A stretch of 64,000 nt of DNA from Styela clava. Lineage: Eukaryota. Below the pieces are notes generated by a model. It worked only from the letters and a program-made list of their open reading frames with translations. It made no database searches and was not told the DNA's origin. This document shows, piece after piece, positions 1-64,000 of this stretch (position 1 is its first letter; every line of letters begins with the position of its first letter). Location: the NCBI RefSeq assembly GCF_964204865.1, contig NC_135256.1, positions 2,356,001 through 2,420,000 of the forward strand. Direction: 5' to 3'. The position numbers were made by a program, and so were the translations under genes.

Positions 1-425
1 GTAAATGATTTCGTATTGCCTTTCTATTTGATCGAGAGAAGAACGATCGCCACATAGATTATTGTTTTCTGCAACATCACGAACCATCCGTTCTACCAAG
101 GTCGTTTTACCACTTCCTGCCTGGCCAACGATAGCTATGTGCCGATATTTATTTGAGTTGAGGCTTTGCAATATTTGTTTCAAATCCACCAATTTTCCTT
201 CATTGCCAAACTCTTTTGAAACACTGAATCCAACTTCCTTTTGATATTCTTTTTTCTTCGGTGCCATTTCACCACTGAAGAAATGAGATAGTTTTCGAAC
301 GCGAGGATTTGCTTCGAACTCTGGTTCGACCAGCCGTTGATCTTTGTACAAGTCGGTAACAGAACCCTTTGCTTTGCGGTATGCATCACGATTAACATCT
401 TTCTTGAATTTTGCTACGTATTTTT
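1..425 (-). CDS. 5' part of NACHT exon of paralog A
   Basis: Acceptor ttgcag| at 426-430. Open frame EKYVAKFKKDVNRDAYRK...RHIAIVGQAGSGKTTLVERMVRD...YEIIY with Walker A. About 16 differences in 142 aa versus the exon at 50698. Confidence 0.92.
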
Positions 426-3400
426 CTGCAATTTTTCAAAAATTAATTTTTACTATTGCATCCTATTCCGAAAAACATGAGATATGACAGGGATGGTCAA
501 CCTGTTTTCAATCGCAATCGACTAAAATCTACAAAATAGTTCGTGTCATGCTGTAAAATAAATGAGTACGGAATATGCAGATAACTGCACACACACAGAC
601 GAAAAATTCCACCGCTGCCAATAAATTCGGCTCTGTGGGAGAATTTTTAATTCAATCGCCACACAATTTGTATCTTTCATGCTTTGTAACTTTAATTTTG
701 TAATTGTACCCGGAGTATTTTATCATCATTTATTTATGATTTATTCGATTCATACAATTCGGCCCGCAATATAATCCGGCCCACGACTTCACTGGATTAT
801 ATTAACAAAACAACTGTTTTGACGATCATAACTTTACGTAACATATTTTATTGTGATACACGTGTAGACTGAATTATATTATAACCTAACAAGTATATAA
901 TTTACAATCACTCGTTTAATGAGCCTATAAATTGATTATAATTAGACAAATGACAACAGAACGTAAAAAAGTTGATGCTGAGTGCAAATGGTTTAATGGC
1001 GCAGAAAATATTCAAATGATCAGTCTTAGCGCGCTGCTTGAAATTTAATTGAAATCAGTGTGAAAAAATGTGATTCATTGGCCATTCCCTCAGTTTTTAA
1101 CTTTCTAAAAATATTTGCGGCCCGCCAATAACTTGCAACCTTCAATTTTGGCCGCGAACGACAAAAGTTTGCCGAAAGTTGATTTAGAAAGAGCATTACT
1201 GGCACACATACCCGTGGGTCTATATCCACTAGATGTTGCAAGAGACTAGTCATCTTCTGACTTTGGGTTAGAACCACGTGTTCTCAGTTGCGTTCTTCGC
1301 ATACTGTCGCGTTAGGCTGATTGCCCTCTTAGCAGTTCTTAGTTGGTTCTAGCTCTACCAACATGGACTTATATTTGTAATTGATTCGTGTTCAGGTATA
1401 ACGATTATTAGCTTTCGTACAGTTCAAAAGTTTATTGGTACTGCATTTGTTTGTACCCATGTGACACTAAAATTAATTACCGGATTTTCCGACTGTTACA
1501 CGTTGTTCAAGTTATAATACATTTGATTGATCTAGTCAAGTAGACTGTTGTTTATGGGGATTTGGAGAAAACAGGCTGTAATATTCGCTACTGAAGGTGC
1601 CGCCTCGTCCCATCATAATAAGAAAAAGACCGCGTCGAAACGTTTATTTTTAGTATCAACATTTGAGGCACACTGTAAGTCCAAGTCAACACTGTTTTAG
1701 AGTTCGCAGCGTGACCAACACTACATGCTATTTTCCTATTCAGCCGAAGACAATTCGCAACGCAGCTTCATCACTGATATTTAAAACATATAACAATTCA
1801 AAGTGAAACACATTAAAGGCATGATAATAAGACTTGATTTAAAAAGGTTTTCTTAAAAGGAAAAAGAAAATTTTAGTGTCTGCTGCTGAGTGTTCATGTC
1901 CATATGTTTTTTAGCGTCTCAGCTGTCGCTCACCTATCTACGCTTCTCAAAAATGTCTGGAGCTTGGTACTTTAAATAGGTATTTTTCTTAGAACTCTTT
2001 TCTCGGTTTTGTACAGAAAATGAGCTTGAACGATATTAATCTAACAGATTGTTAAATTCTTCACCATTGCACACCTTCAAATGCTTAAATGCACGACTAA
2101 CCCATTTAAACGACCTGTTCGGCTGTGAGTTGCCCATTTGTCGTACCGGCCAGAGCCTTGAGAATTCTCGAACAAGATAAAAAAAAATCTCAAGTTTTGA
2201 CCAATAAATTTCTACCAATATGTATTTCACTGCACATCGTGCTAAGCGTTAGTAATACGCTCACCACTGTACCTCTGAATACCCTGCGTGGGTTCCCAGG
2301 TTTGAATCTTATGTGCGAGATAATTTGCTCGATGCCGCCATAAGGTGGTTCTCGTAACCGCTGGTGGGTTACGGCTATCAAGTTCATGCTTTCAGGTACA
2401 AATAACTGACTAACTATTCTTATATCCGACATGGACTGATAACTGGATGAGAAGCCATGGTTCGCCATATGATGAAGCCATCAAATCGGCTTTCTTCTCC
2501 CCGGAATAAATATGTAAACCCTATCCTAGAAAAGCAGCATTTCGCCTAAAAATGATAAGATTTGGTTGGAATGTAGCATGACTTCAGCAGGCAGATCCTA
2601 CAAAACTAAAATATGTTGATGCATCTGCTTTCTGTTGGCAGAAAATCTTAGATAAAGTAGAGTTTAACTAATAACAACAGCGAATAATAATTAAATACCG
2701 AAATGAACAATGCTCACCCTTCTTCTTTTTCTTCTTCTTTGTTGGTGAGACGCCCACTAGTGCCGGGATATTTCCTAAAGTCATCGGTTGCATGTTTGCT
2801 CCCGTTCCCACTGTGAAAGCAATGAGATTTGAGTTTTTGACTGAAGGTTTGACTGAAGTTAACGTTCAAGTTCATTCATTCATTCCTTCATATTTTCTCC
2901 CAAAATTTAGCGAAAATTTCGTAGAATATTTCATTATCTTGTTTGACATTTCTAAATTAATGAAACAGCGTCGGCACGCTTTATGTAGAATTAAGAGTTG
3001 AAACGACGGGTAAATCTGTCTCCTAAAATTTTGTTGGTTTTGCATGCTTGTAAAAGCCGTGGGCAAATCTCCCGGAATTCAAGGGATCATGTAGTGGAGC
3101 GCGAGACCCGTTTCTAAGCAAAACGGTGTAGGTCCTGGAGTCCGGCCGTAACGGATATTTGAAAAGTAAAATAACATTTTACAATTTTGAGAGAATACCA
3201 AAGTCAAAAGGTTATTGTGACGTAACAATGTATCAACACGGCGCCGTATTTCTTGGTTGACGATCCAATTTCGCCCTACCCAAAATTATAGAAAGTATCC
3301 GCTGTTGTCAATTAGACGTTATTGTTCGCATATATCAAATGACTTGATTTAGAATTTTGTGTTGTGGTGATGAATTTTTGAAAATCAAGTCTATTCACTT

Positions 3401-6400
3401 AAGTAACACCAGTTCCAACAGCAAACTATTCATATAATCTGACATACCGTAAGTGGCAGGCATCACATACACTGTTCTAATCTGAATATTCGTTGCTTTC
3501 ATTTCCCCAACAGTAGCATCAGTTATATTGGTTTCTAAAAAATAAGTTCAATTTTCAAAGTTTCTGCTTTGAATCTCACAAATAATATGATAGGTATGTG
3601 TTTACATTGTGTATCCATTTCATACACGATGGCCTGCGTATTGTCAAGGGTTAAATTATATATTTGGCAAATGAGAATATATGACCAGATAACTGAACAT
3701 GATAACCTATGACCAGGCAACTGCGAACAACATGTGGGATATGTGCGCTGTGAGTTAGACTCGAAATAGAGAAACTAGTTCCAATGATCTGGATTATATA
3801 TTTGGTTGCACACATTAATTGATAAAGCAAGTTTATCAAGTGAGTCACCTAGAGGTTATTATGTTATATTGAAAATGAAAATGCATACGTAACATCTTGG
3901 TACGTTATAGCTTGTTTATATAAATACGCTAAGCAATTAAAAATTTTTTTTTTGCTGAATCTACATGTATCTTTATATAGGTACCAATGAATATTATTAG
4001 TTTGACCCTTATTTGGAAAAATATTTTTAATTTTTAATCATACCAGTTATGTTGGTTTGTTGCAAAGTCTCTGCCGAGATATGAGCTTCGGTTGCGGAGA
4101 GAGTTGCCTCTACTGTTTGGACAGTTGCCCTTTGCGACGCTATTTCTGTATGTTCAGAGATCACCGAAACATCTTTCGCAGTTTCTATTCTCATATCTTG
4201 AACAGCAGCCCCGGTAATGCTGGTTTCTGGAAATGAAAGTACAGGTTTCTTTAATAAAAGTTACAAAATCAATTTTTGCAATCCAACATTTTTCGATTTT
4301 TTCATGGTTTTGTTATTTTGTGTATGTCTACTGCGTATCCAAGCATGCTGGGGAAATAAACTACTGATCACTAACTAAGGCTCGATAGAAACATTCATGC
4401 TAACCAAACCATGAATCCAAATCCACAGCCCCAATCGTTGCTATAATTTATGGCTAAAACATTTTATATTTAATACCCAAGAAATACGACGAATAAAAAT
4501 AAAAATTTATTTTTCGACTAGGGTGAGTGAAAATTTAAATAAATACTCTAAATGAGGGGGTGTGCACAGTAGATTAGGGTGAATAAAAATTTAACTAAAT
4601 AGTTAAAGAGAGGGGATGTTCACAGTATGTTAGGGTGAGTAAAAACTTGACTAAATACCTAAAGTGAGGGGTTGTTCACAGTAGGTTTGGGTGAGTAAAA
4701 ATTTAACTAAATACTGAAAGTGAGGGGGTGTACACAGTAGGTTGGGATGAGTGAAAATTTAAATAAATACTCAAAATGAAGGGGTGTACACAGTAGGTTT
4801 GGGTGAATAAAAATTTCTCTAAATAGTTAAAGTGAAGGGGTGTACACAGTAGGTTAGGGTGAGAAAAAATTTAACTAAATACTTAAAGTGAGGGGGTGTA
4901 CACAGTAGGTTAGGGTGAGTGAAAATTTAAAAAAAAACTAAAAATGAGGGGGTGTACACAGTATGTTAGGGTGAGTAAAAACTTGACTAAATACTTGAAG
5001 TGAGGGGATGTTCAGAGTAGGTTCGGGTGAGTAAAAATTTACCTAAATACTGAAAGTGAGGGGGTGTACACAGTAGATTAGGGTGAGTGAAAATTTAAAT
5101 GAATACTCAAAATTAGGGGGTGTACACAGAAGGTTAGGGGGAATAAAAATTTATCTAAATAGGTAAAGTGAGGGGGTGTTCACAGTAGGTTAGGGTGAGT
5201 ATAAATTTGGCTAAATACTGAAAGTGAGGGGGGTACACAGTAAGTTAAGGTGAGTAAAAATTTACATAAATATTGAAAGTGAGGGGGTGTTCACAGTAGG
5301 TTAGGGTGAGTATAAATTGCACTCTAAATACTTAAAGTGAGGGGATGTTCACAGTAGGTTAGGGTGAATAAAAATTTAACTAAATACTTAAAGTGAGGGG
5401 GTGTTCACAGTAGGTTAGGAGAGTGCAAACTTAACTAAATACATCAAGTGAGGGGGTGTTCACAGTAGGTTAAGGTGAGTAAAAACTTGACTAAATACTT
5501 AAAGTGAGGGGGTGTTCACAGTAGGTTAGGGTGAGTAAAAACTTGACTAAATACTTAAGTTGAGAGGATGTTCACAGTAGGTTAGGGTGGGTAAAAATTC
5601 AACTCTAAATACTAAACGTGAGAGGGTGTTCACAGTAGGTTAGGGTGAGTAAAACTTGACTGAATACTTAAAGTGAGGGGAAGTTCACAGTAGGTTAGGG
5701 TGAGTAAAAATTTAACTCTAAATACTAAAAGTGAGGGGGTGTTCACAGTAGGTTCGGGTGAGTAAAAATTTACCTGAATACTGAAAGTGAGGGGGTGTAC
5801 ACAGTAGATTAGGGTGAGTGAAAATTTAAATGAATACTCAAAATTAGGGGGTGTACACAGTAGGTTAGGGTGAACAAAAATTTATCTAAATAGGTAAAGT
5901 GAGGGGGTGTTCACAGTAGGTTAGGGTGAGTATAAATTTGGCTAAATACTGAAAGTGAGGGGGTGTTCACAGTAGGTTAAGGTGATTAAAAACTTGAATA
6001 AATACTTAAAGTGAGGGGATGTTCACAGTAGGTTAGGGAGAGTAAAAATTTAACTAAATATTGAAAGTGAGGGGGTTTTCACAGTAGGTTAAGGTGAGTA
6101 AAAACTTAACTGAATACTCAAAGTGAGGGAATGTTCACAGTAGGTTAGGGTGAGTAAAAATTTAACTAAATATTAAAAGTGAGGGGGTGTTCACAGTAGG
6201 TTAGGGTGAGTAAAAACTTGAATAAATACTTAAAGTGAGGGGAAGTTCACAGTAGGTTAGGGTGAGTAAAAATTTACCTAAATATTGAAAGTGAGGGGGT
6301 GTTCACAGTAGGTTAGGGTGAGTATAAATTTAACTCTAAATACTTAAAGTGAGGGGATAATCACAGTAGGTTAGGGTGAATAAAAATTTAACTAAATACT

Positions 6401-9400
6401 GAAAGTGAGGGGGTGTTCACAGTAGGTTAGGGTGAGTGCAAACTTAACTAAATACATCAAGTGAGGGGGTGTTCACAGTAGGTTAAGGTGAGTAAAAACT
6501 TGACTAAATACTTAAAGTGAGGGGGTGTTCACAGTAGGTTAGGGTGAGTAAAAACTTGACTAAATACTTAAATTGAGAGATGTTCACAGTAGGTTAGGGT
6601 GGGTAAAAATTCAACTCTAAATACTAAACGTGAGAGGGTGTTCACAGTAGGTTAGGGTGAGTAAAAACTTGACTAAATACTTAAAATGAGGGGGTGTTCA
6701 CAGTAGGTTAGGGTGAGTATAAATTTAACTGAATACTGAAAGTGAGGGGAAGTTCACAGTAGGTTAGGGTGGGTAAAAATTCAACTCTAAATACTAAACG
6801 TGAGAGGGTGTTCACAGTAGGTTAGGGTGAGTATAAATTTAACTAAATACTGAAAGTGAGGGGAAGTTCACAGTAGGTTAGGGTGAGTAAAAATTTAACT
6901 CTAAATACTAAAAGTGAGGGGGTGTTCACAGTAGGTTAGGGTGGGTAAAAACTTGACTAAATACTTAAAGTGAGGGGGTGTACACAGTAGGTTAGGGTGA
7001 GTGAAAATTCAAATGAATACTCAAAATGAGGGGGTGTACACATTAGGTTAGGGTGAATAAAAAATTAACTAAATAGTTTAAGTGAGGGGAAGTTCACAGT
7101 AGGTTAGGGTGAGTAAAAATTAAACTCTAAATACTAAAAGTGAGGGGGTGTTCACAGTAGATTAGGAAGAGTATAAACTTAACTAAATACTTAAAGTGAG
7201 GGGGTGTTGACACTAGGTTAGGGTGAGTATAAATTTAACTAAATATTAAAAGTTAGGGGGTGTTCACACTAGGTTAGGGTGAGTATAAATTTAACTAAAT
7301 ACTGAAAGTGAGGGGGTGTTCACACTAGGTTAGGGTGAGTAAAAATTTAACTAAATACTGAAAGTGAGGGGGTGTTCACACTAGGTTAGGGGGAGTATAA
7401 ACTTAACTAAACATTGAAATATGGAAGCACAATAACTTAGATCAGTCTTTCCCAACCAAGGAGGAGTTTTTTTGACAGAATAGAAAACAGGAATGTGACA
7501 TTGTATTTAGATAATTTTAGATTCGAATATTTCCATAAATAGGGAACAAATAATATTTAAGAGAAAGAAAATATCAAAAAAGTGGCGAGTTAATGGTTTA
7601 GAACCATATTCTGTAAAATATGTAGAAAACTTTTAAACAATCATACCATTTATGTTGGTTTGTTGCAAAGTCTCTGCAGAGATATGAGCTACTGCGGCAG
7701 AAAGAGTTGCCTCTACTGTTTGAACAGTTGCCATTTGCGACGCTACTTCTGTATGTTCAGAAATCACCGAAACATCATTCGCACTTTCTATGCTCATATC
7801 TTGAACAGCAATCCCGGTAATGCTGGTTTCTGGAAATGAAAGAACAGTTTTTTTTTGATAAAGTTACAAAATCAATTTTTGCAATCCTACATTTTTCGAT
7901 TTTTTTATGGTTTTATTACTTTATGTATGTTTACTGCGTATCCAAGCATGCTGGGGAAATAAACTACTGATTACTAACTAAGGCTCGGTAGGAACGTTCA
8001 TTCCAACCAAACCATGACTCCGAATCTACAGCCCTGATTGTTGCTATAATTTATGGCTAAAACATTTTATATTTAATACCCAAGATATACAACGAATAAA
8101 TATAAAAATTTATTTTTCGACTAATCAATAATTAGACTAGAATATCGGTCAGAGACCAAAGACTTATCGATCGAAACTGCGGTTTCGATTCATGACTCTA
8201 CAGTGACACCGCGTGTCCCATCACTAATTAATTAATAACTCGCTAATTATATGACATAATTCATCCAAAATCAATAGGCTTCTGGTCCGAGATATGGTGA
8301 AAGCACATGCAACATTGGGAACAGATTCAACTTCGCTTTCGTGAGATACCGCGTGCATCTAACAGACAGACAGACAAATACCTATCAACAAACTTACCGA
8401 TCTTAGGATCGATCACAGTTGGTTAAGGTGGGTAATAATTTAACTAAATACTGAAAGTGAGGGAGTGTTCACTGTAGGTTAAGGTGAGTAATGATTTACC
8501 TAAATACTGAAAGTGAGGGGGTGTTCACAGTAGGTTAGGATGAGTATAAATTTACCAAAATACTCAAAGTGAGGGGGTGTTCACACTAGGTTAGAGTGAG
8601 TAAAAATTTAACTAACTATTGAAATATGAAAGCACGATGAATTAGATTAGTCTTTTCCAACCAAGGAGGAGTTTTTTGACATAGAGGAAAACAGGTATGT
8701 TACTTTGTATTTAGATAATTTTAGATTTAAATGTTTTCATAAATAGGGACCAAATAATATTCAAATGAAGGAATATATCAAAAAGGTGGCAAATTACTGG
8801 TCTAGGACCCTTTTTTGTTGAAGATGTAGAAAACTTTTAAACAATCATACCAGTTATGTTGGTTTGTTGCAAATTCTCTGCAGAGATATGAGCTTCTGTT
8901 GCTGAAAGAGCCGCCTCTACTGTTTGGACAGTTGCCATTTGCGACGCTATTTCTGTCTGTTCAGAGATCACCGAAACATCTTTCGCACTTTCTATGCTCA
9001 TATATTGAACAGCAGCCCCGGTAATGCTGGTTTCTGGAAATGAAAAAACAGATTTCTTTGATGAAAGTTACAAAATCAGATTTTGCAATCCGACCTTACT
9101 CAATTTTTTTATGGTTATATTACTTTGTGTATGTCTACTGCATATCCAAGCTTAAACTACTGATTACTAACTGAGGCTCGGTAGGAACGTTCATTCCAGC
9201 TAAACCTTGACTCCGAAAATGTATCGAATGTTAGAAACAGAATTTCCATGAATAGGGATGTTGTAATAGACAAGAAAAGGAATATATTAAAAAAGATGGC
9301 GAATCACTGGTTTAGAACTTTATTCCGCACAATATATAGAAAACATTAAACAATCATACCGTTTATTTTGGTTTGTTGCAAAGTCTCTGCAGATATATGA

Positions 9401-12400
9401 GCTTCCGCTGCAGAGAGAGTTGCCTCTACTGTTTGGACAGTTGCCTTTTGCGAGGCTATTTCTGTATGTTCAGAGATCACCGAAACATCTTTTGCACTTT
9501 CTATGCTCATATCTTGTATGACAGCCCCGGTAATGCTGGTTTCTGAAAATTAAAGAACAGATTTCATTAATAAATGTAACAAAATCACTTTTTGCAATTC
9601 AACGTGTTTCCATTTTTTTATGGTTCTATTACTTTGTGTATTTCTACTGCGTATCCAAGCATGCTGGGGAAATAAACTACTGATTACTAACTAAGGTTTG
9701 GTAGGAACGTTCATTCCAACCAAACCATAACTCAGAATCTAGAGCCCTGATTGTTACTATAATTTATGGCTAGTACATTGTACAAATACTAGAAATAATT
9801 TAATGAGTACTCTAGAAATTCAAGGAATAAAAATATATTTTTTGATTGATCAATAATTAGACAAGAAATCTTCTACGGGATACGATTAATTTGGGTAATT
9901 TTCCTGAAATAAAAGAAGTTCTGAGTCACTAAATAAAACTAGTTTAAACATTTGAGCATGATAGATTAGACCAACGTCTTTTTCCAGATAAAAAAAACAT
10001 AAATTTAGTGCAATTTTACTAGCATTTTTTAATTTCCAAGAATATTACAATGCATACATATTCATTCATAATTTTTCAACTATTCAAACCATGCAAAATC
10101 CAAAGTGCAAGTTGCATTAGCTGAATATCTGTTGAAATTTGAATGACGGAAACAAGAATTTTCATGAATAGGGAGGGACTACTAAAGAAATTTAAAGGAT
10201 AAAAATGAAAAAAATATATAAAAAAAAGTGGCGAAGCACTGGTTCATAACCATATTCTGTAAAATATGTAGAAAACTTTCAAACGATCATACCAGTTATG
10301 TTGGTTTGTTGCAAAGTCTCTGCAGAGATATGAGCTTCTGCGGCAGAAAGAGTTGCCTCTACTGTTTGGACAGTTGCCTTTTGCGACGCTATTTCTGTAT
10401 TTTCAGAAATCACCGAAACATCTTTCGCACTTTCTATGCTCATATCTTGAACAGCAGCCCCGGTAATGCTGGTTTCTGAAAATGAAAGAACAGTTTTTTT
10501 TTGATAAAGTTACAAAATCAATTCTTGCAATCCAACATTTTTCGATTTTTTTATGGTTTTATTACTATATGTATGTTTACTGCGTATCCAAGCATGCTGG
10601 GGAAATAAACTACTGATTACTAACTAAGGCTCGGTAGGAACGTTCATTCCAACCAAACCATGACTCCGAATCTACAGCCCTGATTGTTGCTATAATTTAT
10701 GGCTAAAACATTTTATATTTAATACCCAAGAAATACAACGAATAAATATAAAAATTTATTTTTCGACTAATCAATAATTAGACTAGAATATCGGTCAGAG
10801 ATCAAAGACATATCGATCAAAACTGCGGTTTCGATTCATCACTCTACAGTGACACCGCGTGTCCCATCACTAATTAATTAATAACTCGCTAATTATATGA
10901 CATATTTCATCCAAAATCAATAGGCTTCTGGTCCGAGATATTATGAAAGCACATGCAACATTGGGAGCAGATTCAACTTCGCTTTCGTGAGATACCGCGT
11001 GCATCTAACAGACAGACAGACAAATACCTATCAACAAACTTACCGATCTTAGGATCGATCACAGTTGGTTAAGGTGAGTAATAATTTAACTAAATACTGA
11101 AAGTGAGGGAGTGTTCACTGTAGGTTAAGGTGAGTAATGATTTACCTAAATACTGAAAGTGAGGGGGTGTTCACAGTAGGTTAGGGTGAGTATAAATTTA
11201 CCAAAATACTCAAAGTGAGGGGGTGTTCCCACTAGGTTAGAGTGAGTAAAAATTTAACTAACTATTGAAATATGAAAGCACGATGAATTAGATTAGTCTT
11301 TTCCAACCAAGGAGGAGTTTTTTGACATAGAGGAAAACAGGTATGTTACTTTGTATTTAGATAATTTTAGATTTAAATGTTTTCATAAATAGGGAACAAA
11401 TAATATTCATAAGAAGGAATATATCAAAAAAGTGGCAAATTACAGGTCTAGGACCCTTTTTTGTTGAAGATGTAGAAAACTTTTAAACAATCATACCAGT
11501 TATGTTGGTTTGTTGCAAATTCTCTGCAGAGATATGAGCTTCTGTTGCTGAAAGAGCCGCATCTACTGTTTGGACAGTTGCCATTTGCGACGCTATTTCT
11601 GTCTGTTCAGAGATCACCGAAACATCTTTCGCACTTTCTATGCTCATATATTGAACAGCAGCCCCGGTAATGCTGGTTTCTGGAAATGAAAAAACAGATT
11701 TCTTTGATGAAAGTTACAAAATCAGATTTTGCAATCCGACCTTACTCAATTTTTTTATGGTTATATTACTTTGTGTATGTCTACTGCATATCCAAGCTTA
11801 AACTACTGATTACTAACTGAGACTCGGTAGGAACGTTCATTCCAGCTAAACCTTGACTCCGAAAATGTATCGAATGTTAGAAACAGAATTTCCATGAATA
11901 GGGATGTTGTAATAGACAAGAAAAGGAATATATTAAAAAAGATGGCGAATCACTGGTTTAGAACTTTATTCCGCACAATATATAGAAAACATTAAACAAT
12001 CATACCGTTTATTTTGGTTTGTTGCAAAGTCTCTGCAGATATATGAGCTTCCGCTGCAGAGAGAGTTGCCTCTACTGTTTGGACAGTTGCCTTTTGCGAG
12101 GCTATTTCTGTATGTTCAGAGATCACCGAAACATCTTTTGCACTTTCTATGCTCATATCTTGTATGACAGCCCCGGTAATGCTGGTTTCTGAAAATTAAA
12201 GAACAGATTTCATTAATAAATGTAACAAAATCACTTTTTGCAATTCAACGTGTTTCCATTTTTTTATGGTTCTATTACTTCGTGTATTTCTACTGCGTAT
12301 CCAAGCATGCTGGGGAAATAAACTACTGATTACTAACTAAGGTTCGGTAGGAACGTTCATTCCAACCAAACCATAACTCAGAATCTAGAGCCCTGATTGT

Positions 12401-15400
12401 TGCTATAATTTATGGCTAGTACATTGTACAAATACTAGAAATAATTTAATAAGTACTCTAGAAATTCAAGGGATAAAAATATATTTTTTGATTGATCAAT
12501 AATTAGACAAGAAATCTTCTACGGGATACGATTACTTTGGGTAATTTTCCTGAAATAAAAGAAGTTCTGAGTCACTAAATAAAACTAGTTTAAACATTTG
12601 AGCATGATAGATTAGACCAGCGTCTTTTTCCAGATAAAAAAAACATAAATTTAGTGCAATTTTACTAGCATTTTTTAATTTCCGAGAATATTACAATGCA
12701 TACATATTCATTCATAATTTTTCAACTATTCAAACCATGCAAAATCCAAAGTGCAAGTTGCATTAGCTGAATATCTGTTGAAATTTGAATGACGGAAACA
12801 AGAATTATCATGAATAGGGAAGGACTACTAAAGAAATTTAAAGGATAAAAATGAAAAAAATATATAAAAAAAAAAGTGGCGAAGCACTGGTTCATAACCA
12901 TATTCTGTAAAATATGTAGAAAACTTTCAAACGATCATACCAGTTATGTTGGTTTGTTGCAAAGTCTCTGCAGAGATATGAGCTTCTGCGGCAGAAAGAG
13001 TTGCCTCTACTGTTTGGACAGTTGCCTTTTGCGACGCTATTTCTGTATTTTCAGAAATCACCGAAACATCTTTCGCACTTTCTATGCTCATATTTTGAAC
13101 AGCAGCCCCGGTAATGCTGGTTTCTGGAAATGAAAGAACAGTTTTTTTTTGATAAAGTTACAAAATCAATTTTTGCAATCCAACATTTTTCGATTTGTTT
13201 ATGGTTTTATTACTTTATGTATGTTTACTGCGTATCCAAGCATGCTGGGGAAATAAACTACTGATTACTAACTAAGGCTCGGTAGGAACGTTCATTCCAA
13301 CCAAACCATGACTCCGAATCTACAGCCCTGATTGTTGCTATAATTTATGGCTAAAACATTTTATATTTAATACCCAAGAAATACAACGAATAAATATAAA
13401 AATTTATTTTTCGACTAATCAATAATTAGACTAGAATATCGGTCAGAGACCAAAGACTTATCGATCGAAACTGCGGTTTCGATTCATGACTCTACAGTGA
13501 CACCGCGTGTCCCATCACTAATTAATTAATAACTTGCTAATTATATGACATAATTCATCCAAAATCAATAGGCTTCTGGTCCGAGATATGATGAAAGCAC
13601 ATGCAACATTGGGAGCAGATTCAACTTCGCTTTCGTGAGATACCGCGTGCATCTAACAGACAAACAGACAAATACCTATCAACAAACCTACCGATCTTAG
13701 GATCGATCACAGTTGGTTAAGGTGAGTAATAATTTAACTAAATACTGAAAGTGAGGGAGTGTTCACTGTAGGTTAAGGTGAGTAATGATTTACCTAAATA
13801 CTGAAAGTGAGGGGGTGTTCACAGTAGGTTAGGGTGAGTATAAATTTACCAAAATACTCAAAGTGAGGGGGTGTTCACACTAGGTTAGAGTGAGTAAAAA
13901 TTTAACTAACTATTGAAATATGAAAGCACGATGAATTAGATTAGTCTTTTCCAACCAAGGAGGAGTTTTTTGACATAGAGGAAAACAGGTATGTTACTTT
14001 GTATTTAGATAATTTTAGATTTAAATGTTTTCATAAATAGGGACCAAATAATATTCAAAAGAAGGAATATATCAAAAAGGTGGCAAATTACTGGTCTAGG
14101 ACCCTTTTTTGTTGAAGATGTAGAAAACTTTTAAACAATCATACCAGTTATGTTGGTTTGTTGCAAATTCTCTGCAGAGATATGAGCTTCTGTTGCTGAA
14201 AGAGCCGCCTCTACTGTTTGGACAGTTGCCATTTGCGACGCTATTTCTGTCTGTTCAGAGATCACCGAAACATCTTTCGCACTTTCTATGCTCATATATT
14301 GAACAGCAGCCCCGGTAATGCTGGTTTCTGGAAATGAAAAAACAGATTTCTTTGATGAAAGTTACAAAATCAGATGTTGCAATCCGACCTTACTCAATTT
14401 TTTTAATGGTTATATTACTTTGTGTATGTCTACTGCATATCCGAGCTTAAACTACTGATTACTAACTGAGGCTCGGTAGGAACGTTCATTCCAGCTAAAC
14501 CTTGACTCCGAAAATGTATCGAATGTTAGAAACAGAATTTCCATGAATAGGGATGTTGTAATAGACAAGAAAAGGAATATATTAAAAAGGATGGCGAATC
14601 ACTGGTTTCGAACTTTATTCCGCACAATATATAGAAAACATTAAACAATCATACCGTTTATTTTGGTTTGTTGCAAAGTCTCTGCAGATATATGAGCTTC
14701 CGCTGCAGAGAGAGTTGCCTCTACTATTTGGACAGTTGCCTTTTGCGAGGCTATTTCTGTATGTTCAGAGATCACCGAAACATCTTTTGCACTTTCTATG
14801 CTCATATCTTGTATGACAGCCCCGGTAATGCTGGTTTCTGAAAATTAAAGAACAGATTTCATTAATAAATGTAACAAAATCACTTTTTGCAATTCAACGT
14901 GTTTCCATTTTTTTATGGTTCTATTACTTTGTGTATTTCTACTGCGTATCCAAGCATGCTGGGGAAATAAACTACTGATTACTAACTAAGGTTCGGTAGG
15001 AACGTTCATTCCAACCAAACCATAACTCAGAATCTAGAGCCCTGATTGTTGCTATAATTTATGGCTAGTACATTGTACAAATACTAGAAATTATTTAATA
15101 AGTACTCTAGAAATTCAAGGAATAAAAATATATTTTTTGATTGATCAATAATTAGACAAGAAATCTTCTACGGGATACGATTACTTTGGGTAATTTTCCT
15201 GAAATAAAAGAAGTTCTGAGTCACTAAATAAAACTAGTTTGAACATTTGAGCATGATAGATTAGACCAGCGTCTTTTTCCAGATAAAAAAAACATAAATT
15301 TAGTGCAATTTTACTAGCATTTTTTAATTTCCGAGAATATTACAATGCATACATATTCATTCATAATTTTTCAACTATTCAAACCATGCAAAATCCAAAG

Positions 15401-18400
15401 TGCAAGTTGCATTAGCTGAATATCTGTTGAAATTTGAATGACGGAAACAAGAATTATCATGAATAGGGAGGGACTACTAAAGAAATTTAAAGGATAAAAA
15501 TGAAAAAAATATATAAAAAAAAAAGTGGCGAAGCACTGGTTCATAACCATATTCTGTAAAATATGTAGAAAACTTTCAAACGATCATACCAGTTATGTTG
15601 GTTTGTTGCAAAGTCTCTGCAGAGATATGAGCTTCTGCGGCAGAAAGAGTTGCCTCTACTGTTTGGACAGTTGCCTTTTGCGACGCTATTTCTGTATTTT
15701 CAGAAATCACCGAAACATCTTTCGCACTTTCTATGCTCATATTTTGAACAGCAGCCCCGGTAATGCTGGTTTCTGGAAATGAAAGAACAGTTTTTTTTTG
15801 ATAAAGTTACAAAATCAATTTTTGCAATCCAACATTTTTCGATTTGTTTATGGTTTTATTACTTTATGTATGTTTACTGCGTATCCAAGCATGCTGGGGA
15901 AATAAACTACTGATTACTAACTAAGGCTCGGTAGGAACGTTCATTCCAACCAAACCATGACTCCGAATCTACAGCCCTGATTGTTGCTATAATTTATGGC
16001 TAAAACATTTTATATTTAATACCCAAGAAATACAACGAATAAATATAAAAATTTATTTTTCGACTAATCAATATTTAGACTAGAATATCGGTTAGAGACC
16101 AAAGACTTATCGATCGAAACTGCGGTTTCGATTCACGACTCTACAGTGACACCGCGTGTCCCATCACTAATTAATTAATAACTTGCTAATTATATGACAT
16201 AATTCATCCAAAATCAATAGGCTTCTGGTCCGAGATATGATGAAAGCACATGCAACATTGGGAACAGATTCAACTTCGCTTTCGTGAGATACCGCGTGCA
16301 TCTAACAGACAAACAGACAAATACCTATCAACAAACCTACCGATCTTAGGATCGATCACAGTTGGTTAAGGTGAGTAATAATTTAACTAAATACTGAAAG
16401 TGAGGGAGTGTTCACTGTAGGTTAAGGTGAGTAATGATTTACCTAAATACTGAAAGTGAGGGGGTGTTCACAGTAGGTTAGGGTGAGTATAAATTTACCA
16501 AAATACTCAAAGTGAGGGGGTGTTCACACTAGGTTAGAGTGAGTAAAAATTTAACTAACTATTGAAATATGAAAGCACGATGAATTAGATTAGTCTTTTC
16601 CAACCAAGGAGGAGTTTTTTGACATAGAGGAAAACAGGTATGTTACTTTGTATTTAGATAATTTTAGATTTAAATGTTTTCATAAATAGGGACCAAATAA
16701 TATTCAAAAGAAGGAATATATCAAAAAGGTGGCAAATTACTGGTCTAGGACCCTTTTTTGTTGAAGATGTAGAAAACTTTTAAACAATCATACCAGTTAT
16801 GTTGGTTTGTTGCAAATTCTCTGCAGAGATATGAGCTTCTGTTGCTGAAAGAGCCGCCTCTACTGTTTGGACAGTTGCCATTTGCGACGCTATTTCTGTC
16901 TGCTCAGAGATCACCGAAACATCTTTCGCACTTTCTATGCTCATATATTGAACAGCAGCCCCGGTAATGCTGGTTTCTGGAAATGAAAAAACAGATTTCT
17001 TTGATGAAAGTTACAAAATCAGATTTTGCAATCCGACCTTACTCATTTTTTTTATGGTTATATTACTTTGTGTATGTCTACTGCATATCCAAGCTTAAAC
17101 TACTGATTACTAACTGAGGCTCGGTAGGAACGTTCATTCCAGCTAAACCTTGACTCCGAAAATGTATCGAATGTTAGAAACAGAATTTCCATGAATAGGG
17201 ATGTTGTAATAGACAAGAAAAGGAATATATTAAAAAAGATGGCGAATCACTGATTTAGAACTTTATTCCGCACAATATATAGAAAACATTAAACAATCAT
17301 ACCGTTTATTTTGGTTTGTTGCAAAGTCTCTGCAGATATATGAGCTTCCGCTGCAGAGAGAGTTGCCTCTACTGTTTGGACAGTTGCCTTTTGCGAGGCT
17401 ATTTCTGTATGTTCAGAGATCACCGAAACATCTTTTGCACTTTCTATGCACATATCTTGTATGACAGCCCCGGTAATGCTGGTTTCTGAAAATTAAAGAA
17501 CAGATTTCATTAATAAATGTAACAAAATCACTTTTTGCAATTCAACGTGTTTCCATTTTTTTATGGTTCTATTACTTTGTGTATTTCTACTGCGTATCCA
17601 AGCATGCTTGGGAAATAAACTACTGATTACTAACTAAGGTTCGGTAGGAACGTTCATTGTAACTGAACCATGACTCCGAATCTACAGCCTTGAACATTGG
17701 TATAATCTCTGGCTAATACATTTTATATTTAAAACCCAAGAAATTCAACGAATAAAAATTTATATGTCGACTGATCAATAACTAGATAAGAAAACTTATA
17801 CGGAATAGGATTACTTTAGTTAACTTTCCTGAAATAGATGAAGTTCTGAGTCACTCAATAAATCTAGTTTAAACATGAGTGTACAATATTTTAGACCAGT
17901 GTTTCTTAAACGAGTTTCTTCCCAAGTAGGAGAAAACAAATGTAGTGCAATTTCACCAATATTGTTTTATTTCTATGGGTATTGCAATACGTGCATATCT
18001 ATTCATCAATTTTCAACTATTCAAACCGTGTAATATCCAAAGTGCAAGTTGCATTAGCTGAATTTGCTTTAAAAATTTATCGAATGGGGGAAAGAGAGTT
18101 TCCACGAATAGTGAAGAAGTAATAGGCAAAAGAAGGAAAATATCAAAACAGTGGCGAATCACTGGGTTAGAAATTTTTTCTGTAAAATATATAGAAAACT
18201 TTTAAAGAATCATACCAGTTATGTTGGTTTGTTGCAAAATCTCTGCAGAGATATGAGCTTCTGTTGCGGACACATTTGCCTCTACTGTTTGGACATTTGT
18301 CTTTTGCGACGCTATTTCTGTATGTTCAGAAATCACCGAAACATCTTTTGCACTTTTTATGCTCATATTTTGAACAGAAGCTCCGGTAATGCTGGTTTCT

Positions 18401-20337
18401 GGAAATGAAATGAATGACCTTCTAGTTATATTTGTGATCGTATTTGATAGCATTGAACCTGGGTCAAAAAATAAACGGATGGCCAATACCTAATAGTTCA
18501 CAATTTCGAATACATTCGAATTTATTATTTTCGAATAAGAAATATCAAATAAATTCAGAATAAAATCAAGTAAAAGAATCCTATCATGGTGAAGGAATTT
18601 CCATACAATTGACTATAGAACAACTGTTATTGCTGTGATATTTTAGAATATTAATATTTCTATTTTTTCATAATTCGACACATCCAAGTCATCGGCCATG
18701 GATTTAAATATTCTGTGCCACAGAAAATTTTCCTGGTAAAGAGTTCATGATTTTAACTATCATTATTCAAATTATTCGCCAAAAAAAGTTTCGAATACTT
18801 TGATACTGGAATAATTTCGAGTTTTCGATTCGTTTTGGTCAACTCTAACTTAGGGTGCTTAAATATTTAACCATATATTGAAAGAGGGGGTTTCACTCAG
18901 TAGGTTAAGGTGCGTTACTTAAATATGTATAACTTTAGTAAGTTGAGAGAGTAAAAATTGAAGTAAATACTTAGGTTAGGATAATTAAAAATTTAACTAA
19001 ATACCAAAATTGGTCAGGGTTAGTAAGTTAAGACCTCTAACACAAGAATGCGACTTGTAGGCCAAAATTAAAGTAAGTTTGACAAGAGGTATAAAAATTA
19101 TTTACCATTAATGTTGGTTTGTTGAAGTACATTTGCAGAGATAATTGCCTCCGTTGCCGTAATGTTTGCTTGTTCAGTGGAAACAAAAACCTCCTCGGCT
19201 CGCACATTTGTCTCGTTACTCGCTGCAATATAGCCACATATGTCAATTAGGTATTAATTAGAAGCACTGTCTTGTGAGTTAAAAATGGAAAACTAAGTTA
19301 AAATAAATTAAATGTAGCCTGATATCATTGCCTATTGATATAATATTGCTTATAAATCAGACATTGTTAGATGTAAACTAAGAAGATAGATTAGTTCTAC
19401 TTTGTGATTTCACATGAATGTAAATTTAAATTTGTGGATTTGAAACAGAGGTTTCCAGCGGGTTAAAATGAACAAAATTGAATATCCTTACTTGCGGATC
19501 AAGTGATAAGTTTTTTCTGCATTTCACAGCCCTGACCGCACTTCTAGATGGCGAGAGGAATCGCATTTAACAAAGTCAAAACTAGAATTCGGTTGGAAAC
19601 CGAAGACTTATCGATCGAAGGTTAGGGGATCACCCAAAACAGTGGTCTTACTCCATAGTGACACCGTGTGTCCCATCACTAATTAAATAATACCTTGCTA
19701 TTTATACGACATAATCCATCAAAAATCAATAAGCATCTGATCTGAGCTAAGATGAATGCACATGCAAAATTTGGAGCCGAATAAACCTCGCTTTCGTGAG
19801 ATATCGCGTGTATCTAACACACAGTTATACAGACAAACAGAGACAAATACCTATAATAAATATCAACATACTTACCGATCAAGATCGATAAGTACATACT
19901 TACCGGTAATACTATGTCTGACTAAAATAAAGTCGGATATTAAAAATTTGGTGCCGTTCTCCCGGCTTGCACATCTCATTAGACTAATGATGAATAGAGA
20001 ACAAACTTATTTCTACTTTTAGTCAGGGGGGCGCTTGTTAGTCAAAAAGTCGTATGAGGGGGCGCTACAAAAAAAAAGTTTGGGGAACAATGTGTTGAAA
20101 CAATATTTCAGAAAGAATTATTTTACCGACGTGGCATTGTTCCGCAGAGATGACGGCATCTCTAGCTGTCACAGTCGCCTGTTCTGCTATCACAGATGCT
20201 TCGTCTACATGTGCAATATCCGAACGTTCTGCTGTCACGGAGACTTCTGCAGCGTTATTCACTCTCAAGTATTGCACAACGGAATCAGTTATGTCTGTTG
20301 ATGACACCGACACAGCTGGCCCGATCTCCTGCTCCAT
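1..20337 (-). CDS. NLR paralog A (N-terminal 61-aa tandem-repeat array + NACHT; 3' part outside window)
   Basis: Spliced model, all GT-AG, frame continuous: 20337-20127, 19222-19106, 14 repeat exons of 183 nt (18398-18216, 17485-17303, 16976-16794, 15772-15590, 14837-14655, 14327-14145, 13123-12941, 12188-12006, 11679-11497, 10475-10293, 9542-9360, 9033-8851, 7829-7647, 4226-4044), 2810-2718, 425-<1. Mirrors the + strand gene exon for exon. Confidence 0.85.
2230..2470 (+). mobile_element. Putative tRNA-derived SINE (degenerate)
   Basis: B-box-like ggtttgaatc at ~2299 in a GC-richer segment. Most of this segment has no clear counterpart in the corresponding intron of the other arm (~48780-48850). 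Confidence 0.45.
2718..2810 (-). CDS. Linker exon of paralog A, VGTGANMQPMTLGNIPALVGVSPTKKKKKKKG
   Basis: 93 nt, phase 1-1, flanked by ttcacag| and |gtgagc. Homologous to 48415-48492. Confidence 0.75.
4519..7416. repeat. Intronic ~56-bp minisatellite (~50 copies) containing TTAGGG
   Basis: Unit ttagggtgagtaaaaatttaactaaatactgaaagtgagggggtgttcacagtagg. Short 3-4 copy versions at ~8415-8620, 11061-11270, 13709-13915, 16358-16560; degenerate copy at ~18850-19030. Confidence 0.95.
7420..18000. repeat. ~2.65-kb higher-order tandem duplication, ~4 units, three repeat exons per unit
   Basis: Equivalent exon ends at 7647, 10293, 12941, 15590 (spacing 2646/2648/2649). Introns near-identical between units. 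Confidence 0.93.
8136..8414 (+). mobile_element. Short non-autonomous interspersed element with (ACAG)n tract, Helitron/Lep1-like; copies at ~10782-11060, 13430-13708, 16079-16357
   Basis: Begins actagaat, carries acagacagacagacaaata and ends ...cttaccgatcttaggatcgatc. Absent from sister introns (e.g. ~9860). A diverged relative lies at 19581-19894. Family assignment is inference. Confidence 0.55.
19106..19222 (-). CDS. Coding exon 2 of paralog A (half-repeat, ASNETNVRAEEVFVSTEQANITATEAIISANVLQQTNIN)
   Basis: 117 nt, phase 1-1, ttgcag| and |gtaaat. Homologous to 41765-41881. Confidence 0.85.
19581..19894 (+). mobile_element. Diverged copy of the (ACAG)n Helitron-like element
   Basis: Shares actagaat...aagacttatcgatcgaa, gtgtcccatcactaatta, ctcgctttcgtgagata and cttaccgatcaagatcgat with 8136-8414. 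Absent from the matching intron of paralog B (~41300-41340). Confidence 0.6.
20127..20337 (-). CDS. First coding exon of paralog A (MEQEIGPAVSVSSTDITDSVVQ...AEQCHV)
   Basis: ATG at 20337, 211 nt, donor |gtaaaa. Same length as 41050-41260. Diverged member of the repeat family. Confidence 0.8.
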
Positions 20338-21719
20338 TTTCAAACCGATAAAACATCAGATTCGGGTTCGTCAGATATATCATACAAAATAAAATGTAGT
20401 AGTCTCGAATGTAGTAAACTCACCATCAATTGCGGTGAAATGAAACTTCAACACTTGAAGTATTTCAAATGATTTACTTCAGGTTGACTTTTATGTTTAT
20501 GATTGAAACCGAGAATGACAAAGTGGAATTTACAACAGGATCAATGACAAAGAGGTTTTCAACATTGAACAACTGAATCACAAAGAATTAATAACATTAG
20601 TTAGGTCAGGATACATAATGCAAGTGTTGGAGTTTGTAAACTCAAGTTTTATCAAATATCTCATGGGATTCGTGCCATCATAAATTCGTAAAATCTACCT
20701 TTGGTTTCCATCAACAAAACATTTTTTTAAGCGTTTCACTGTTTAGTATTAATATAGAACATCAGCGGTGTAGATTGTAAAGTATAGGGAAAACATTCCA
20801 AAAATAAAACAAAAATTTAAATCTCGTGTAAGCACTTTGGAAATGCATTTTAGGTTGTTTTAGGGCAAATTAGTGGTATTCCGCAACACACAGTTCTAAA
20901 ACATCTGTTTGTACAAACGCATAATATATAAGACTCCATAAAATGGATTAAATGCCCCATAAAGCGACATAGCCAGAAATATACGAAAAACGATCATGCC
21001 GACTGCTTTCATGTATAGGTTAAGCGCAAATATATGTCTAGCAATTATATCGTTCTCCAAATACTGTTATATATTTAGAGTGTTATTGCTGAATCTGAAG
21101 AAACAATTCACTTTGTGCAAAACCCTTGAGCAATATACGATAAACAGTGGATGACAATTTGTGAATGAACCTTGCTACGCTTCTAACAATTTCCGCTGTT
21201 GGCATCGAGTTTCACAGCATCATAATAAACACAACAGTAGAGTCGAACATCAGGGGTAAAGATTACAGTATCTCTAGTTCAACTTTATTTTTAATGAAGT
21301 TTATCTTAACTCGAACTGGAAGCGACATATTAATCTGGTCTAGATGGCACATTTCCTACGCGGACCAGCTACCGGCTTTTTACATACATGTAAAAAAATA
21401 TAAAAAAGTATTACTCGCCTACGTAAGCTCTATAAATTGGTTTAATATTCCGTTACGGCAATAGAAACTTAGATTTCAGTCGTGTATCCAGACAAACTCC
21501 GGTCTGAGCCGTCCGTTACCAAATCAGCAGCTGCATTAACCCCGAATACACAAAAAAAATCACTTTGAACTCGGAGTTGACACTCAAACATAATTTCGAA
21601 TAAAAATATTCGAAATAAATTCAGTGTAAAATCTTGGTGAATCGAAAACTCGCCCGATCAAATAGGATCAACGCCTGTCGAACTCTGCTGCTGTGCCATA
21701 TATTTCTATGTTTAGATAA

Positions 21720-24700
21720 TAGATGAACTAAGTGAGACACCACATACCACTCAGAAATATTAAATCAAAATCATTGCCCATATAAAACAAAATAGCCATA
21801 TGTGTTTATTTAGTCTCACAGAAGGTACGCTTTTCCTGACCAGCGAAAAAATGTAGCGCATCCAATTTACCTAAGTTTGGTATCATTATTCAAAATATGT
21901 ATAAGAATGATCCGGCATTAACATAAATCTGGGATGCCAACATCGTCAATCTTTCAAAACCAAGATATATCCGGTTTTGGCCTCTGCCAGGTTTAACGAC
22001 ATTTTGGGCTATTCATATTGTAAAAAGCAAAATAGTGACGTGTCTCTTTCAATATTAAGTTTAGAGGCTCCACCCAAATAATACGCGATAACACTTTCAG
22101 TAGAAATGTCTGTACATCTCCGTCTAATGCTAAAATAGATTAAATTTTTTACTTTAGATAATTTTTATTTTAACACTTTTTCCTCATTTTGTTGATCAAG
22201 CTTTGGCAACATTCATTTTAACCTGACCCTTTTAAACAAACCTATGCCAGCCCCACTTGACCTAGATATTGAAACACTTCGCACTCACAAATATATGGAA
22301 AAATAAATTACTGTATGTTTGAAATAGTTGTCCGCTATACATAGATAGCTTGGACGTTAACTGCAACGCATTTCCTTATGTGTCAGGTTTCGCTCAAACG
22401 CGTTGAAGCTATAGATGGGAATATATGGGACAGGAAATTGAGTCAATCCTTGTATAAGATTACTGAGCTATTTATAAACTGGGAATTCCAACAACACAAT
22501 GTATTGCAGCAGAATTATATCTTTCAATGGCTTTTCGGTGTTGTAGGTATATCAACCTTTTGAACCAAAACTCCATTTGAACATTTTGTTAACAATTAAT
22601 GTTCGAATGAATAAATTCTATAGGTTTTGGAGATGTCAAACTGGGTTATTTTAAGGAAATGATTTTATAGAAATAAAAGTGTTGTTCCATACGTATACAG
22701 ATAACGCCAAATTCTCGCTATTCTGAGTTCTATATGTATGCAGATAACGCCAAATCCTGGCAATTCTGAGTTCGATATGTTTGCAGATAACGCCAAATTC
22801 TCGCAATCCTGAATTCTATATGTATGCAGATAACGCCACATCCCCGCAATTCTGAATTATATATGTATGCAAATAACGCCAAATCCCCGCAATTCTGAAT
22901 TCCATATGTATGCAGATAAGGCCAAATCCTCGCAATTCTGAACTCTATATGTATGGAGATAAGGCCAAATCCCCGCAATTCTGAATTCCATATGTATGCA
23001 GATAAGGCCAAATCCCCGCAATTCTGAATTCCATATGTATGCAGATAAGGCCAAATCCCCGCAATTTTGAATTCTATATGTATGCAAATAACGCCAAATC
23101 CCCGCAATTCTGAATTCCATATGTATGCAGATAACGCCGAATCCTCGCAATTCTGAATTCTATATATATGCAGATAGGGCTAAATCCTAGCAATTATGAA
23201 TTCTATATGTATGCAGATAACGCCAAATCCTGGCAATTCTGAGTTCCATATGTATGCAGATAACGCCAAATCCTGGCAATTTTGAGTTCCATATGTATGC
23301 AGATAAGGCTAAATCCTCGCAATACTGAATGCTATATGTATGCAGATAAGGCTAAATCTTTGCAATACTGAATTCCATATGTATGCAGATAAGGCCAAAT
23401 CCTCGCAATTCTAAATTCTATATGTTTGCAGATACCGCCAAATCCTTGCAATTCTGAATTCTATATGTATGCAGAATGCAGATACCGCCGAATCCTTGCA
23501 ATTCTGAATTCTATATGTATGCAGATAACGCCAAATTCTGGCAATTCTGAGTTCTATATGTTTGCAAATAACGCCAAATTCTCGCAATCCTGAATTCTAT
23601 ATGTATGCAGATAACGCTACATCCCCGCAATTCTGAATTCTATATGTATGCAAATAACGTCAAATCCCCGCAATTCTGAATTCCATATGTATGCACATAA
23701 GGCCAAATCCTCGCAATACTGATTTCTATATGTATGCAGATAACGCCAAATTCTCGCTATTCTGAGTTCTATATGTATGCAGATAGCGCCAAATCCTGGC
23801 AATTCTGAATTCTATATGTATGCAGATAAGGCTAAATCCTCGCAATTCTAAATTCTCTATGTATGCAGATACCGCCAAATCCTCGCAGTTCTGAATTCTA
23901 TATGTATGCAGAATGCAGATACCGCCAAATCCTTGCAATTCTGAATTCTATATGTATGCAGATAACGCCAAATCCTCGCAATTCTGAATGCTATATATAT
24001 ATGCAGATAACGCCAAATCCTTGCAATTATGAATTCTATATGTATGCAGATAAGGCTGAATCCTCGCAATACTGAATTCCATATGTATGCAGATAGGGCT
24101 AAATCCTAGCAATTCTGAATTCTATATGTTTGCAGATAACGCCAAATCCTGGCAATTCTGAGTTCCATATGTATGCAGATAACGCCAAATCCTGGCAATT
24201 CTGAGTTCCATATGTATGCAGATAAGGCTAAATCCTCGCAATACTGAATGCTATATGTATGCAGATAGGGCTAAATCTTCGCAATACTGAATTCCATATG
24301 TATGCAGATAAGGCTAAATCCTCGCAATTCTAAATTCTCTATGTATGCAGATACCGCCAAATCCTCGCAGTTCTGAATTATATATGTATGCAGAATGCAG
24401 ATACCGTCAAATCCTTGCAATTCTGAATTCTATATGTATGCAGATAACGCCAAATCCTCGCAATTCTGAATGCTATATATATGCAGATAACGCCAAATCC
24501 TCGCAATTATGAATTCTATATGTATGCAGATAAGGCTAAATCCTCGCAATACTGAATTCCATATGTATGCAGATAAGGTTAAATCCTTGTAATTCTGAAT
24601 TCTATATGTGTGCAGATAACGCCAAATCCTCGCAATTCTGAATTCTATATGTATGCAAATAACACCAAATTCTCGCTATACTGAGTTCTATATGTTCGCA

Positions 24701-26870
24701 GATAACGCCAAATCCTGTCAATTCTGAATTCTATATGTATGCAGATAACGCCAAATCCTCGCAATTCTGAATTCTATATGTATACAGATAACGCCAAATC
24801 CTCGCAATTCTGAATTCTATATGTATGCAGATAAGGCTAAATCCTCGCAATTCTGAATTCTATATGTATACAGATACCGCCAAATCCTAATGCTACGAAA
24901 AAGTGATTGCTTTTCTTTCTTCCACGCTTTCTTGATTAAAGTAAACGACGGAATTACTATCTCCTGTATTCAATCTAGTGTTTAGAAGTCTTTTAAAAGT
25001 TTAGAATTTCTGGTTTGATATTTGCGTGGCACAATTTGGATGTTTTTTAGATATCCACCAACCTGCGAATCGCCATTTCAGTAATGATAGAGTACTTCAA
25101 GATACCCAACACCTTACCCGTGATCATCACGGCTGGTAGGATCTGTTGGTGATTTAAAAATGAATATAAATATTTCAAAATTCAGTTTGTTGAGACGCAG
25201 ACAGATTAAAATAGGGGAAGCGGTTGGACTTCAAATACTGAGAGAACTATCAAACATTTTAGCCGCCTCTGAAGTCGGAATCGCTCACGAGACGAAATTT
25301 AACGGCCTCTAAACGCCAGAATCACTCTAGCGTGACTTGACCGATGGTTTGATTGACAGGTGGCATATTCCGGGCCACGTAAAATCTGTTTCCTACTTCC
25401 CTTTGCCCGATCGTTCTGAAAATGTCTTTTCTGTGTCAGTCTGGTAACACTTCCAGGGATCACACCAAATTTCGTCCGGATCGGCCCGCCAGTTCTCTGG
25501 GAAGTGGTCAGTACCGGTACCTGTAGGCCTGCTATTCGATTGTGGAACGGTTCTTTTCTGGCATATAAAAACTCAATTCAATTTGCTCATATCAAAATTA
25601 ACAAATACGGTAGCCAAGATTTGCTAGATAACCTACATTACTGCAATATTAATAACGCGTAAGGAAAAAGTCAATTTCTCTGCGGTACTGTAACTTAGCA
25701 GTACCGTACCTGCAGGCTTGATCACGCAACCGCTTGAAATAAGTTTTAAAACTATGTTTCCATGAGTAAATTTTGGAACAGCGAAACTTTGAATGAATTA
25801 TCATATCTCATAGAATTCACAGAAAAATTGGGAATGAATAAAAGTAATAGCATTCTGGCAAAAAAAATCAATCTTCAACCACTGAAAATTTCAAAGCAAT
25901 TGGTCCAGTATTCGAAGAGATAAACGACTTTCTATTGATAATCATGACGAAAAACAACAACATGATATGAAAACGATCGTTATGTTCACTACGTGTCCAA
26001 CTAGCTTAGTCTTATACGAGAATTGACTCAATTTCCTGTCTCATATATTCCCACCTATAGCTTCGACGCGTTAGAGCGAAACCTGACACATAAGGAAATG
26101 CGTTGCGTTTACGTTGAATCACTGTATGTATAGCGGCTAATTATTCAAGCATACAGTAATTTAGTATTCATTATATTTGTTAGTGCGAAGTGTTTGAATA
26201 TCCAAGTCAGGCGGGGCTGGGATAAATTTGTTAACAAAGGCTTTGGCAAAAATGAATGTTGCCAAAAGTTTAACCAACAAAATGAGTAAAGAGAGGTTAA
26301 ATCAGAATTATCCAGAGTAAAAATCTTAATTTATTTTCAGCGTCAGGTGGAGATATACTGACGTTTTCAATGATTGTGTTATTGCAAATTATTTGGGTGA
26401 TACCTCCAGTCTTACTTAGAAAAAGAGGCTCGTAACGTTTTTGCTATCTACGATACAAATCGCCGAGAATGTCCTAAACTCTGTCAAAAGTCAACACCGG
26501 GTATATCTTGGTTTTGAAAGATTGACGGTGTTGGCATTCTAGACTTTTAGCGCTTCAATTTTGTTTTCACTTTCAACAATACTTAAATCAAAACAATTGG
26601 TGGCATCTCGTGGGTGTAAATACTAAAACTATCACAAATTCAAAGAATTTATGGAAATGCCGGATTATACATATACACCAAGTATACTTCGAAAAATTAT
26701 ACCAATATTTGGTAAACTGGATGTGCTATATTTTGTCGCTTCTTAGGAAAGGCGTTGATTTTGTGAGTCATAGGAAACACATCTTAGGCAAAGTAGGCTA
26801 ATTTGAGTGTTTATATGAAAGTATTGATGTTGTGCAATGTTATTCCATGTATTCTAGTGGTTCTTAACAT
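21720..26870. repeat. Innermost arms of the inverted duplication (~21720-22470 vs ~26005-26870)
   Basis: 22372 tttccttatgtgtcaggtttcgctc is the reverse complement of gagcgaaacctgacacataaggaaa at ~26074. ~21945 gtcaatctttcaaaaccaagatata is the reverse complement of tatatcttggttttgaaagattgac at ~26502. Confidence 0.85.
22693..24888. repeat. 43-bp tandem satellite (~50 copies)
   Basis: Unit gcagataacgccaaatcctcgcaattctgaattctatatgtat, head-to-tail with no spacers. Confidence 0.97.
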
Positions 26871-29800
26871 ATTACTGACGGCGTACCACTTCAGTGTTTT
26901 TAGTCTGGCAGCATACCACAGACAATGCTACAAGAAACGCGCTATGGTAGTATTTTATAATATGGCGCTGCATCCATTTTTAGACATTCGTGTAAAGTTT
27001 CAACGTAATATCTATGCTCGGTTACAATGTACTGTATTATTCGGCTGCAAGGTCGCAAGCGAACTTGCGTCGTTTGCCGTCAAAGCTGTGGGGCTATAAT
27101 CATCGCCATCGTTTAGTTATCGCAAAACTCGAACGAATACACTTTGATCGCAAACGCAAACCGAAGTTTCCAAATTAATTAGCCTTAAAACTTAAGATTA
27201 TGTCGATCAATCAACACATACACAAGGTAGCAATAGCAACATTTATATGGTGTATGAAGGCACCATTAGTATATCTTCACACAATTAGGCCACCTCCGTT
27301 GCCGCGATTTTTCAATGCAGATGCATTGCATATGTAAAAGTATAGGTAACCGGCGAAAACATGCCCGCCTCGTTTTGTTTTAGGTGGGAAGTAGCGGGGG
27401 CGAGAGCGATCTCTTAAGTAAAACAAGGACTGGTAGTGCTATAAACCTGTTCAGCAAATACATACAGTATGGAAGGTAAAGAGAATGTGCTAGCACCATA
27501 TTTTGGCCTACTCAAATGTTAATTGTTGTTATTAATTCATTGCCGCCCGCGCACCAGTTGAAAAGATCCCGCGTACCACTAGTGGTAAGCGTACTACAGG
27601 TTGAGGAACACTGATCTTTAATGTAGTCGCAATAGTTTTGCGTGTACGTCGCATCAATAATAACTTAGAAATGTTAGAATCAAAGCATTAAGTTAGAGTT
27701 CGGCCAATCGTCAATTCTTTTCCATCGGGCCTCGTTAACTTTTACCTTTATGTTAGGCCTTCCCGCTTTTATTTACATAATGTTCAGTTGTTAGCTACCT
27801 TTTTTTCAACTTCTAATTTTCATTTATTCATACTTTTGTTACAATGTTAAATTGCCAGATAGGACACAGGACAATCGCATGTTCATTTTGTTGATTAAAA
27901 TGGCAGGACGTGAGGGTCAAAGTCTAGCGACTTTATAATTACCGTAAATGTTGGATATATAGAGAGAATATATAGATCTGAATTAAGTTATCTACTATTG
28001 TATGTAGTCGATGACCACATGCTGATCAATGTTGAACACGGCTACAGAATAACAGATAATTAGGTTCCCAACCTCCTGCCGAATTTTCACGTGTTGAAAC
28101 CTCAACTGTTGATAAAATACTTTTGGGATTTTTGTTGTGTTGAGGATAAAAAATAATAGTTTTGATTTGCATTGTTGCAAATTGTGGTCTTTATTAACTT
28201 TGAGAATAAATGAATTTGAGAACAAGTCCTTAATAGTGACACATTGTTCATGCATCTGAGTCAAAGATATCTATTCGAAAAAGCTCTTTCTGACGATTTG
28301 ATAGGTCTGTTCTTCTTTTTGCAAATATGCTCAATACTCTGATATTTATTTCCCTTTCGTTCAGTCCAGAACATTGTATTTATATGTCCGCGGTAATAAT
28401 ATAATATAGCAATATTGATATCAGTGTAACTGAAATTTAAAGTATGGGTATCAGTGCATCAGTGCAATTATATCAGCAAAGATTTAGCGGTACAATAATA
28501 AGTGTGTTGGTGGTTACATCCTGACAGAGACTGAATGTTATCTGGTAATATCAGCTATTGAATGTAACTCTCATGGCAGAACGTACAATACTCGATCCTT
28601 TACCTTCAACTGCAAAACTCCATACCAACAGCAAAATTATTCCAGCTGCGAGCAGTGTCAGCTGTAGCAACGTTCATTCACTAAGTTTTTTAAGTAGTGT
28701 TTATTGCCCGAGAATTTTGTACTGAATAAATTGTTTCACAAGGATTCAGCAATAATTCCCAAACTATATCAACCAGACAAAATTGTTTTGCACAGAGCCA
28801 TCTTTTTCGACACCTCACAGACCCTATTAATTATTTGCGACCCCAGCTTATTATCTCTCAAACCTCATTCGTAGTCGCGACCCTTGGTTTGGCAAGTCCT
28901 GCCCTACAACAAAACATTCTGCCAATGCGCTGTACCTGTGCCTCAAGTACTGTGATATATTTAAGTATTGAACAGAAGAAGCTACTTCAGTATATAATCT
29001 ATCTGGCGGTACAGTCTGTACCATTTTATTCTCACTTGTTTAATAGATTTACTCGTTTCCCACTAATACAGCGAGTAACCTTTGTCTGAAGGCATGCTGA
29101 CGTTATTTAGCCACTTCAATTTCCACAGGCGACAGCGCGTTGACAGAATGACATTCTCTAATAGGATGTGCCAGCCCCGGCACGCAAGCCTCGGAAACGT
29201 GATCCTTCCCTTTTTCAGATAAAAAAAAGTTACGTAAAGGTAGTATTATCTGATGAAATTATTAAAACTGTCTTTGTTCTTTCGTGACATATGGCTACAA
29301 ATCAGTTATACCGCAACAACCAGCTAAACTCTCGAACTTCGAACAATTCTCTCGAGACAGGCGTAACACTATGCTCCCCAGCTTTCCATTTTAGGGGAGT
29401 TCTTCCTAAAATTGGGGGTAAATATTTTGCAGTGAGTGATAAAACTATAAAATGTATTATGTATTTGCCTGGCCATCTGCTTTTATTTTTTTTCATTGTA
29501 TTTTTACTGTTTGGTTCTTTACAAATACCTTTAAAAATATCAGTAGTATGTTCTCAACAAATTTCAGTTTGCACGCGGAAGCTTTTTGTCTTTGAATTTA
29601 GTCGTCTCGGCACGCAAACCGCAAAAAGTTGCTCTCCGCTGATTTAGTGAAAAAGTGACTCAATCGGAAACACCACGATGCATATAATATTAATAAACGA
29701 TGATCAAAGCACTTAACCCTGTTTATTATGTTGAGTATATTGTAAAATGACAAAATAGTTTCTTATTAATAAATATAACCCATGTTCACGATAGAGAAAG

Positions 29801-30162
29801 TTACAAATATTATATTTTGTGCCCAGGTTACCACATTTCCCACAAGACGACAATAAGCTCCTGTGCAAGTTGAAACCATAATAACCTTTGAATTCCGGAA
29901 TATATAATTTTGATGTAGTCATTTCTAGATTGCTTCATCTAGTTTAAAATAAGTTTTTTGCCGCGAATGTCGAAATGGTATAACTTGTTACCAAATAATA
30001 CCGATATTGAACCTTGAAATGTTGTCAGAGTTATAGCTCACTCTTTTTTTACTAATGTTTTCGTTGATTTAACTGTTAAATGTCATACAGTATAGATGTC
30101 TCGGTTCGTAATTATGCAAACACGAGAGATTTGAGAAAAAACATCCCCGCAACGTTTTAAAG

Positions 30163-30852
30163 CAGGGTCGTCCAACCCGTGGCCCACGGGCTACATGTGG
30201 CCCGTCGAAGGTTTCCGAGTGGCCCGCGTGGTATTTATCGAATCTCAATGTCTTTCACAAATCTGAGCCACTATTGAAAGCTCTAATAAAAAATTGTCGT
30301 TCAATCGCGCGAGAAGTACCACTTAGCTATCGAAAGCTTTTTTATGTCCATTTGTGGTCGTTATCGCTTGTGAAACATGCTTTATTTTTATAGTCTGTCA
30401 AGTATTTCAGTCTGTTTTCCTGTCTTTTTTTTTGTGAAGCTAGGAGAGGCAGTTTTATGACCTCAATATTTGACAGCATTCACTTCTACGATCAATGTTT
30501 TTTCACGGATGAACCATGTAAAATCACGTGTGAGATACTAATTTCTGACAGCCACGTGAAAAATCCGTTCCGCATTGCTGCTACATAGTTCATTGCGCCC
30601 ACTATTGGCAAACTTGTCTGATAAACGCAGTGCTATACTTCCCATTGAAATATCTATGTGTGGTTAAAACTTTAGACGTTATACTGCATCTTCGTATTTC
30701 CATTGTTCTTATAATTTACGTGCTTTGTTTGTTTTTACATTGATCTGTAGTCGGTGTAGTGAAAACTAGAACATAACAACTATTTCAAGTGGCCCGCACA
30801 ATCATTCGTAAACCGAATGTGGCCCTTCGTCCAAAAAGGTTGGACTACCCTG
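30163..30852 (+). mobile_element. Non-autonomous hAT (Charlie/Buster-type) element with transposase C-terminal remnant
   Basis: TIRs cagggtcgtccaacc / ggttggactaccctg, perfect 8-bp TSD ttttaaag, subterminal ggcccg motifs. ~30460-30648 reads as a decayed hAT dimerisation tail (SIF.S...FSRMNHVKSRVR..ISDSH...RIAAT...QC.TSH*). Confidence 0.88.
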
Positions 30853-33800
30853 TTTTAAAGTATCAAATTTGTGTTTTCTAGTTAGGGTTCGGGTTAGGAA
30901 TGTTATGAAAGTTAGAATTTCTAGCGCAATCTGCATTCCTTCTTATTCTAAATAGATAATTCTCATTTTATTTGATCTTAGAGGTGGTGGGGGGATTTTT
31001 GAGGAGGCTTTGTACAAGATTCGTGTTGGAATTCCTTGGCATTGTAATTTCACAGAAAAAATTTGATCATTGGTTTTGATGCATAAAAGTTTTTTTTTTA
31101 TCTCTTTTACACTTTAATTTGGAAGCATACGTTTTATTTATTAGGGTTATTTCAGAATACAAAAATGCTATTAAAGTCTTTCAAATCGCTTTTAATCATA
31201 ATTTAAATTTTCGAAAATTTGGCATTAGCGATCTATCTAGATTGATCGAACTAAAACCCTGAAAAGCCATTGAAGTATAAAATTCTGATGCAATACATTG
31301 TGTTAATGGAATCTCTGTGGGAAGAAGCAATAAAACCAAACACAACAGAATTTTAATGAATTTCAAAATTGGAAATTCGCCTCAATAGAGCCGGCGAGAA
31401 TTAAAAATTTCTTTCTATTTTAATTTAAATTGTGTTCATGGTAACTCGCGGTTGCGGCGACTTACGACAATATGAAAGCATTACTTCTTTGAAATGCCAC
31501 GGCAGTCTGCGAACATACTAATGTGAGAATATAATTGCCCGATTATATTTAGTTTTGATACATATTTTTGCGATCTTGCGAATTTGTTATCGCCGGTAGG
31601 AAAATCCTACTATCTGCTATAAATTTCTAGAAAGTACTGTACAACTTGATTTAGTACTTATTAAAATATACATAAAGTATATTAGTAAGTCAAAAATACA
31701 TAATCATCGCCTTGCTTTATTATTAATTTAATTATGATCATTTTAATTTTTTGCGGTTGTGTTGACGAAATAAAAGCACTATTGCACAGAAATTATCATG
31801 ATAATCTGTGTACACAAAAATGCGTGGTAAAGCCGCTTTCCTAAAATTCAAGACAAGCGAAACGATGACATAATTCAGCAGCACTCATAAGTTGCGAGGT
31901 AGCTGTGTGGGAATTATATTTCGAGTACAACCATGATCTAACTGTTTACTGTATTGTTGTGGAACACGACACCAATAGCGGAAATTATTCGAGTCAATGA
32001 GTCTGAAATTACTTTTATAGTGTGGAATGATGAGAATTTATTCTTGAATGAAATTTATCTAATCTAGAAAGTGTTGTGTTATTCAGGAAACTGAAACCGG
32101 ATTGGAAACAATCTTTTCGCTATTTTAAAATTCATTTCCGTTAATAAATAATAAAACGCTAGTTGATATAAATCAGGATGAATTTACAAGAAAATCAGCA
32201 TTGAATATAATGCTAATATACAATGGGTATTTAATACCCACGCTCAGCTGAAAAACATGAAGTGTCAAACAATTTTCAACATCAGACCTCATGGATTTCA
32301 TGTGATTAGAGTAAACCTTAACAGCAATTTTTGTCGTGCAGCTTAGAAAGCAAGATTTTCTTGATTGTTTCATTCTGTATTTTCGGATCGTGAAGTCGAT
32401 AAAAGAAAAGAATCATCTGATAACTAACCGACCGACTCCGGCCAAAGTTAAAAAAGAATATTGAACTCTGATTCTAAAACATATAGTTTCGACATTGAAA
32501 CCCCTGTTTTCAAGTCAATTTTAGTTGATTCCGACTTGACTTTCTCTTATCCAATTAGAATTTTTGCATAAGTTGATGCATTGAAGTGGAATGACTGGTT
32601 ACCATTTAAAACCCATATTGAAATATGAATTGTAGTCTCGAGCTCTATCATCGATGAATTGTTGATTTGCTCAGATGATATTAGTTTGTCTGATTTTTTT
32701 CCTTCGCATAATATCCTCATTCACACAATCTAGAAGACTCCGTTTTAATTTACTTCGAGTTTTGTTTTTAAAACTAATGACATCTCAGTTGCATAGGGAA
32801 ATTTATAGATTGAAAGTAATTGCTTCCCTCTCATCCACGCTTTTGGATTTTAATCGAGAACTCGAAATACTCCCCTCCTTTATTCGATTTTGTGATCTAT
32901 TCAATCAGGTATTTTTATATATTTGGAAAATTTTCTCGTTGTCTGTGCCGAATCAGAATTCAACTTTATATCTTGCAAATCGAACAACTTGGTTTTGTAA
33001 CCTCGAGTTTTTGTTTTACTCCTTGTTTTGTCTTATTTGAATTGCGTTTATACAACTTTTCATGACATAATACCATATTCTGGAGGTTTCTGATATCCAA
33101 TTTGAGAATCGCGATCCCCAATATTATAGAGCACTATGCTATGGGTCGCCTGAAATTTTTTTGGGTCGCTTGATATTTGAACAAAAAACTAAAAGTTACT
33201 GAATTTATAGTAAATTAAATTTTTCATTTTATATTTGTATTGGAGTGTAGATTGTAATTTTTCATGTAAGAAGTATAACTGCATAAAACTTAAGTAACTA
33301 TAGGTAAAAACTTAACTTAACTATTTTACTTAAGTAAAGACACGCCTCGATTTTGAAAACTTTCTCACGTTGAATTAAACAATGAAAAAATGAATTTTCA
33401 TATTATTCAGTTTATTATGCGACCATAAATGTACTGCCGCTTAGTTTTTTACGCGTACGCGTAATTTCATGAAATTTATGTTGTGAAAATTTTGGACCGA
33501 TTAAAGAATAGGTCGGGACCACTGTGATAGAATACTTCTAGATAGCCAACAAACATCTTGACCGTAATCTTCAAACTGGTAGGATCTGTCGATAATTTAA
33601 AAATGAAATGAATATTCGGTTCGTTTTAGTTGAAACGCAGACGGATTATTTCAGCGGCAAGGGTTTGAAACAGTCAGAAGAATTATTAAACACTTCCGTC
33701 TCCCCCGAAACACAGGATACATATGTTCTACTCTTTACTGATTGAAACTGGCAGTTTTTTTCTTTGCTTATAAATTTCGTAATAATTTGCTCCATTTGTT

Positions 33801-34219
33801 TAAAGTTGTGCAAAATAAGCGATGCGAATACGATACTTGGAATATAAGTGGCAATACCCAAAACGTATAACGGTTTTAAATGTTTTTTTTATTATAATTC
33901 TGAATTGACCCTAGTCATTCAAAACCCATTCTACGCGCAAAAATAAAAGTGACGTTGAAAAAAAATTTAACATTAGCTCTTATGGGAAATGTGATCACCA
34001 GAGCAGAAATTTGCAATTTTTGGGATTTTCTAGCAATATTTTTCTATGGACATGTGCAGTTTTGAAGATAGAATAGAATGACACTCCATGGCTCGTTTGA
34101 AAGGACTGGCAGAGCGCATTTCAGGAAAATGAACAAATCGTTTGTATCACATCTTTGCATACTACATCACTCGAATAATAGGTATACTCCATATTTTTTT
34201 TATTCAATTCCGAAAAATA

Positions 34220-34270
34220 AAGCGCGGGCCACACGAAATGCTTCCGCGGGCCACGGGTTGGATGACCCTG
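34220..34270. mobile_element. Right terminus of a hAT MITE
   Basis: gcgggccacgggttggatgaccctg followed by ctctaaaa (NTCTANAN-type target). Left end not identified. Confidence 0.6.
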
Positions 34271-35368
34271 CTCTAAAATAGTAATATATGGCACGGCAGC
34301 TGCAGATTGCCAGACTTTGATTCGATTTGTTCGGGCCGCGTTTCTTTTATTTTCTTTTGTAGTTGGCAATCACGGGATTTCTCTCCAGTTATCGGCGGTC
34401 CTTTTTCAACTTGGTTATTCAATTTTTTCGCACTTTATGAATTTTTGATTAACTAAGAAATTACACTGAATATATTTTGATTGTTTTTGCTCACAAGTTC
34501 AAATTGCTTCTTTTCGTGTTTAGCGTACCGGCAGTCTATGAATTATTTATCCAAGTTCAGAATACCTTCCAGTATGGTCGGCATGGCCAATGACGTCAAG
34601 TTTCTTCTCAATATTCACTTCAAGTTATTCTATTCATTAATTATCAATCTAAACAGCTCAATACAACCAAATACTTCAATCAAAATGACAAGCATACAAT
34701 AAAGCGACAAGTATCAGTTAGCACAATGCAAGAAAACAGAATATACACAATAAAAACACTTTGTACAGTACTGATGATAGCTAATTCCCTGACAACAACC
34801 AAAAATACAACGCTAAAATACTGCAATGGCACTGTACTGAAACAATAATATCAGCCTACTGTCTAGCATAAAAACATCCAACAAATCCGCATCTCGCAGT
34901 CCCAAAAACCAGAAAACAAACATCCCTGATAACCCACCGGAGACCAGAGGCACTCCCACAAACACTCATGACCAGAATCCAACCAAAAACCAACCACACT
35001 GTACCGGTACCAACTATATCACACCACAGCACACGCCAACAGGATACCACAGGGCAGATCGACAGTGTCACAGCGCCCTCAGTGTTGAAAATACAAAATA
35101 TAGCAATAATATCACATGACATCATTTAACAGATAAAACAAGGGTCATCACACGTGTATTCTGGTTTATTCAGCAGCTGATTTGGCAATGAACCGCTCAT
35201 ACCGGAAATTGTGTTATTTATTCGAATGAGGTATATTTTCGAAAGTATGAACTAAATTGTAAATCGGACTTATGTAATAGTATTGTATTGCAATTTCGAG
35301 TGCTGTCAGCGTGTTCCCGATGCAAATGTTTGGGCGGATTGTTTTCGATGCCTTTTGCAGAGATCGTT

Positions 35369-38300
35369 GTATCTGACTGAAATCTAAGTTTTTAATAGAC
35401 AATGCCGCAACGGATTATTAAACCAAATTTTAGAGTTTAGTTAAGCGAGTAATGTTTTATATAATCTTTCAGCATTTTCAATGTGTGTAAAAAACCGTTA
35501 GCTGGTCCGCGTAGGAAATGTGCCATCTAAATCAGATTAGTGTGTCCTTCCAGTTTGAGTTAAGATAAACGTCATTAAATATAACGTTGTACAAAAGATA
35601 ATCCTTTAACTCTAATGTTTGACTCTACTGCTGTGTTTACTATGATGCTGTGAAATTCGATGCCAACAGCGGAAATTATTCTATTAGCAGCGCAGCGAGG
35701 TTCATTCACAAATTACCATCCACTGATTACTGTATATTTGCTCAAGGGTTTTGTACTTAATATTTTTACGCAGAATCAGCAATAATACTCTAAACAAGCC
35801 GGTAAGTGCCGAGGATCCCCGCTAATTGAGGCCCACATTCAAACAACCGGTTACCCTCCACAGAAACTTGCGATTGTATAACGTCAGCGTGATCAAGTGG
35901 ACCGAAACTGTCAGTTCATTTCAAACGATGCGCGTTTCGTAGACGTTCTTGCGTTAGTGATAAACTGTAGCTAAAAATTAAAATGATGTTCACTAAAATC
36001 ACCAAGGCTTACCCAATTTATGGAGTATCGGGACGAAAAACGATTTGTTGAAAAGAGTATTTTTCTGTGCGGAAGGTAGAGTTTTTAAGACCTTATTAGG
36101 TCCCTCGCGACTCCTGTCACACAACTTAAGTTATATTCCTGTTGTGTTTGAAATGTTTTTTCTTATGATACGTTTGTTTTGTGCTGACGAATAAAATGAT
36201 GATTGATGGATTTTAATTTTCTTTATCGACTTGTTTGAAGATAAAGCAGCAATGAATTGTAAAAAATCTGGGGCTTTCATAACAACCGACGCGTATCTGA
36301 CTGAAATTTAAGTTTTTAATAGACAATGCCGCAACTGATTATTAAACCAAATTTTAGAGTTTAATTAGGCGAGTAATATTTTATATAATCTTTCAGAATC
36401 TTCAGCGTGTGTAAAAAGCCGTTAGCTGGTCCGCGTAGGAAATGTGCCATCTAAATCAGATTAGTGTGTCCTTCCAGTTTGAGTTAAGATAAACGTCATT
36501 AAATATAACGTTGTACAAAAGATACTCCTTTAACTCTAATGTTTGACTCTACTGCTGTGTTTACTATGATGCTGTGAAATTCGATGCCAACAGCGGAAAT
36601 TATTCTATTAGCAGCGCAGCGAGGTTCATTCACAAATTACCATCCACTGATTACTGTATATTTGCTCAAGGTATTTGTACTTAATATTTTTACGCAGAAT
36701 CAGCAATAATACTCTAAACCAGGGGTCACCAAACTACGGCCCGCGGGCCGGATCCGGCCCGCGGCGTCATTTTATCCGGCCCGCAATAACACGTAAAAAT
36801 GGCTTAATTTTTTTCCAAGGAAGATTACCCCGAGCATCGTCTTCCTTGTTTATTTCGTAACATTGACCAATCAGCAAGATGCAAAAAAACGTGACGTAAT
36901 AAAAAGCCTCTTCGCATCTCAGCTCTGATAACTTTTGTCATCCTGACAGATTTCCAGTCGTGGTTGTAAACAATACTTTGTTTTTGCGACTTTGAATGCT
37001 ATTCGTTAGTTTTTGATTGTGTTGCGGAAATTTAAGTATGAATCAAATAAGTCAACTATCATTTGCATCCTTAGGAGTTGTAGTTTTAATAGTAGTAATA
37101 AAAAATTAGTCTAGAAATAGCTGTGAAAAAATAGGCTAAAATTCTCTACCGGTAAGCAACGTTTTCTGCGAAAGATGCACTTGTATACTCGTGGCGCGTG
37201 CTTTCGACGAAACTGTTTACGTTTCTTGTGCTAAAATAAATGTTGAATGTGCATTTTGCGCTAACAGTACTATAATCCTTCGCGTACTGCTCCAATTTCA
37301 TAAGACACACTAACTTTTGTACTGCTCAAATGCGGATATTCATGTAGTATGTTACAAAAAAAAATTAAAGTTCATCCGATTTGAATAAAAACTGCGCCAG
37401 TGGATAGATCTGAGTAAAAATAGAAAACAGTACCAAGTTTATAAAAACGGTCAAGAAATAACCGAGATATCGGAATTTTAGTACCGCCCGACAGGGCAAT
37501 TATTTTCATAAGGATTGTATTACTTTTTTGATAAGAACTGTAATAAATATGAAAAAATAACACATGTCAATCACTAATATTGAGACTATTTCGGGATTTT
37601 ATTCTGGCAACGGTCATTGACACCGCCGAAAAATCGTCGCAAATAAACGCTGGAGTTGTGCATGATAGTTTAATTTGCACTACGTATAAAAGGGGGGAGG
37701 CGGAATTTTTAAAAGCGTCGAAAGCTGAGAAATGTATGCGCTAATGAAAAAAATCAAATACCAGATATGTTGTTGATTTTATCTAAATTATGTCCAAATT
37801 TCATGGAATTCCAAGCTACAGCAGGCATTCCGTAGTCGTTTTTAGCAGTAGCAGTATTCCAACACGGCGTAACAGTACTTAGCAGACGTGAAGCGTACAT
37901 TATTTTGGCGCGAAATAGTCGATTTTGTAACATTCCTAATTCATGACAGCAACGTTTTGATAACAGCTAAACTCAGGATAGTTGTCTAGATATAGAAATC
38001 TTGTATATTTGTTTTCCTATGATGTTTTTGATCCATATTCTGCGATATAGATAGAATTAAATATTCAAGTCTTCAGAAATGTAGAATATATTCTGTTAAA
38101 TTGATTGGATGAATTTCCCAACTTTTGTGAATTTATTTTATTGCATTGACAAAAATATTCATCCGGCCCGTTTCAACCCAGTTTGAGTCATACCCGGCCC
38201 GCGGTCAAAAAAGTTTGGTGACCCCTGCTCTAAACAAGCCGGTAAGTGCCGAGGATCCCCGCTAATTGAGGCCCACATTCAAACAACCGGTTACCCTCCA

Positions 38301-39656
38301 CAGAAACTTGCGATTGTATAACGTCAGCTTGATCAAGTGGACCGAAACTGTCAGTTCATTTCAAACGATGCGCGTTTCGTAGACGTTCTTGCGTTAGTGA
38401 TAAACTGTAGCTAAAAATTAAAATGATGTTCACTAAAATCACCAAGGCTTACCCAATTTATGGAGTATCGGGACGAAAAACGATTTGTTGAAAAGAGTAT
38501 TTTTCTGTGCGGAAGGTAGAGTTTTTAAGACCTTATTAGGTCCCTCGCGACTCCTGTCACACAACTTAAGTTATATTCCTGTTGTGTTTGAAATGTTTTT
38601 TCTTATGATACGTTTGTTTTGTGCTGACGAATAAAATGATGATTGATGGATTTTAATTTTCTTTATCGACTTGTTTGAAGATAAAGCAGCAATGAATTGT
38701 AAAAAATCTGGGGCTTTCATAACAACCGACGCGTATCTGACTGAAATTTAAGTTTTTAATAGACAATGCCGCAACTGATTATTAAACCAAATTTTAGAGT
38801 TTAATTAGGCGAGTAATATTTTATATAATCTTTCAGAATCTTCAACGTGTGTAAAAAGCCGTTAGCTGGTCCGCGTAGGAAATGTGCCATCTAAATCAGA
38901 TTAGTGTGTCCTTCCAGTTTGAGTTAAGATAAACGTCATTAAATATAACGTTGTACAAAAGATACTCCTTTAACTCTAATGTTTGACTCTACTGCTGTGT
39001 TTACTATGATGCTGTGAAATTCGATGCCAACAGCGGAAATTATTCTATTAGCAGCGCAGCGAGGTTCATTCACAAATTACCATCCACTGATTACTGTATA
39101 TTTGCTCAAGGGTTTTGTACTTAATATTTTTACGCAGAATCAGCAATAATACTCTAAACAAGCCGGTAAGTGCCGAGGATCCCCGCTAATTGAGGCCCAC
39201 ATTCAAACAACCGGTTACCCACCACAGAAACTTGCGATTGTATAACGTCAGCGTGATCAAGTGGACCGAAACTGTCAGTTCATTTCAAACGATGCGCGTT
39301 TCGTAGACGTTCTTGCGTTAGTGATAAACTGTAGCTAAAAATTAAAATGATGTTCACTAAAATCACCAAGGCTTACCCAATTTATGGAGTATCGGGACGA
39401 AAAACGATTTGTTGAAAAGAGTATTTTTCTGTGCGGAAGGTAGAGTTTTTAAGACCTTATTAGGTCCCTCGCGACTCCTGTCACACAACTTAAGTTATAT
39501 TCCTGTTGTGTTTGAAATGTTTTTTCTTATGATACGTTTGTTTTGTGCTGACGAATAAAATGATGATTGATGGATTTTAATTTTCTTTATCGACTTGTTT
39601 GAAGATGAAGCAGCAATGAATTGTAAAAAATCTGGGGCTTTCATAACAACCGGCGC
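35369..39656. repeat. 924-bp tandem triplication upstream of paralog B
   Basis: Units start gtatctgactgaaat at 35369, 36293 and 38733. The second spacing of 2440 equals 924 + 1508 (insertion) + 8 (TSD). Single inverted homologue in the left arm (~21070-21490). Confidence 0.93.
36720..38227. mobile_element. 1508-bp non-autonomous hAT element, recent insertion
   Basis: Perfect TIRs caggggtcaccaaact / agtttggtgacccctg and 8-bp TSD ctctaaac (36712-19, 38228-35). Empty sites aatactctaaacaagccgg in units 1 and 3. Confidence 0.95.
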
Positions 39657-41049
39657 GTTTTTTATTGTTGATATAGAAACGAAACTTCATTCCGTACTTC
39701 CTATAAAACGCACATTACTAGGGTAACACATGCATGGAATTTCATCTAGATTGGTCCAGCCGTTAAGACGCTAAGACTCAGCCATACAGACAAACAGAAC
39801 GACCGATAATAAAGGTCCCCTATAGCGGAGATCCAAATATACCAGTATTTGGCAGACGATATGATTGCTAGAGATATGTTTCCGCATATTCTATACATGA
39901 AAATGTCCAAATGCATTGCTAAAGTGCGCACACGAAAAACAATTAAATTTTAGTTTTATTTTTGGATTGTTTTTTATATACTCGATTTTCGTTATGTCAT
40001 GACACTTAAAGAGTCATTGTGACTGCATATATGTCAAAACGATCTATAACCAATCTAAAAGGCCTGGTTGAATTTGGTATATGTTGTCACAATATTATCA
40101 CAAGCACTTGACTACTGCAATGTTCCAAACGAACCGAAATGAATTTTGGGGTTTTAAAACAGATTTTGCAGATTTATTTTCAGTTATTGAATTCTCGCCA
40201 TTTTTCATCGGTTTAAGCTTCAACTAATGAAAGCCATATATAATGTACTTTGGGATATGTTGATCGATTATTTTACTATAATGTTGAGAAATTCGATAGT
40301 GAAAGCGGAAATATTTGACATTTCATATCTATAATACAACTAAACAGTGGAACTCTTATAAATAAAGCTTTTTGTCGAGGAAAACCAAGGCAGATTTTAC
40401 GAATTTATAACGACACGAATACCTAGGATATTTGATAAAACTTAAGATTACAAAAATCCAACACTGGCCAAATTTTACTTTGTCATTCTCAGTTTAAACC
40501 ATAAACATAAGAGTCAACCTGAAGTGAATCATATAAAACACTTGAAGTGTTGAAGTTTCATTTCATCGCAATTGATGGTGAGTTTACTACATTATGAACT
40601 TGTTTAGTCAATGGGCATTACTTTTGTAAAATATTCCTGAAAATTTTAGAATAGGAAGTTCAATATTTATCCCGAAGAGAACAAAGTCGATAACACAGAT
40701 TAATTTTGGTACGTGGTGCCATATAATTAATCTTTATTATCACTATCTTCTCCCTGTGAAAATATTGAAATCCTATTTTATGCTTGAATCGTCATATCAT
40801 CTTTTCTTTCTACAGACAAATATAGAAAGCTGGATAGAATATAGAAATCCATATAAAACCATATCATATTCTTGTCCTGACCGGTTTTGCGTTGATTTCC
40901 ATTTTCTAGAAAAAGTTTCTTTCCAATGCCCTGATTACCAGTTTTTGGCTATAGTCTATTAATATCCCCAGCGAATTATTCTACATATTTCTTTTTCTTT
41001 TGTATAATCTATCTAGCAACACCGAATCTGATGTTTTATAGATTTGAAA

Positions 41050-44000
41050 ATGGAGCAGGAGATCGGGCCAGCTATGTCGGTGTCAGGGACACACATAACC
41101 GATTCCGTTCTGCAAGACTTGAGCGTGAACAACGCTGAAGAAGTCTCCGTGACAGCAGAACGTTCAGAAATCGCATATGTAGACGAAGCATCTGTGATAG
41201 CAGAACAAGCGAATGTACCAGCTAGAGATGTCGTCATTACTGCGGAACAATGCCACATCGGTAAGATAATTATTTTTGGAATATTGTTTAAACCCAGTGT
41301 TTCTGGCAACGCCGAATTGCCGTTGTTTCTCTTGACATCTAGAAGTGCGGTCAGGGCACTCAAGTTTGAAATATGAAAGACAAAAAAAATTTCACTCGAT
41401 GATATTTCAATTTGGTTCATTTTCGCCCATTGGAAATCGCTGATTTAAAGAGAAATAGCAGGCAAAACTGTATTTGAAATTTTCCCAAATTTCGCAAATT
41501 CTGATTGAAATGATGAAATCAGAATTATGTAAAATTACAAAGTACTAATGATGTAGGTTTTAGTTTACACCGAACAATGTATAGCTGATAAGCAAGCAAA
41601 CTGATAAGTATATGCAATATTAAATCAGTAGGCAATGGCATCAGATGTTGATTAATTTAAAAAAAAATAAGTTTACGGTTTTTAGGGCACAGGAAAGTGC
41701 TTCTAATTATTACTTAATCCAATTTATTTGGTATATGTGACTGTTATATGGTATTATATTACAGCGAGCAACGAGACAAGTGTGAAAGCTCAAGAAGTTT
41801 CCGTTTCCACTGAGCAAGCAAACACTAGAGCAGGGGAGGCAATTATCACTGCAACTGTACTTCAACAAACCAACATTGATGGTAAAATATTTTTATACCT
41901 CTTGTCAAACTTACTTTCAATGTGGCCAACAAGTCACATTCTTGTGTGAAGATTTTAAAATTTGAGTTCTGGCGATGTTTGTTGGAAGAAATGTTATGTT
42001 ATAGAAGAGTTATATGCATTAAATTGACTTTCTTTTATTTCAAACTCATGACGCATTCACTCACCCTCGGTGACTGCCAAGTATATTTCTACCGCTTATT
42101 TGCATCAATAATATTGCATTCGTTGGAGCCAATCTATGCTACTGTTGATTCACAAATTAGATTCGAAATGGGCTCTGCAACTAATCAGGAATACCTTAGT
42201 GTTGCTTTAGTTAATTTTATGGCTGTCAAATACGATCACTATTATAATTGAAAAGGTCATTTATTTCATTTCCAGAAACCAGCATTTCCGGGGCTGCTGT
42301 TCAAGATATGAGCATAGAAAGTGCGAAAGATGTTTCGGTGATCTCTGAACATACAGAAATAGCGTCGCAAAAGGCAACTGTCCAAACAGTGGAGGCAAAT
42401 GTTTCGGCAGCAGAAGCTCATATCTCTGCAGACACTTTGCAACAAACCAACATAACTGGTATGATTGTTTGTAAGTTTTCGACTTATTTTACAGAAAAAA
42501 GTTCTAAACCAGTGATTTGCCACCTTTTTGATACATTTCCTCTTGCCTATTACTTCTTCCATTTCCATGAAAACTCCACATTCAATAAATTTTTAACAGA
42601 TATTCATCTAATGCAACGTTGGATTTTACACGGTTCGAATAGTTGAAAAATTGTGTATAAATATATTTTGCAATAATACTAGAAAACTAATTGATATTAG
42701 TAAAATTGCAGCAATTTTTTATTTTTATCTGAAACAAAACTCCTCTTTGTGAAAAAAGTCCGCCTTGGTTAAGAAACACTGATCTAATCTATCGTGCTTT
42801 TATATTTTAAGAAGTTTTTATGATCAGATCAGAACTTCTCCTTTTTAGTAAAACTAACTAGAACAGGGTGGTCCCCTGGTGGTCAAGGTTGCGAGGTTGA
42901 AGGCCCGCAAAAACTTTTGAGGAGGTCTCGCGGGCCGCAGTCGGAGAAAGCCCAAAAGTGATCAAAACATCGCGAGTTTACTCACTTTAAATATATTTAA
43001 AAATGAGAGTTTATCGTTTTAATCAGTTTTTCAAGGAAACTATATGAAGTTATTTAGTTATTTTAAAATTGCTTCCCGAGAAATATTGTGGTATTTTCGG
43101 TATCTTTTTTCGCGTTTGATTTTGTAAAGTCGCTTAAATTTATATTCTTCCGGGACAGATATTACTTTGAAACACACCAGACACTGTGGTTTAACGTTGT
43201 CGTGTCTAAGAAAATGCGTCTCCTCTCAGTTTATCGCGATCACCTTTGTTCTACAATTTATATTTTTTCTACATTCATAGTATGACGAATAGTTATATTT
43301 AAAAAAAATTTATTACTTGTAGCGCGAGCAGTCCCAGTGCCACCGTCAAAAAACAACCGTCCGTATAAGTTGGGACCTCGGACCCAGATAATAAAAAAAA
43401 CAAGCTGGATCACACGGAGCTCTGTCAGCTCTGCGGTTCGTCAATGCCGTCACATGACCAACGCTTGAAAATAGAGGAGTGTTTTGGCAAAAATAAAGGC
43501 ACGAAATGCCTCTTCAAACGAGGAGTTACTTGACGCGAGCTCATCTCATTGGCTTAGTCTTGTCTACACAAGACAATTCATGCTCCGTTTACCTATCATA
43601 GGACGTCATTTCCATACAGGCACCGTCTTGACGTTTATATGTACAACAATGAAATTTCGTGATATTAACAAACAACAATCCCAACATCGGGATTAGGAAA
43701 AGGACTTTTCCCAGTGGGAATAGTTTGAAAATAAATCAAAATTGTTTTGCTAATAAATACAAATATCTGCCAATTGTTTAGTAGTGTACGCTGAAATTGT
43801 TCTGCGGGCCACATGCGGCCCGCGGGCCGCAGTTTGGACCATCCTGAACTAGAGTAATCCGATCCCATAGAAGCTTTCTGATCGTTTATTAGTAGGTAAG
43901 TTTAAATTCAATAGAAATACAGAAAATAAATGGCATTAGCCATTAGTTAATAGCAAAGATCAGGGCTTTGGTTGTGGATTCGAGATCATGGTTCTAAGCC

Positions 44001-47000
44001 ATTTAAAGAAATCTATTCGTTTCATTTCCAGAAACCAGCATCGCCGGTGCTGCTGTTCAAGATATGAGCATAGAAAGTGCGAAAGATGTTTCGGTGATCT
44101 CTGAACACACAGAAATAGCGTCGCAAAAGGCAACTGTCCAAACAGTGGAGGCAACTCTCTCTGCAGCAGAAGCTCATATTTCTGCAGAGACTTTGCAACA
44201 AACCAACATAACTGGTATGATTGTTTAAAAGTTTTCTACATCTTCAACAAAAAAGGGTTCTAAACCAGTGATTTGCCAACTTTTTTGATCTATTCCTTCA
44301 CTTGTCTATTCCCTCTTCCTATTCATGGAAACTCCCACATTTGATAAATTTTTAACGAATATTTAGGTAATGCAGCTCGCACTTTGGATATCGCGAGGTT
44401 TGAATAGTTGGAATTTGATGAATAAATATGTATGTATTGCAATAACCATAGAAATGAAACAATATTGGTAAAATTGCACTAAATTTTGGTTTCTCCTATT
44501 TGCGAAGAAACTCCTCGTTTAGGAAACACTGGTCCAAAATATTGTACACTCATGTTTAAACTAGATTTATTGAGTGACTCAGAACTTCTTCTATTTCTGA
44601 AAAATGAATCAAAGTGATCTTATCCCGTAGAAGTTTTCTATCTAATTATTGATTAGTTGGCAAATAAATTTTAATTCGTTGATTTACTTGGGTTTTAAAT
44701 ATGAAATGTACTATAAATAGATTATAGCAACAATGAGGGCTGTGGTTTCAGATTCATGGTTTGGTTGGAATGGACGTTTCTATCAAGCCTTAGTAATCAG
44801 TATTTTATTTCTCCAGCATGCTTGGCTACGCAGTGGGCACACACAAAGTAATAGCACCATGAAAAAAAATTGAAACACGTTGGATTGTAAAAAGTGATTT
44901 TGTAACTTTTATTAACTAAATCTGTTCTATTCATTCCAGAAACCAGCATTACCGGGGCTGCTGTTCAAGATATGAGCATAGAAAACGCGAAAGATGTTTC
45001 GATGATTTCGGAACATACAGAAATAGCGTCGCAAAAAACAACTGTCCAAACAGTAGAGGCAACTGTCTCTGCAGCAGAAGCTCATATTTCTGCAGCAGAA
45101 GCTCATATTTCTGCAAAGACTTTGCAACAAACCAACATAACTGGTATGATTGTTATAGCAATAAAACAATATTGGTGAAATTGCGCGAAATTTGGTTTCT
45201 CCTATTTGGAAAGAAACTCCTCGGTTAGGAAACACTGGTCTAAAATATTGTACACTCATGTTTAAACTAGTTTTCTCAAGTGACTCAGAACTTTATCTAT
45301 TTCTGGAAAATTACCCAAAGTAATCTTATCCCGTATGAGGTTTCTTGTCTAACAACAATTAGTCGCAAATAGATTTTTATTCCCTGAATTTTTTGAATTT
45401 TACATATAAAATGTACGAGTTATAAATTAGAGCAACAATCAAAGCTGTAGTTTCGGAGTCATGGTTTGGTTGAAATGAACGTTTCAACCGAACCTTATTC
45501 AGTAATTAGTAGTTTATTTCTCCAGCATGCTTGGACACGCATTATACATACCCAAAGTAATAGAACCATAAAAAAATTGAAAAAGGTCGGATTGCAAAAA
45601 CTGATTTTATAACTTTTATTAAAGCAATCTGTTTTTTTATTTTATTTCCAGAAACCAGCATTACCGGGGCTGCTGTTCAAGATATGAGCATAGAAAGTGC
45701 GAAAGATGTTTTGGTGATCTCTGAACATACAGAAATAACGTCGCAAAAGGCAACTGTCCAAACAGTGGAGGCAACTCTCTCTGCAGCAGAAGCTCATATT
45801 TCTGCAGAGACTTTGCAACAAACCAACATAACTGGTATGATTGTTTAAAAGTTTTCTACATCTTCAACAAAAAAGGGTTTTAAACCAGTGATTTGCCAAC
45901 TTTTTTGATCTATTCCTTCACTTGTCTATTCCCTCTTCCTATTCATGGAAACTCCCACATTTGATAAATTTTTAACGAATATTTAGGTAATGCAGCTCGC
46001 ACTTTGGATATCGCGAGGTTTGAATAGTTGGAATTTGATGAATAAATATGTATGTATTGCAATAACCATAGAAATGAAACAATATTGGTAAAATTGCACT
46101 AAATTTTGGTTTCTCCTATTTGCGAAGAAACTCCTCGTTTAGGAAACACTGGTCCAAAATATTGTACACTCATGTTTAAACTAGATTTATTGAGTGACTC
46201 AGAACTTCTTCTATTTCTGAAAAATGAATCAAAGTGATCTTATCCCGTAGAAGTTTTCTATCTAATTATTGATTAGTTGGCAAATAAATTTTAATTCGTT
46301 GATTTACTTGGGTTTTAAATATGAAATGTACTATAAATAGATTATAGCAACAATGAGGGCTGTGGTTTCAGATTCATGGTTTGGTTGGAATGGACGTTTC
46401 TATCAAGCCTTAGTAATCAGTATTTTATTTCTCCAGCATGCTTGGCTACGCAGTGGGCACACACAAAGTAATAGCACCATGAAAAAAAATTGAAACGCGT
46501 TGGATTGTAAAAAGTGATTTTGTAACTTTTATTAACTAAATCTGTTCTATTCATTCCAGAAACCAGCATTACCGGGGCTGCTGTTCAAGATATGAGCATA
46601 GAAAACGCGAAAGATGTTTCGGTGATTTCGGAACATACAGAAATAGCGCCGCAAAAAACAACTGTCCAAACAGTAGAGGCAACTGTCTCTGCAGCAGAAG
46701 CTCATATTTCTGCAGCAGAAGCTCATATTTCTGCAAAGACTTTGCAACAAACCAACATAACTGGTATGATTGTTATAGCAATAAAACAATATTGGTGAAA
46801 TTGCGCGAAATTTGGTTTCTCCTATTTGGAAAGAAACTCCTCGGTTAGGAAACACTGGTCTAAAATTTTGTACACTCATGTTTAAACTAGTTTTCTCAAG
46901 TGACTCAGAACTTTATCTATTTCTGGAAAATTAACCAAAGTAATCTTATCCCGTATGAGGTTTCTTGTCTAACAACAATTAGTCGCAAATAGATTTTTAT

Positions 47001-50000
47001 TCCCTGAATTTTTTGAATTTTACATATAAAATGTACGAGTTATAAATTAGAGCAACAATCAAAGCTGTAGTTTCGGAGTCATGGTTTGGTTGAAATGAAC
47101 GTTTCAACCGAACCTTATTCAGTAATTAGTAGTTTATTTCTCCAGCATGCTTGGACACGCATTATACATACCCAAAGTAATAGAACCATAAAAAAATTGA
47201 AAAAGGTCGGATTGCAAAAACTGATTTTATAACTTTTATTAAAGCAATCTGTTTTTTTATTTTATTTCCAGAAACCAGCATTACCGGGGCTGCTGTTCAA
47301 GATATGAGCATAGAAAGTGCGAAAGATGTTTTGGTGATCTCTGAACATACAGAAATAACGTCGCAAAAGGCAACTGTCCAAACAGTAGAGGCAAATCTGT
47401 CTGCAAACGAAGCTCACATCTCTGCAGAGACTTTGCAACAGACCAACATAACTGGTATGATTGTTTAAAAGCATTCCAAATATTTTGAACTTAAAGGTCG
47501 AACTGTCATTGATATATAACGATCCATGTAGATTCAGCGAAAATTTGTTTATGGTTGCTTAGCATATTTGCATGAACAAGCTATGGCGTGCTAATATGTT
47601 ACGTATGTAATTTCATTTTCAATTTAACATAGTATGTAATTCAGACCAAATCATTGGAACTATTTTCTCTACTTCGAGCCAAACTCACTGCAAACATATC
47701 CCACATGTTGTTCGCAGCTGTCAGGTCATGGCTTGTCTGACCATGACTGATGATATCACACTAAGGTGCTCAGTTATCTAGCGATATATTCTCAGTTGCC
47801 AAAAATATGATATAACACTTATCAATACGCAGACCCTCGTGTATGAAATGGATACACAGTGTGAAAACATACTTACTAAATTATTTGTAAGATTCAGCAA
47901 AAACATTGAAAATAAAACTGTTTTTTAGAAACCAAAATAACTGATGCTACTGTTGGGGAAATAAAAGCAACGAATATTCAGATTAAAACAGTGTATTTGA
48001 TGCCTGCCACTTACGGTATGTTAGAATATTTGAATTGTTTGCTTACTGTAAATAGACTTGTTTTTCAAAAAATCATCACCAAGTTATCAATATAACACCA
48101 AGCTATTTGATATTTCAAACCGTAACATGTAGTTGACAACAGCGGTGGACAATTTCCATGATTTTAGGAGCGACTTGGATCGTCAACCAAGAAATACATC
48201 GCTTTGCTCAAAAACGGTTCTTGAGTTCCACTGAATTGAGCCCTTGAACTCCGAGAGAATTTGATGACGGCTCTTACTAACATGAGGAAACAACAACTGT
48301 TAGGAGTCATGTTTTCTCGCCGTTTATTGGCGATCTATCACCATTAACGTGCATCAGGTTCCGTACATTTTGCAAACGTTTTTGGTCAAAACTCAAAGTT
48401 CATTGTTTACACAGTGGGAACGGGAGCAAACAAGCACCCGATGACGTATGAAAATATACCGGCACTTGTGGGCGTCTCACCAACGGCTAAGGGTGAGAGT
48501 TATTATTTCCTATTATTATTAGTTAAACTCTACCAACAGAAAGCAAATGCATTGACATATATTAGCCTTGTAGGATCTGCATGCTGAAGTCAGTCTACAT
48601 TCCAACCAAATCTTGTCAACTTGGAAGCAAAATGCTGCTTTTCAGGATAGGCTATGATTTACGTATTTATCCCAGAAAGGCGATAAGACGGCTCAATCAT
48701 ATGACAAACCACGGCCTCTCGTCCGGTCCCCATTTCATGTCAGCTATGGATTAGTTAGCCAGTTATTTGTTTTCCAAATCATGGACTTGATGGTGTAGGA
48801 AGCCGTATTCGACCAGCAGCAATCACTGAAATTCAATTTGCCTTCCTTAGACAACCTTTCTTAAATCAAGCCATGATAGTCTTATTATTATTAGGCCTCG
48901 AATATTTTTCATTTTGACAATGAATGTTACGTGTTTGAAATATCATTAATAAATCAGCTGCGCGGAGATCGTCTTCGACCGAATAGGAAAAGAGCAAATG
49001 CAGTGGTGCCAAATGCCAACTCTAAAACAGTGTCCATTCGGATTACAGTGTGCCACAGATGTTGATACTAAAACTAAACGTTTTTACCTATTATGCTTTG
49101 ACGGGATGGCACTATCAGGAATGAATATTACAGCCTGTGTTCTTCAAATCTCCATAAACAACAGTCTACTTGACTGTATACACTTAAATGCATTGTGACT
49201 TGAAAAATTTGTAACAGTCGCTCAAGGATTGCAAAATCAGGTCGAAAGCAACAACACTCGCCAAACAGTTGGTGTGGTACAAAAAAGCCGATAATTAATT
49301 TTAGTGTCACTCGGGTATGAACAAAGCAACAGATTTCTAAGCAGTGAAAGAACAAATAATTGCTATACCCAAACACAAATAAATTACAAATATAAGTCTC
49401 TGTTAGGCGAGCCAGAACTAACTGAGAACTGCTCAGCGGGCAATTAGCACAACGTGACAAAGTATAAAAAAACGCAAGTAGGAACACATGGTTCTAACCC
49501 AAAGTCAAACGGTCTCTTGCAACACTTAGTGGACATAAACCCACGGGTATATATGTCAGTAATGCACTTGTAATTCAACGGCCATTACAACAAACTACAG
49601 ACAAAATGCAAAAATAGTTTTATTTGTATTGAAACTGTATGCAATCGTACCATGCTTCCCTGTAATTTGAATTGGAAATAAAAAATATTGCTTTATTCCG
49701 AACGCTAATAATATTTTCATCTTGTTTGTATAGCTTCCGTTATTCATGTATTATACTTCAGCACACAGTAATCTGATACTAATACTAGTTTGTAGAACTC
49801 TTAATGACAGCATCTTCTGTTAGCGAATAACATTTCTATTATTTACAAGATTCGATATTAACGGTCGTCAGAGTGAAAAGCTTCATGCACAGACGCTGGA
49901 TATTGTCATGTTTATTCGAGAATTTCCTTCCAAAATATCAAATCCTAGGCGTTGAGAAATACTACATCAGTTGACATTTAAACTAACCATCCTATAGCTA

Positions 50001-53000
50001 ATTGCGGTCAACTCTGTCAGTCTGAATGAATAGACTTGGATCTCGTACGTCTATCGGGATTTGTTGCGCTTATAGAGCTGGAAAGCGATGTAGAAACGTC
50101 AATATGATTGATCAGAAATATTGAGAAACGGCTGCGCGTTTTTTTGTGGCTGAGAGTTTTGTAACGTACAGAATATCATGTATATTGACTTCTGCAGTAT
50201 GCGAAAGTTATGGTCGCCCGCAAAGTGTTTTTGCAATGGTCACATCAAGAATGCAATCTTTTCTAATTTCCAATTTTTTCCAAGCAAAAAACGAATCGGT
50301 CATGTAACAGTTATGGTTTGAGAATATTTATTATTTGTTGTTTAGATAACACATATATACTTGGCAAGGTTTTTTGAGGAAATATCAAATATATATAGTC
50401 AAATTAACAAATTAAATGGAACGTAAAAAATATAGGCTTATCAGCAACTGCGATTATTTTTGTATGGGTGTGTGTATTATCTGCATATTTAGTACACATT
50501 CATTTTTGTGTATGACCTTATTACCGATCAGTCAATCGCAATCTAATTTGAATACTTTAGTTTATCGCGGTCGAAAACAGGTTGGCCATCCCTGACTTTT
50601 TTTTTGTTTTCTGGAATAATGAAACAGACAGCTTAGGAAAAATATGAAACTTTAGTGCAGGATTAAATAGTGTAAACTAATTTTTAAAAAATTGCAGAAA
50701 AATATGTGGCAGCTTTTAAAAGAGATGTCAATCGTGATGCATACCGCAAAGCAAAGGGTTCTGTTACCGACTTGTACAGAGACCAAAGGCTGGTCGAACC
50801 AGAGTTTGAAGCAAATCCTCGCGTTCGAGAACTATCTCATTTCTTCAGTGGTGAGATGGCACCGAAGAAAAAAAAATACCAAAAGGAAGTTGGATTCAGT
50901 GTTTCAAAAGAGTTTGGCAGTGAAGGAAACTTGGTGGATTTGAAACAGATATTGCAAAGCTTCAACTCAAAAAAGAATCGTCACATAGCAATCGTTGGGC
51001 AAGCAGGAAGTGGTAAAACGACCTTTGTAGAACGGATGGTTCGTGATGTTGCAGAAAACAATAATCTATGTGATGATCGTTTTTCTCCCGACCAAACAGA
51101 AAGGCGCTACGAAATCATTTACTTTGTCTACATTCGAGATCTTCTTGATTCGGAGTCAATTAATGCGAAAGATTTACTTTTTGGAAACGTCATCACTGAT
51201 TCAAGTGAGGAAAGCATAAAATATGGATATGAATGGATCATTGAAAACCAGGAAAAGGTCGTATTTTTCTTTGATGGATTAGATCAGGCGACTTGGTCTC
51301 TTGGCGGACATCATCGCAAGATAAATCACAAGGATAAGGCCAGTACAGCAACGGTGATGTACAACGTTATCACTAGTCATCTTTTTCCCAGAGTTCAAAT
51401 TGTCATCTCCTCTCGCGAGCATTGCATAGCTTCTCTCACTGTGGACCTTCGACCCCAGCTTATCTACGCGTTAGTAGGTTTGAGCCCAGATGATGTCAAG
51501 AGATTATTCATTGCACTCCTTGGTAAAATCGGCCAACATCAATGGGATCGGATGTGTTCAACCTCTCCTGCAATTATCCCTCTGTCTTCAGTCCCAGTAT
51601 TTTTAATATACAACGCCATCGTTCAGAAGTTTAATCCGGAAAATCCACCTGATACCATGACAGGAGCTATGTTTGAGATCCTTGATATTCTTCTGCAATC
51701 TCAGCATGTCAGAGATAAGCAGGTTCTGCACAAGTTGAAAGAAATGGCTTTTCGAGCAATGAGCGAAGGACGAGTCGTCTTTACAAAAGATGAATTACTG
51801 AAGTTTGGATTAGATCCGGATTCGATTCAAGACCTGGTTATCAAAGTTCCAGGCCGCACAAGGGCGAGTCATTGCCTGCTTGAAGGAACCCAACAAATAT
51901 ATTTCTCACACCAAGTAATTGAAGAAAACCTTGCCGCCATGTTCGTGTCAGAAATTAGAGTTGAAGATTTCGAAGAATTCGTGAAAGGGTTCATTCATCA
52001 AGATCATTGGTCGATTGTTCGCAAATTCTTGTGTGGAATTCTTCTCAACCCAGATTTGGCAATTGATTGGGCTCCACAAATGCTTCAAAGTAAGATATCG
52101 CTGCATTTAACCTTTAGTAGTACAAAGCTGAATTTGGTTTCCTATAAAACTAACATCCCAAATTGAAGTAAGGAGGCTGTACGCAAGACGAAATTTTACA
52201 TAATATACCACAAATTCGTCAATACGCTTGTTTTAACATTTGTCATACTCACCCTCAAAAAAGTGGCGCAAACTTCGAAAGTTTAGTTTAGGTTTTTTTT
52301 TGTTTCTATTGGCCGCCTAGTTGTCGAAATAGAAAAGTCTTGCAACATAATTGTAATTGAATTACAAAATGCCGAACCTGAGAGATAAGGCTGTTTGAGT
52401 AGCATAAACGCCGATTTGCTTTATAAAGATCGTGTATTGCGTTAGGTCTAGTAGTTTCGCGAAATCCAGATTTGTACGATTAGAAGATGCATTTCAAACA
52501 TATTGGAACTATTAAATAATGGTATTTGAAATTCCCTATTTTTGTACAACGCCAAGAAGAAAAACTTCTGATTATTAATTTAACATATTTCTATTCGGTT
52601 TAAAGTATATTATTCCTTTGAATTATTGACAGTGCATTCGTAATCAACATTAATTTTTTTCAATAAATCTCAATTTAAAACTTATGGTTGTATTGTGTCA
52701 GCGAAGGAATGGCAGGTTATGCTCAATACTTGTTTTATAGTTAAAGATAAGAAGGCAAAAGAAGAAATATTGAGACGTAGCATGAATGAACAACTGAAGG
52801 AAGCAAACGATTCAACCGCTTTGATGGAATTGTTCGGAGCTTTGTACGAGTCGAATGACGCTGAATTGATTCGATCCCACGTTCATGATATTGATTTCAA
52901 GGAAGCAACAATCAACCCCAGTGGAATGCTGGCAATATCGTCAGTTATGCGTCGAAGTGGAAATCTAAATCTTCTGCGTTTTTCCTATTGCAATCTCACC

Positions 53001-56000
53001 ACAGAGATATTTGATATCATGATGTCAAATCTGAAGAATTCCCAGCTCAAGGTTTGTTTATTTCAAACTTCGCGATGATTTATCAACACTGCGTTATTCT
53101 CCATTGTTGCAATTATCAATGGCAGTCAACAGATTAACGCAAAATTACCTTGTTTGGCTCACTCATACCCTTATACTTTTGCAGTTTACGCTTTTCATTT
53201 GTTTCATTTACTTTTGATCGTATATTGTTGCATAGCAATGGAATATGTTTATCTGAACTCGAACCCCCGTCGCCGCTTGTTTGTTCTGATTGTTCACGCC
53301 TTCACTCTATTTTCATAAAGAGTTTTATGCAGACACTTCATCAATTAATATAATATAATTAATACTGACGCTAAGACAACTCACCACTGGTTGGCACACA
53401 ATTACATATATGGGACTGATGCCAATAAGTTGGATTCGTTTTGAAACCATCACATGGCAGCGATGCATTTTTATATCAGCTCGATAATTATTTCAGTTTG
53501 TGATTTGCAGAGCTGCAATGTTTGCTGGTATTGGCGTCTGAGTTTCATTTGAATTTCCTGTTGTCACAATTTTTGAAGTATGAAAATAATTTTATTTGAA
53601 ACTGCAAAACCTTCAAAAATAGAAAATATTAAACTGATATCGATTTTTCAACCCGTAGCGAGGAGTCATTTTATAAATTTTGTTCAGTATCACTGGATTG
53701 AATATTGCTATTATGTATACATAGGTCAAGAAATTTATCTTGAGCAACAGATTCAATGCTGAATTATTCGCTTCTGTTACAAAATTCACGGAATCTTATG
53801 TTGATGAAATCGTGTTGGAGATGTGCGTAGAAGAGAATGAATTTGGAATCATCAGTAGAAGCGTTATTTCTAAGAAAGTGAGTTGAAGTTACTAGATACT
53901 TTAAGGCATTTGCAGAATTGAAACAATTTTGACAATTGTTGGGCAAAACCTACCAGTTCTTGCTTGTATAAAGATGGAGATGAAATCACTTCATCATTGA
54001 CTACACATTTTATCATACAAGAATGAGGTGACTAGCATGGGGTTTGAACCTGAGATATCCAATCTGCACCGCAAACATTATCAATGTAAAATCACTAGCT
54101 CTCAAATATGTATATTTGCTGATGTTGCGGTGATGTCCACAGGGTTTCCGACCCAGCATTTACTACGCAATTTATCACATATGAATGAAGTGAATAGCAT
54201 GGGGTTTGAACCCGGGATATTTAACCTGCACCGCAAACATTATTAAGGTACGATCACTGGCTCTCAAATCTGTATATTTGCTGATGTTGCGGTGAGGTAG
54301 GTCCGTATACAGTACAATTTTTGAAACCTTTTATTTTGTTTGAAGTTTACAAGCCGATATCCTGTGACTCACACCACCAATTAAATATAAAAAGTGTCTG
54401 ATTCAACCGTTTTGAACTTTCAACCTGATTTCACTCAGATTATCACAGTGAATGCTGAATACACTTGATCTATCTTTATCCAGGTGTTTGTCAAGGAGGT
54501 AGATCTGTCGAGTATCAAGATGTCAGAACAATTTAGCATTGAAACTGGGATCGTTTGTTCCAAGTATAATGTTGAATGTCTGGGGCTGATCGATACTGAC
54601 TTGAGAGAGATTCATCTTCGTAATTTCTTGAAACATGTTGGGAATGGTAAAGTAAGTGAATAACTTTGTAAAAATATAAAACGAGAAGAAAAGTTCTGAT
54701 CAAGTTGATTTAAGATGCATTAAGAATTAGTCAAATATCAGGCATGGGGTCTGAAACCAGAATCTACAACCTGCAACGTCATGTTGCCTAATTTGCTGAC
54801 TCTTTAAAATTCCTAACTAATCATATTTTGGGTTGATGTACTGGCCCAGTGGCTAAAGTGAGCAACTGAACTATCCCAGTGCAAAAACTTTCTATTCAAA
54901 TCCCATGTCCAATGTCGTAAGCTTGCCGTCTCACCCGGGTGTAATAACTTGGTAAGCAATGCCGAACCAGAAATATTTCGGTCCTTCCTAAATGTAGTAA
55001 TTAATACCTTGCATAACAGTAGCTGCTTGTACAGAGCCTTGTTAGGAGTGGGGGTTGTGATACACCGTATAAAAAATATTTAGTAATACAATGTTATAAT
55101 GCCTCTTTTATACTAACGAAAAATACCACTAAAGGTAACTGGCATTTCGTGGTTAATTGAACACAATACATAGAAATGATGTAACTATCAACGTATTCCG
55201 CTTTAATATCAATGATTCTCATCCATGGGCCATTACAATGTACTCACTTATATTTCACGAGTGTCTCACACATTGGCACCGAACAAGTTGTTAGGTAAGT
55301 AATCCCCAGATGTGAGAAACTAATAATTCCAGGTTTGTTTTGAGACTGCGAATCATCTCACTCTCTGGATGACGTGCCAGGTAAGGGGTTGAACCCGGGA
55401 CATATGGTTCCAACACAGTTAATACAACCGAGTTAACCACTACACCACTGCGCTTACTGAACTCAATGAAAATATACGGTATTTCCCTACTAATATGGCC
55501 TAAGTATGGCACATGAATATATCTCATGCCAATTATAATCATTAGTGTCATTATTCATTCAGTTGAAAAAGCTCGATGTCGGCCACAATGAAAATCTTGG
55601 GGTTGACGGGTTGTCAGTCACAGGTATTATTGTGTCACAATGTGAAGTAGAGAAGGTTGGAATGCGGGACTGCAATCTGACAGCGGAAGCAATGAAAGCA
55701 TTCAAGGAAAATGTTCGGGATGCAAAGGTACAAATATTTTAAAACAAAACATTGGTTATTTAAAGATTAGTTTAACGGATCAAGCTAGGGCCATATGTAA
55801 CTGATGGTATTGAATTTAGCGTGACTGTGCTAATACGTAATTTATATTGAGTAACAAAAATCAAACTGCATTGAGTTATTATCAGGGTATGAGAAATTAT
55901 TCGCGGTCATATCGTTCATTCAGTTCGTATAGTTTTAATACTCCATCACTTCGAACAAGGCCAACCAATATGAAAAGAAAAAAGTCTTCATTACTTTCAA

Positions 56001-58831
56001 TCACTTTAAAACCAAAAAAAATAGGTTTATTTTCTTAAATTACATGACAAATAGATTGCAAGTCACTATTTACATTTTGAGTTTTTCGTCACTAATAAAA
56101 TCCATGAATTTCGGCAAATTCAGACTAAAATGCTTGTTGAAATAGATAACATTCCGCTCTATATGCCACATCAGTTGATGGCAACAATTGAATGCTCGTG
56201 CAGATTGTACCATGTTCAGCATTACAATATTGAGCCTTATCTCAACCATTTTATCATATCAATGAAATACGTTTCCATCACCTTCAATATCGTCTTGTAA
56301 TTCCAGCAATATGTCTGAACTAAGGTTATTGTTTACAATTCTTCACAAGGTAAAATATATTTTTGGAAATTTTCAAAAATTATGGAGATTTCATAAAAGT
56401 AACATGGTGAAGCAACATGGTAAACAATTAGAAATAAATATTATTCATGGTATTTCCCGAGAGTTTGAACCCGTGACCTACGTTACCACACCCGAAGTTG
56501 ATACTACCGAAAGTTAGTATTAATACTAACAAAGAAATCACTACACCACTACGGTCACTGATTATTCAGAGTATTTCCCAACTGCTATGACCTAAGTATG
56601 GCACATGGATATATCTCCTGCCTATTATAATCGTCATTGTTATTCATTCAGTTGAAGGATTTCTATGTCAGCGGCAATGAAAATCTTGGTGTTGACGGGA
56701 TTGCAATCACAGGTATTATTGTGTCACAATGTGAAGTGGAGAAGATTGGAATGCAGGAATGCAATCTGACAGCGGTAGCAATGGAAGCATTTAAGGAAAA
56801 TGTTCGGGATGCAAAGGTAGAATATTTTAAAATAAAACATTGAATAAAAATTAGTGTAACAGACCAAGCTAGGGCGATATGGAACTGATAGTATTAAATC
56901 GAGTGTGACAAATCCCATGTCCAATGTCGTAAGCTTCCCGTCTCACCCGGGTGTAATAACTTGGTAAGCAATGCCGAACCAGATAGATTTCGGTTCTTCC
57001 TAAATATAGTAATACCTTGCATAACAGTAGCTGCTTTTACAGGGCCTTGTTAGGAGTGGGAGTTGTAACACGCTGTATAAAAATATTGAGTAATGTAGTG
57101 TTAAAAATGATTAGTTTATACTTGCAAAAATTTACCTAAAAAAGACTGGCATCCCATGGTTGATTGGACTTAAAACATAGACACGATGAAACTATCCACG
57201 TATATCGGTTTGATATCAATGATTCTTATCTATGGGCCAAGCGTATCGCACTCAATTAAATTTCATGAGTGTCTCACACATTGCAAATTGCCAGGCAAGC
57301 AACCCCTAGTATGTGAAAAACTATCAATTTCGGGTTTGTGTAGAGCCTGTAAAACCTCTCACTACCTGGATGATCTGACATGTGATAGGCTTGAACCCGG
57401 GACCTATGATTCGAATACAGTTAGGTACTAAAGTTAATACTATCGAGTCAACCACTATACCACTGCGCTTACTGAACTCAAAAATGATTCAGGGTATTTC
57501 CCTATTTCTATGGCTTGAGTATGGCTCATGGATATATCTCATGCCTGTTATGATCGGCACTGTTGTTATTCATTCAGTTGAAGGAACTCAATGTCGGCAG
57601 CAATGCAAATCTTGGAGTTGACGGGGTGTCAGTCACAGGTATTATTGTGTCACAATGTGAAGTGGAGATAGTTAGAATGGGGAAATGCAATCTGACAGCG
57701 CAAGCAATGAAAGCATTCAAGGAAAATGTTCGGGATGCAAAGGTAGACTTATTTGAAATGAAACATTGTTTATTCGAAGATTAGTGTAATGTATCAAGAT
57801 AGGACCATATATAACTATGATAATGTGTAATTTATATCTATTGACAAAAATCAAAATTTATTGAGCTATGTCGAAGGTAAAAAAATATTTGGGGTCATAT
57901 CGTTCATTCAGTTCGGATTGTTTTAAAAACCATCACTCCGATGTGATAAGCATATAGTCAACAAAGGAACATAGACTGTAGAATTTATTTTTTCACATCT
58001 TATGAACAAACAGCATTGGCTTGCGCCAGAGTTCTTATCGATAATTTAATTTATATACAACCATTAGACAATCAGCATTACAAAACCTGAAGATTAAGGT
58101 AATTTGTTAATAAAACAATGAGTGTTGAATTTGAAACTGGCCAAACTTGGTCGACTAATAAAGCGGATCGATACTGAAGGCCTAAGCTAAAAATAATGGA
58201 AATTGTTCACACCGTAACATAAAAAGATTGACTAAATAGTTTAATTAACAGCAGTGCCCTATAGTAACGCCTTAATACGACTTGGACCACGAAAGTTGAC
58301 TCTGTTACTTGAACTATATTAAACTTTTGATTCCCCCGGAAAATTTTCAAATTTGGACTTCGATATTAGAAGTTGGTGTAAAAAAATCTAGCAATAAACA
58401 CCTGAATTCAGTCTGTTCGTCCTTTGTAATTTTTGATTGACTATTGATATGTATTAACTACGGAGAATGGAAATCAATCAGTTATAATCCACGACTAATA
58501 ATCTTCTACGGATTTTGTATTATTGATTATTATATGAACCTTACATGATCCAACACAATAATTCATTTTATCCTCCTTCCTTAGTCGTGCATTTGCAAAC
58601 CATGAATTATGTCTGAGTAACAAGTTTCATAATTCGTTTCAGATCAATTGGTTGGATCTGAGTTTCAACAAAGTCAGCAAACTCGGAGATGGAGGATTAT
58701 CTACAATCAGTGAAATTGTTCATCAATGTCAGGTTCAAACATTGAAGATGGTATTTTGCGAATTCAGCTCTGATCAGTTGAAAAGATTCAAAGCAATGAT
58801 CGCCGATACCGGGGTTGAGTTCGAATACTAA
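41050..58831 (+). CDS. NLR paralog B: N-terminal tandem-repeat array - NACHT - LRR (~1366 aa)
   Basis: Exons 41050-41260, 41765-41881, 42276-42458, 44032-44214, 44940-45143, 45652-45834, 46560-46763, 47272-47454, 48415-48492, 50698-52089, 52741-53051, 54484-54651, 55563-55727, 56652-56816, 57578-57742, 58643-58831 (TAA). All GT-AG with compatible phases, total 4101 nt. Confidence 0.87.
42276..47454 (+). repeat. Six tandem repeat exons of paralog B, including a 1620-bp two-exon duplication
   Basis: Exon starts 44032/45652/47272 and 44940/46560 are spaced 1620 apart. The 204-nt exons carry a 21-nt internal duplication (SAAEAHI x2). Confidence 0.92.
42864..43846. mobile_element. Non-autonomous hAT element in intron
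   Basis: Ends cagggtggtcc / ggaccatcctg, TSD aactagaa / aactagag (7/8 match), subterminal gcggcccgcgggccgc. Confidence 0.8.
50698..52089 (+). CDS. NACHT exon of paralog B
   Basis: Walker A GQAGSGKT, Walker B VVFFFDGLDQ, sensor-1 IVISSR, and winged-helix YFSHQVIEENLAA motif typical of animal NLR NACHT domains. Confidence 0.95.
52741..58831 (+). CDS. Helical/LRR exons of paralog B (ribonuclease-inhibitor-like LRRs)
   Basis: LNLLRFSYCNLT, VKEVDLSSIKM, three 165-nt exons (LKKLDVGHNENLG...VEKVGMRDCNLT...), last exon INWLDLSFNKVSKLGDGGL...EFEY*. Internal LRR exons are phase 0-0. Confidence 0.9.
54020..54300 (-). mobile_element. Tandem pair (~160 bp) of tRNA-SINE-like fragments; related fragments near 54745, 54840-54910, 55385, 56462, 57390
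   Basis: agcatggggtttgaacc (reverse B-box) occurs twice. tggcccagtggctaa (A-box-like) and attcaaatcc occur at 54842-54903. Confidence 0.45.
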
Positions 58832-59274
58832 CTAATTCAACACAATGTTTTCTCTTTGTAATAATTTTGGATTGTTAAGAAATTACTTTTATCTGATTTT
58901 ACCAGGAAACTCAAATATATTTCATTATAATGGTGACTCAAACAAAGTTTTTATCCAGTTTGTGATTATTTCTGTTTATTGGTGTGATTCTATATTCTTG
59001 TATTCATACTTATAAGATTAAACAATACAGAAAGCTTTAAACTTTTACTGCAATGTCGAACCATGGCCCCAACCGTGATTCCCGACAACAAGTTTAGACT
59101 TTGTTATATTTCCAATAATTTTCGTCCCCAACTTTCTGATGTAAAAATATTTTTACTACGGAAAAGCATCATTGTCACAGAAACCTTATTGTGTTTCTAT
59201 TCACAATTCCTGGCCTGAAACTTGTAAAACACACTTTGCATCAATACCCGTCTTATACAGACTATGAAGCCCTT

Positions 59275-59280
59275 AATAAA
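59275..59280 (+). promoter_or_regulatory. Candidate polyadenylation signal of paralog B
   Basis: AATAAA ~440 nt after the stop codon. AT-rich context makes a chance occurrence likely. Confidence 0.3.
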
Positions 59281-60899
59281 TTCATAAAATGCATTTGTTT
59301 TCGCTCCTAACAAGGATTCCTGATGTTAAAATCGGATTTTTCAATACCTTTCCTAATATATTTGAGAACATGAAAAGTAGGTTGAGCTTTCCAATAATTA
59401 AACCTGAGATCTCAAACTCTAATTAAGGCAGTAATTCAACTTTTGCAGTGTAAATGAAGAAGACCTTTTTATGCTTATATGACAGTTATATTGTTTCCTG
59501 ATTTATTCAGACACAGAAATATTTCATTGTGTATATTTTGATCACAAAACATTATTATTTGAAACTTGAGAAATTTTTTTCTAGAATATTTTGCGTAGAA
59601 CTGAACTATATTTCTAATGTACTACTGGAAATCCTTACATAAACAGGGCTCTAGACAAGCTTCCCGTTTACATTCACGGCTTTCCTATTTTTTCACTCTT
59701 CAGTAGCGTGGAGAGATAAGTAAGATACAAACCCGCAATCTGTAGCTTAAGAAAACGTTAGTTATCTTCTGACCATGTATATGCTTGTTTGTTTGCATTT
59801 TAGCTAAGCTATTTATTTGATAATTTTACGTTTTGTTTATATTCTACTTTTATTGACAAGAACTATTTCCAATGAATTTTTACACTTAATTCATATATTT
59901 TGATGTATTTAATGCCGACATTCTTACCAGTTCATTGTCCGGAAATATTATGTTATTTACATTGCTGATTGAAAACTATGATTGGATATTTAGCGAATGC
60001 AAATTGTTTGAATTAGCATTGAGCAAAGAATTTTAGCTTTTTTTTCTTCTGCGTTTGTATGGGTTTTCTGATTAGAAATATATTAACTAGATAGCAGGAA
60101 TATTAAATAAATGAGGGTTCAGTATCTTCATTTTATTGCTATTTAAAAACTCACTTTTGTATTTGTAACTATACGACAAAACAAGATGCGAAGCATTAAA
60201 TTTTATGTGTATTTTTGCAACGAACGATTGACTTTATGAATTTAAATCAGAAGTATTTAAAATTATGTTATTTTGTGCAAATTGTTTTTTTCTTGTGTTT
60301 TTTTCTTAGAAGTGCTTAAATCAAATATTAATGAACAAAGTATTCAAATTCGTTTGTGTTTATTTAACGGAATGAGGATATGTAGATTTAAGACAACTCT
60401 CGCAATCATATATTGTAGCCGTCTTTTTTATGTTCCACAAAATAAGCACTTTGGGTGTTTTTCGTACCCACCACCCACTTTCGTATCTAGTTTACAAAAT
60501 CTTTCGCCACCACGGACGTCAGATCGCGAATAATATCACTACCTTGAAATTTATTTTTCTCTAATATTGTAGGAACGAAACCCGGGAAAAAGCGATGCCT
60601 GCCTAACCTTTTTACTGTCGCGAATTTATTGCAAACTGCGAACTCTTTTTCTAATCTTAACATCAGCAAGTTCAGAATTTACATAAAACTAAAGTTTCGA
60701 GTCAATAATTCCTATCCAATATTAAAATTGCAGTATACTCCAATATCTATACTATATTCGAACTTTTATTTGAGCATAGGGTGCGCTAAAGTCGCAAGAG
60801 CTTTTTTGTGAAATTCAAAACATCAAGTCAAAGGTACCTAATGAAATAAAGTTTCCAGGTTTTTCGAACAACGCGGGGCGCATGCCTTGCTAGGGGTAG

Positions 60900-63850
60900 G
60901 CAGCCTTTACATAAGAAACAGACAGAGAAAGTCATATTCTTGTCGTGAGCAAGTCCTTTGAAAACAACAAAATTATACTAGGAGAGAGATAGAATGGGAA
61001 AGCCATATTCTAGTGAAACATTCGAGAAGAGATTTGAAACTTGAAAATGTATATACAAACTGGGAAAAGGCTCTGTTGCTATGAAACACGTGGGAAAGAT
61101 TTGGGTGCAATTTGAAAACACTTACATGAATTAGTAGAAAGGAATGTCAAATTCTTGTTAACTATGTAAAAATTGATGTCGAATGAAATTTTCGTGAGCG
61201 TGTATTATGAAAAGGCACACACAAATTTATAAAAGGGGAACGACATATTCGTGAAATGGTGGGCAAACTGCGGCTCGCCAGAGTTTTTATGTGGCTCTTC
61301 TTGCTAGCATTTATTATTATTCAAATATAACTTAAGAGGAACAGTAGTGTTACAGTGATTTTAGATTATTAGGCAGCAGGCGAAGTTCTCATCAATGATT
61401 AAGACAAATTATGTTTTAGTATGAAAAGTGTTAGAATGGTATAGAATTTTAAATCAGTCAAGCCACAAATGTTACGTCACAATGCTCGTGATAAACACCA
61501 CTACTATGCCTGTATTTTATGAAAAAAAAAATATATTGCTGATGTAAAGGCGGATTCCCCAAATTAGTACTAATGTAACAGTTACAATACAAAATGATTC
61601 AATAAGTTTTAATATTCATAATTTCAAAAATTATGCGGCTCTCACATATTTCTGACTTGCTGCATGCGGCTCTTCTACTAAAACATTTTGCCGACCCCTG
61701 TTCTAGTGGAACATGGGAAGATCTTTGATATTTACAGATACATGTGGCAAGAACTTCGTGATCGCATGCAATTTGAAAACTAATACACAAACTCATAGTG
61801 AAGAGCTGCCATGTTATTGTAAAACATGTGGGAAGAGTTTCGCTAAAGCATGTTATTTGAAAAGCCATTAAACTCGTACGGGTAAAAATTTTGACAAACA
61901 TGTAGGGAAAGTTGCTATCGCAGTATTAAAAAGATATACAAACTCAAACTGTGGAGTTGGCAAATTTTTGTAAAACACGTGGGATGAACTTTTGACAGCC
62001 TGTAATATGAAAAGGTCAACAGGAATTCAAAGAAGAAGAAAGGAAAGTTCGTATTCAAGATGGACCATATTACATTGAAACACGAGGAAAGAGCTAAGCG
62101 ATATCGTAAAATTTGAAATAAAATAAACAATCTCATGCCAAGAAAAGGCCGTATTTTTGCGAAACATGTTGAAAGAGCTCTCTGAAAGCAATTAGTTTGA
62201 AAAAGACATGTACAAATTTGTAGAAGAGTAAAGCCATATTCTTGTGAACATGTAGAAAGAGATTTGCGTTAGCGTGTAATTTTAAAAAGGCAAACACAAA
62301 CTATTTTGTAAAACTTGTGGGAAGAAAAGTCGTTTTCTTATTAAACTGTCGGAAAAAATTAGCTATAGCATGCAATTTGAAAAGTCATACGTGCACGCTG
62401 GGGGAAAGGTCGTAATTTTGTGTGAAATATTTGAAAAGAGCTTTTTTTAGAGCTTTTTAGAGGAAAAGTTTAAAAAGACCTGCACGAATTCTGGAAGGAA
62501 AAGTCATATTTTTAGATGCGCAAAGAGGTTTGAAAATGCATACTGGGGCATACTGCATACTCATGCTGGGGAAAGGCCCTGTTTTTAATAAACATGTGGG
62601 GAAAGCTCCATGACAAAATATAATATCAAAAAACATACCATATCAAACTGGGAAGTAGACGTAATCTTGTGAAAAATGTGGGAAGAGCTTTTCTAAAGCA
62701 TGAAATTTGAAAAGATCCACACGAAATCATAGATGTTGATACCTATATTTTTGTAAAATATAGGAAAAGTTTTTGAGAGCGGGTATTTTAAAAAGGCATA
62801 ACAGAATCATGCTGGGGAACGGTCGTACGTAAAGTATTTGAAAAAAGCTTTTAGGAGTGTATAGTTTGAAAAGGCACACATGAAATCTTTGAAAGGGAAA
62901 GTCATATTCGTGATATAGATGTGGGGAGAGATTCGCGATTGCGTGTAATTTGGAAAAAGCATACAAAAAATTCATACAGGGGAGGGGCCGTATTCTTGTG
63001 AAACATGTGGAAGAAATTTTCAAAACCTCGTAATATTTGAATAAGCATGAATAAACTCATACTTGGGTGACAACAAGATTTTTGTGAAACATTTGAAAAA
63101 GCCTTTTAAGACGGTGTAAATACTTATACACACATTCATAAAAGGGGAAAGCCAAATTCTTGTAAAATATGCGAGATGCCTTTTTAGGGCTCACACAATT
63201 TATAAACAGGTAAAGTCATTTAGGAGAGCGAGTCATTTGAAAGAGCATACACACACTCATTCTGTGGGGCTTCATTCTTTATAAACATGTGGAATGAGAT
63301 TCGTGATAGCTGTAATTTAAAAATCTAGCTTTGCGTTGATATCGTGTAATTTGAGATGTCCTAAACAAAGTTTTCCTAGAGAGAGACCTTAATATTGTGA
63401 AACGTGTGGGACGAGTTTCAACATGGCGTCTAATCTGGAAAGTCATAAATGATCAAAGTCGTTTTGGAATGAAGCCATATTTTTGTGAAACTTGTGGTAA
63501 AAACTTCTATAGCGTGTAATTTGAGAAAGCATTAACAAACTTAATGCCATATTTTTGTGGAACATGTAGTAAGAGATTAATGAAATTGTGCAATTTGATA
63601 ATTCATACACAAACTCATACTGAGAAAACTCCATAATATTGTGAAACATGGTGGGAAGAAATTTGCAATAGCGAGTATTTGGATGAAATACATAAACTAG
63701 GGAGAAGCCGTGAAACAGTTGGTAAACTTTTTAAAAACATATAATTTAAATAGGAATAAACAAAATTATACTGGCAAAAGACCGTATTCTTGTGAAACAA
63801 GGAAATAACTTTTTAAGAGCATGCAGGTTGAAAATACAGACAGCACTTTA
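60900..63850 (+). pseudogene. Decayed tandem C2H2 (Kruppel-type) zinc-finger array
   Basis: Recurrent cat(a/g)ctggggaaa.gcc.tatt.ttgtgaaacatgtgggaag motif at roughly 84-nt spacing, e.g. 62973 H-T-G-E-G-P-Y-S-C-E-T-C-G-R-N-F. Many stops and frameshifts; no ORF of 60 aa or more on +. Confidence 0.8.
61256..61700. mobile_element. hAT MITE inserted in the zinc-finger array
   Basis: Left ggtgggcaaactgcggctc (eroded), right gcggctc...tttgccgacccctg followed by ttctagtg. Confidence 0.65.
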
Positions 63851-63883
63851 AAGAGTTTTTTTAAAGCTAGTCATCTGCCAAAG

Positions 63884-64000
63884 CAGGGGTGTGCAACCTT
63901 TTTTGTAGGCGGGCCAGATATCAATAACTGTGTAAAACCGCGGGCCGCACCTTCATTTAACATAGGCTTTCTATTAGTTGCAGACACAAAATAGTGTCTT
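63884..64000. mobile_element. Left terminus of a hAT MITE (truncated by window edge)
   Basis: caggggtgtgcaacctttt...gcgggccag...cgcgggccgca. Confidence 0.6.

Follow-up and report, generated by a model that had tools for sequence, protein, structure and literature searches.

Animal NLRs usually, but not universally, carry a death-fold, TIR or BIR effector domain at the N-terminus, and tunicates are the sister group of vertebrates. Ascidian NLRs are described in one account as having no N-terminal domain (PMC11508797) and a second states that tunicates appear to lack RHIMs (PMC4262963), which raises the question of how the NLRs of sea squirts signal. In fungal amyloid-signalling NLRs (NWD2/HET-S, HRAM, PP, sigma) a beta-forming pseudo-repeat at the N-terminus is described as replacing the effector domain (PMC5485727, PMC4518210). 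Amphioxus BF82280 is reported as a RHIM-NACHT-repeat protein, and tandem RHIM motifs have been proposed to form a short solenoid (PMC4262963). Plant NLR pairs such as Pik-1/Pik-2, RGA5/RGA4 and RRS1/RPS4 are described as a specialised sensor and a helper, often with an integrated domain, and the two genes of the Pik pair as having a common promoter (PMC10561179).

We analyzed 64,000 nt of Styela clava DNA, one strand (GCF_964204865.1 NC_135256.1:2356001-2420000), termed the window; positions are window coordinates (Table 1). It holds two NACHT-LRR (NLR) receptor genes with intact frames. The left and right gene models are single open frames of 1,869 and 1,446 aa, respectively, with canonical AG/GT ends, and the Walker A and B motifs (GQAGSGKTT and FFDGLD) were found intact in both. 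Their NACHT exons are 88.8% identical, the right one scoring 71 bits against PF05729 (cut-off 26.7). The LRRs are of the ribonuclease-inhibitor type, since the paralogue P0036 matched ribonuclease inhibitor (E 3e-22) and both genes have the homologous exons. In these features, in weak winged-helix and HD2 matches and in being part of a multi-copy cluster whose paralogues undergo exchange, they resemble animal NACHT-LRR proteins of the NOD2/NLRC/NLRP type. A CARD, PYD or death domain is lacking, however, and a repeat head of 1,023 (left) or 544 (right) residues precedes the NACHT exon instead. An Rfam scan of the window gave 0 matches. The best explanation of the locus, and a reasonably likely one, is that intact NLR paralogues were joined by a rearrangement at 24,888|24,889, their N-termini being one-exon tandem arrays with a predicted beta-solenoid fold.

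Table 1. Features of the two NLR genes and the DNA between them (window coordinates).
Feature	Position	Strand	Remarks
Left NLR HD2, LRR and terminal exons	reach ~25.6 kb left of window	-	
Left NLR NACHT exon start	1..425	-	exon runs 964 bases further left of window
Left NLR linker exon E5	2718..2810	-	93 nt, lysine run at its end
Left NLR exon E4	3448..3534	-	87 nt, last short pseudo-repeat exon
Left NLR repeat array	4044..18398	-	14 tandem 183-nt phase-1 exons
56-bp satellite, 51 copies	4519..7411	.	inside left-gene intron
Left NLR exon E2	19106..19222	-	117 nt, pseudo-repeats
Left NLR first coding exon E1	20127..20337	-	ATG at 20337, pseudo-repeats
Left-gene upstream DNA	20401..22684	-	~92% to paralogues D and B, ~81% to right side
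43-bp satellite, 51 copies	22685..24888	.	left (D/B) lineage; stops at junction
Junction of two truncated upstream regions	24888..24889	.	derived breakpoint
Right-gene upstream DNA	24889..41049	+	same-strand colinear with copy H (C8:2,277,415 onward), ~92%
Right NLR first coding exon E1	41050..41260	+	ATG at 41050; stored model P0028
Right NLR exon E2	41765..41881	+	
Right NLR repeat array	42276..47454	+	6 tandem exons: four 183 nt, two 204 nt
Right NLR exon E4	47929..48015	+	
Right NLR linker exon E5	48415..48492	+	
Right NLR NACHT exon	50698..52089	+	Pfam PF05729, weak winged-helix match
Right NLR HD2-like exon	52741..53051	+	
Right NLR six LRR exons	53725..58831	+	
Right LRR exons	53725-53877; 54484-54651; 165-nt copies at 55563, 56652, 57578	+	
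Right terminal LRR exon	58643-58831	+	with stop

A sequence-only reading had described the locus as a >50-kb diverged palindrome. All eight anchor pairs behind this description held in reverse-complement local alignment (59-179 nt, 81-89% identity), with scores of 58-224 compared to maxima of 24-31 in 200 shuffles each, and three of them (425/50698, 2810/48415 and 20337/41050) are the exact starts of the NACHT exon, the linker exon E5 and the coding sequence. The similarity was found to go on to the left, where that reading had proposed to look: colinear inverted blocks extend to ~27.4 kb beyond position 1 (counterpart 60,406), giving a total span of ~88 kb. Block identities are 66-94%. In the left arm 13,617 of 22,560 bases lie in inverted matches (4,674 of 8,144 once the repeat-exon array is set aside), and in the right arm 9,560 of 25,131 bases do. 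Only 2,351 of the 15,000 bases between 26,000 and 41,000 matched inversely, so there is no symmetry up to a central spacer; the inverted homology is real, but palindrome is too strong a word for a locus with a mostly unmatched inner region. The divergent transcription was borne out, as the genes point in opposite directions from start codons that are separated by 20.7 kb, and neither copy is broken. A mis-join of two haplotypes had been deemed unlikely and is rejected here, because the arms differ by a dS of 0.217 and in 11% of NACHT residues, and the same-species protein P0004 is 97.6% identical to the right NACHT compared to 88.8% between left and right.

The window genes belong to a set of 10 close NACHT-LRR paralogues located in mixed orientation on one Styela clava chromosome arm. 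By strand order, head-to-head neighbours make up three of the nine pairs in this cluster, near the quarter that chance predicts. The nearest relative of the left gene was never the right gene in any of five segments, among 10-11 other rows. Its NACHT segment is 94.1% identical to D compared to 92.0% to the right gene, and for the LRR exon L2 with flanks the values are 90.4 to its nearest relative and 75.4 to the right gene. The right gene is nearest to E in the NACHT exon (92.3%), with the left gene second (92.0%). AU tests rejected a clade of left and right gene in four segments (p 0.003, 0.004, 0.010 and 1e-7) and did not reject it in the HD2 segment (p 0.22). These trees were made without the outgroup C4out; H, which has no NACHT, HD2 or LRR exon, and F, which has no E1, are absent from the corresponding trees, and the repeat-exon tree is without paralogue C and a single partial copy located in A. 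Within the NACHT exon only one of 48 informative sites was exclusive to the pair, its longest identical run of 49 nt was the shortest of 10 pairs compared, and homogenised arm-arm tracts were not found in this exon. A recent fold-back duplication and gene conversion between the arms are already largely refuted, and the inverted arrangement is ordinary cluster turnover.

The upstream DNA identifies where the two lineages meet. On the left, 3,749 of 4,185 bases align to D at 91.9%, compared to 2,038 at 81.3% to the right side; on the right, 12,699 of 17,112 bases align to H at 91.9%, compared to 2,918 at 80.8% to the left side. Both regions end at one point, 24,888|24,889. Beyond it H and the distant paralogue G have several more colinear kb in common (74-88%) that are missing from the window, while D and B continue past the 43-bp satellite into ordinary upstream blocks. 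Because both upstream sides are cut at one point and the left gene is not the sister of the right, the pair was most likely born by junction of two lineages and not by fold-back: a rearrangement would have brought together two older lineages, each with its upstream region cut short, in the head-to-head pair. Similar trees would be expected from an older fold-back after which each arm was copied out and the centre later deleted, a less likely course that needs more steps. As for a single fold-back duplication, as first proposed, with exchanging arms and co-regulated sensor and helper proteins, the ~88 kb of colinear inverted homology, the divergent orientation with both frames intact, the HD2 result, the second-nearest position of the left gene in the NACHT exon and the head-to-head arrangement described for some plant pairs (PMC10561179) are all compatible with it. 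We nevertheless regard it as quite improbable, considering the non-sister relationship in all segments, the rejected pair clade in four, the near absence of pair-only NACHT sites, the short identical run, the centre joining two lineages, the chance-level frequency of head-to-head neighbours and two proteins without asymmetry.

A sensor/helper pair of the plant type was likewise not recognized. The linkage of two head-to-head NLR genes is shared with the plant pairs, but the Styela genes are 89% identical in NACHT and have one architecture, with an identical exon chain that differs only in the number of repeat and LRR exons. Both have equally intact Walker motifs and no integrated domain. No short shared promoter was recognized; each gene has its own homologous upstream block. 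Co-regulation or hetero-oligomerisation of the two copies, as first suggested, is a hypothesis.

The earlier account of the gene pair had overlooked the tandem repeat-exon N-terminus. In both genes it consists of a single exon repeated in tandem and in frame (14 copies left, six right) and built from 7-residue pseudo-repeats. In the left gene, a 2.65-kb unit of three exons, recently copied and present four times, makes up copies 2-13, and each unit carries fragments of the 56-bp satellite. The right array contains a 1.6-kb duplication (98% identical). Copy number in the paralogues ranges from 1 to 33, with all 33 copies intact in paralogue C, and one paralogue has a head of >2,000 residues. 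Copies come in lengths of 53, 60 and 67 residues, in steps of exactly 7. All 42 of the 183-nt copies examined were stop-free and pN/pS was 0.34 over the 39 distinct ones; judged by this ratio, which covers 183-nt copies only, the repeat copies are under purifying selection. Another NLR clade has independently multiplied a related exon at the equivalent position. A profile search with 27 repeat exons against 1.84 billion representatives returned eight matches, six of them named Styela clava; the other two (P0033 and P0034) are weak, unrelated repeat proteins and were dismissed as compositional. Our literature search, which covered titles and abstract openings and few subscription journals, found no description of such a head.

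Splicing of the repeats was examined in contigs from sequencing runs presumed to be RNA. Head-to-tail joints from repeat to repeat, which cannot be assigned to a single gene, were present in three of four runs in one set and four of four in another (4/5 distinct runs, three studies). One contig has E4 spliced via E5 to the NACHT exon, and its E4 and E5 match those of the right gene without mismatch. Contig pieces on the left NACHT exon could not be assigned to the left gene, since their mismatches (7/141 to 23/298 letters among those listed) are at the level of paralogue distance. A joint that leads from E4 to the interior of a repeat exon (X8, 3533 to 4131, with 10 letters between) is ambiguous because the two exon starts look alike, and was not counted. 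The NCBI model of the right head is a separate 439-aa protein (P0028) that ends inside an intron, and the models P0026, P0030 and P0031 also hold the repeat part alone. Together with copy H, which carries only the 5' exons, and a clean repeat-to-E4 joint not being seen for either gene in these contigs, this would suit repeat exons that make up a gene of their own, or a short isoform that predominates, outside the NLR. Such an arrangement is very unlikely, as all exons are phase-compatible within a single open frame in both genes, five stored models (P0036, P0002, P0027, P0032 and P0035) join repeats to NACHT, and E4, which also consists of pseudo-repeats, is spliced towards the NACHT exon. The stored model of paralogue E (P0036) has the chain E1-E2-R3-E4-E5-NACHT-LRR.

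The fold of the head was assessed from its periodicity and from structure models. The hydrophobic moment peaked at 142-156 degrees in six of seven repeat segments tested; exon E1 alone peaked at 48-50 degrees, the 1/7 harmonic. For the right head z was +5.0 at 154 degrees and -3.3 at 100 degrees. A two-unit strand-type pattern, devised after inspection of the sequences, occurred 24 times compared to 1.2 in shuffles, and the coiled-coil a/d pattern seven times compared to 3.6. The AlphaFold model of the paralogue fragment P0031 is all-beta in residues 10-133 (mean pLDDT 43.8, 45-71 in the beta part) and aligned to beta-solenoids with a best Z of 9.2 (bactofilin Z 8.1, rmsd 2.7 over 102), values near 8-9 being common for repeats according to the comparison tool itself. 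A Pfam match to the pentapeptide-repeat model was weak (E 8e-7, under cut-off), and none of 84 Foldseek matches to the P0031 beta model reached E<=0.001; CsgA and FapC, the top rows at E 0.7-1, were not counted. The periodicity of the hydrophobic residues and one AlphaFold model out of two, both of low confidence, suggest that the head probably folds as a beta-solenoid. Likeness to bactofilin BacA and pentapeptide-repeat proteins lies in this predicted fold class; no sequence homology to them was shown, and the structural scores are such as repeats commonly give. The second model, made for the right head of the window itself (P0028), is helical (mean pLDDT 56, pTM 0.28, local pLDDT up to 90), and the best PDB profile match was a phage coiled coil, the tail needle gp26 (E 0.0014). 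These would fit a 7-residue repeat forming an alpha-helical coiled coil (a gp26-like trimer) or being mostly disordered. We consider this improbable, because the moment at 100-103 degrees lies under shuffled values (z -3.1 to -3.3), the third residue behind each large hydrophobe is in most cases E or Q, and P0031 is modelled as all-beta.

At the N-terminus, Pfam gave no match to a death-fold, TIR or BIR effector domain in P0036, P0035, P0027 or P0028, nor in the 27 repeat exons, and RHIM was not matched in scans of these proteins and repeat exons. The predicted beta-solenoid head may be compared to the fungal systems, as described, in having an N-terminal pseudo-repeat where the effector domain would sit (PMC5485727, PMC4518210). 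However, the fungal NLRs are described with one short motif and an adjoining effector gene carrying the same motif, whereas the Styela head is hundreds of residues long, far longer than known amyloid signalling motifs, and is exon-modular, acidic (net -47 in 425 aa) and without a motif-bearing neighbour found. BF82280 and other invertebrate RHIM proteins offer, in the published description, an animal NACHT protein with a beta-type N-terminal motif, but with two to three motifs compared to 1-33 exon units in Styela (PMC4262963).

By general NLR biology, each Styela NLR would act as a stand-alone receptor in which the LRR senses ligand and the NACHT domain oligomerises. Oligomerisation would cluster the beta-solenoid heads, which could then stack on each other and on a putative effector, filling the role held elsewhere by CARD/PYD/death-domain filaments or fungal amyloid motifs. 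Unequal crossing-over would alter exon number and with it the length and avidity of the rod. That the head is such a self-stacking signalling rod of tunable length is a tentative proposal. More doubtful is the wider version, in which a self-templating beta-solenoid with length set by exon number (1 to 33 units) has replaced the death-fold, arose a single time and was then amplified in two receptor clades separately, and crossing-over tunes firing threshold and co-polymerisation partners.

A search for partners found no repeat-bearing effector, all 87 repeat-exon matches being at these NLR loci; no coding match was found between the two genes, and a search with E4 found no motif-bearing effector (150 of 213 candidates scored). 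One candidate at C6:17.84 Mb was rejected: its three motif exons precede a NACHT-less HD2/LRR remnant with its own stop, and the RNase L-type frame downstream is separate, with no link to the motif exons shown. The head might instead be a beta-helix rod that stays monomeric, or an acidic spacer; its surface would then bind a ligand or partner, or its length set a distance, without templated stacking and with copy number tolerated, not tuned. The same periodicity and structure models apply to it, the negative charge, great length and lack of a motif-bearing effector fit it, and 1 to 33 copies with intact frames suggest a loose length constraint. This appears fairly unlikely, as the head occupies the exact position of an NLR signalling domain with no other effector domain present, and a second NLR clade independently amplified a related exon at the equivalent position.

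For sea-squirt NLRs, a conserved, exon-modular and probably beta-solenoid head that annotation has split off is a concrete candidate answer to how they signal. The natural 1-to-33 series is well suited for asking whether repeat number sets the NLR nucleation threshold. If the wider version of the proposal is true, exon number would be a germ-line dial by which a chordate sets its innate immune sensitivity.

The two genes of the window form a head-to-head pair of NACHT-LRR (NLR) genes. In the exon model the right gene consists of 18 coding exons forming a single open frame of 1,446 aa and the left gene of 25 coding exons encoding 1,869 aa, with AG/GT ends at all exons of both. A NACHT exon (PF05729 at 71 bits in the right gene), the same Walker A and B motifs, an HD2-like exon and LRR exons were found in both genes; with respect to LRR type, a paralogue matched ribonuclease inhibitor (E 3e-22). 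The N-terminal part before the NACHT exon, here termed the head, comprises 544 aa in the right gene and 1,023 aa in the left. It is encoded by exons E1 and E2, a symmetric phase-1 repeat exon present six times (right) or 14 times (left), and exons E4 and E5.

In contigs of runs presumed to be RNA, the E4-E5-NACHT, NACHT-HD2 and LRR-LRR joints were found at the predicted splice sites, and one contig (depth 2.6) showed no mismatch to the right gene's E4 and E5. Head-to-tail splicing was seen in four of five distinct runs, three of four in a first set and four of four in a second, as a joint stepping back 183 nt, which is not assignable to one gene. Expression of the left gene is inseparable from that of its paralogues in these contigs, and no clean instance of the repeat-to-E4 joint was found in the contigs examined. 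The stored NCBI model of paralogue E carries the full chain from E1 through the LRRs. The head of the right gene is represented by a separate 439-aa NCBI model ending inside an intron, which we take for an annotation split.

A genome search with NACHT gave at least 90 matches (87 of 201 candidates scored). Ten close copies map to the 0.6-2.4 Mb stretch of contig C8, arranged as A-, B-, C+, D+, E-, F+, G+, H+, left-, right+ (signs denote strand), and contigs C2 and C3 hold one further close copy each. The repeat exon was found 10 times plus a partial copy in A, nine times in B, 33 times in C, twice in D, three times in both E and G, and once in H and in each of the C2 and C3 copies; none was found in F. 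No stop codon was present in any of 42 repeat copies of 183 nt examined (pN/pS 0.34), and all 33 copies in C were intact. Repeat copies do not cluster by gene, and 12 of the 14 in the left gene derive from a three-exon unit of 2.65 kb that is present in four recent copies.

The repeat exons of C are 207 nt long and spread over 114 kb; judged from the sequence, its head would exceed 2,200 residues. H has only E1, E2 and its single repeat exon, while F has NACHT and LRR exons but no head exons in 75 kb of upstream DNA examined; both belong to the lineage of the right gene. B and D are mosaic, with nearly identical 5' ends and NACHT exons from different clades, and the stored protein P0035 combines C-type repeats with a D-like NACHT. 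In G the first two LRR exons are duplicated as a pair. A 165-nt LRR exon is present three times in the right gene, E and F, twice in the left gene and once in G; its first ten residues are far more divergent between copies than the remainder, as expected for a ligand-facing strand. The left gene's E5 has seven consecutive lysines at its end, a feature shared with E but absent from the right gene and possibly a nuclear or membrane-targeting difference.

Coordinates of features in the window and at related loci of the same assembly (L, pieces of genomic DNA)
Feature	Location	Strand	DNA piece
165-nt LRR exon	window 55563-57742, and paralogues
Lysine run, left-gene E5	window 2718-2745	-
0.55-kb block	window 21925-22584	-
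0.55-kb block	window 26007-26546	+
Direct duplications	window 35369-36722, 38228-39658
15-kb satellite	~44.5-29.2 kb left of window		L002-L004
Repeat exons of C	C8:997,604-1,111,625		L048 and neighbours
H			L037:4164-5512
F			L011
B			L024-L026
D			L030-L031
G			L012:8273-9865, L065
Ribonuclease frame	C6:17,821,423-17,822,718	-	L082:1423-2718
Second-clade arrays	C1:24.46-24.48M, 31.36-31.38M, 31.56M, 31.65M, 31.72-31.77M; C5:107-178k, 232-289k; C13:4.00-4.01M		L086-L092
21 copies counted of 33-residue exon	C1:24.460-24.480M

The repeat exon occurs in length variants of 53, 60 and 67 residues, i.e., in steps of seven. Between repeat positions 19 and 51, places 1, 3 and 5 of each seven are small or hydrophobic and charged residues occupy the other places, a pattern in line with the principle that a solenoid interior contains no uncompensated charge (PMC4262963). 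The hydrophobic moment peaked near 150 degrees and was under the shuffled values at 100 degrees. AlphaFold predicted a helical right head (mean pLDDT 56) and an all-beta head for a compact paralogue (pLDDT 45-71 in that part). The latter model matched beta-solenoids with Z up to 9.2, a value common for repeats, and gave no significant match in Foldseek. The best PDB sequence match was a phage coiled coil (E 0.0014), and no relatives beyond Styela were found in database sequence searches. We consider it fairly probable that the head is a beta-solenoid.

The sequence-only reading had described the pair as a palindrome made by fold-back duplication. Inverted similarity was confirmed: self-comparison aligned 1-22,560 with 26,000-51,122 in colinear reverse-complement blocks of 66-94% identity, and all eight anchors originally proposed aligned at 81-89% identity over 59-179 nt, far above shuffles (200 per anchor). 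When 60 kb was added to the left of the window and 20 kb to the right, inverted homology reached ~27.4 kb left of the window, opposite 60,406. Coverage was patchy: inverted matches account for 60% of the left and 38% of the right arm, but only 16% of 26,000-41,000. Mis-joined haplotypes are unlikely, given a dS of 0.217 between the NACHT exons of the arms and a database protein from the same species 97.6% identical to the right gene.

The fold-back origin itself was not supported. The nearest relative of the left gene was another copy, mostly D, in all five segments, and AU tests rejected a clade of left and right in four of these, HD2 being the exception (p 0.22). Upstream of the left gene 3,749 of 4,185 bases matched D at 91.9%, compared to 2,038 matching the right side at 81.3%; upstream of the right gene 12,699 of 17,112 bases matched H at 91.9%, compared to 2,918 matching the left side at 80.8%. 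The H match starts at 24,889, the next base after the end of a 43-bp satellite. Past this point H and the distant paralogue G have several kb in common (74-88%) that are missing from the window, and D and B continue beyond their satellites into ordinary upstream blocks; both sides are thus truncated at one derived breakpoint. We infer from these comparisons that a rearrangement joined two lineages, although an old fold-back followed by copying-out and central deletion could also have made the pair. Head-to-head neighbours account for three of nine pairs in the C8 cluster, near the quarter expected by chance.

The NACHT exon bore no sign of gene conversion between the arms. One of 48 two-versus-three sites was exclusive to the pair, and its longest identical run (49 nt) was the shortest among 10 pairs; the nearest relative switches along this exon among other paralogues. 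In plant NLR pairs one gene is specialised as sensor and the other as helper, and some of these pairs are arranged head-to-head and share a promoter (PMC10561179). In contrast, the Styela genes differ only in the number of repeat and LRR exons, and no such specialisation was found between them. Overall, the reading as a palindrome and a functional pair is either unremarkable or mistaken.

A non-coding 0.55-kb block lies upstream of most paralogues in two to six repeats and had no match elsewhere among 40 of 3,017 candidates scored; it is possibly a duplicated regulatory unit. Direct duplications of ~0.9 kb, 97-99% identical, lie upstream of the right gene and are single in H. Between H and the end of the left gene there is a 15-kb satellite whose period is close to 67 bp.

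In NLRs generally, the LRR senses and NACHT oligomerises. A real role for the head is supported by a second NLR clade, 38-45% identical in NACHT, whose NACHT exons on C1, C5 and C13 are preceded by long tandem arrays of a related exon encoding 33 residues. These exons are in frame with NACHT in the stored protein P0021, and their hydrophobic peak is at 142 degrees. In fungal NLRs a beta-forming N-terminal motif serves as a template for an effector whose gene is adjacent (PMC5485727, PMC4518210). By analogy we tentatively propose that clustered heads might stack and recruit an effector, with the number of repeat exons setting avidity. The head is, however, long and acidic, and genome searches, in which all 87 repeat-exon matches lay at these NLR loci, found no effector partner bearing the repeat motif.

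On C6 a frame of 432 aa that contains a ribonuclease domain of the RNase L/IRE1 type (PF06479, 41 bits against a cut-off of 23) lies directly downstream of a NACHT-less NLR remnant carrying three motif exons. Six close copies occur on this contig, and two lie downstream of NACHT exons at distances of 26 and 55 kb. These frames are a possible candidate for an NLR-linked effector family.

A survey describes ascidian NLRs as being without an N-terminal domain (PMC11508797), and the literature searched, of limited coverage, contained no description of such a repeat-exon head.

Follow-up and report, generated by a model that had tools for sequence, protein, structure and literature searches.

The 64,000-nucleotide stretch of the Styela clava genome analyzed here (the window; contig NC_135256.1, positions 2,356,001 to 2,420,000) carries two paralogous NACHT-LRR genes with tandem repeat exons at their 5′ end. 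Gene B, on the plus strand (41050–58831), comprises exon 1, a half-unit exon 2, six repeat exons, two linker exons, a NACHT exon and LRR exons, and was read from exon references and from two database proteins (P0001 and P0014) that jointly cover it. Exon 1 (41050..41260) contains the start codon, 9 residues and a diverged unit, ends in phase 1 and is a 100% match to P0001 (RefSeq LOC120328798, a model that stops after unit 5). It includes the motifs VSVTAER, ASVIAEQ, ANVPARD and VVITAEQ and can be aligned to the repeat unit. Exon 2 (41765..41881; 39 aa, phase 1-1) corresponds to the C-terminal half of an older, 68–70-aa unit type. Both exons fit the proposal of a first-pass annotation, made from the sequence alone, that they are older, diverged versions of the repeat. 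The six repeat exons (42276–42458, 44032–44214, 44940–45143, 45652–45834, 46560–46763 and 47272–47454) were placed by splice sites and frames. Four are 183 nt long and two are 204 nt long, the longer form having a 21-nt tandem duplication that adds one heptad.

Two exons and approximately 90 pre-NACHT residues inside the NACHT exon link the repeats to the NACHT domain of gene B. Linker exon 1 (47929..48015; 29 aa), supported by spliced contigs and part of P0014, has a unit-like start (ET-I-D-A) followed by the most hydrophobic stretch of the N-terminus. Linker exon 2 (48415..48492; 26 aa, phase 1-1) is rich in Gly, Pro and Thr. The NACHT exon (50698..52095), whose acceptor AG at 50696–50697 gives an in-frame G|AA junction, encodes a pre-NACHT helix, the Walker A motif GQAGSGKT and a putative winged helix, and was identified by its Pfam NACHT match and by P0014 mapping. 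Mapping P0014 to the window also placed the remaining exons (52096..58831) of the HD2 and LRR region, with the last coding exon at about 58640–58828. Rfam and tRNA scans of the 64-kb window returned no match.

Gene A lies on the minus strand and begins with an exon 1 (20127..20337) that is 80% identical to that of gene B, followed by a half unit (19107–19220) whose sequence resembles exon 2. Its 14 repeat exons, 183 nt each, run from 18398 down to 4044 with open frames and splice sites, and 12 of them form a three-exon higher-order repeat of 2648 bp that is present four times. Linker exon 1 (3449..3532) shares 86% identity with its gene B counterpart, and the 5′ part of the NACHT exon occupies positions 1..414, with the remainder beyond the window (C8:2354969–2356000). 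The repeat exons of both genes (six plus, 14 minus) are open and have a polypyrimidine-AG acceptor, a GTATGA donor and phase 1-1 introns that split a Glu codon (G|AA). This anatomy agrees with the earlier claim that all modeled sequence before NACHT, except for a short linker, belongs to one repeat family.

Spliced RNA contigs join repeat to repeat to linker 1 to linker 2 through GT..AG joints (46763>47272, 47454>47929 and 48015>48415) and also contain unit-to-unit back-joints. The joint between linker exon 2 and the NACHT exon is present in a transcript contig from a paralog. One contig has 26 letters, placed between linker exon 2 and the NACHT sequence, that are absent from the window; as this contig is about 94% identical, it comes from a paralog with a Lys-rich junction. 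Several paralogs have a Lys-rich patch right before NACHT (K-runs in P0012 and P0015), which gene B lacks. The RefSeq model LOC120328799 also connects the last repeat to the NACHT exon via two short linker exons, and unit, linker and NACHT are united in the models P0014, P0013, P0005 and P0012. Thus, the splicing of repeats to NACHT, which the first-pass annotation had singled out for confirmation by long-read cDNA, is borne out by spliced RNA contigs and RefSeq models.

The NACHT domain of gene B scores 71.1 bits against PF05729 (cut-off, 26.7), and the best PDB relatives are NLRP1 (7crw) and NOD2 (5irm). After NACHT, matches to NOD2_WH (22.1 versus 23.1 bits) and NLRC4_HD2 (19–24 versus 33.1 bits) fall just below their cut-offs, and AlphaFold2 predicts helical bundles. 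LRR_6 gives a weak match, PF13516 is listed in the precomputed annotation of paralogs, and AlphaFold2 models residues 744–901 of paralog P0013 as alternating strand-helix repeats (pLDDT 75–93). In these genuine NACHT-LRR genes, the array takes up the N-terminal effector position, the place of the death-fold signaling domain in other animal NLRs. Six proteins (P0001, P0004, P0005, P0006, P0012 and P0013) had no Pfam match at E≤0.1 to a death-fold, BIR or TIR domain. Similarly, FISNA and B30.2 had no Pfam match, and hmmscan retrieved none of the HET-s_218-289, RHIM, Ses_B and NACHT_sigma models at E≤0.1 or 0.01. The Pfam searches gave no match to a described NLR N-terminal domain; a confident match of this kind was one of the results that the first-pass annotation had named as refuting its proposal.

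Other comparisons of the repeat returned little. Single units matched nothing meaningful in Pfam. Pentapeptide_4 (PF13599) scored 29.5–30.4 bits at unit boundaries against a 38-bit gathering cut-off, with no individually significant stretch, and did not match the 70-aa unit type at all. A profile of all unit types had a best E-value of 0.49 against PDB sequences (P22 tail needle gp26 and pangolin ACE2), which is not significant, and an ESM Atlas feature search yielded no usable hit. We dismissed whole-protein scores for SAM_Ste50p and SMODS on the repeat proteins as repeat-summed noise, as no single stretch was significant. The linker motif V-I-Y-N-x-x-G-N-Y-G was also rejected as a RHIM-like element, for it does not have the I/V-Q-I/V-G core or a Pfam RHIM match.

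The units are enriched in Ala, Thr, Ser, Glu, Ile, Val and Gln, and nearly devoid of Pro, Gly, Cys and aromatics. The consensus carries a net charge of −7 (7 Glu, 2 Asp, 2 Lys) without Pro, Cys, Phe, Trp or Tyr, confirming the composition originally reported for the 61-aa unit. Overall, Ile, Val and Leu make up 21% of the repeats and Thr, Ile and Val 33%, with 0.3% Pro and 1.6% Gly. The Ile, Val and Leu share, the low Pro and Gly content and a FoldIndex of +0.1 are atypical of a disordered region and favor regular secondary structure. The heptads described initially (VSVISEH, TEIASQK, ATVQTVE, ATLSAAE and AHISAET) are present in the unit, but their periodicity is statistically weak: circular self-similarity at lag 7 reaches z values of 1.1–1.6 in the 61- and 70-aa units, and values of 2.5–3.1 (lags 7, 14 and 21) are confined to the C2-type unit. 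Unit types nonetheless differ by indels of exactly 7 residues. Hydrophobic residues are spaced by 7 mid-unit and by 5 across unit boundaries, each of which is bridged by five to six consecutive pentads with a central Ile, Leu or Val. Hydrophobic autocorrelation is negative at lags 3–4 and about zero at lag 2, a pattern of neither an amphipathic helix nor a classic alternating strand.

Approximately ten NACHT-LRR genes of S. clava carry such N-terminal arrays of a 61–70-residue unit, whose copy number ranges from 1 to at least 45. The common order is exon 1, 1 to at least 45 phase 1-1 exons (61–70 aa), one or two linker exons and the NACHT exon. In a genome-wide search, exon 1 was found in 11 copies, and exon 1 and units lay upstream on the same strand in 10 of the 11 closest NACHT paralogs; more distant S. 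clava NLRs had none of these exons upstream. Furthermore, a profile search of 1.84 billion protein representatives returned seven matches, all from S. clava. Among these representatives, the repeat family is specific to S. clava, and among the NLRs of the genome it is confined to one subfamily. RefSeq models hold 4–8 units, and only one unit is present in each of the C2 and C3 paralogs. An in-frame TGA interrupts the NACHT exon of the gene that carries at least 45 units.

All 33 units examined have open frames and intact splice sites. Their pN/pS ratio (0.20–0.48, about 0.3; overall pN 0.055, pS 0.165) resembles that of NACHT (0.24–0.41) and shows that the units are under purifying selection. 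Synonymous divergence among units (pS 0.14–0.21) is less than half that of NACHT (0.34–0.41), which shows that the units are being homogenised. Furthermore, higher-order repeats are up to 100% identical and, therefore, very young. Exchange keeps the units of paralogs alike, and very recent higher-order duplications shift copy number. The repeat array is both transcribed and selectively conserved.

Structure prediction did not support the beta-solenoid, intertwined beta-helix or amyloid-like fold initially suggested for the array. With the paralog alignment, AlphaFold2 modeled residues 1–228 of P0013 at pLDDT 20–41, as compared to 75–93 for the LRR region of the same, single model, and without a solenoid; low confidence is expected anyway from the shallow alignment of an orphan family and does not prove disorder. 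The single-sequence model of P0001 alone (a 439-aa repeat protein) had a pLDDT of 34, weak helices in the second half of the units and likewise no solenoid; taken by itself it says nothing about the fold. A homotrimer prediction for two units (P0001 residues 111–232 ×3) scored 0.00 and carries no weight either way. Neither a family HMM match above threshold nor a regular coil period, both hallmarks of beta-solenoids, was found, as the spacing mixes 5 and 7.

The interpretation that we favor, tentatively and at slightly under even confidence, is that the array is a non-globular acidic docking and signaling platform that works in place of death-fold polymerisation, with a valency set by exon number. 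In the resting monomer, the array would be an extended acidic tail with no preformed fold. NACHT oligomerisation would then gather many arrays, sharply raising their avidity for a partner or for each other. The V-S-V-I-S/A-E core, conserved in each unit, is a candidate site for contacting the partner through strand addition. Array clustering would in this way take over the role of death-fold polymerisation. We offer this mechanism as a hypothesis, whereas the anatomy, expression and selection described above are established. Two observations count partly against it: the composition of the units favors regular secondary structure, and a pN/pS ratio matching that of NACHT is tighter than a mere spacer would require.

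A doubtful alternative is that the array, alone or when clustered, forms a long beta-solenoid or an amyloid-like polymer and so templates a unit-bearing partner in the manner of HET-s/NWD2 or RHIM. The recurrence of an aliphatic residue at intervals of 5 or 7, with a small residue two positions before it, recalls the sides of a beta-helix, and the heptad-sized indels, the high Thr, Ile and Val content and the near absence of Pro point the same way. Pentapeptide-repeat beta-helix proteins (PF13599) likewise have consecutive pentads like those over the unit boundaries, but the HMM score is under threshold, the spacing elsewhere is 7 residues and AlphaFold2 predicts no beta-helix. The charge of each unit would also work against in-register stacking, the autocorrelation at lag 2 is negligible and amyloid-motif models had no match. 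Fungal and bacterial amyloid NLR motifs (HET-s/NWD2 r0, PP, sigma and BASS) and RHIM resemble the array as non-death-fold, non-globular N-terminal elements. However, amyloid-signaling motifs are single 20–40-aa elements with Gly/Asn/Gln turns, far shorter and fewer than the almost Gly-free units of Styela. A second, non-NLR gene shares the element in amyloid signaling, and S. clava may have one too: at locus C8:2290164–2298994, exons 1 and 2 and a single unit lie in frame, all in phase 1, ahead of a tail that differs from the NLRs and consists of acidic exons of the P0007 family. Its organization is what a templated partner would look like, making it a candidate; unlike in fungal and bacterial pairs, it is not next to an NLR and forms no operon-like pair. 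The annotated protein P0007 itself ('SPT5-like') was rejected as a non-NLR carrier, as its first two exons could not be placed beside the tail exons and the old RefSeq model may be chimeric. In a combined reading, which is unlikely, a beta-strand array of tunable copy number would fold conditionally, polymerising or templating once NACHT oligomerisation clusters it and not before, and would recruit the non-NLR protein of the C8:2290 kb locus, which shares the N-terminal exons. If true, the amyloid-type NLR signaling of fungi and bacteria would have an animal equivalent built of whole exons.

The array could also be a bait or an autoinhibitory spacer, an option we find a little more unlikely than polymerisation. 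A pathogen factor would modify or cleave the repeats to release the NLR, for which the N-terminal region of NLRP1 is a precedent, or the acidic tail would shield the basic pre-NACHT patch until activation. The highly variable, recently altered copy number, the N-terminal location and the low predicted order fit this model, and the Lys-rich patch of several paralogs could pair with the tail. Yet gene B has no such patch, the units are conserved and homogenised rather than diversifying, and no protease site or host-target mimicry was identified. A largely neutral origin of the expansions by unequal crossing-over, in which function depends on exon 1, a single unit and the linker alone while additional units are tolerated or skipped, is improbable. 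It is consistent with the single-unit paralogs, the interrupted NACHT exon of the longest array, the youth of the higher-order repeats and phase 1-1 exons that can be skipped without a frameshift. Against it stand the intact units under constraint, the joining of consecutive units in spliced contigs and the several units of RefSeq models. Least probable, and very improbable, is a transactivation region like that of CIITA (NLRA), whose segment order (acidic N-terminus, Pro/Ser/Thr/Gln-rich linker, basic NLS-like patch and NACHT-LRR) is paralleled by array, linker, basic patch and NACHT-LRR. The K-runs of P0012 and P0015 agree with this parallel but are not conserved across paralogs, and the RefSeq name of several paralogs ('NLRC5-like') reflects NACHT similarity only. 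Furthermore, acidic activation domains typically contain Trp, Phe, Tyr and Leu, which the units lack. CIITA shares an acidic N-terminus without a death fold and a low-complexity linker with the Styela genes, but is non-repetitive, aromatic-rich and vertebrate-specific, and has no detectable homology to them.

Ascidian NLRs are described in reviews as having no N-terminal domain at all (PMC11508797); the Styela subfamily instead bears a conserved, expressed, orphan N-terminal module. The absence of a death fold or Pfam family and the restriction to one subfamily agree with the first-pass view of an undescribed animal NLR class, but its novelty is weakened by the zebrafish NLR-B30.2 (NLR-C) genes, whose N-terminal peptide repeats are likewise encoded by exons and have no known function (Howe et al., 2016; PMC4852459). 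The zebrafish repeats are about 30 aa long and of two types, and some groups add a death fold, FISNA and B30.2 (PMC4852459). In both animals, tandem units of one exon each precede NACHT in one NLR type only, vary in number and are shuffled among paralogs, and the zebrafish genes are, like the Styela subfamily, a clustered, lineage-specific NLR expansion. The Styela units differ in their length (61–70 aa) and strong acidity, show no detectable sequence relationship (the profile search retrieved Styela proteins only) and belong to genes without a FISNA or B30.2 Pfam match. After the zebrafish genes, they represent a second, independent example of peptide repeats, built from exons, that take the place of death folds or add to them. 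This suggests a recurring, as yet unexplained way of handling NLR output or regulation. Experiments relating valency to function are easy to design in this family, given its candidate non-NLR carrier and natural variants that range from 1 to at least 45 units.

The two NLR paralogs of the window (Styela clava C8:2356001–2420000, where C8 denotes genome coordinates on this contig) lie head to head, and both carry the tandem repeat array upstream of NACHT that the first-pass annotation had observed. Gene B (+ strand) opens with a diverged unit (exon 1, 41050–41260, ATG at 41050) and a half unit of 39 amino acids (exon 2, 41765–41881). These are followed by six exons coding for one acidic unit each (42276–42458, 44032–44214, 44940–45143, 45652–45834, 46560–46763, and 47272–47454). 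All six have a polypyrimidine-AG acceptor, a GTATGA donor, and an open frame, and are phase 1-1 throughout, with a Glu codon split between G and AA. The acceptor AG of the NACHT exon (50696–50697, + strand) again splits G from AA, in frame. Two of the repeat exons measure 204 nt instead of 183 nt because a perfect 21-nt tandem duplication adds one heptad.

Gene A (− strand) contains exon 1 (20337–20127), a half unit (19220–19107), 14 repeat exons (18398 to 4044), a linker exon (3532–3449), and the start of the NACHT exon (within 1–414). Of the 14 repeat exons, 12 belong to a higher-order repeat of three exons and 2648 bp that is present four times. A 56-nt G-rich minisatellite occupies one gene A intron (51 copies, 4519–7411) and recurs at 3.8 copies per higher-order repeat (8413–8624, 11059–11270, 13707–13918, and 16356–16567). 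The 20.7-kb spacer between the divergently oriented genes holds a 43-nt tandem repeat (~51 copies, 22685–24888).

To follow the splicing of gene B, contigs from four public runs were aligned to 46500–52200; the RNA label of these runs is a guess, yet GT..AG-spliced joints are present. The contigs join unit 5 to unit 6 (46763>47272), unit 6 to the first small linker exon (47454>47929), and the first linker exon to the second (48015>48415). The joint from the second linker exon to the NACHT exon, at 50703, came from a paralog contig (~94% identical). Back-joints from unit to unit were also present. RefSeq splits gene B into LOC120328798 (41050–46795) and LOC120328799 (47304–58831), whose start Met sits inside the last repeat exon. 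The protein of the former (P0001) runs separately from exon 1 through unit 5 and then reads into the intron; that of the latter (P0014) has exactly the order last repeat, 47929–48015, 48415–48492, NACHT exon. The spliced contig with the unit 5–unit 6 joint spans this split. Furthermore, in each of the paralog models P0013, P0005, and P0012, a single protein carries the linker, NACHT, and LRR behind exon 1 and/or units. Thus, the contig joints, P0014, and the paralog models bear out the proposed joining of repeats to NACHT, piecewise rather than in one gene-long molecule. Two intronic stretches (48601–48982 and 50320–50510) were covered very deeply in each of the four runs (summed contig depth up to ~1200), with loose ends flanking them, and are probably expressed dispersed repeats rather than gene B exons.

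A unit profile search identified at least 95 unit exons in the S. clava genome, together with 11 copies of exon 1. Eleven NACHT exons share at least 74% identity with the gene B exon; ten of them are preceded, at a distance of 3 to 146 kb and on the same strand, by exon 1 and units. Genome-wide, NLRs with a NACHT at most 54% identical have neither exon 1 nor units upstream. The sole close NACHT paralog lacking the repeat module is C8:2140686–2142089 (+ strand, 85% identical), upstream of which neither exon 1 nor a unit was detected. Unit number ranges from one each in the C2 and C3 genes through about three (g218 and g179), six (gene B), and 14 (gene A; about 11–14 in g62 and g75) to a minimum of 45 in the paralog spanning C8:996–1144 kb. 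In this last paralog (C8:996505–1144239, + strand), exon 1 precedes at least 45 near-identical 68–70-aa unit exons over ~115 kb, with a single in-frame TGA in the NACHT exon. The gene is either giant or decaying. Beyond this genome, the unit profile matched seven of 1.84 billion protein representatives, all seven from S. clava, and all 21 word-index matches of P0005 (E ≤ 1e-10) were from Styela.

The eleventh exon 1 (C8:2290164, + strand) shares 90% identity with its gene B counterpart. Exon 2, one unit, and four phase-1 tail exons come after it, with a stop codon following 2298994 and the entire reading in frame. The tail is very acidic, clearly disordered by composition (FoldIndex −0.37), and related to P0007/P0008, which an older release of RefSeq named ‘SPT5-like’. 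From its sequence, C8:2290164–2298994 is a candidate non-NLR gene sharing the NLR N-terminal exons. Tail paralogs at C8:2255 kb, 2479–2495 kb, and 1648 kb lack those exons.

The 61-aa and 68–70-aa types, exon 1, and exon 2 align as a single family, with length differences of exactly 7 residues. Unit exons are 90–94% identical between loci, and ungapped identity of the flanking introns is 38–60% upstream and 42–82% downstream. The pN/pS of the units (0.20–0.48; overall pN 0.055, pS 0.165) is similar to that of the NACHT exons of the same genes (0.24–0.41); therefore, protein-level constraint on the units is roughly equal to that on NACHT. For distant pairs, pS is lower in the units (0.14–0.21) than in NACHT (0.34–0.41) and the units are, therefore, homogenized between paralogs.

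The array is rich in Ala (17%), Thr (14%), Ser (12%), Glu (10%), Ile (10%), Val (8.5%), and Gln (8%), has little Pro (0.3%) or Gly (1.6%) and no aromatics, and carries a net charge of −7 per unit (FoldIndex +0.1), a composition neither classically disordered nor globular. Its hydrophobics stand isolated, every 7 positions mid-unit (V22, I29, V36, L43, I50) and every 5 over the unit boundary (I50, L55, I60, I4', V9', I14'). Their autocorrelation is modestly positive at lags 5 and 7, and only in the C2-type unit does the heptad signal rise to z 2.5–3.1. Negative autocorrelation values at lags 3–4 argue against an amphipathic helix, and the near-zero value at lag 2 leaves classic alternating strands unsupported.

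The first-pass annotation had read this module, in the position of an effector domain, as a beta-solenoid or amyloid-like polymer. A real, orphan, and selected N-terminal repeat array stands; its beta or amyloid nature found no support. Residue spacing, beta-branched residues, and the 7-residue indels are hints of a polymerizing beta module, but no positive fold prediction accompanies them, and we consider this fold unlikely. The only Pfam match, Pentapeptide_4, was below threshold (29.5–30.4 bits versus a cut-off of 38, no single stretch significant), fell on unit boundaries, and was absent from the 70-aa type. Searches with the array returned no relative in PDB sequences and no neighbor in the ESM Atlas. 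AlphaFold2 gave a pLDDT of 34 for a 439-aa repeat protein alone and, for P0013 with 20 paralogs, 20–41 over residues 1–228, 72–77 for the pre-NACHT helix, and 75–93 for the LRR of the same model. These predictions suggest disorder of the array but, because the alignment is shallow, do not demonstrate it. We tentatively prefer a non-globular, acidic, multivalent docking array, in which exon number would set the docking valency and clustering of NACHT would make the array effective.

Like the Styela genes, zebrafish NLR-B30.2 groups 2–4 encode repeats N-terminal to NACHT in separate exons (several, of ~30 aa; PMC4852459), and a 2024 survey lists ascidian NLRs without an N-terminal domain (PMC11508797). 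Hence, the Styela module is undescribed as a sequence family but not new as a category of architecture.

Between the array and NACHT, the exon after the last unit has a unit-like start and ends in the most hydrophobic stretch of the N-terminus, which contains Tyr. Next, a 47-aa module rich in Pro, Ser, Thr, Gln, and Ala (QAEAS...KKISG; P0004, P0018, P0012, and P0015) occurs zero to two times. Gene B lacks the run of 7–8 Lys that some paralogs have ahead of NACHT, and the helix before NACHT (Y-V-A-x-F-K...N-R-D-A-Y) is conserved in every paralog compared.
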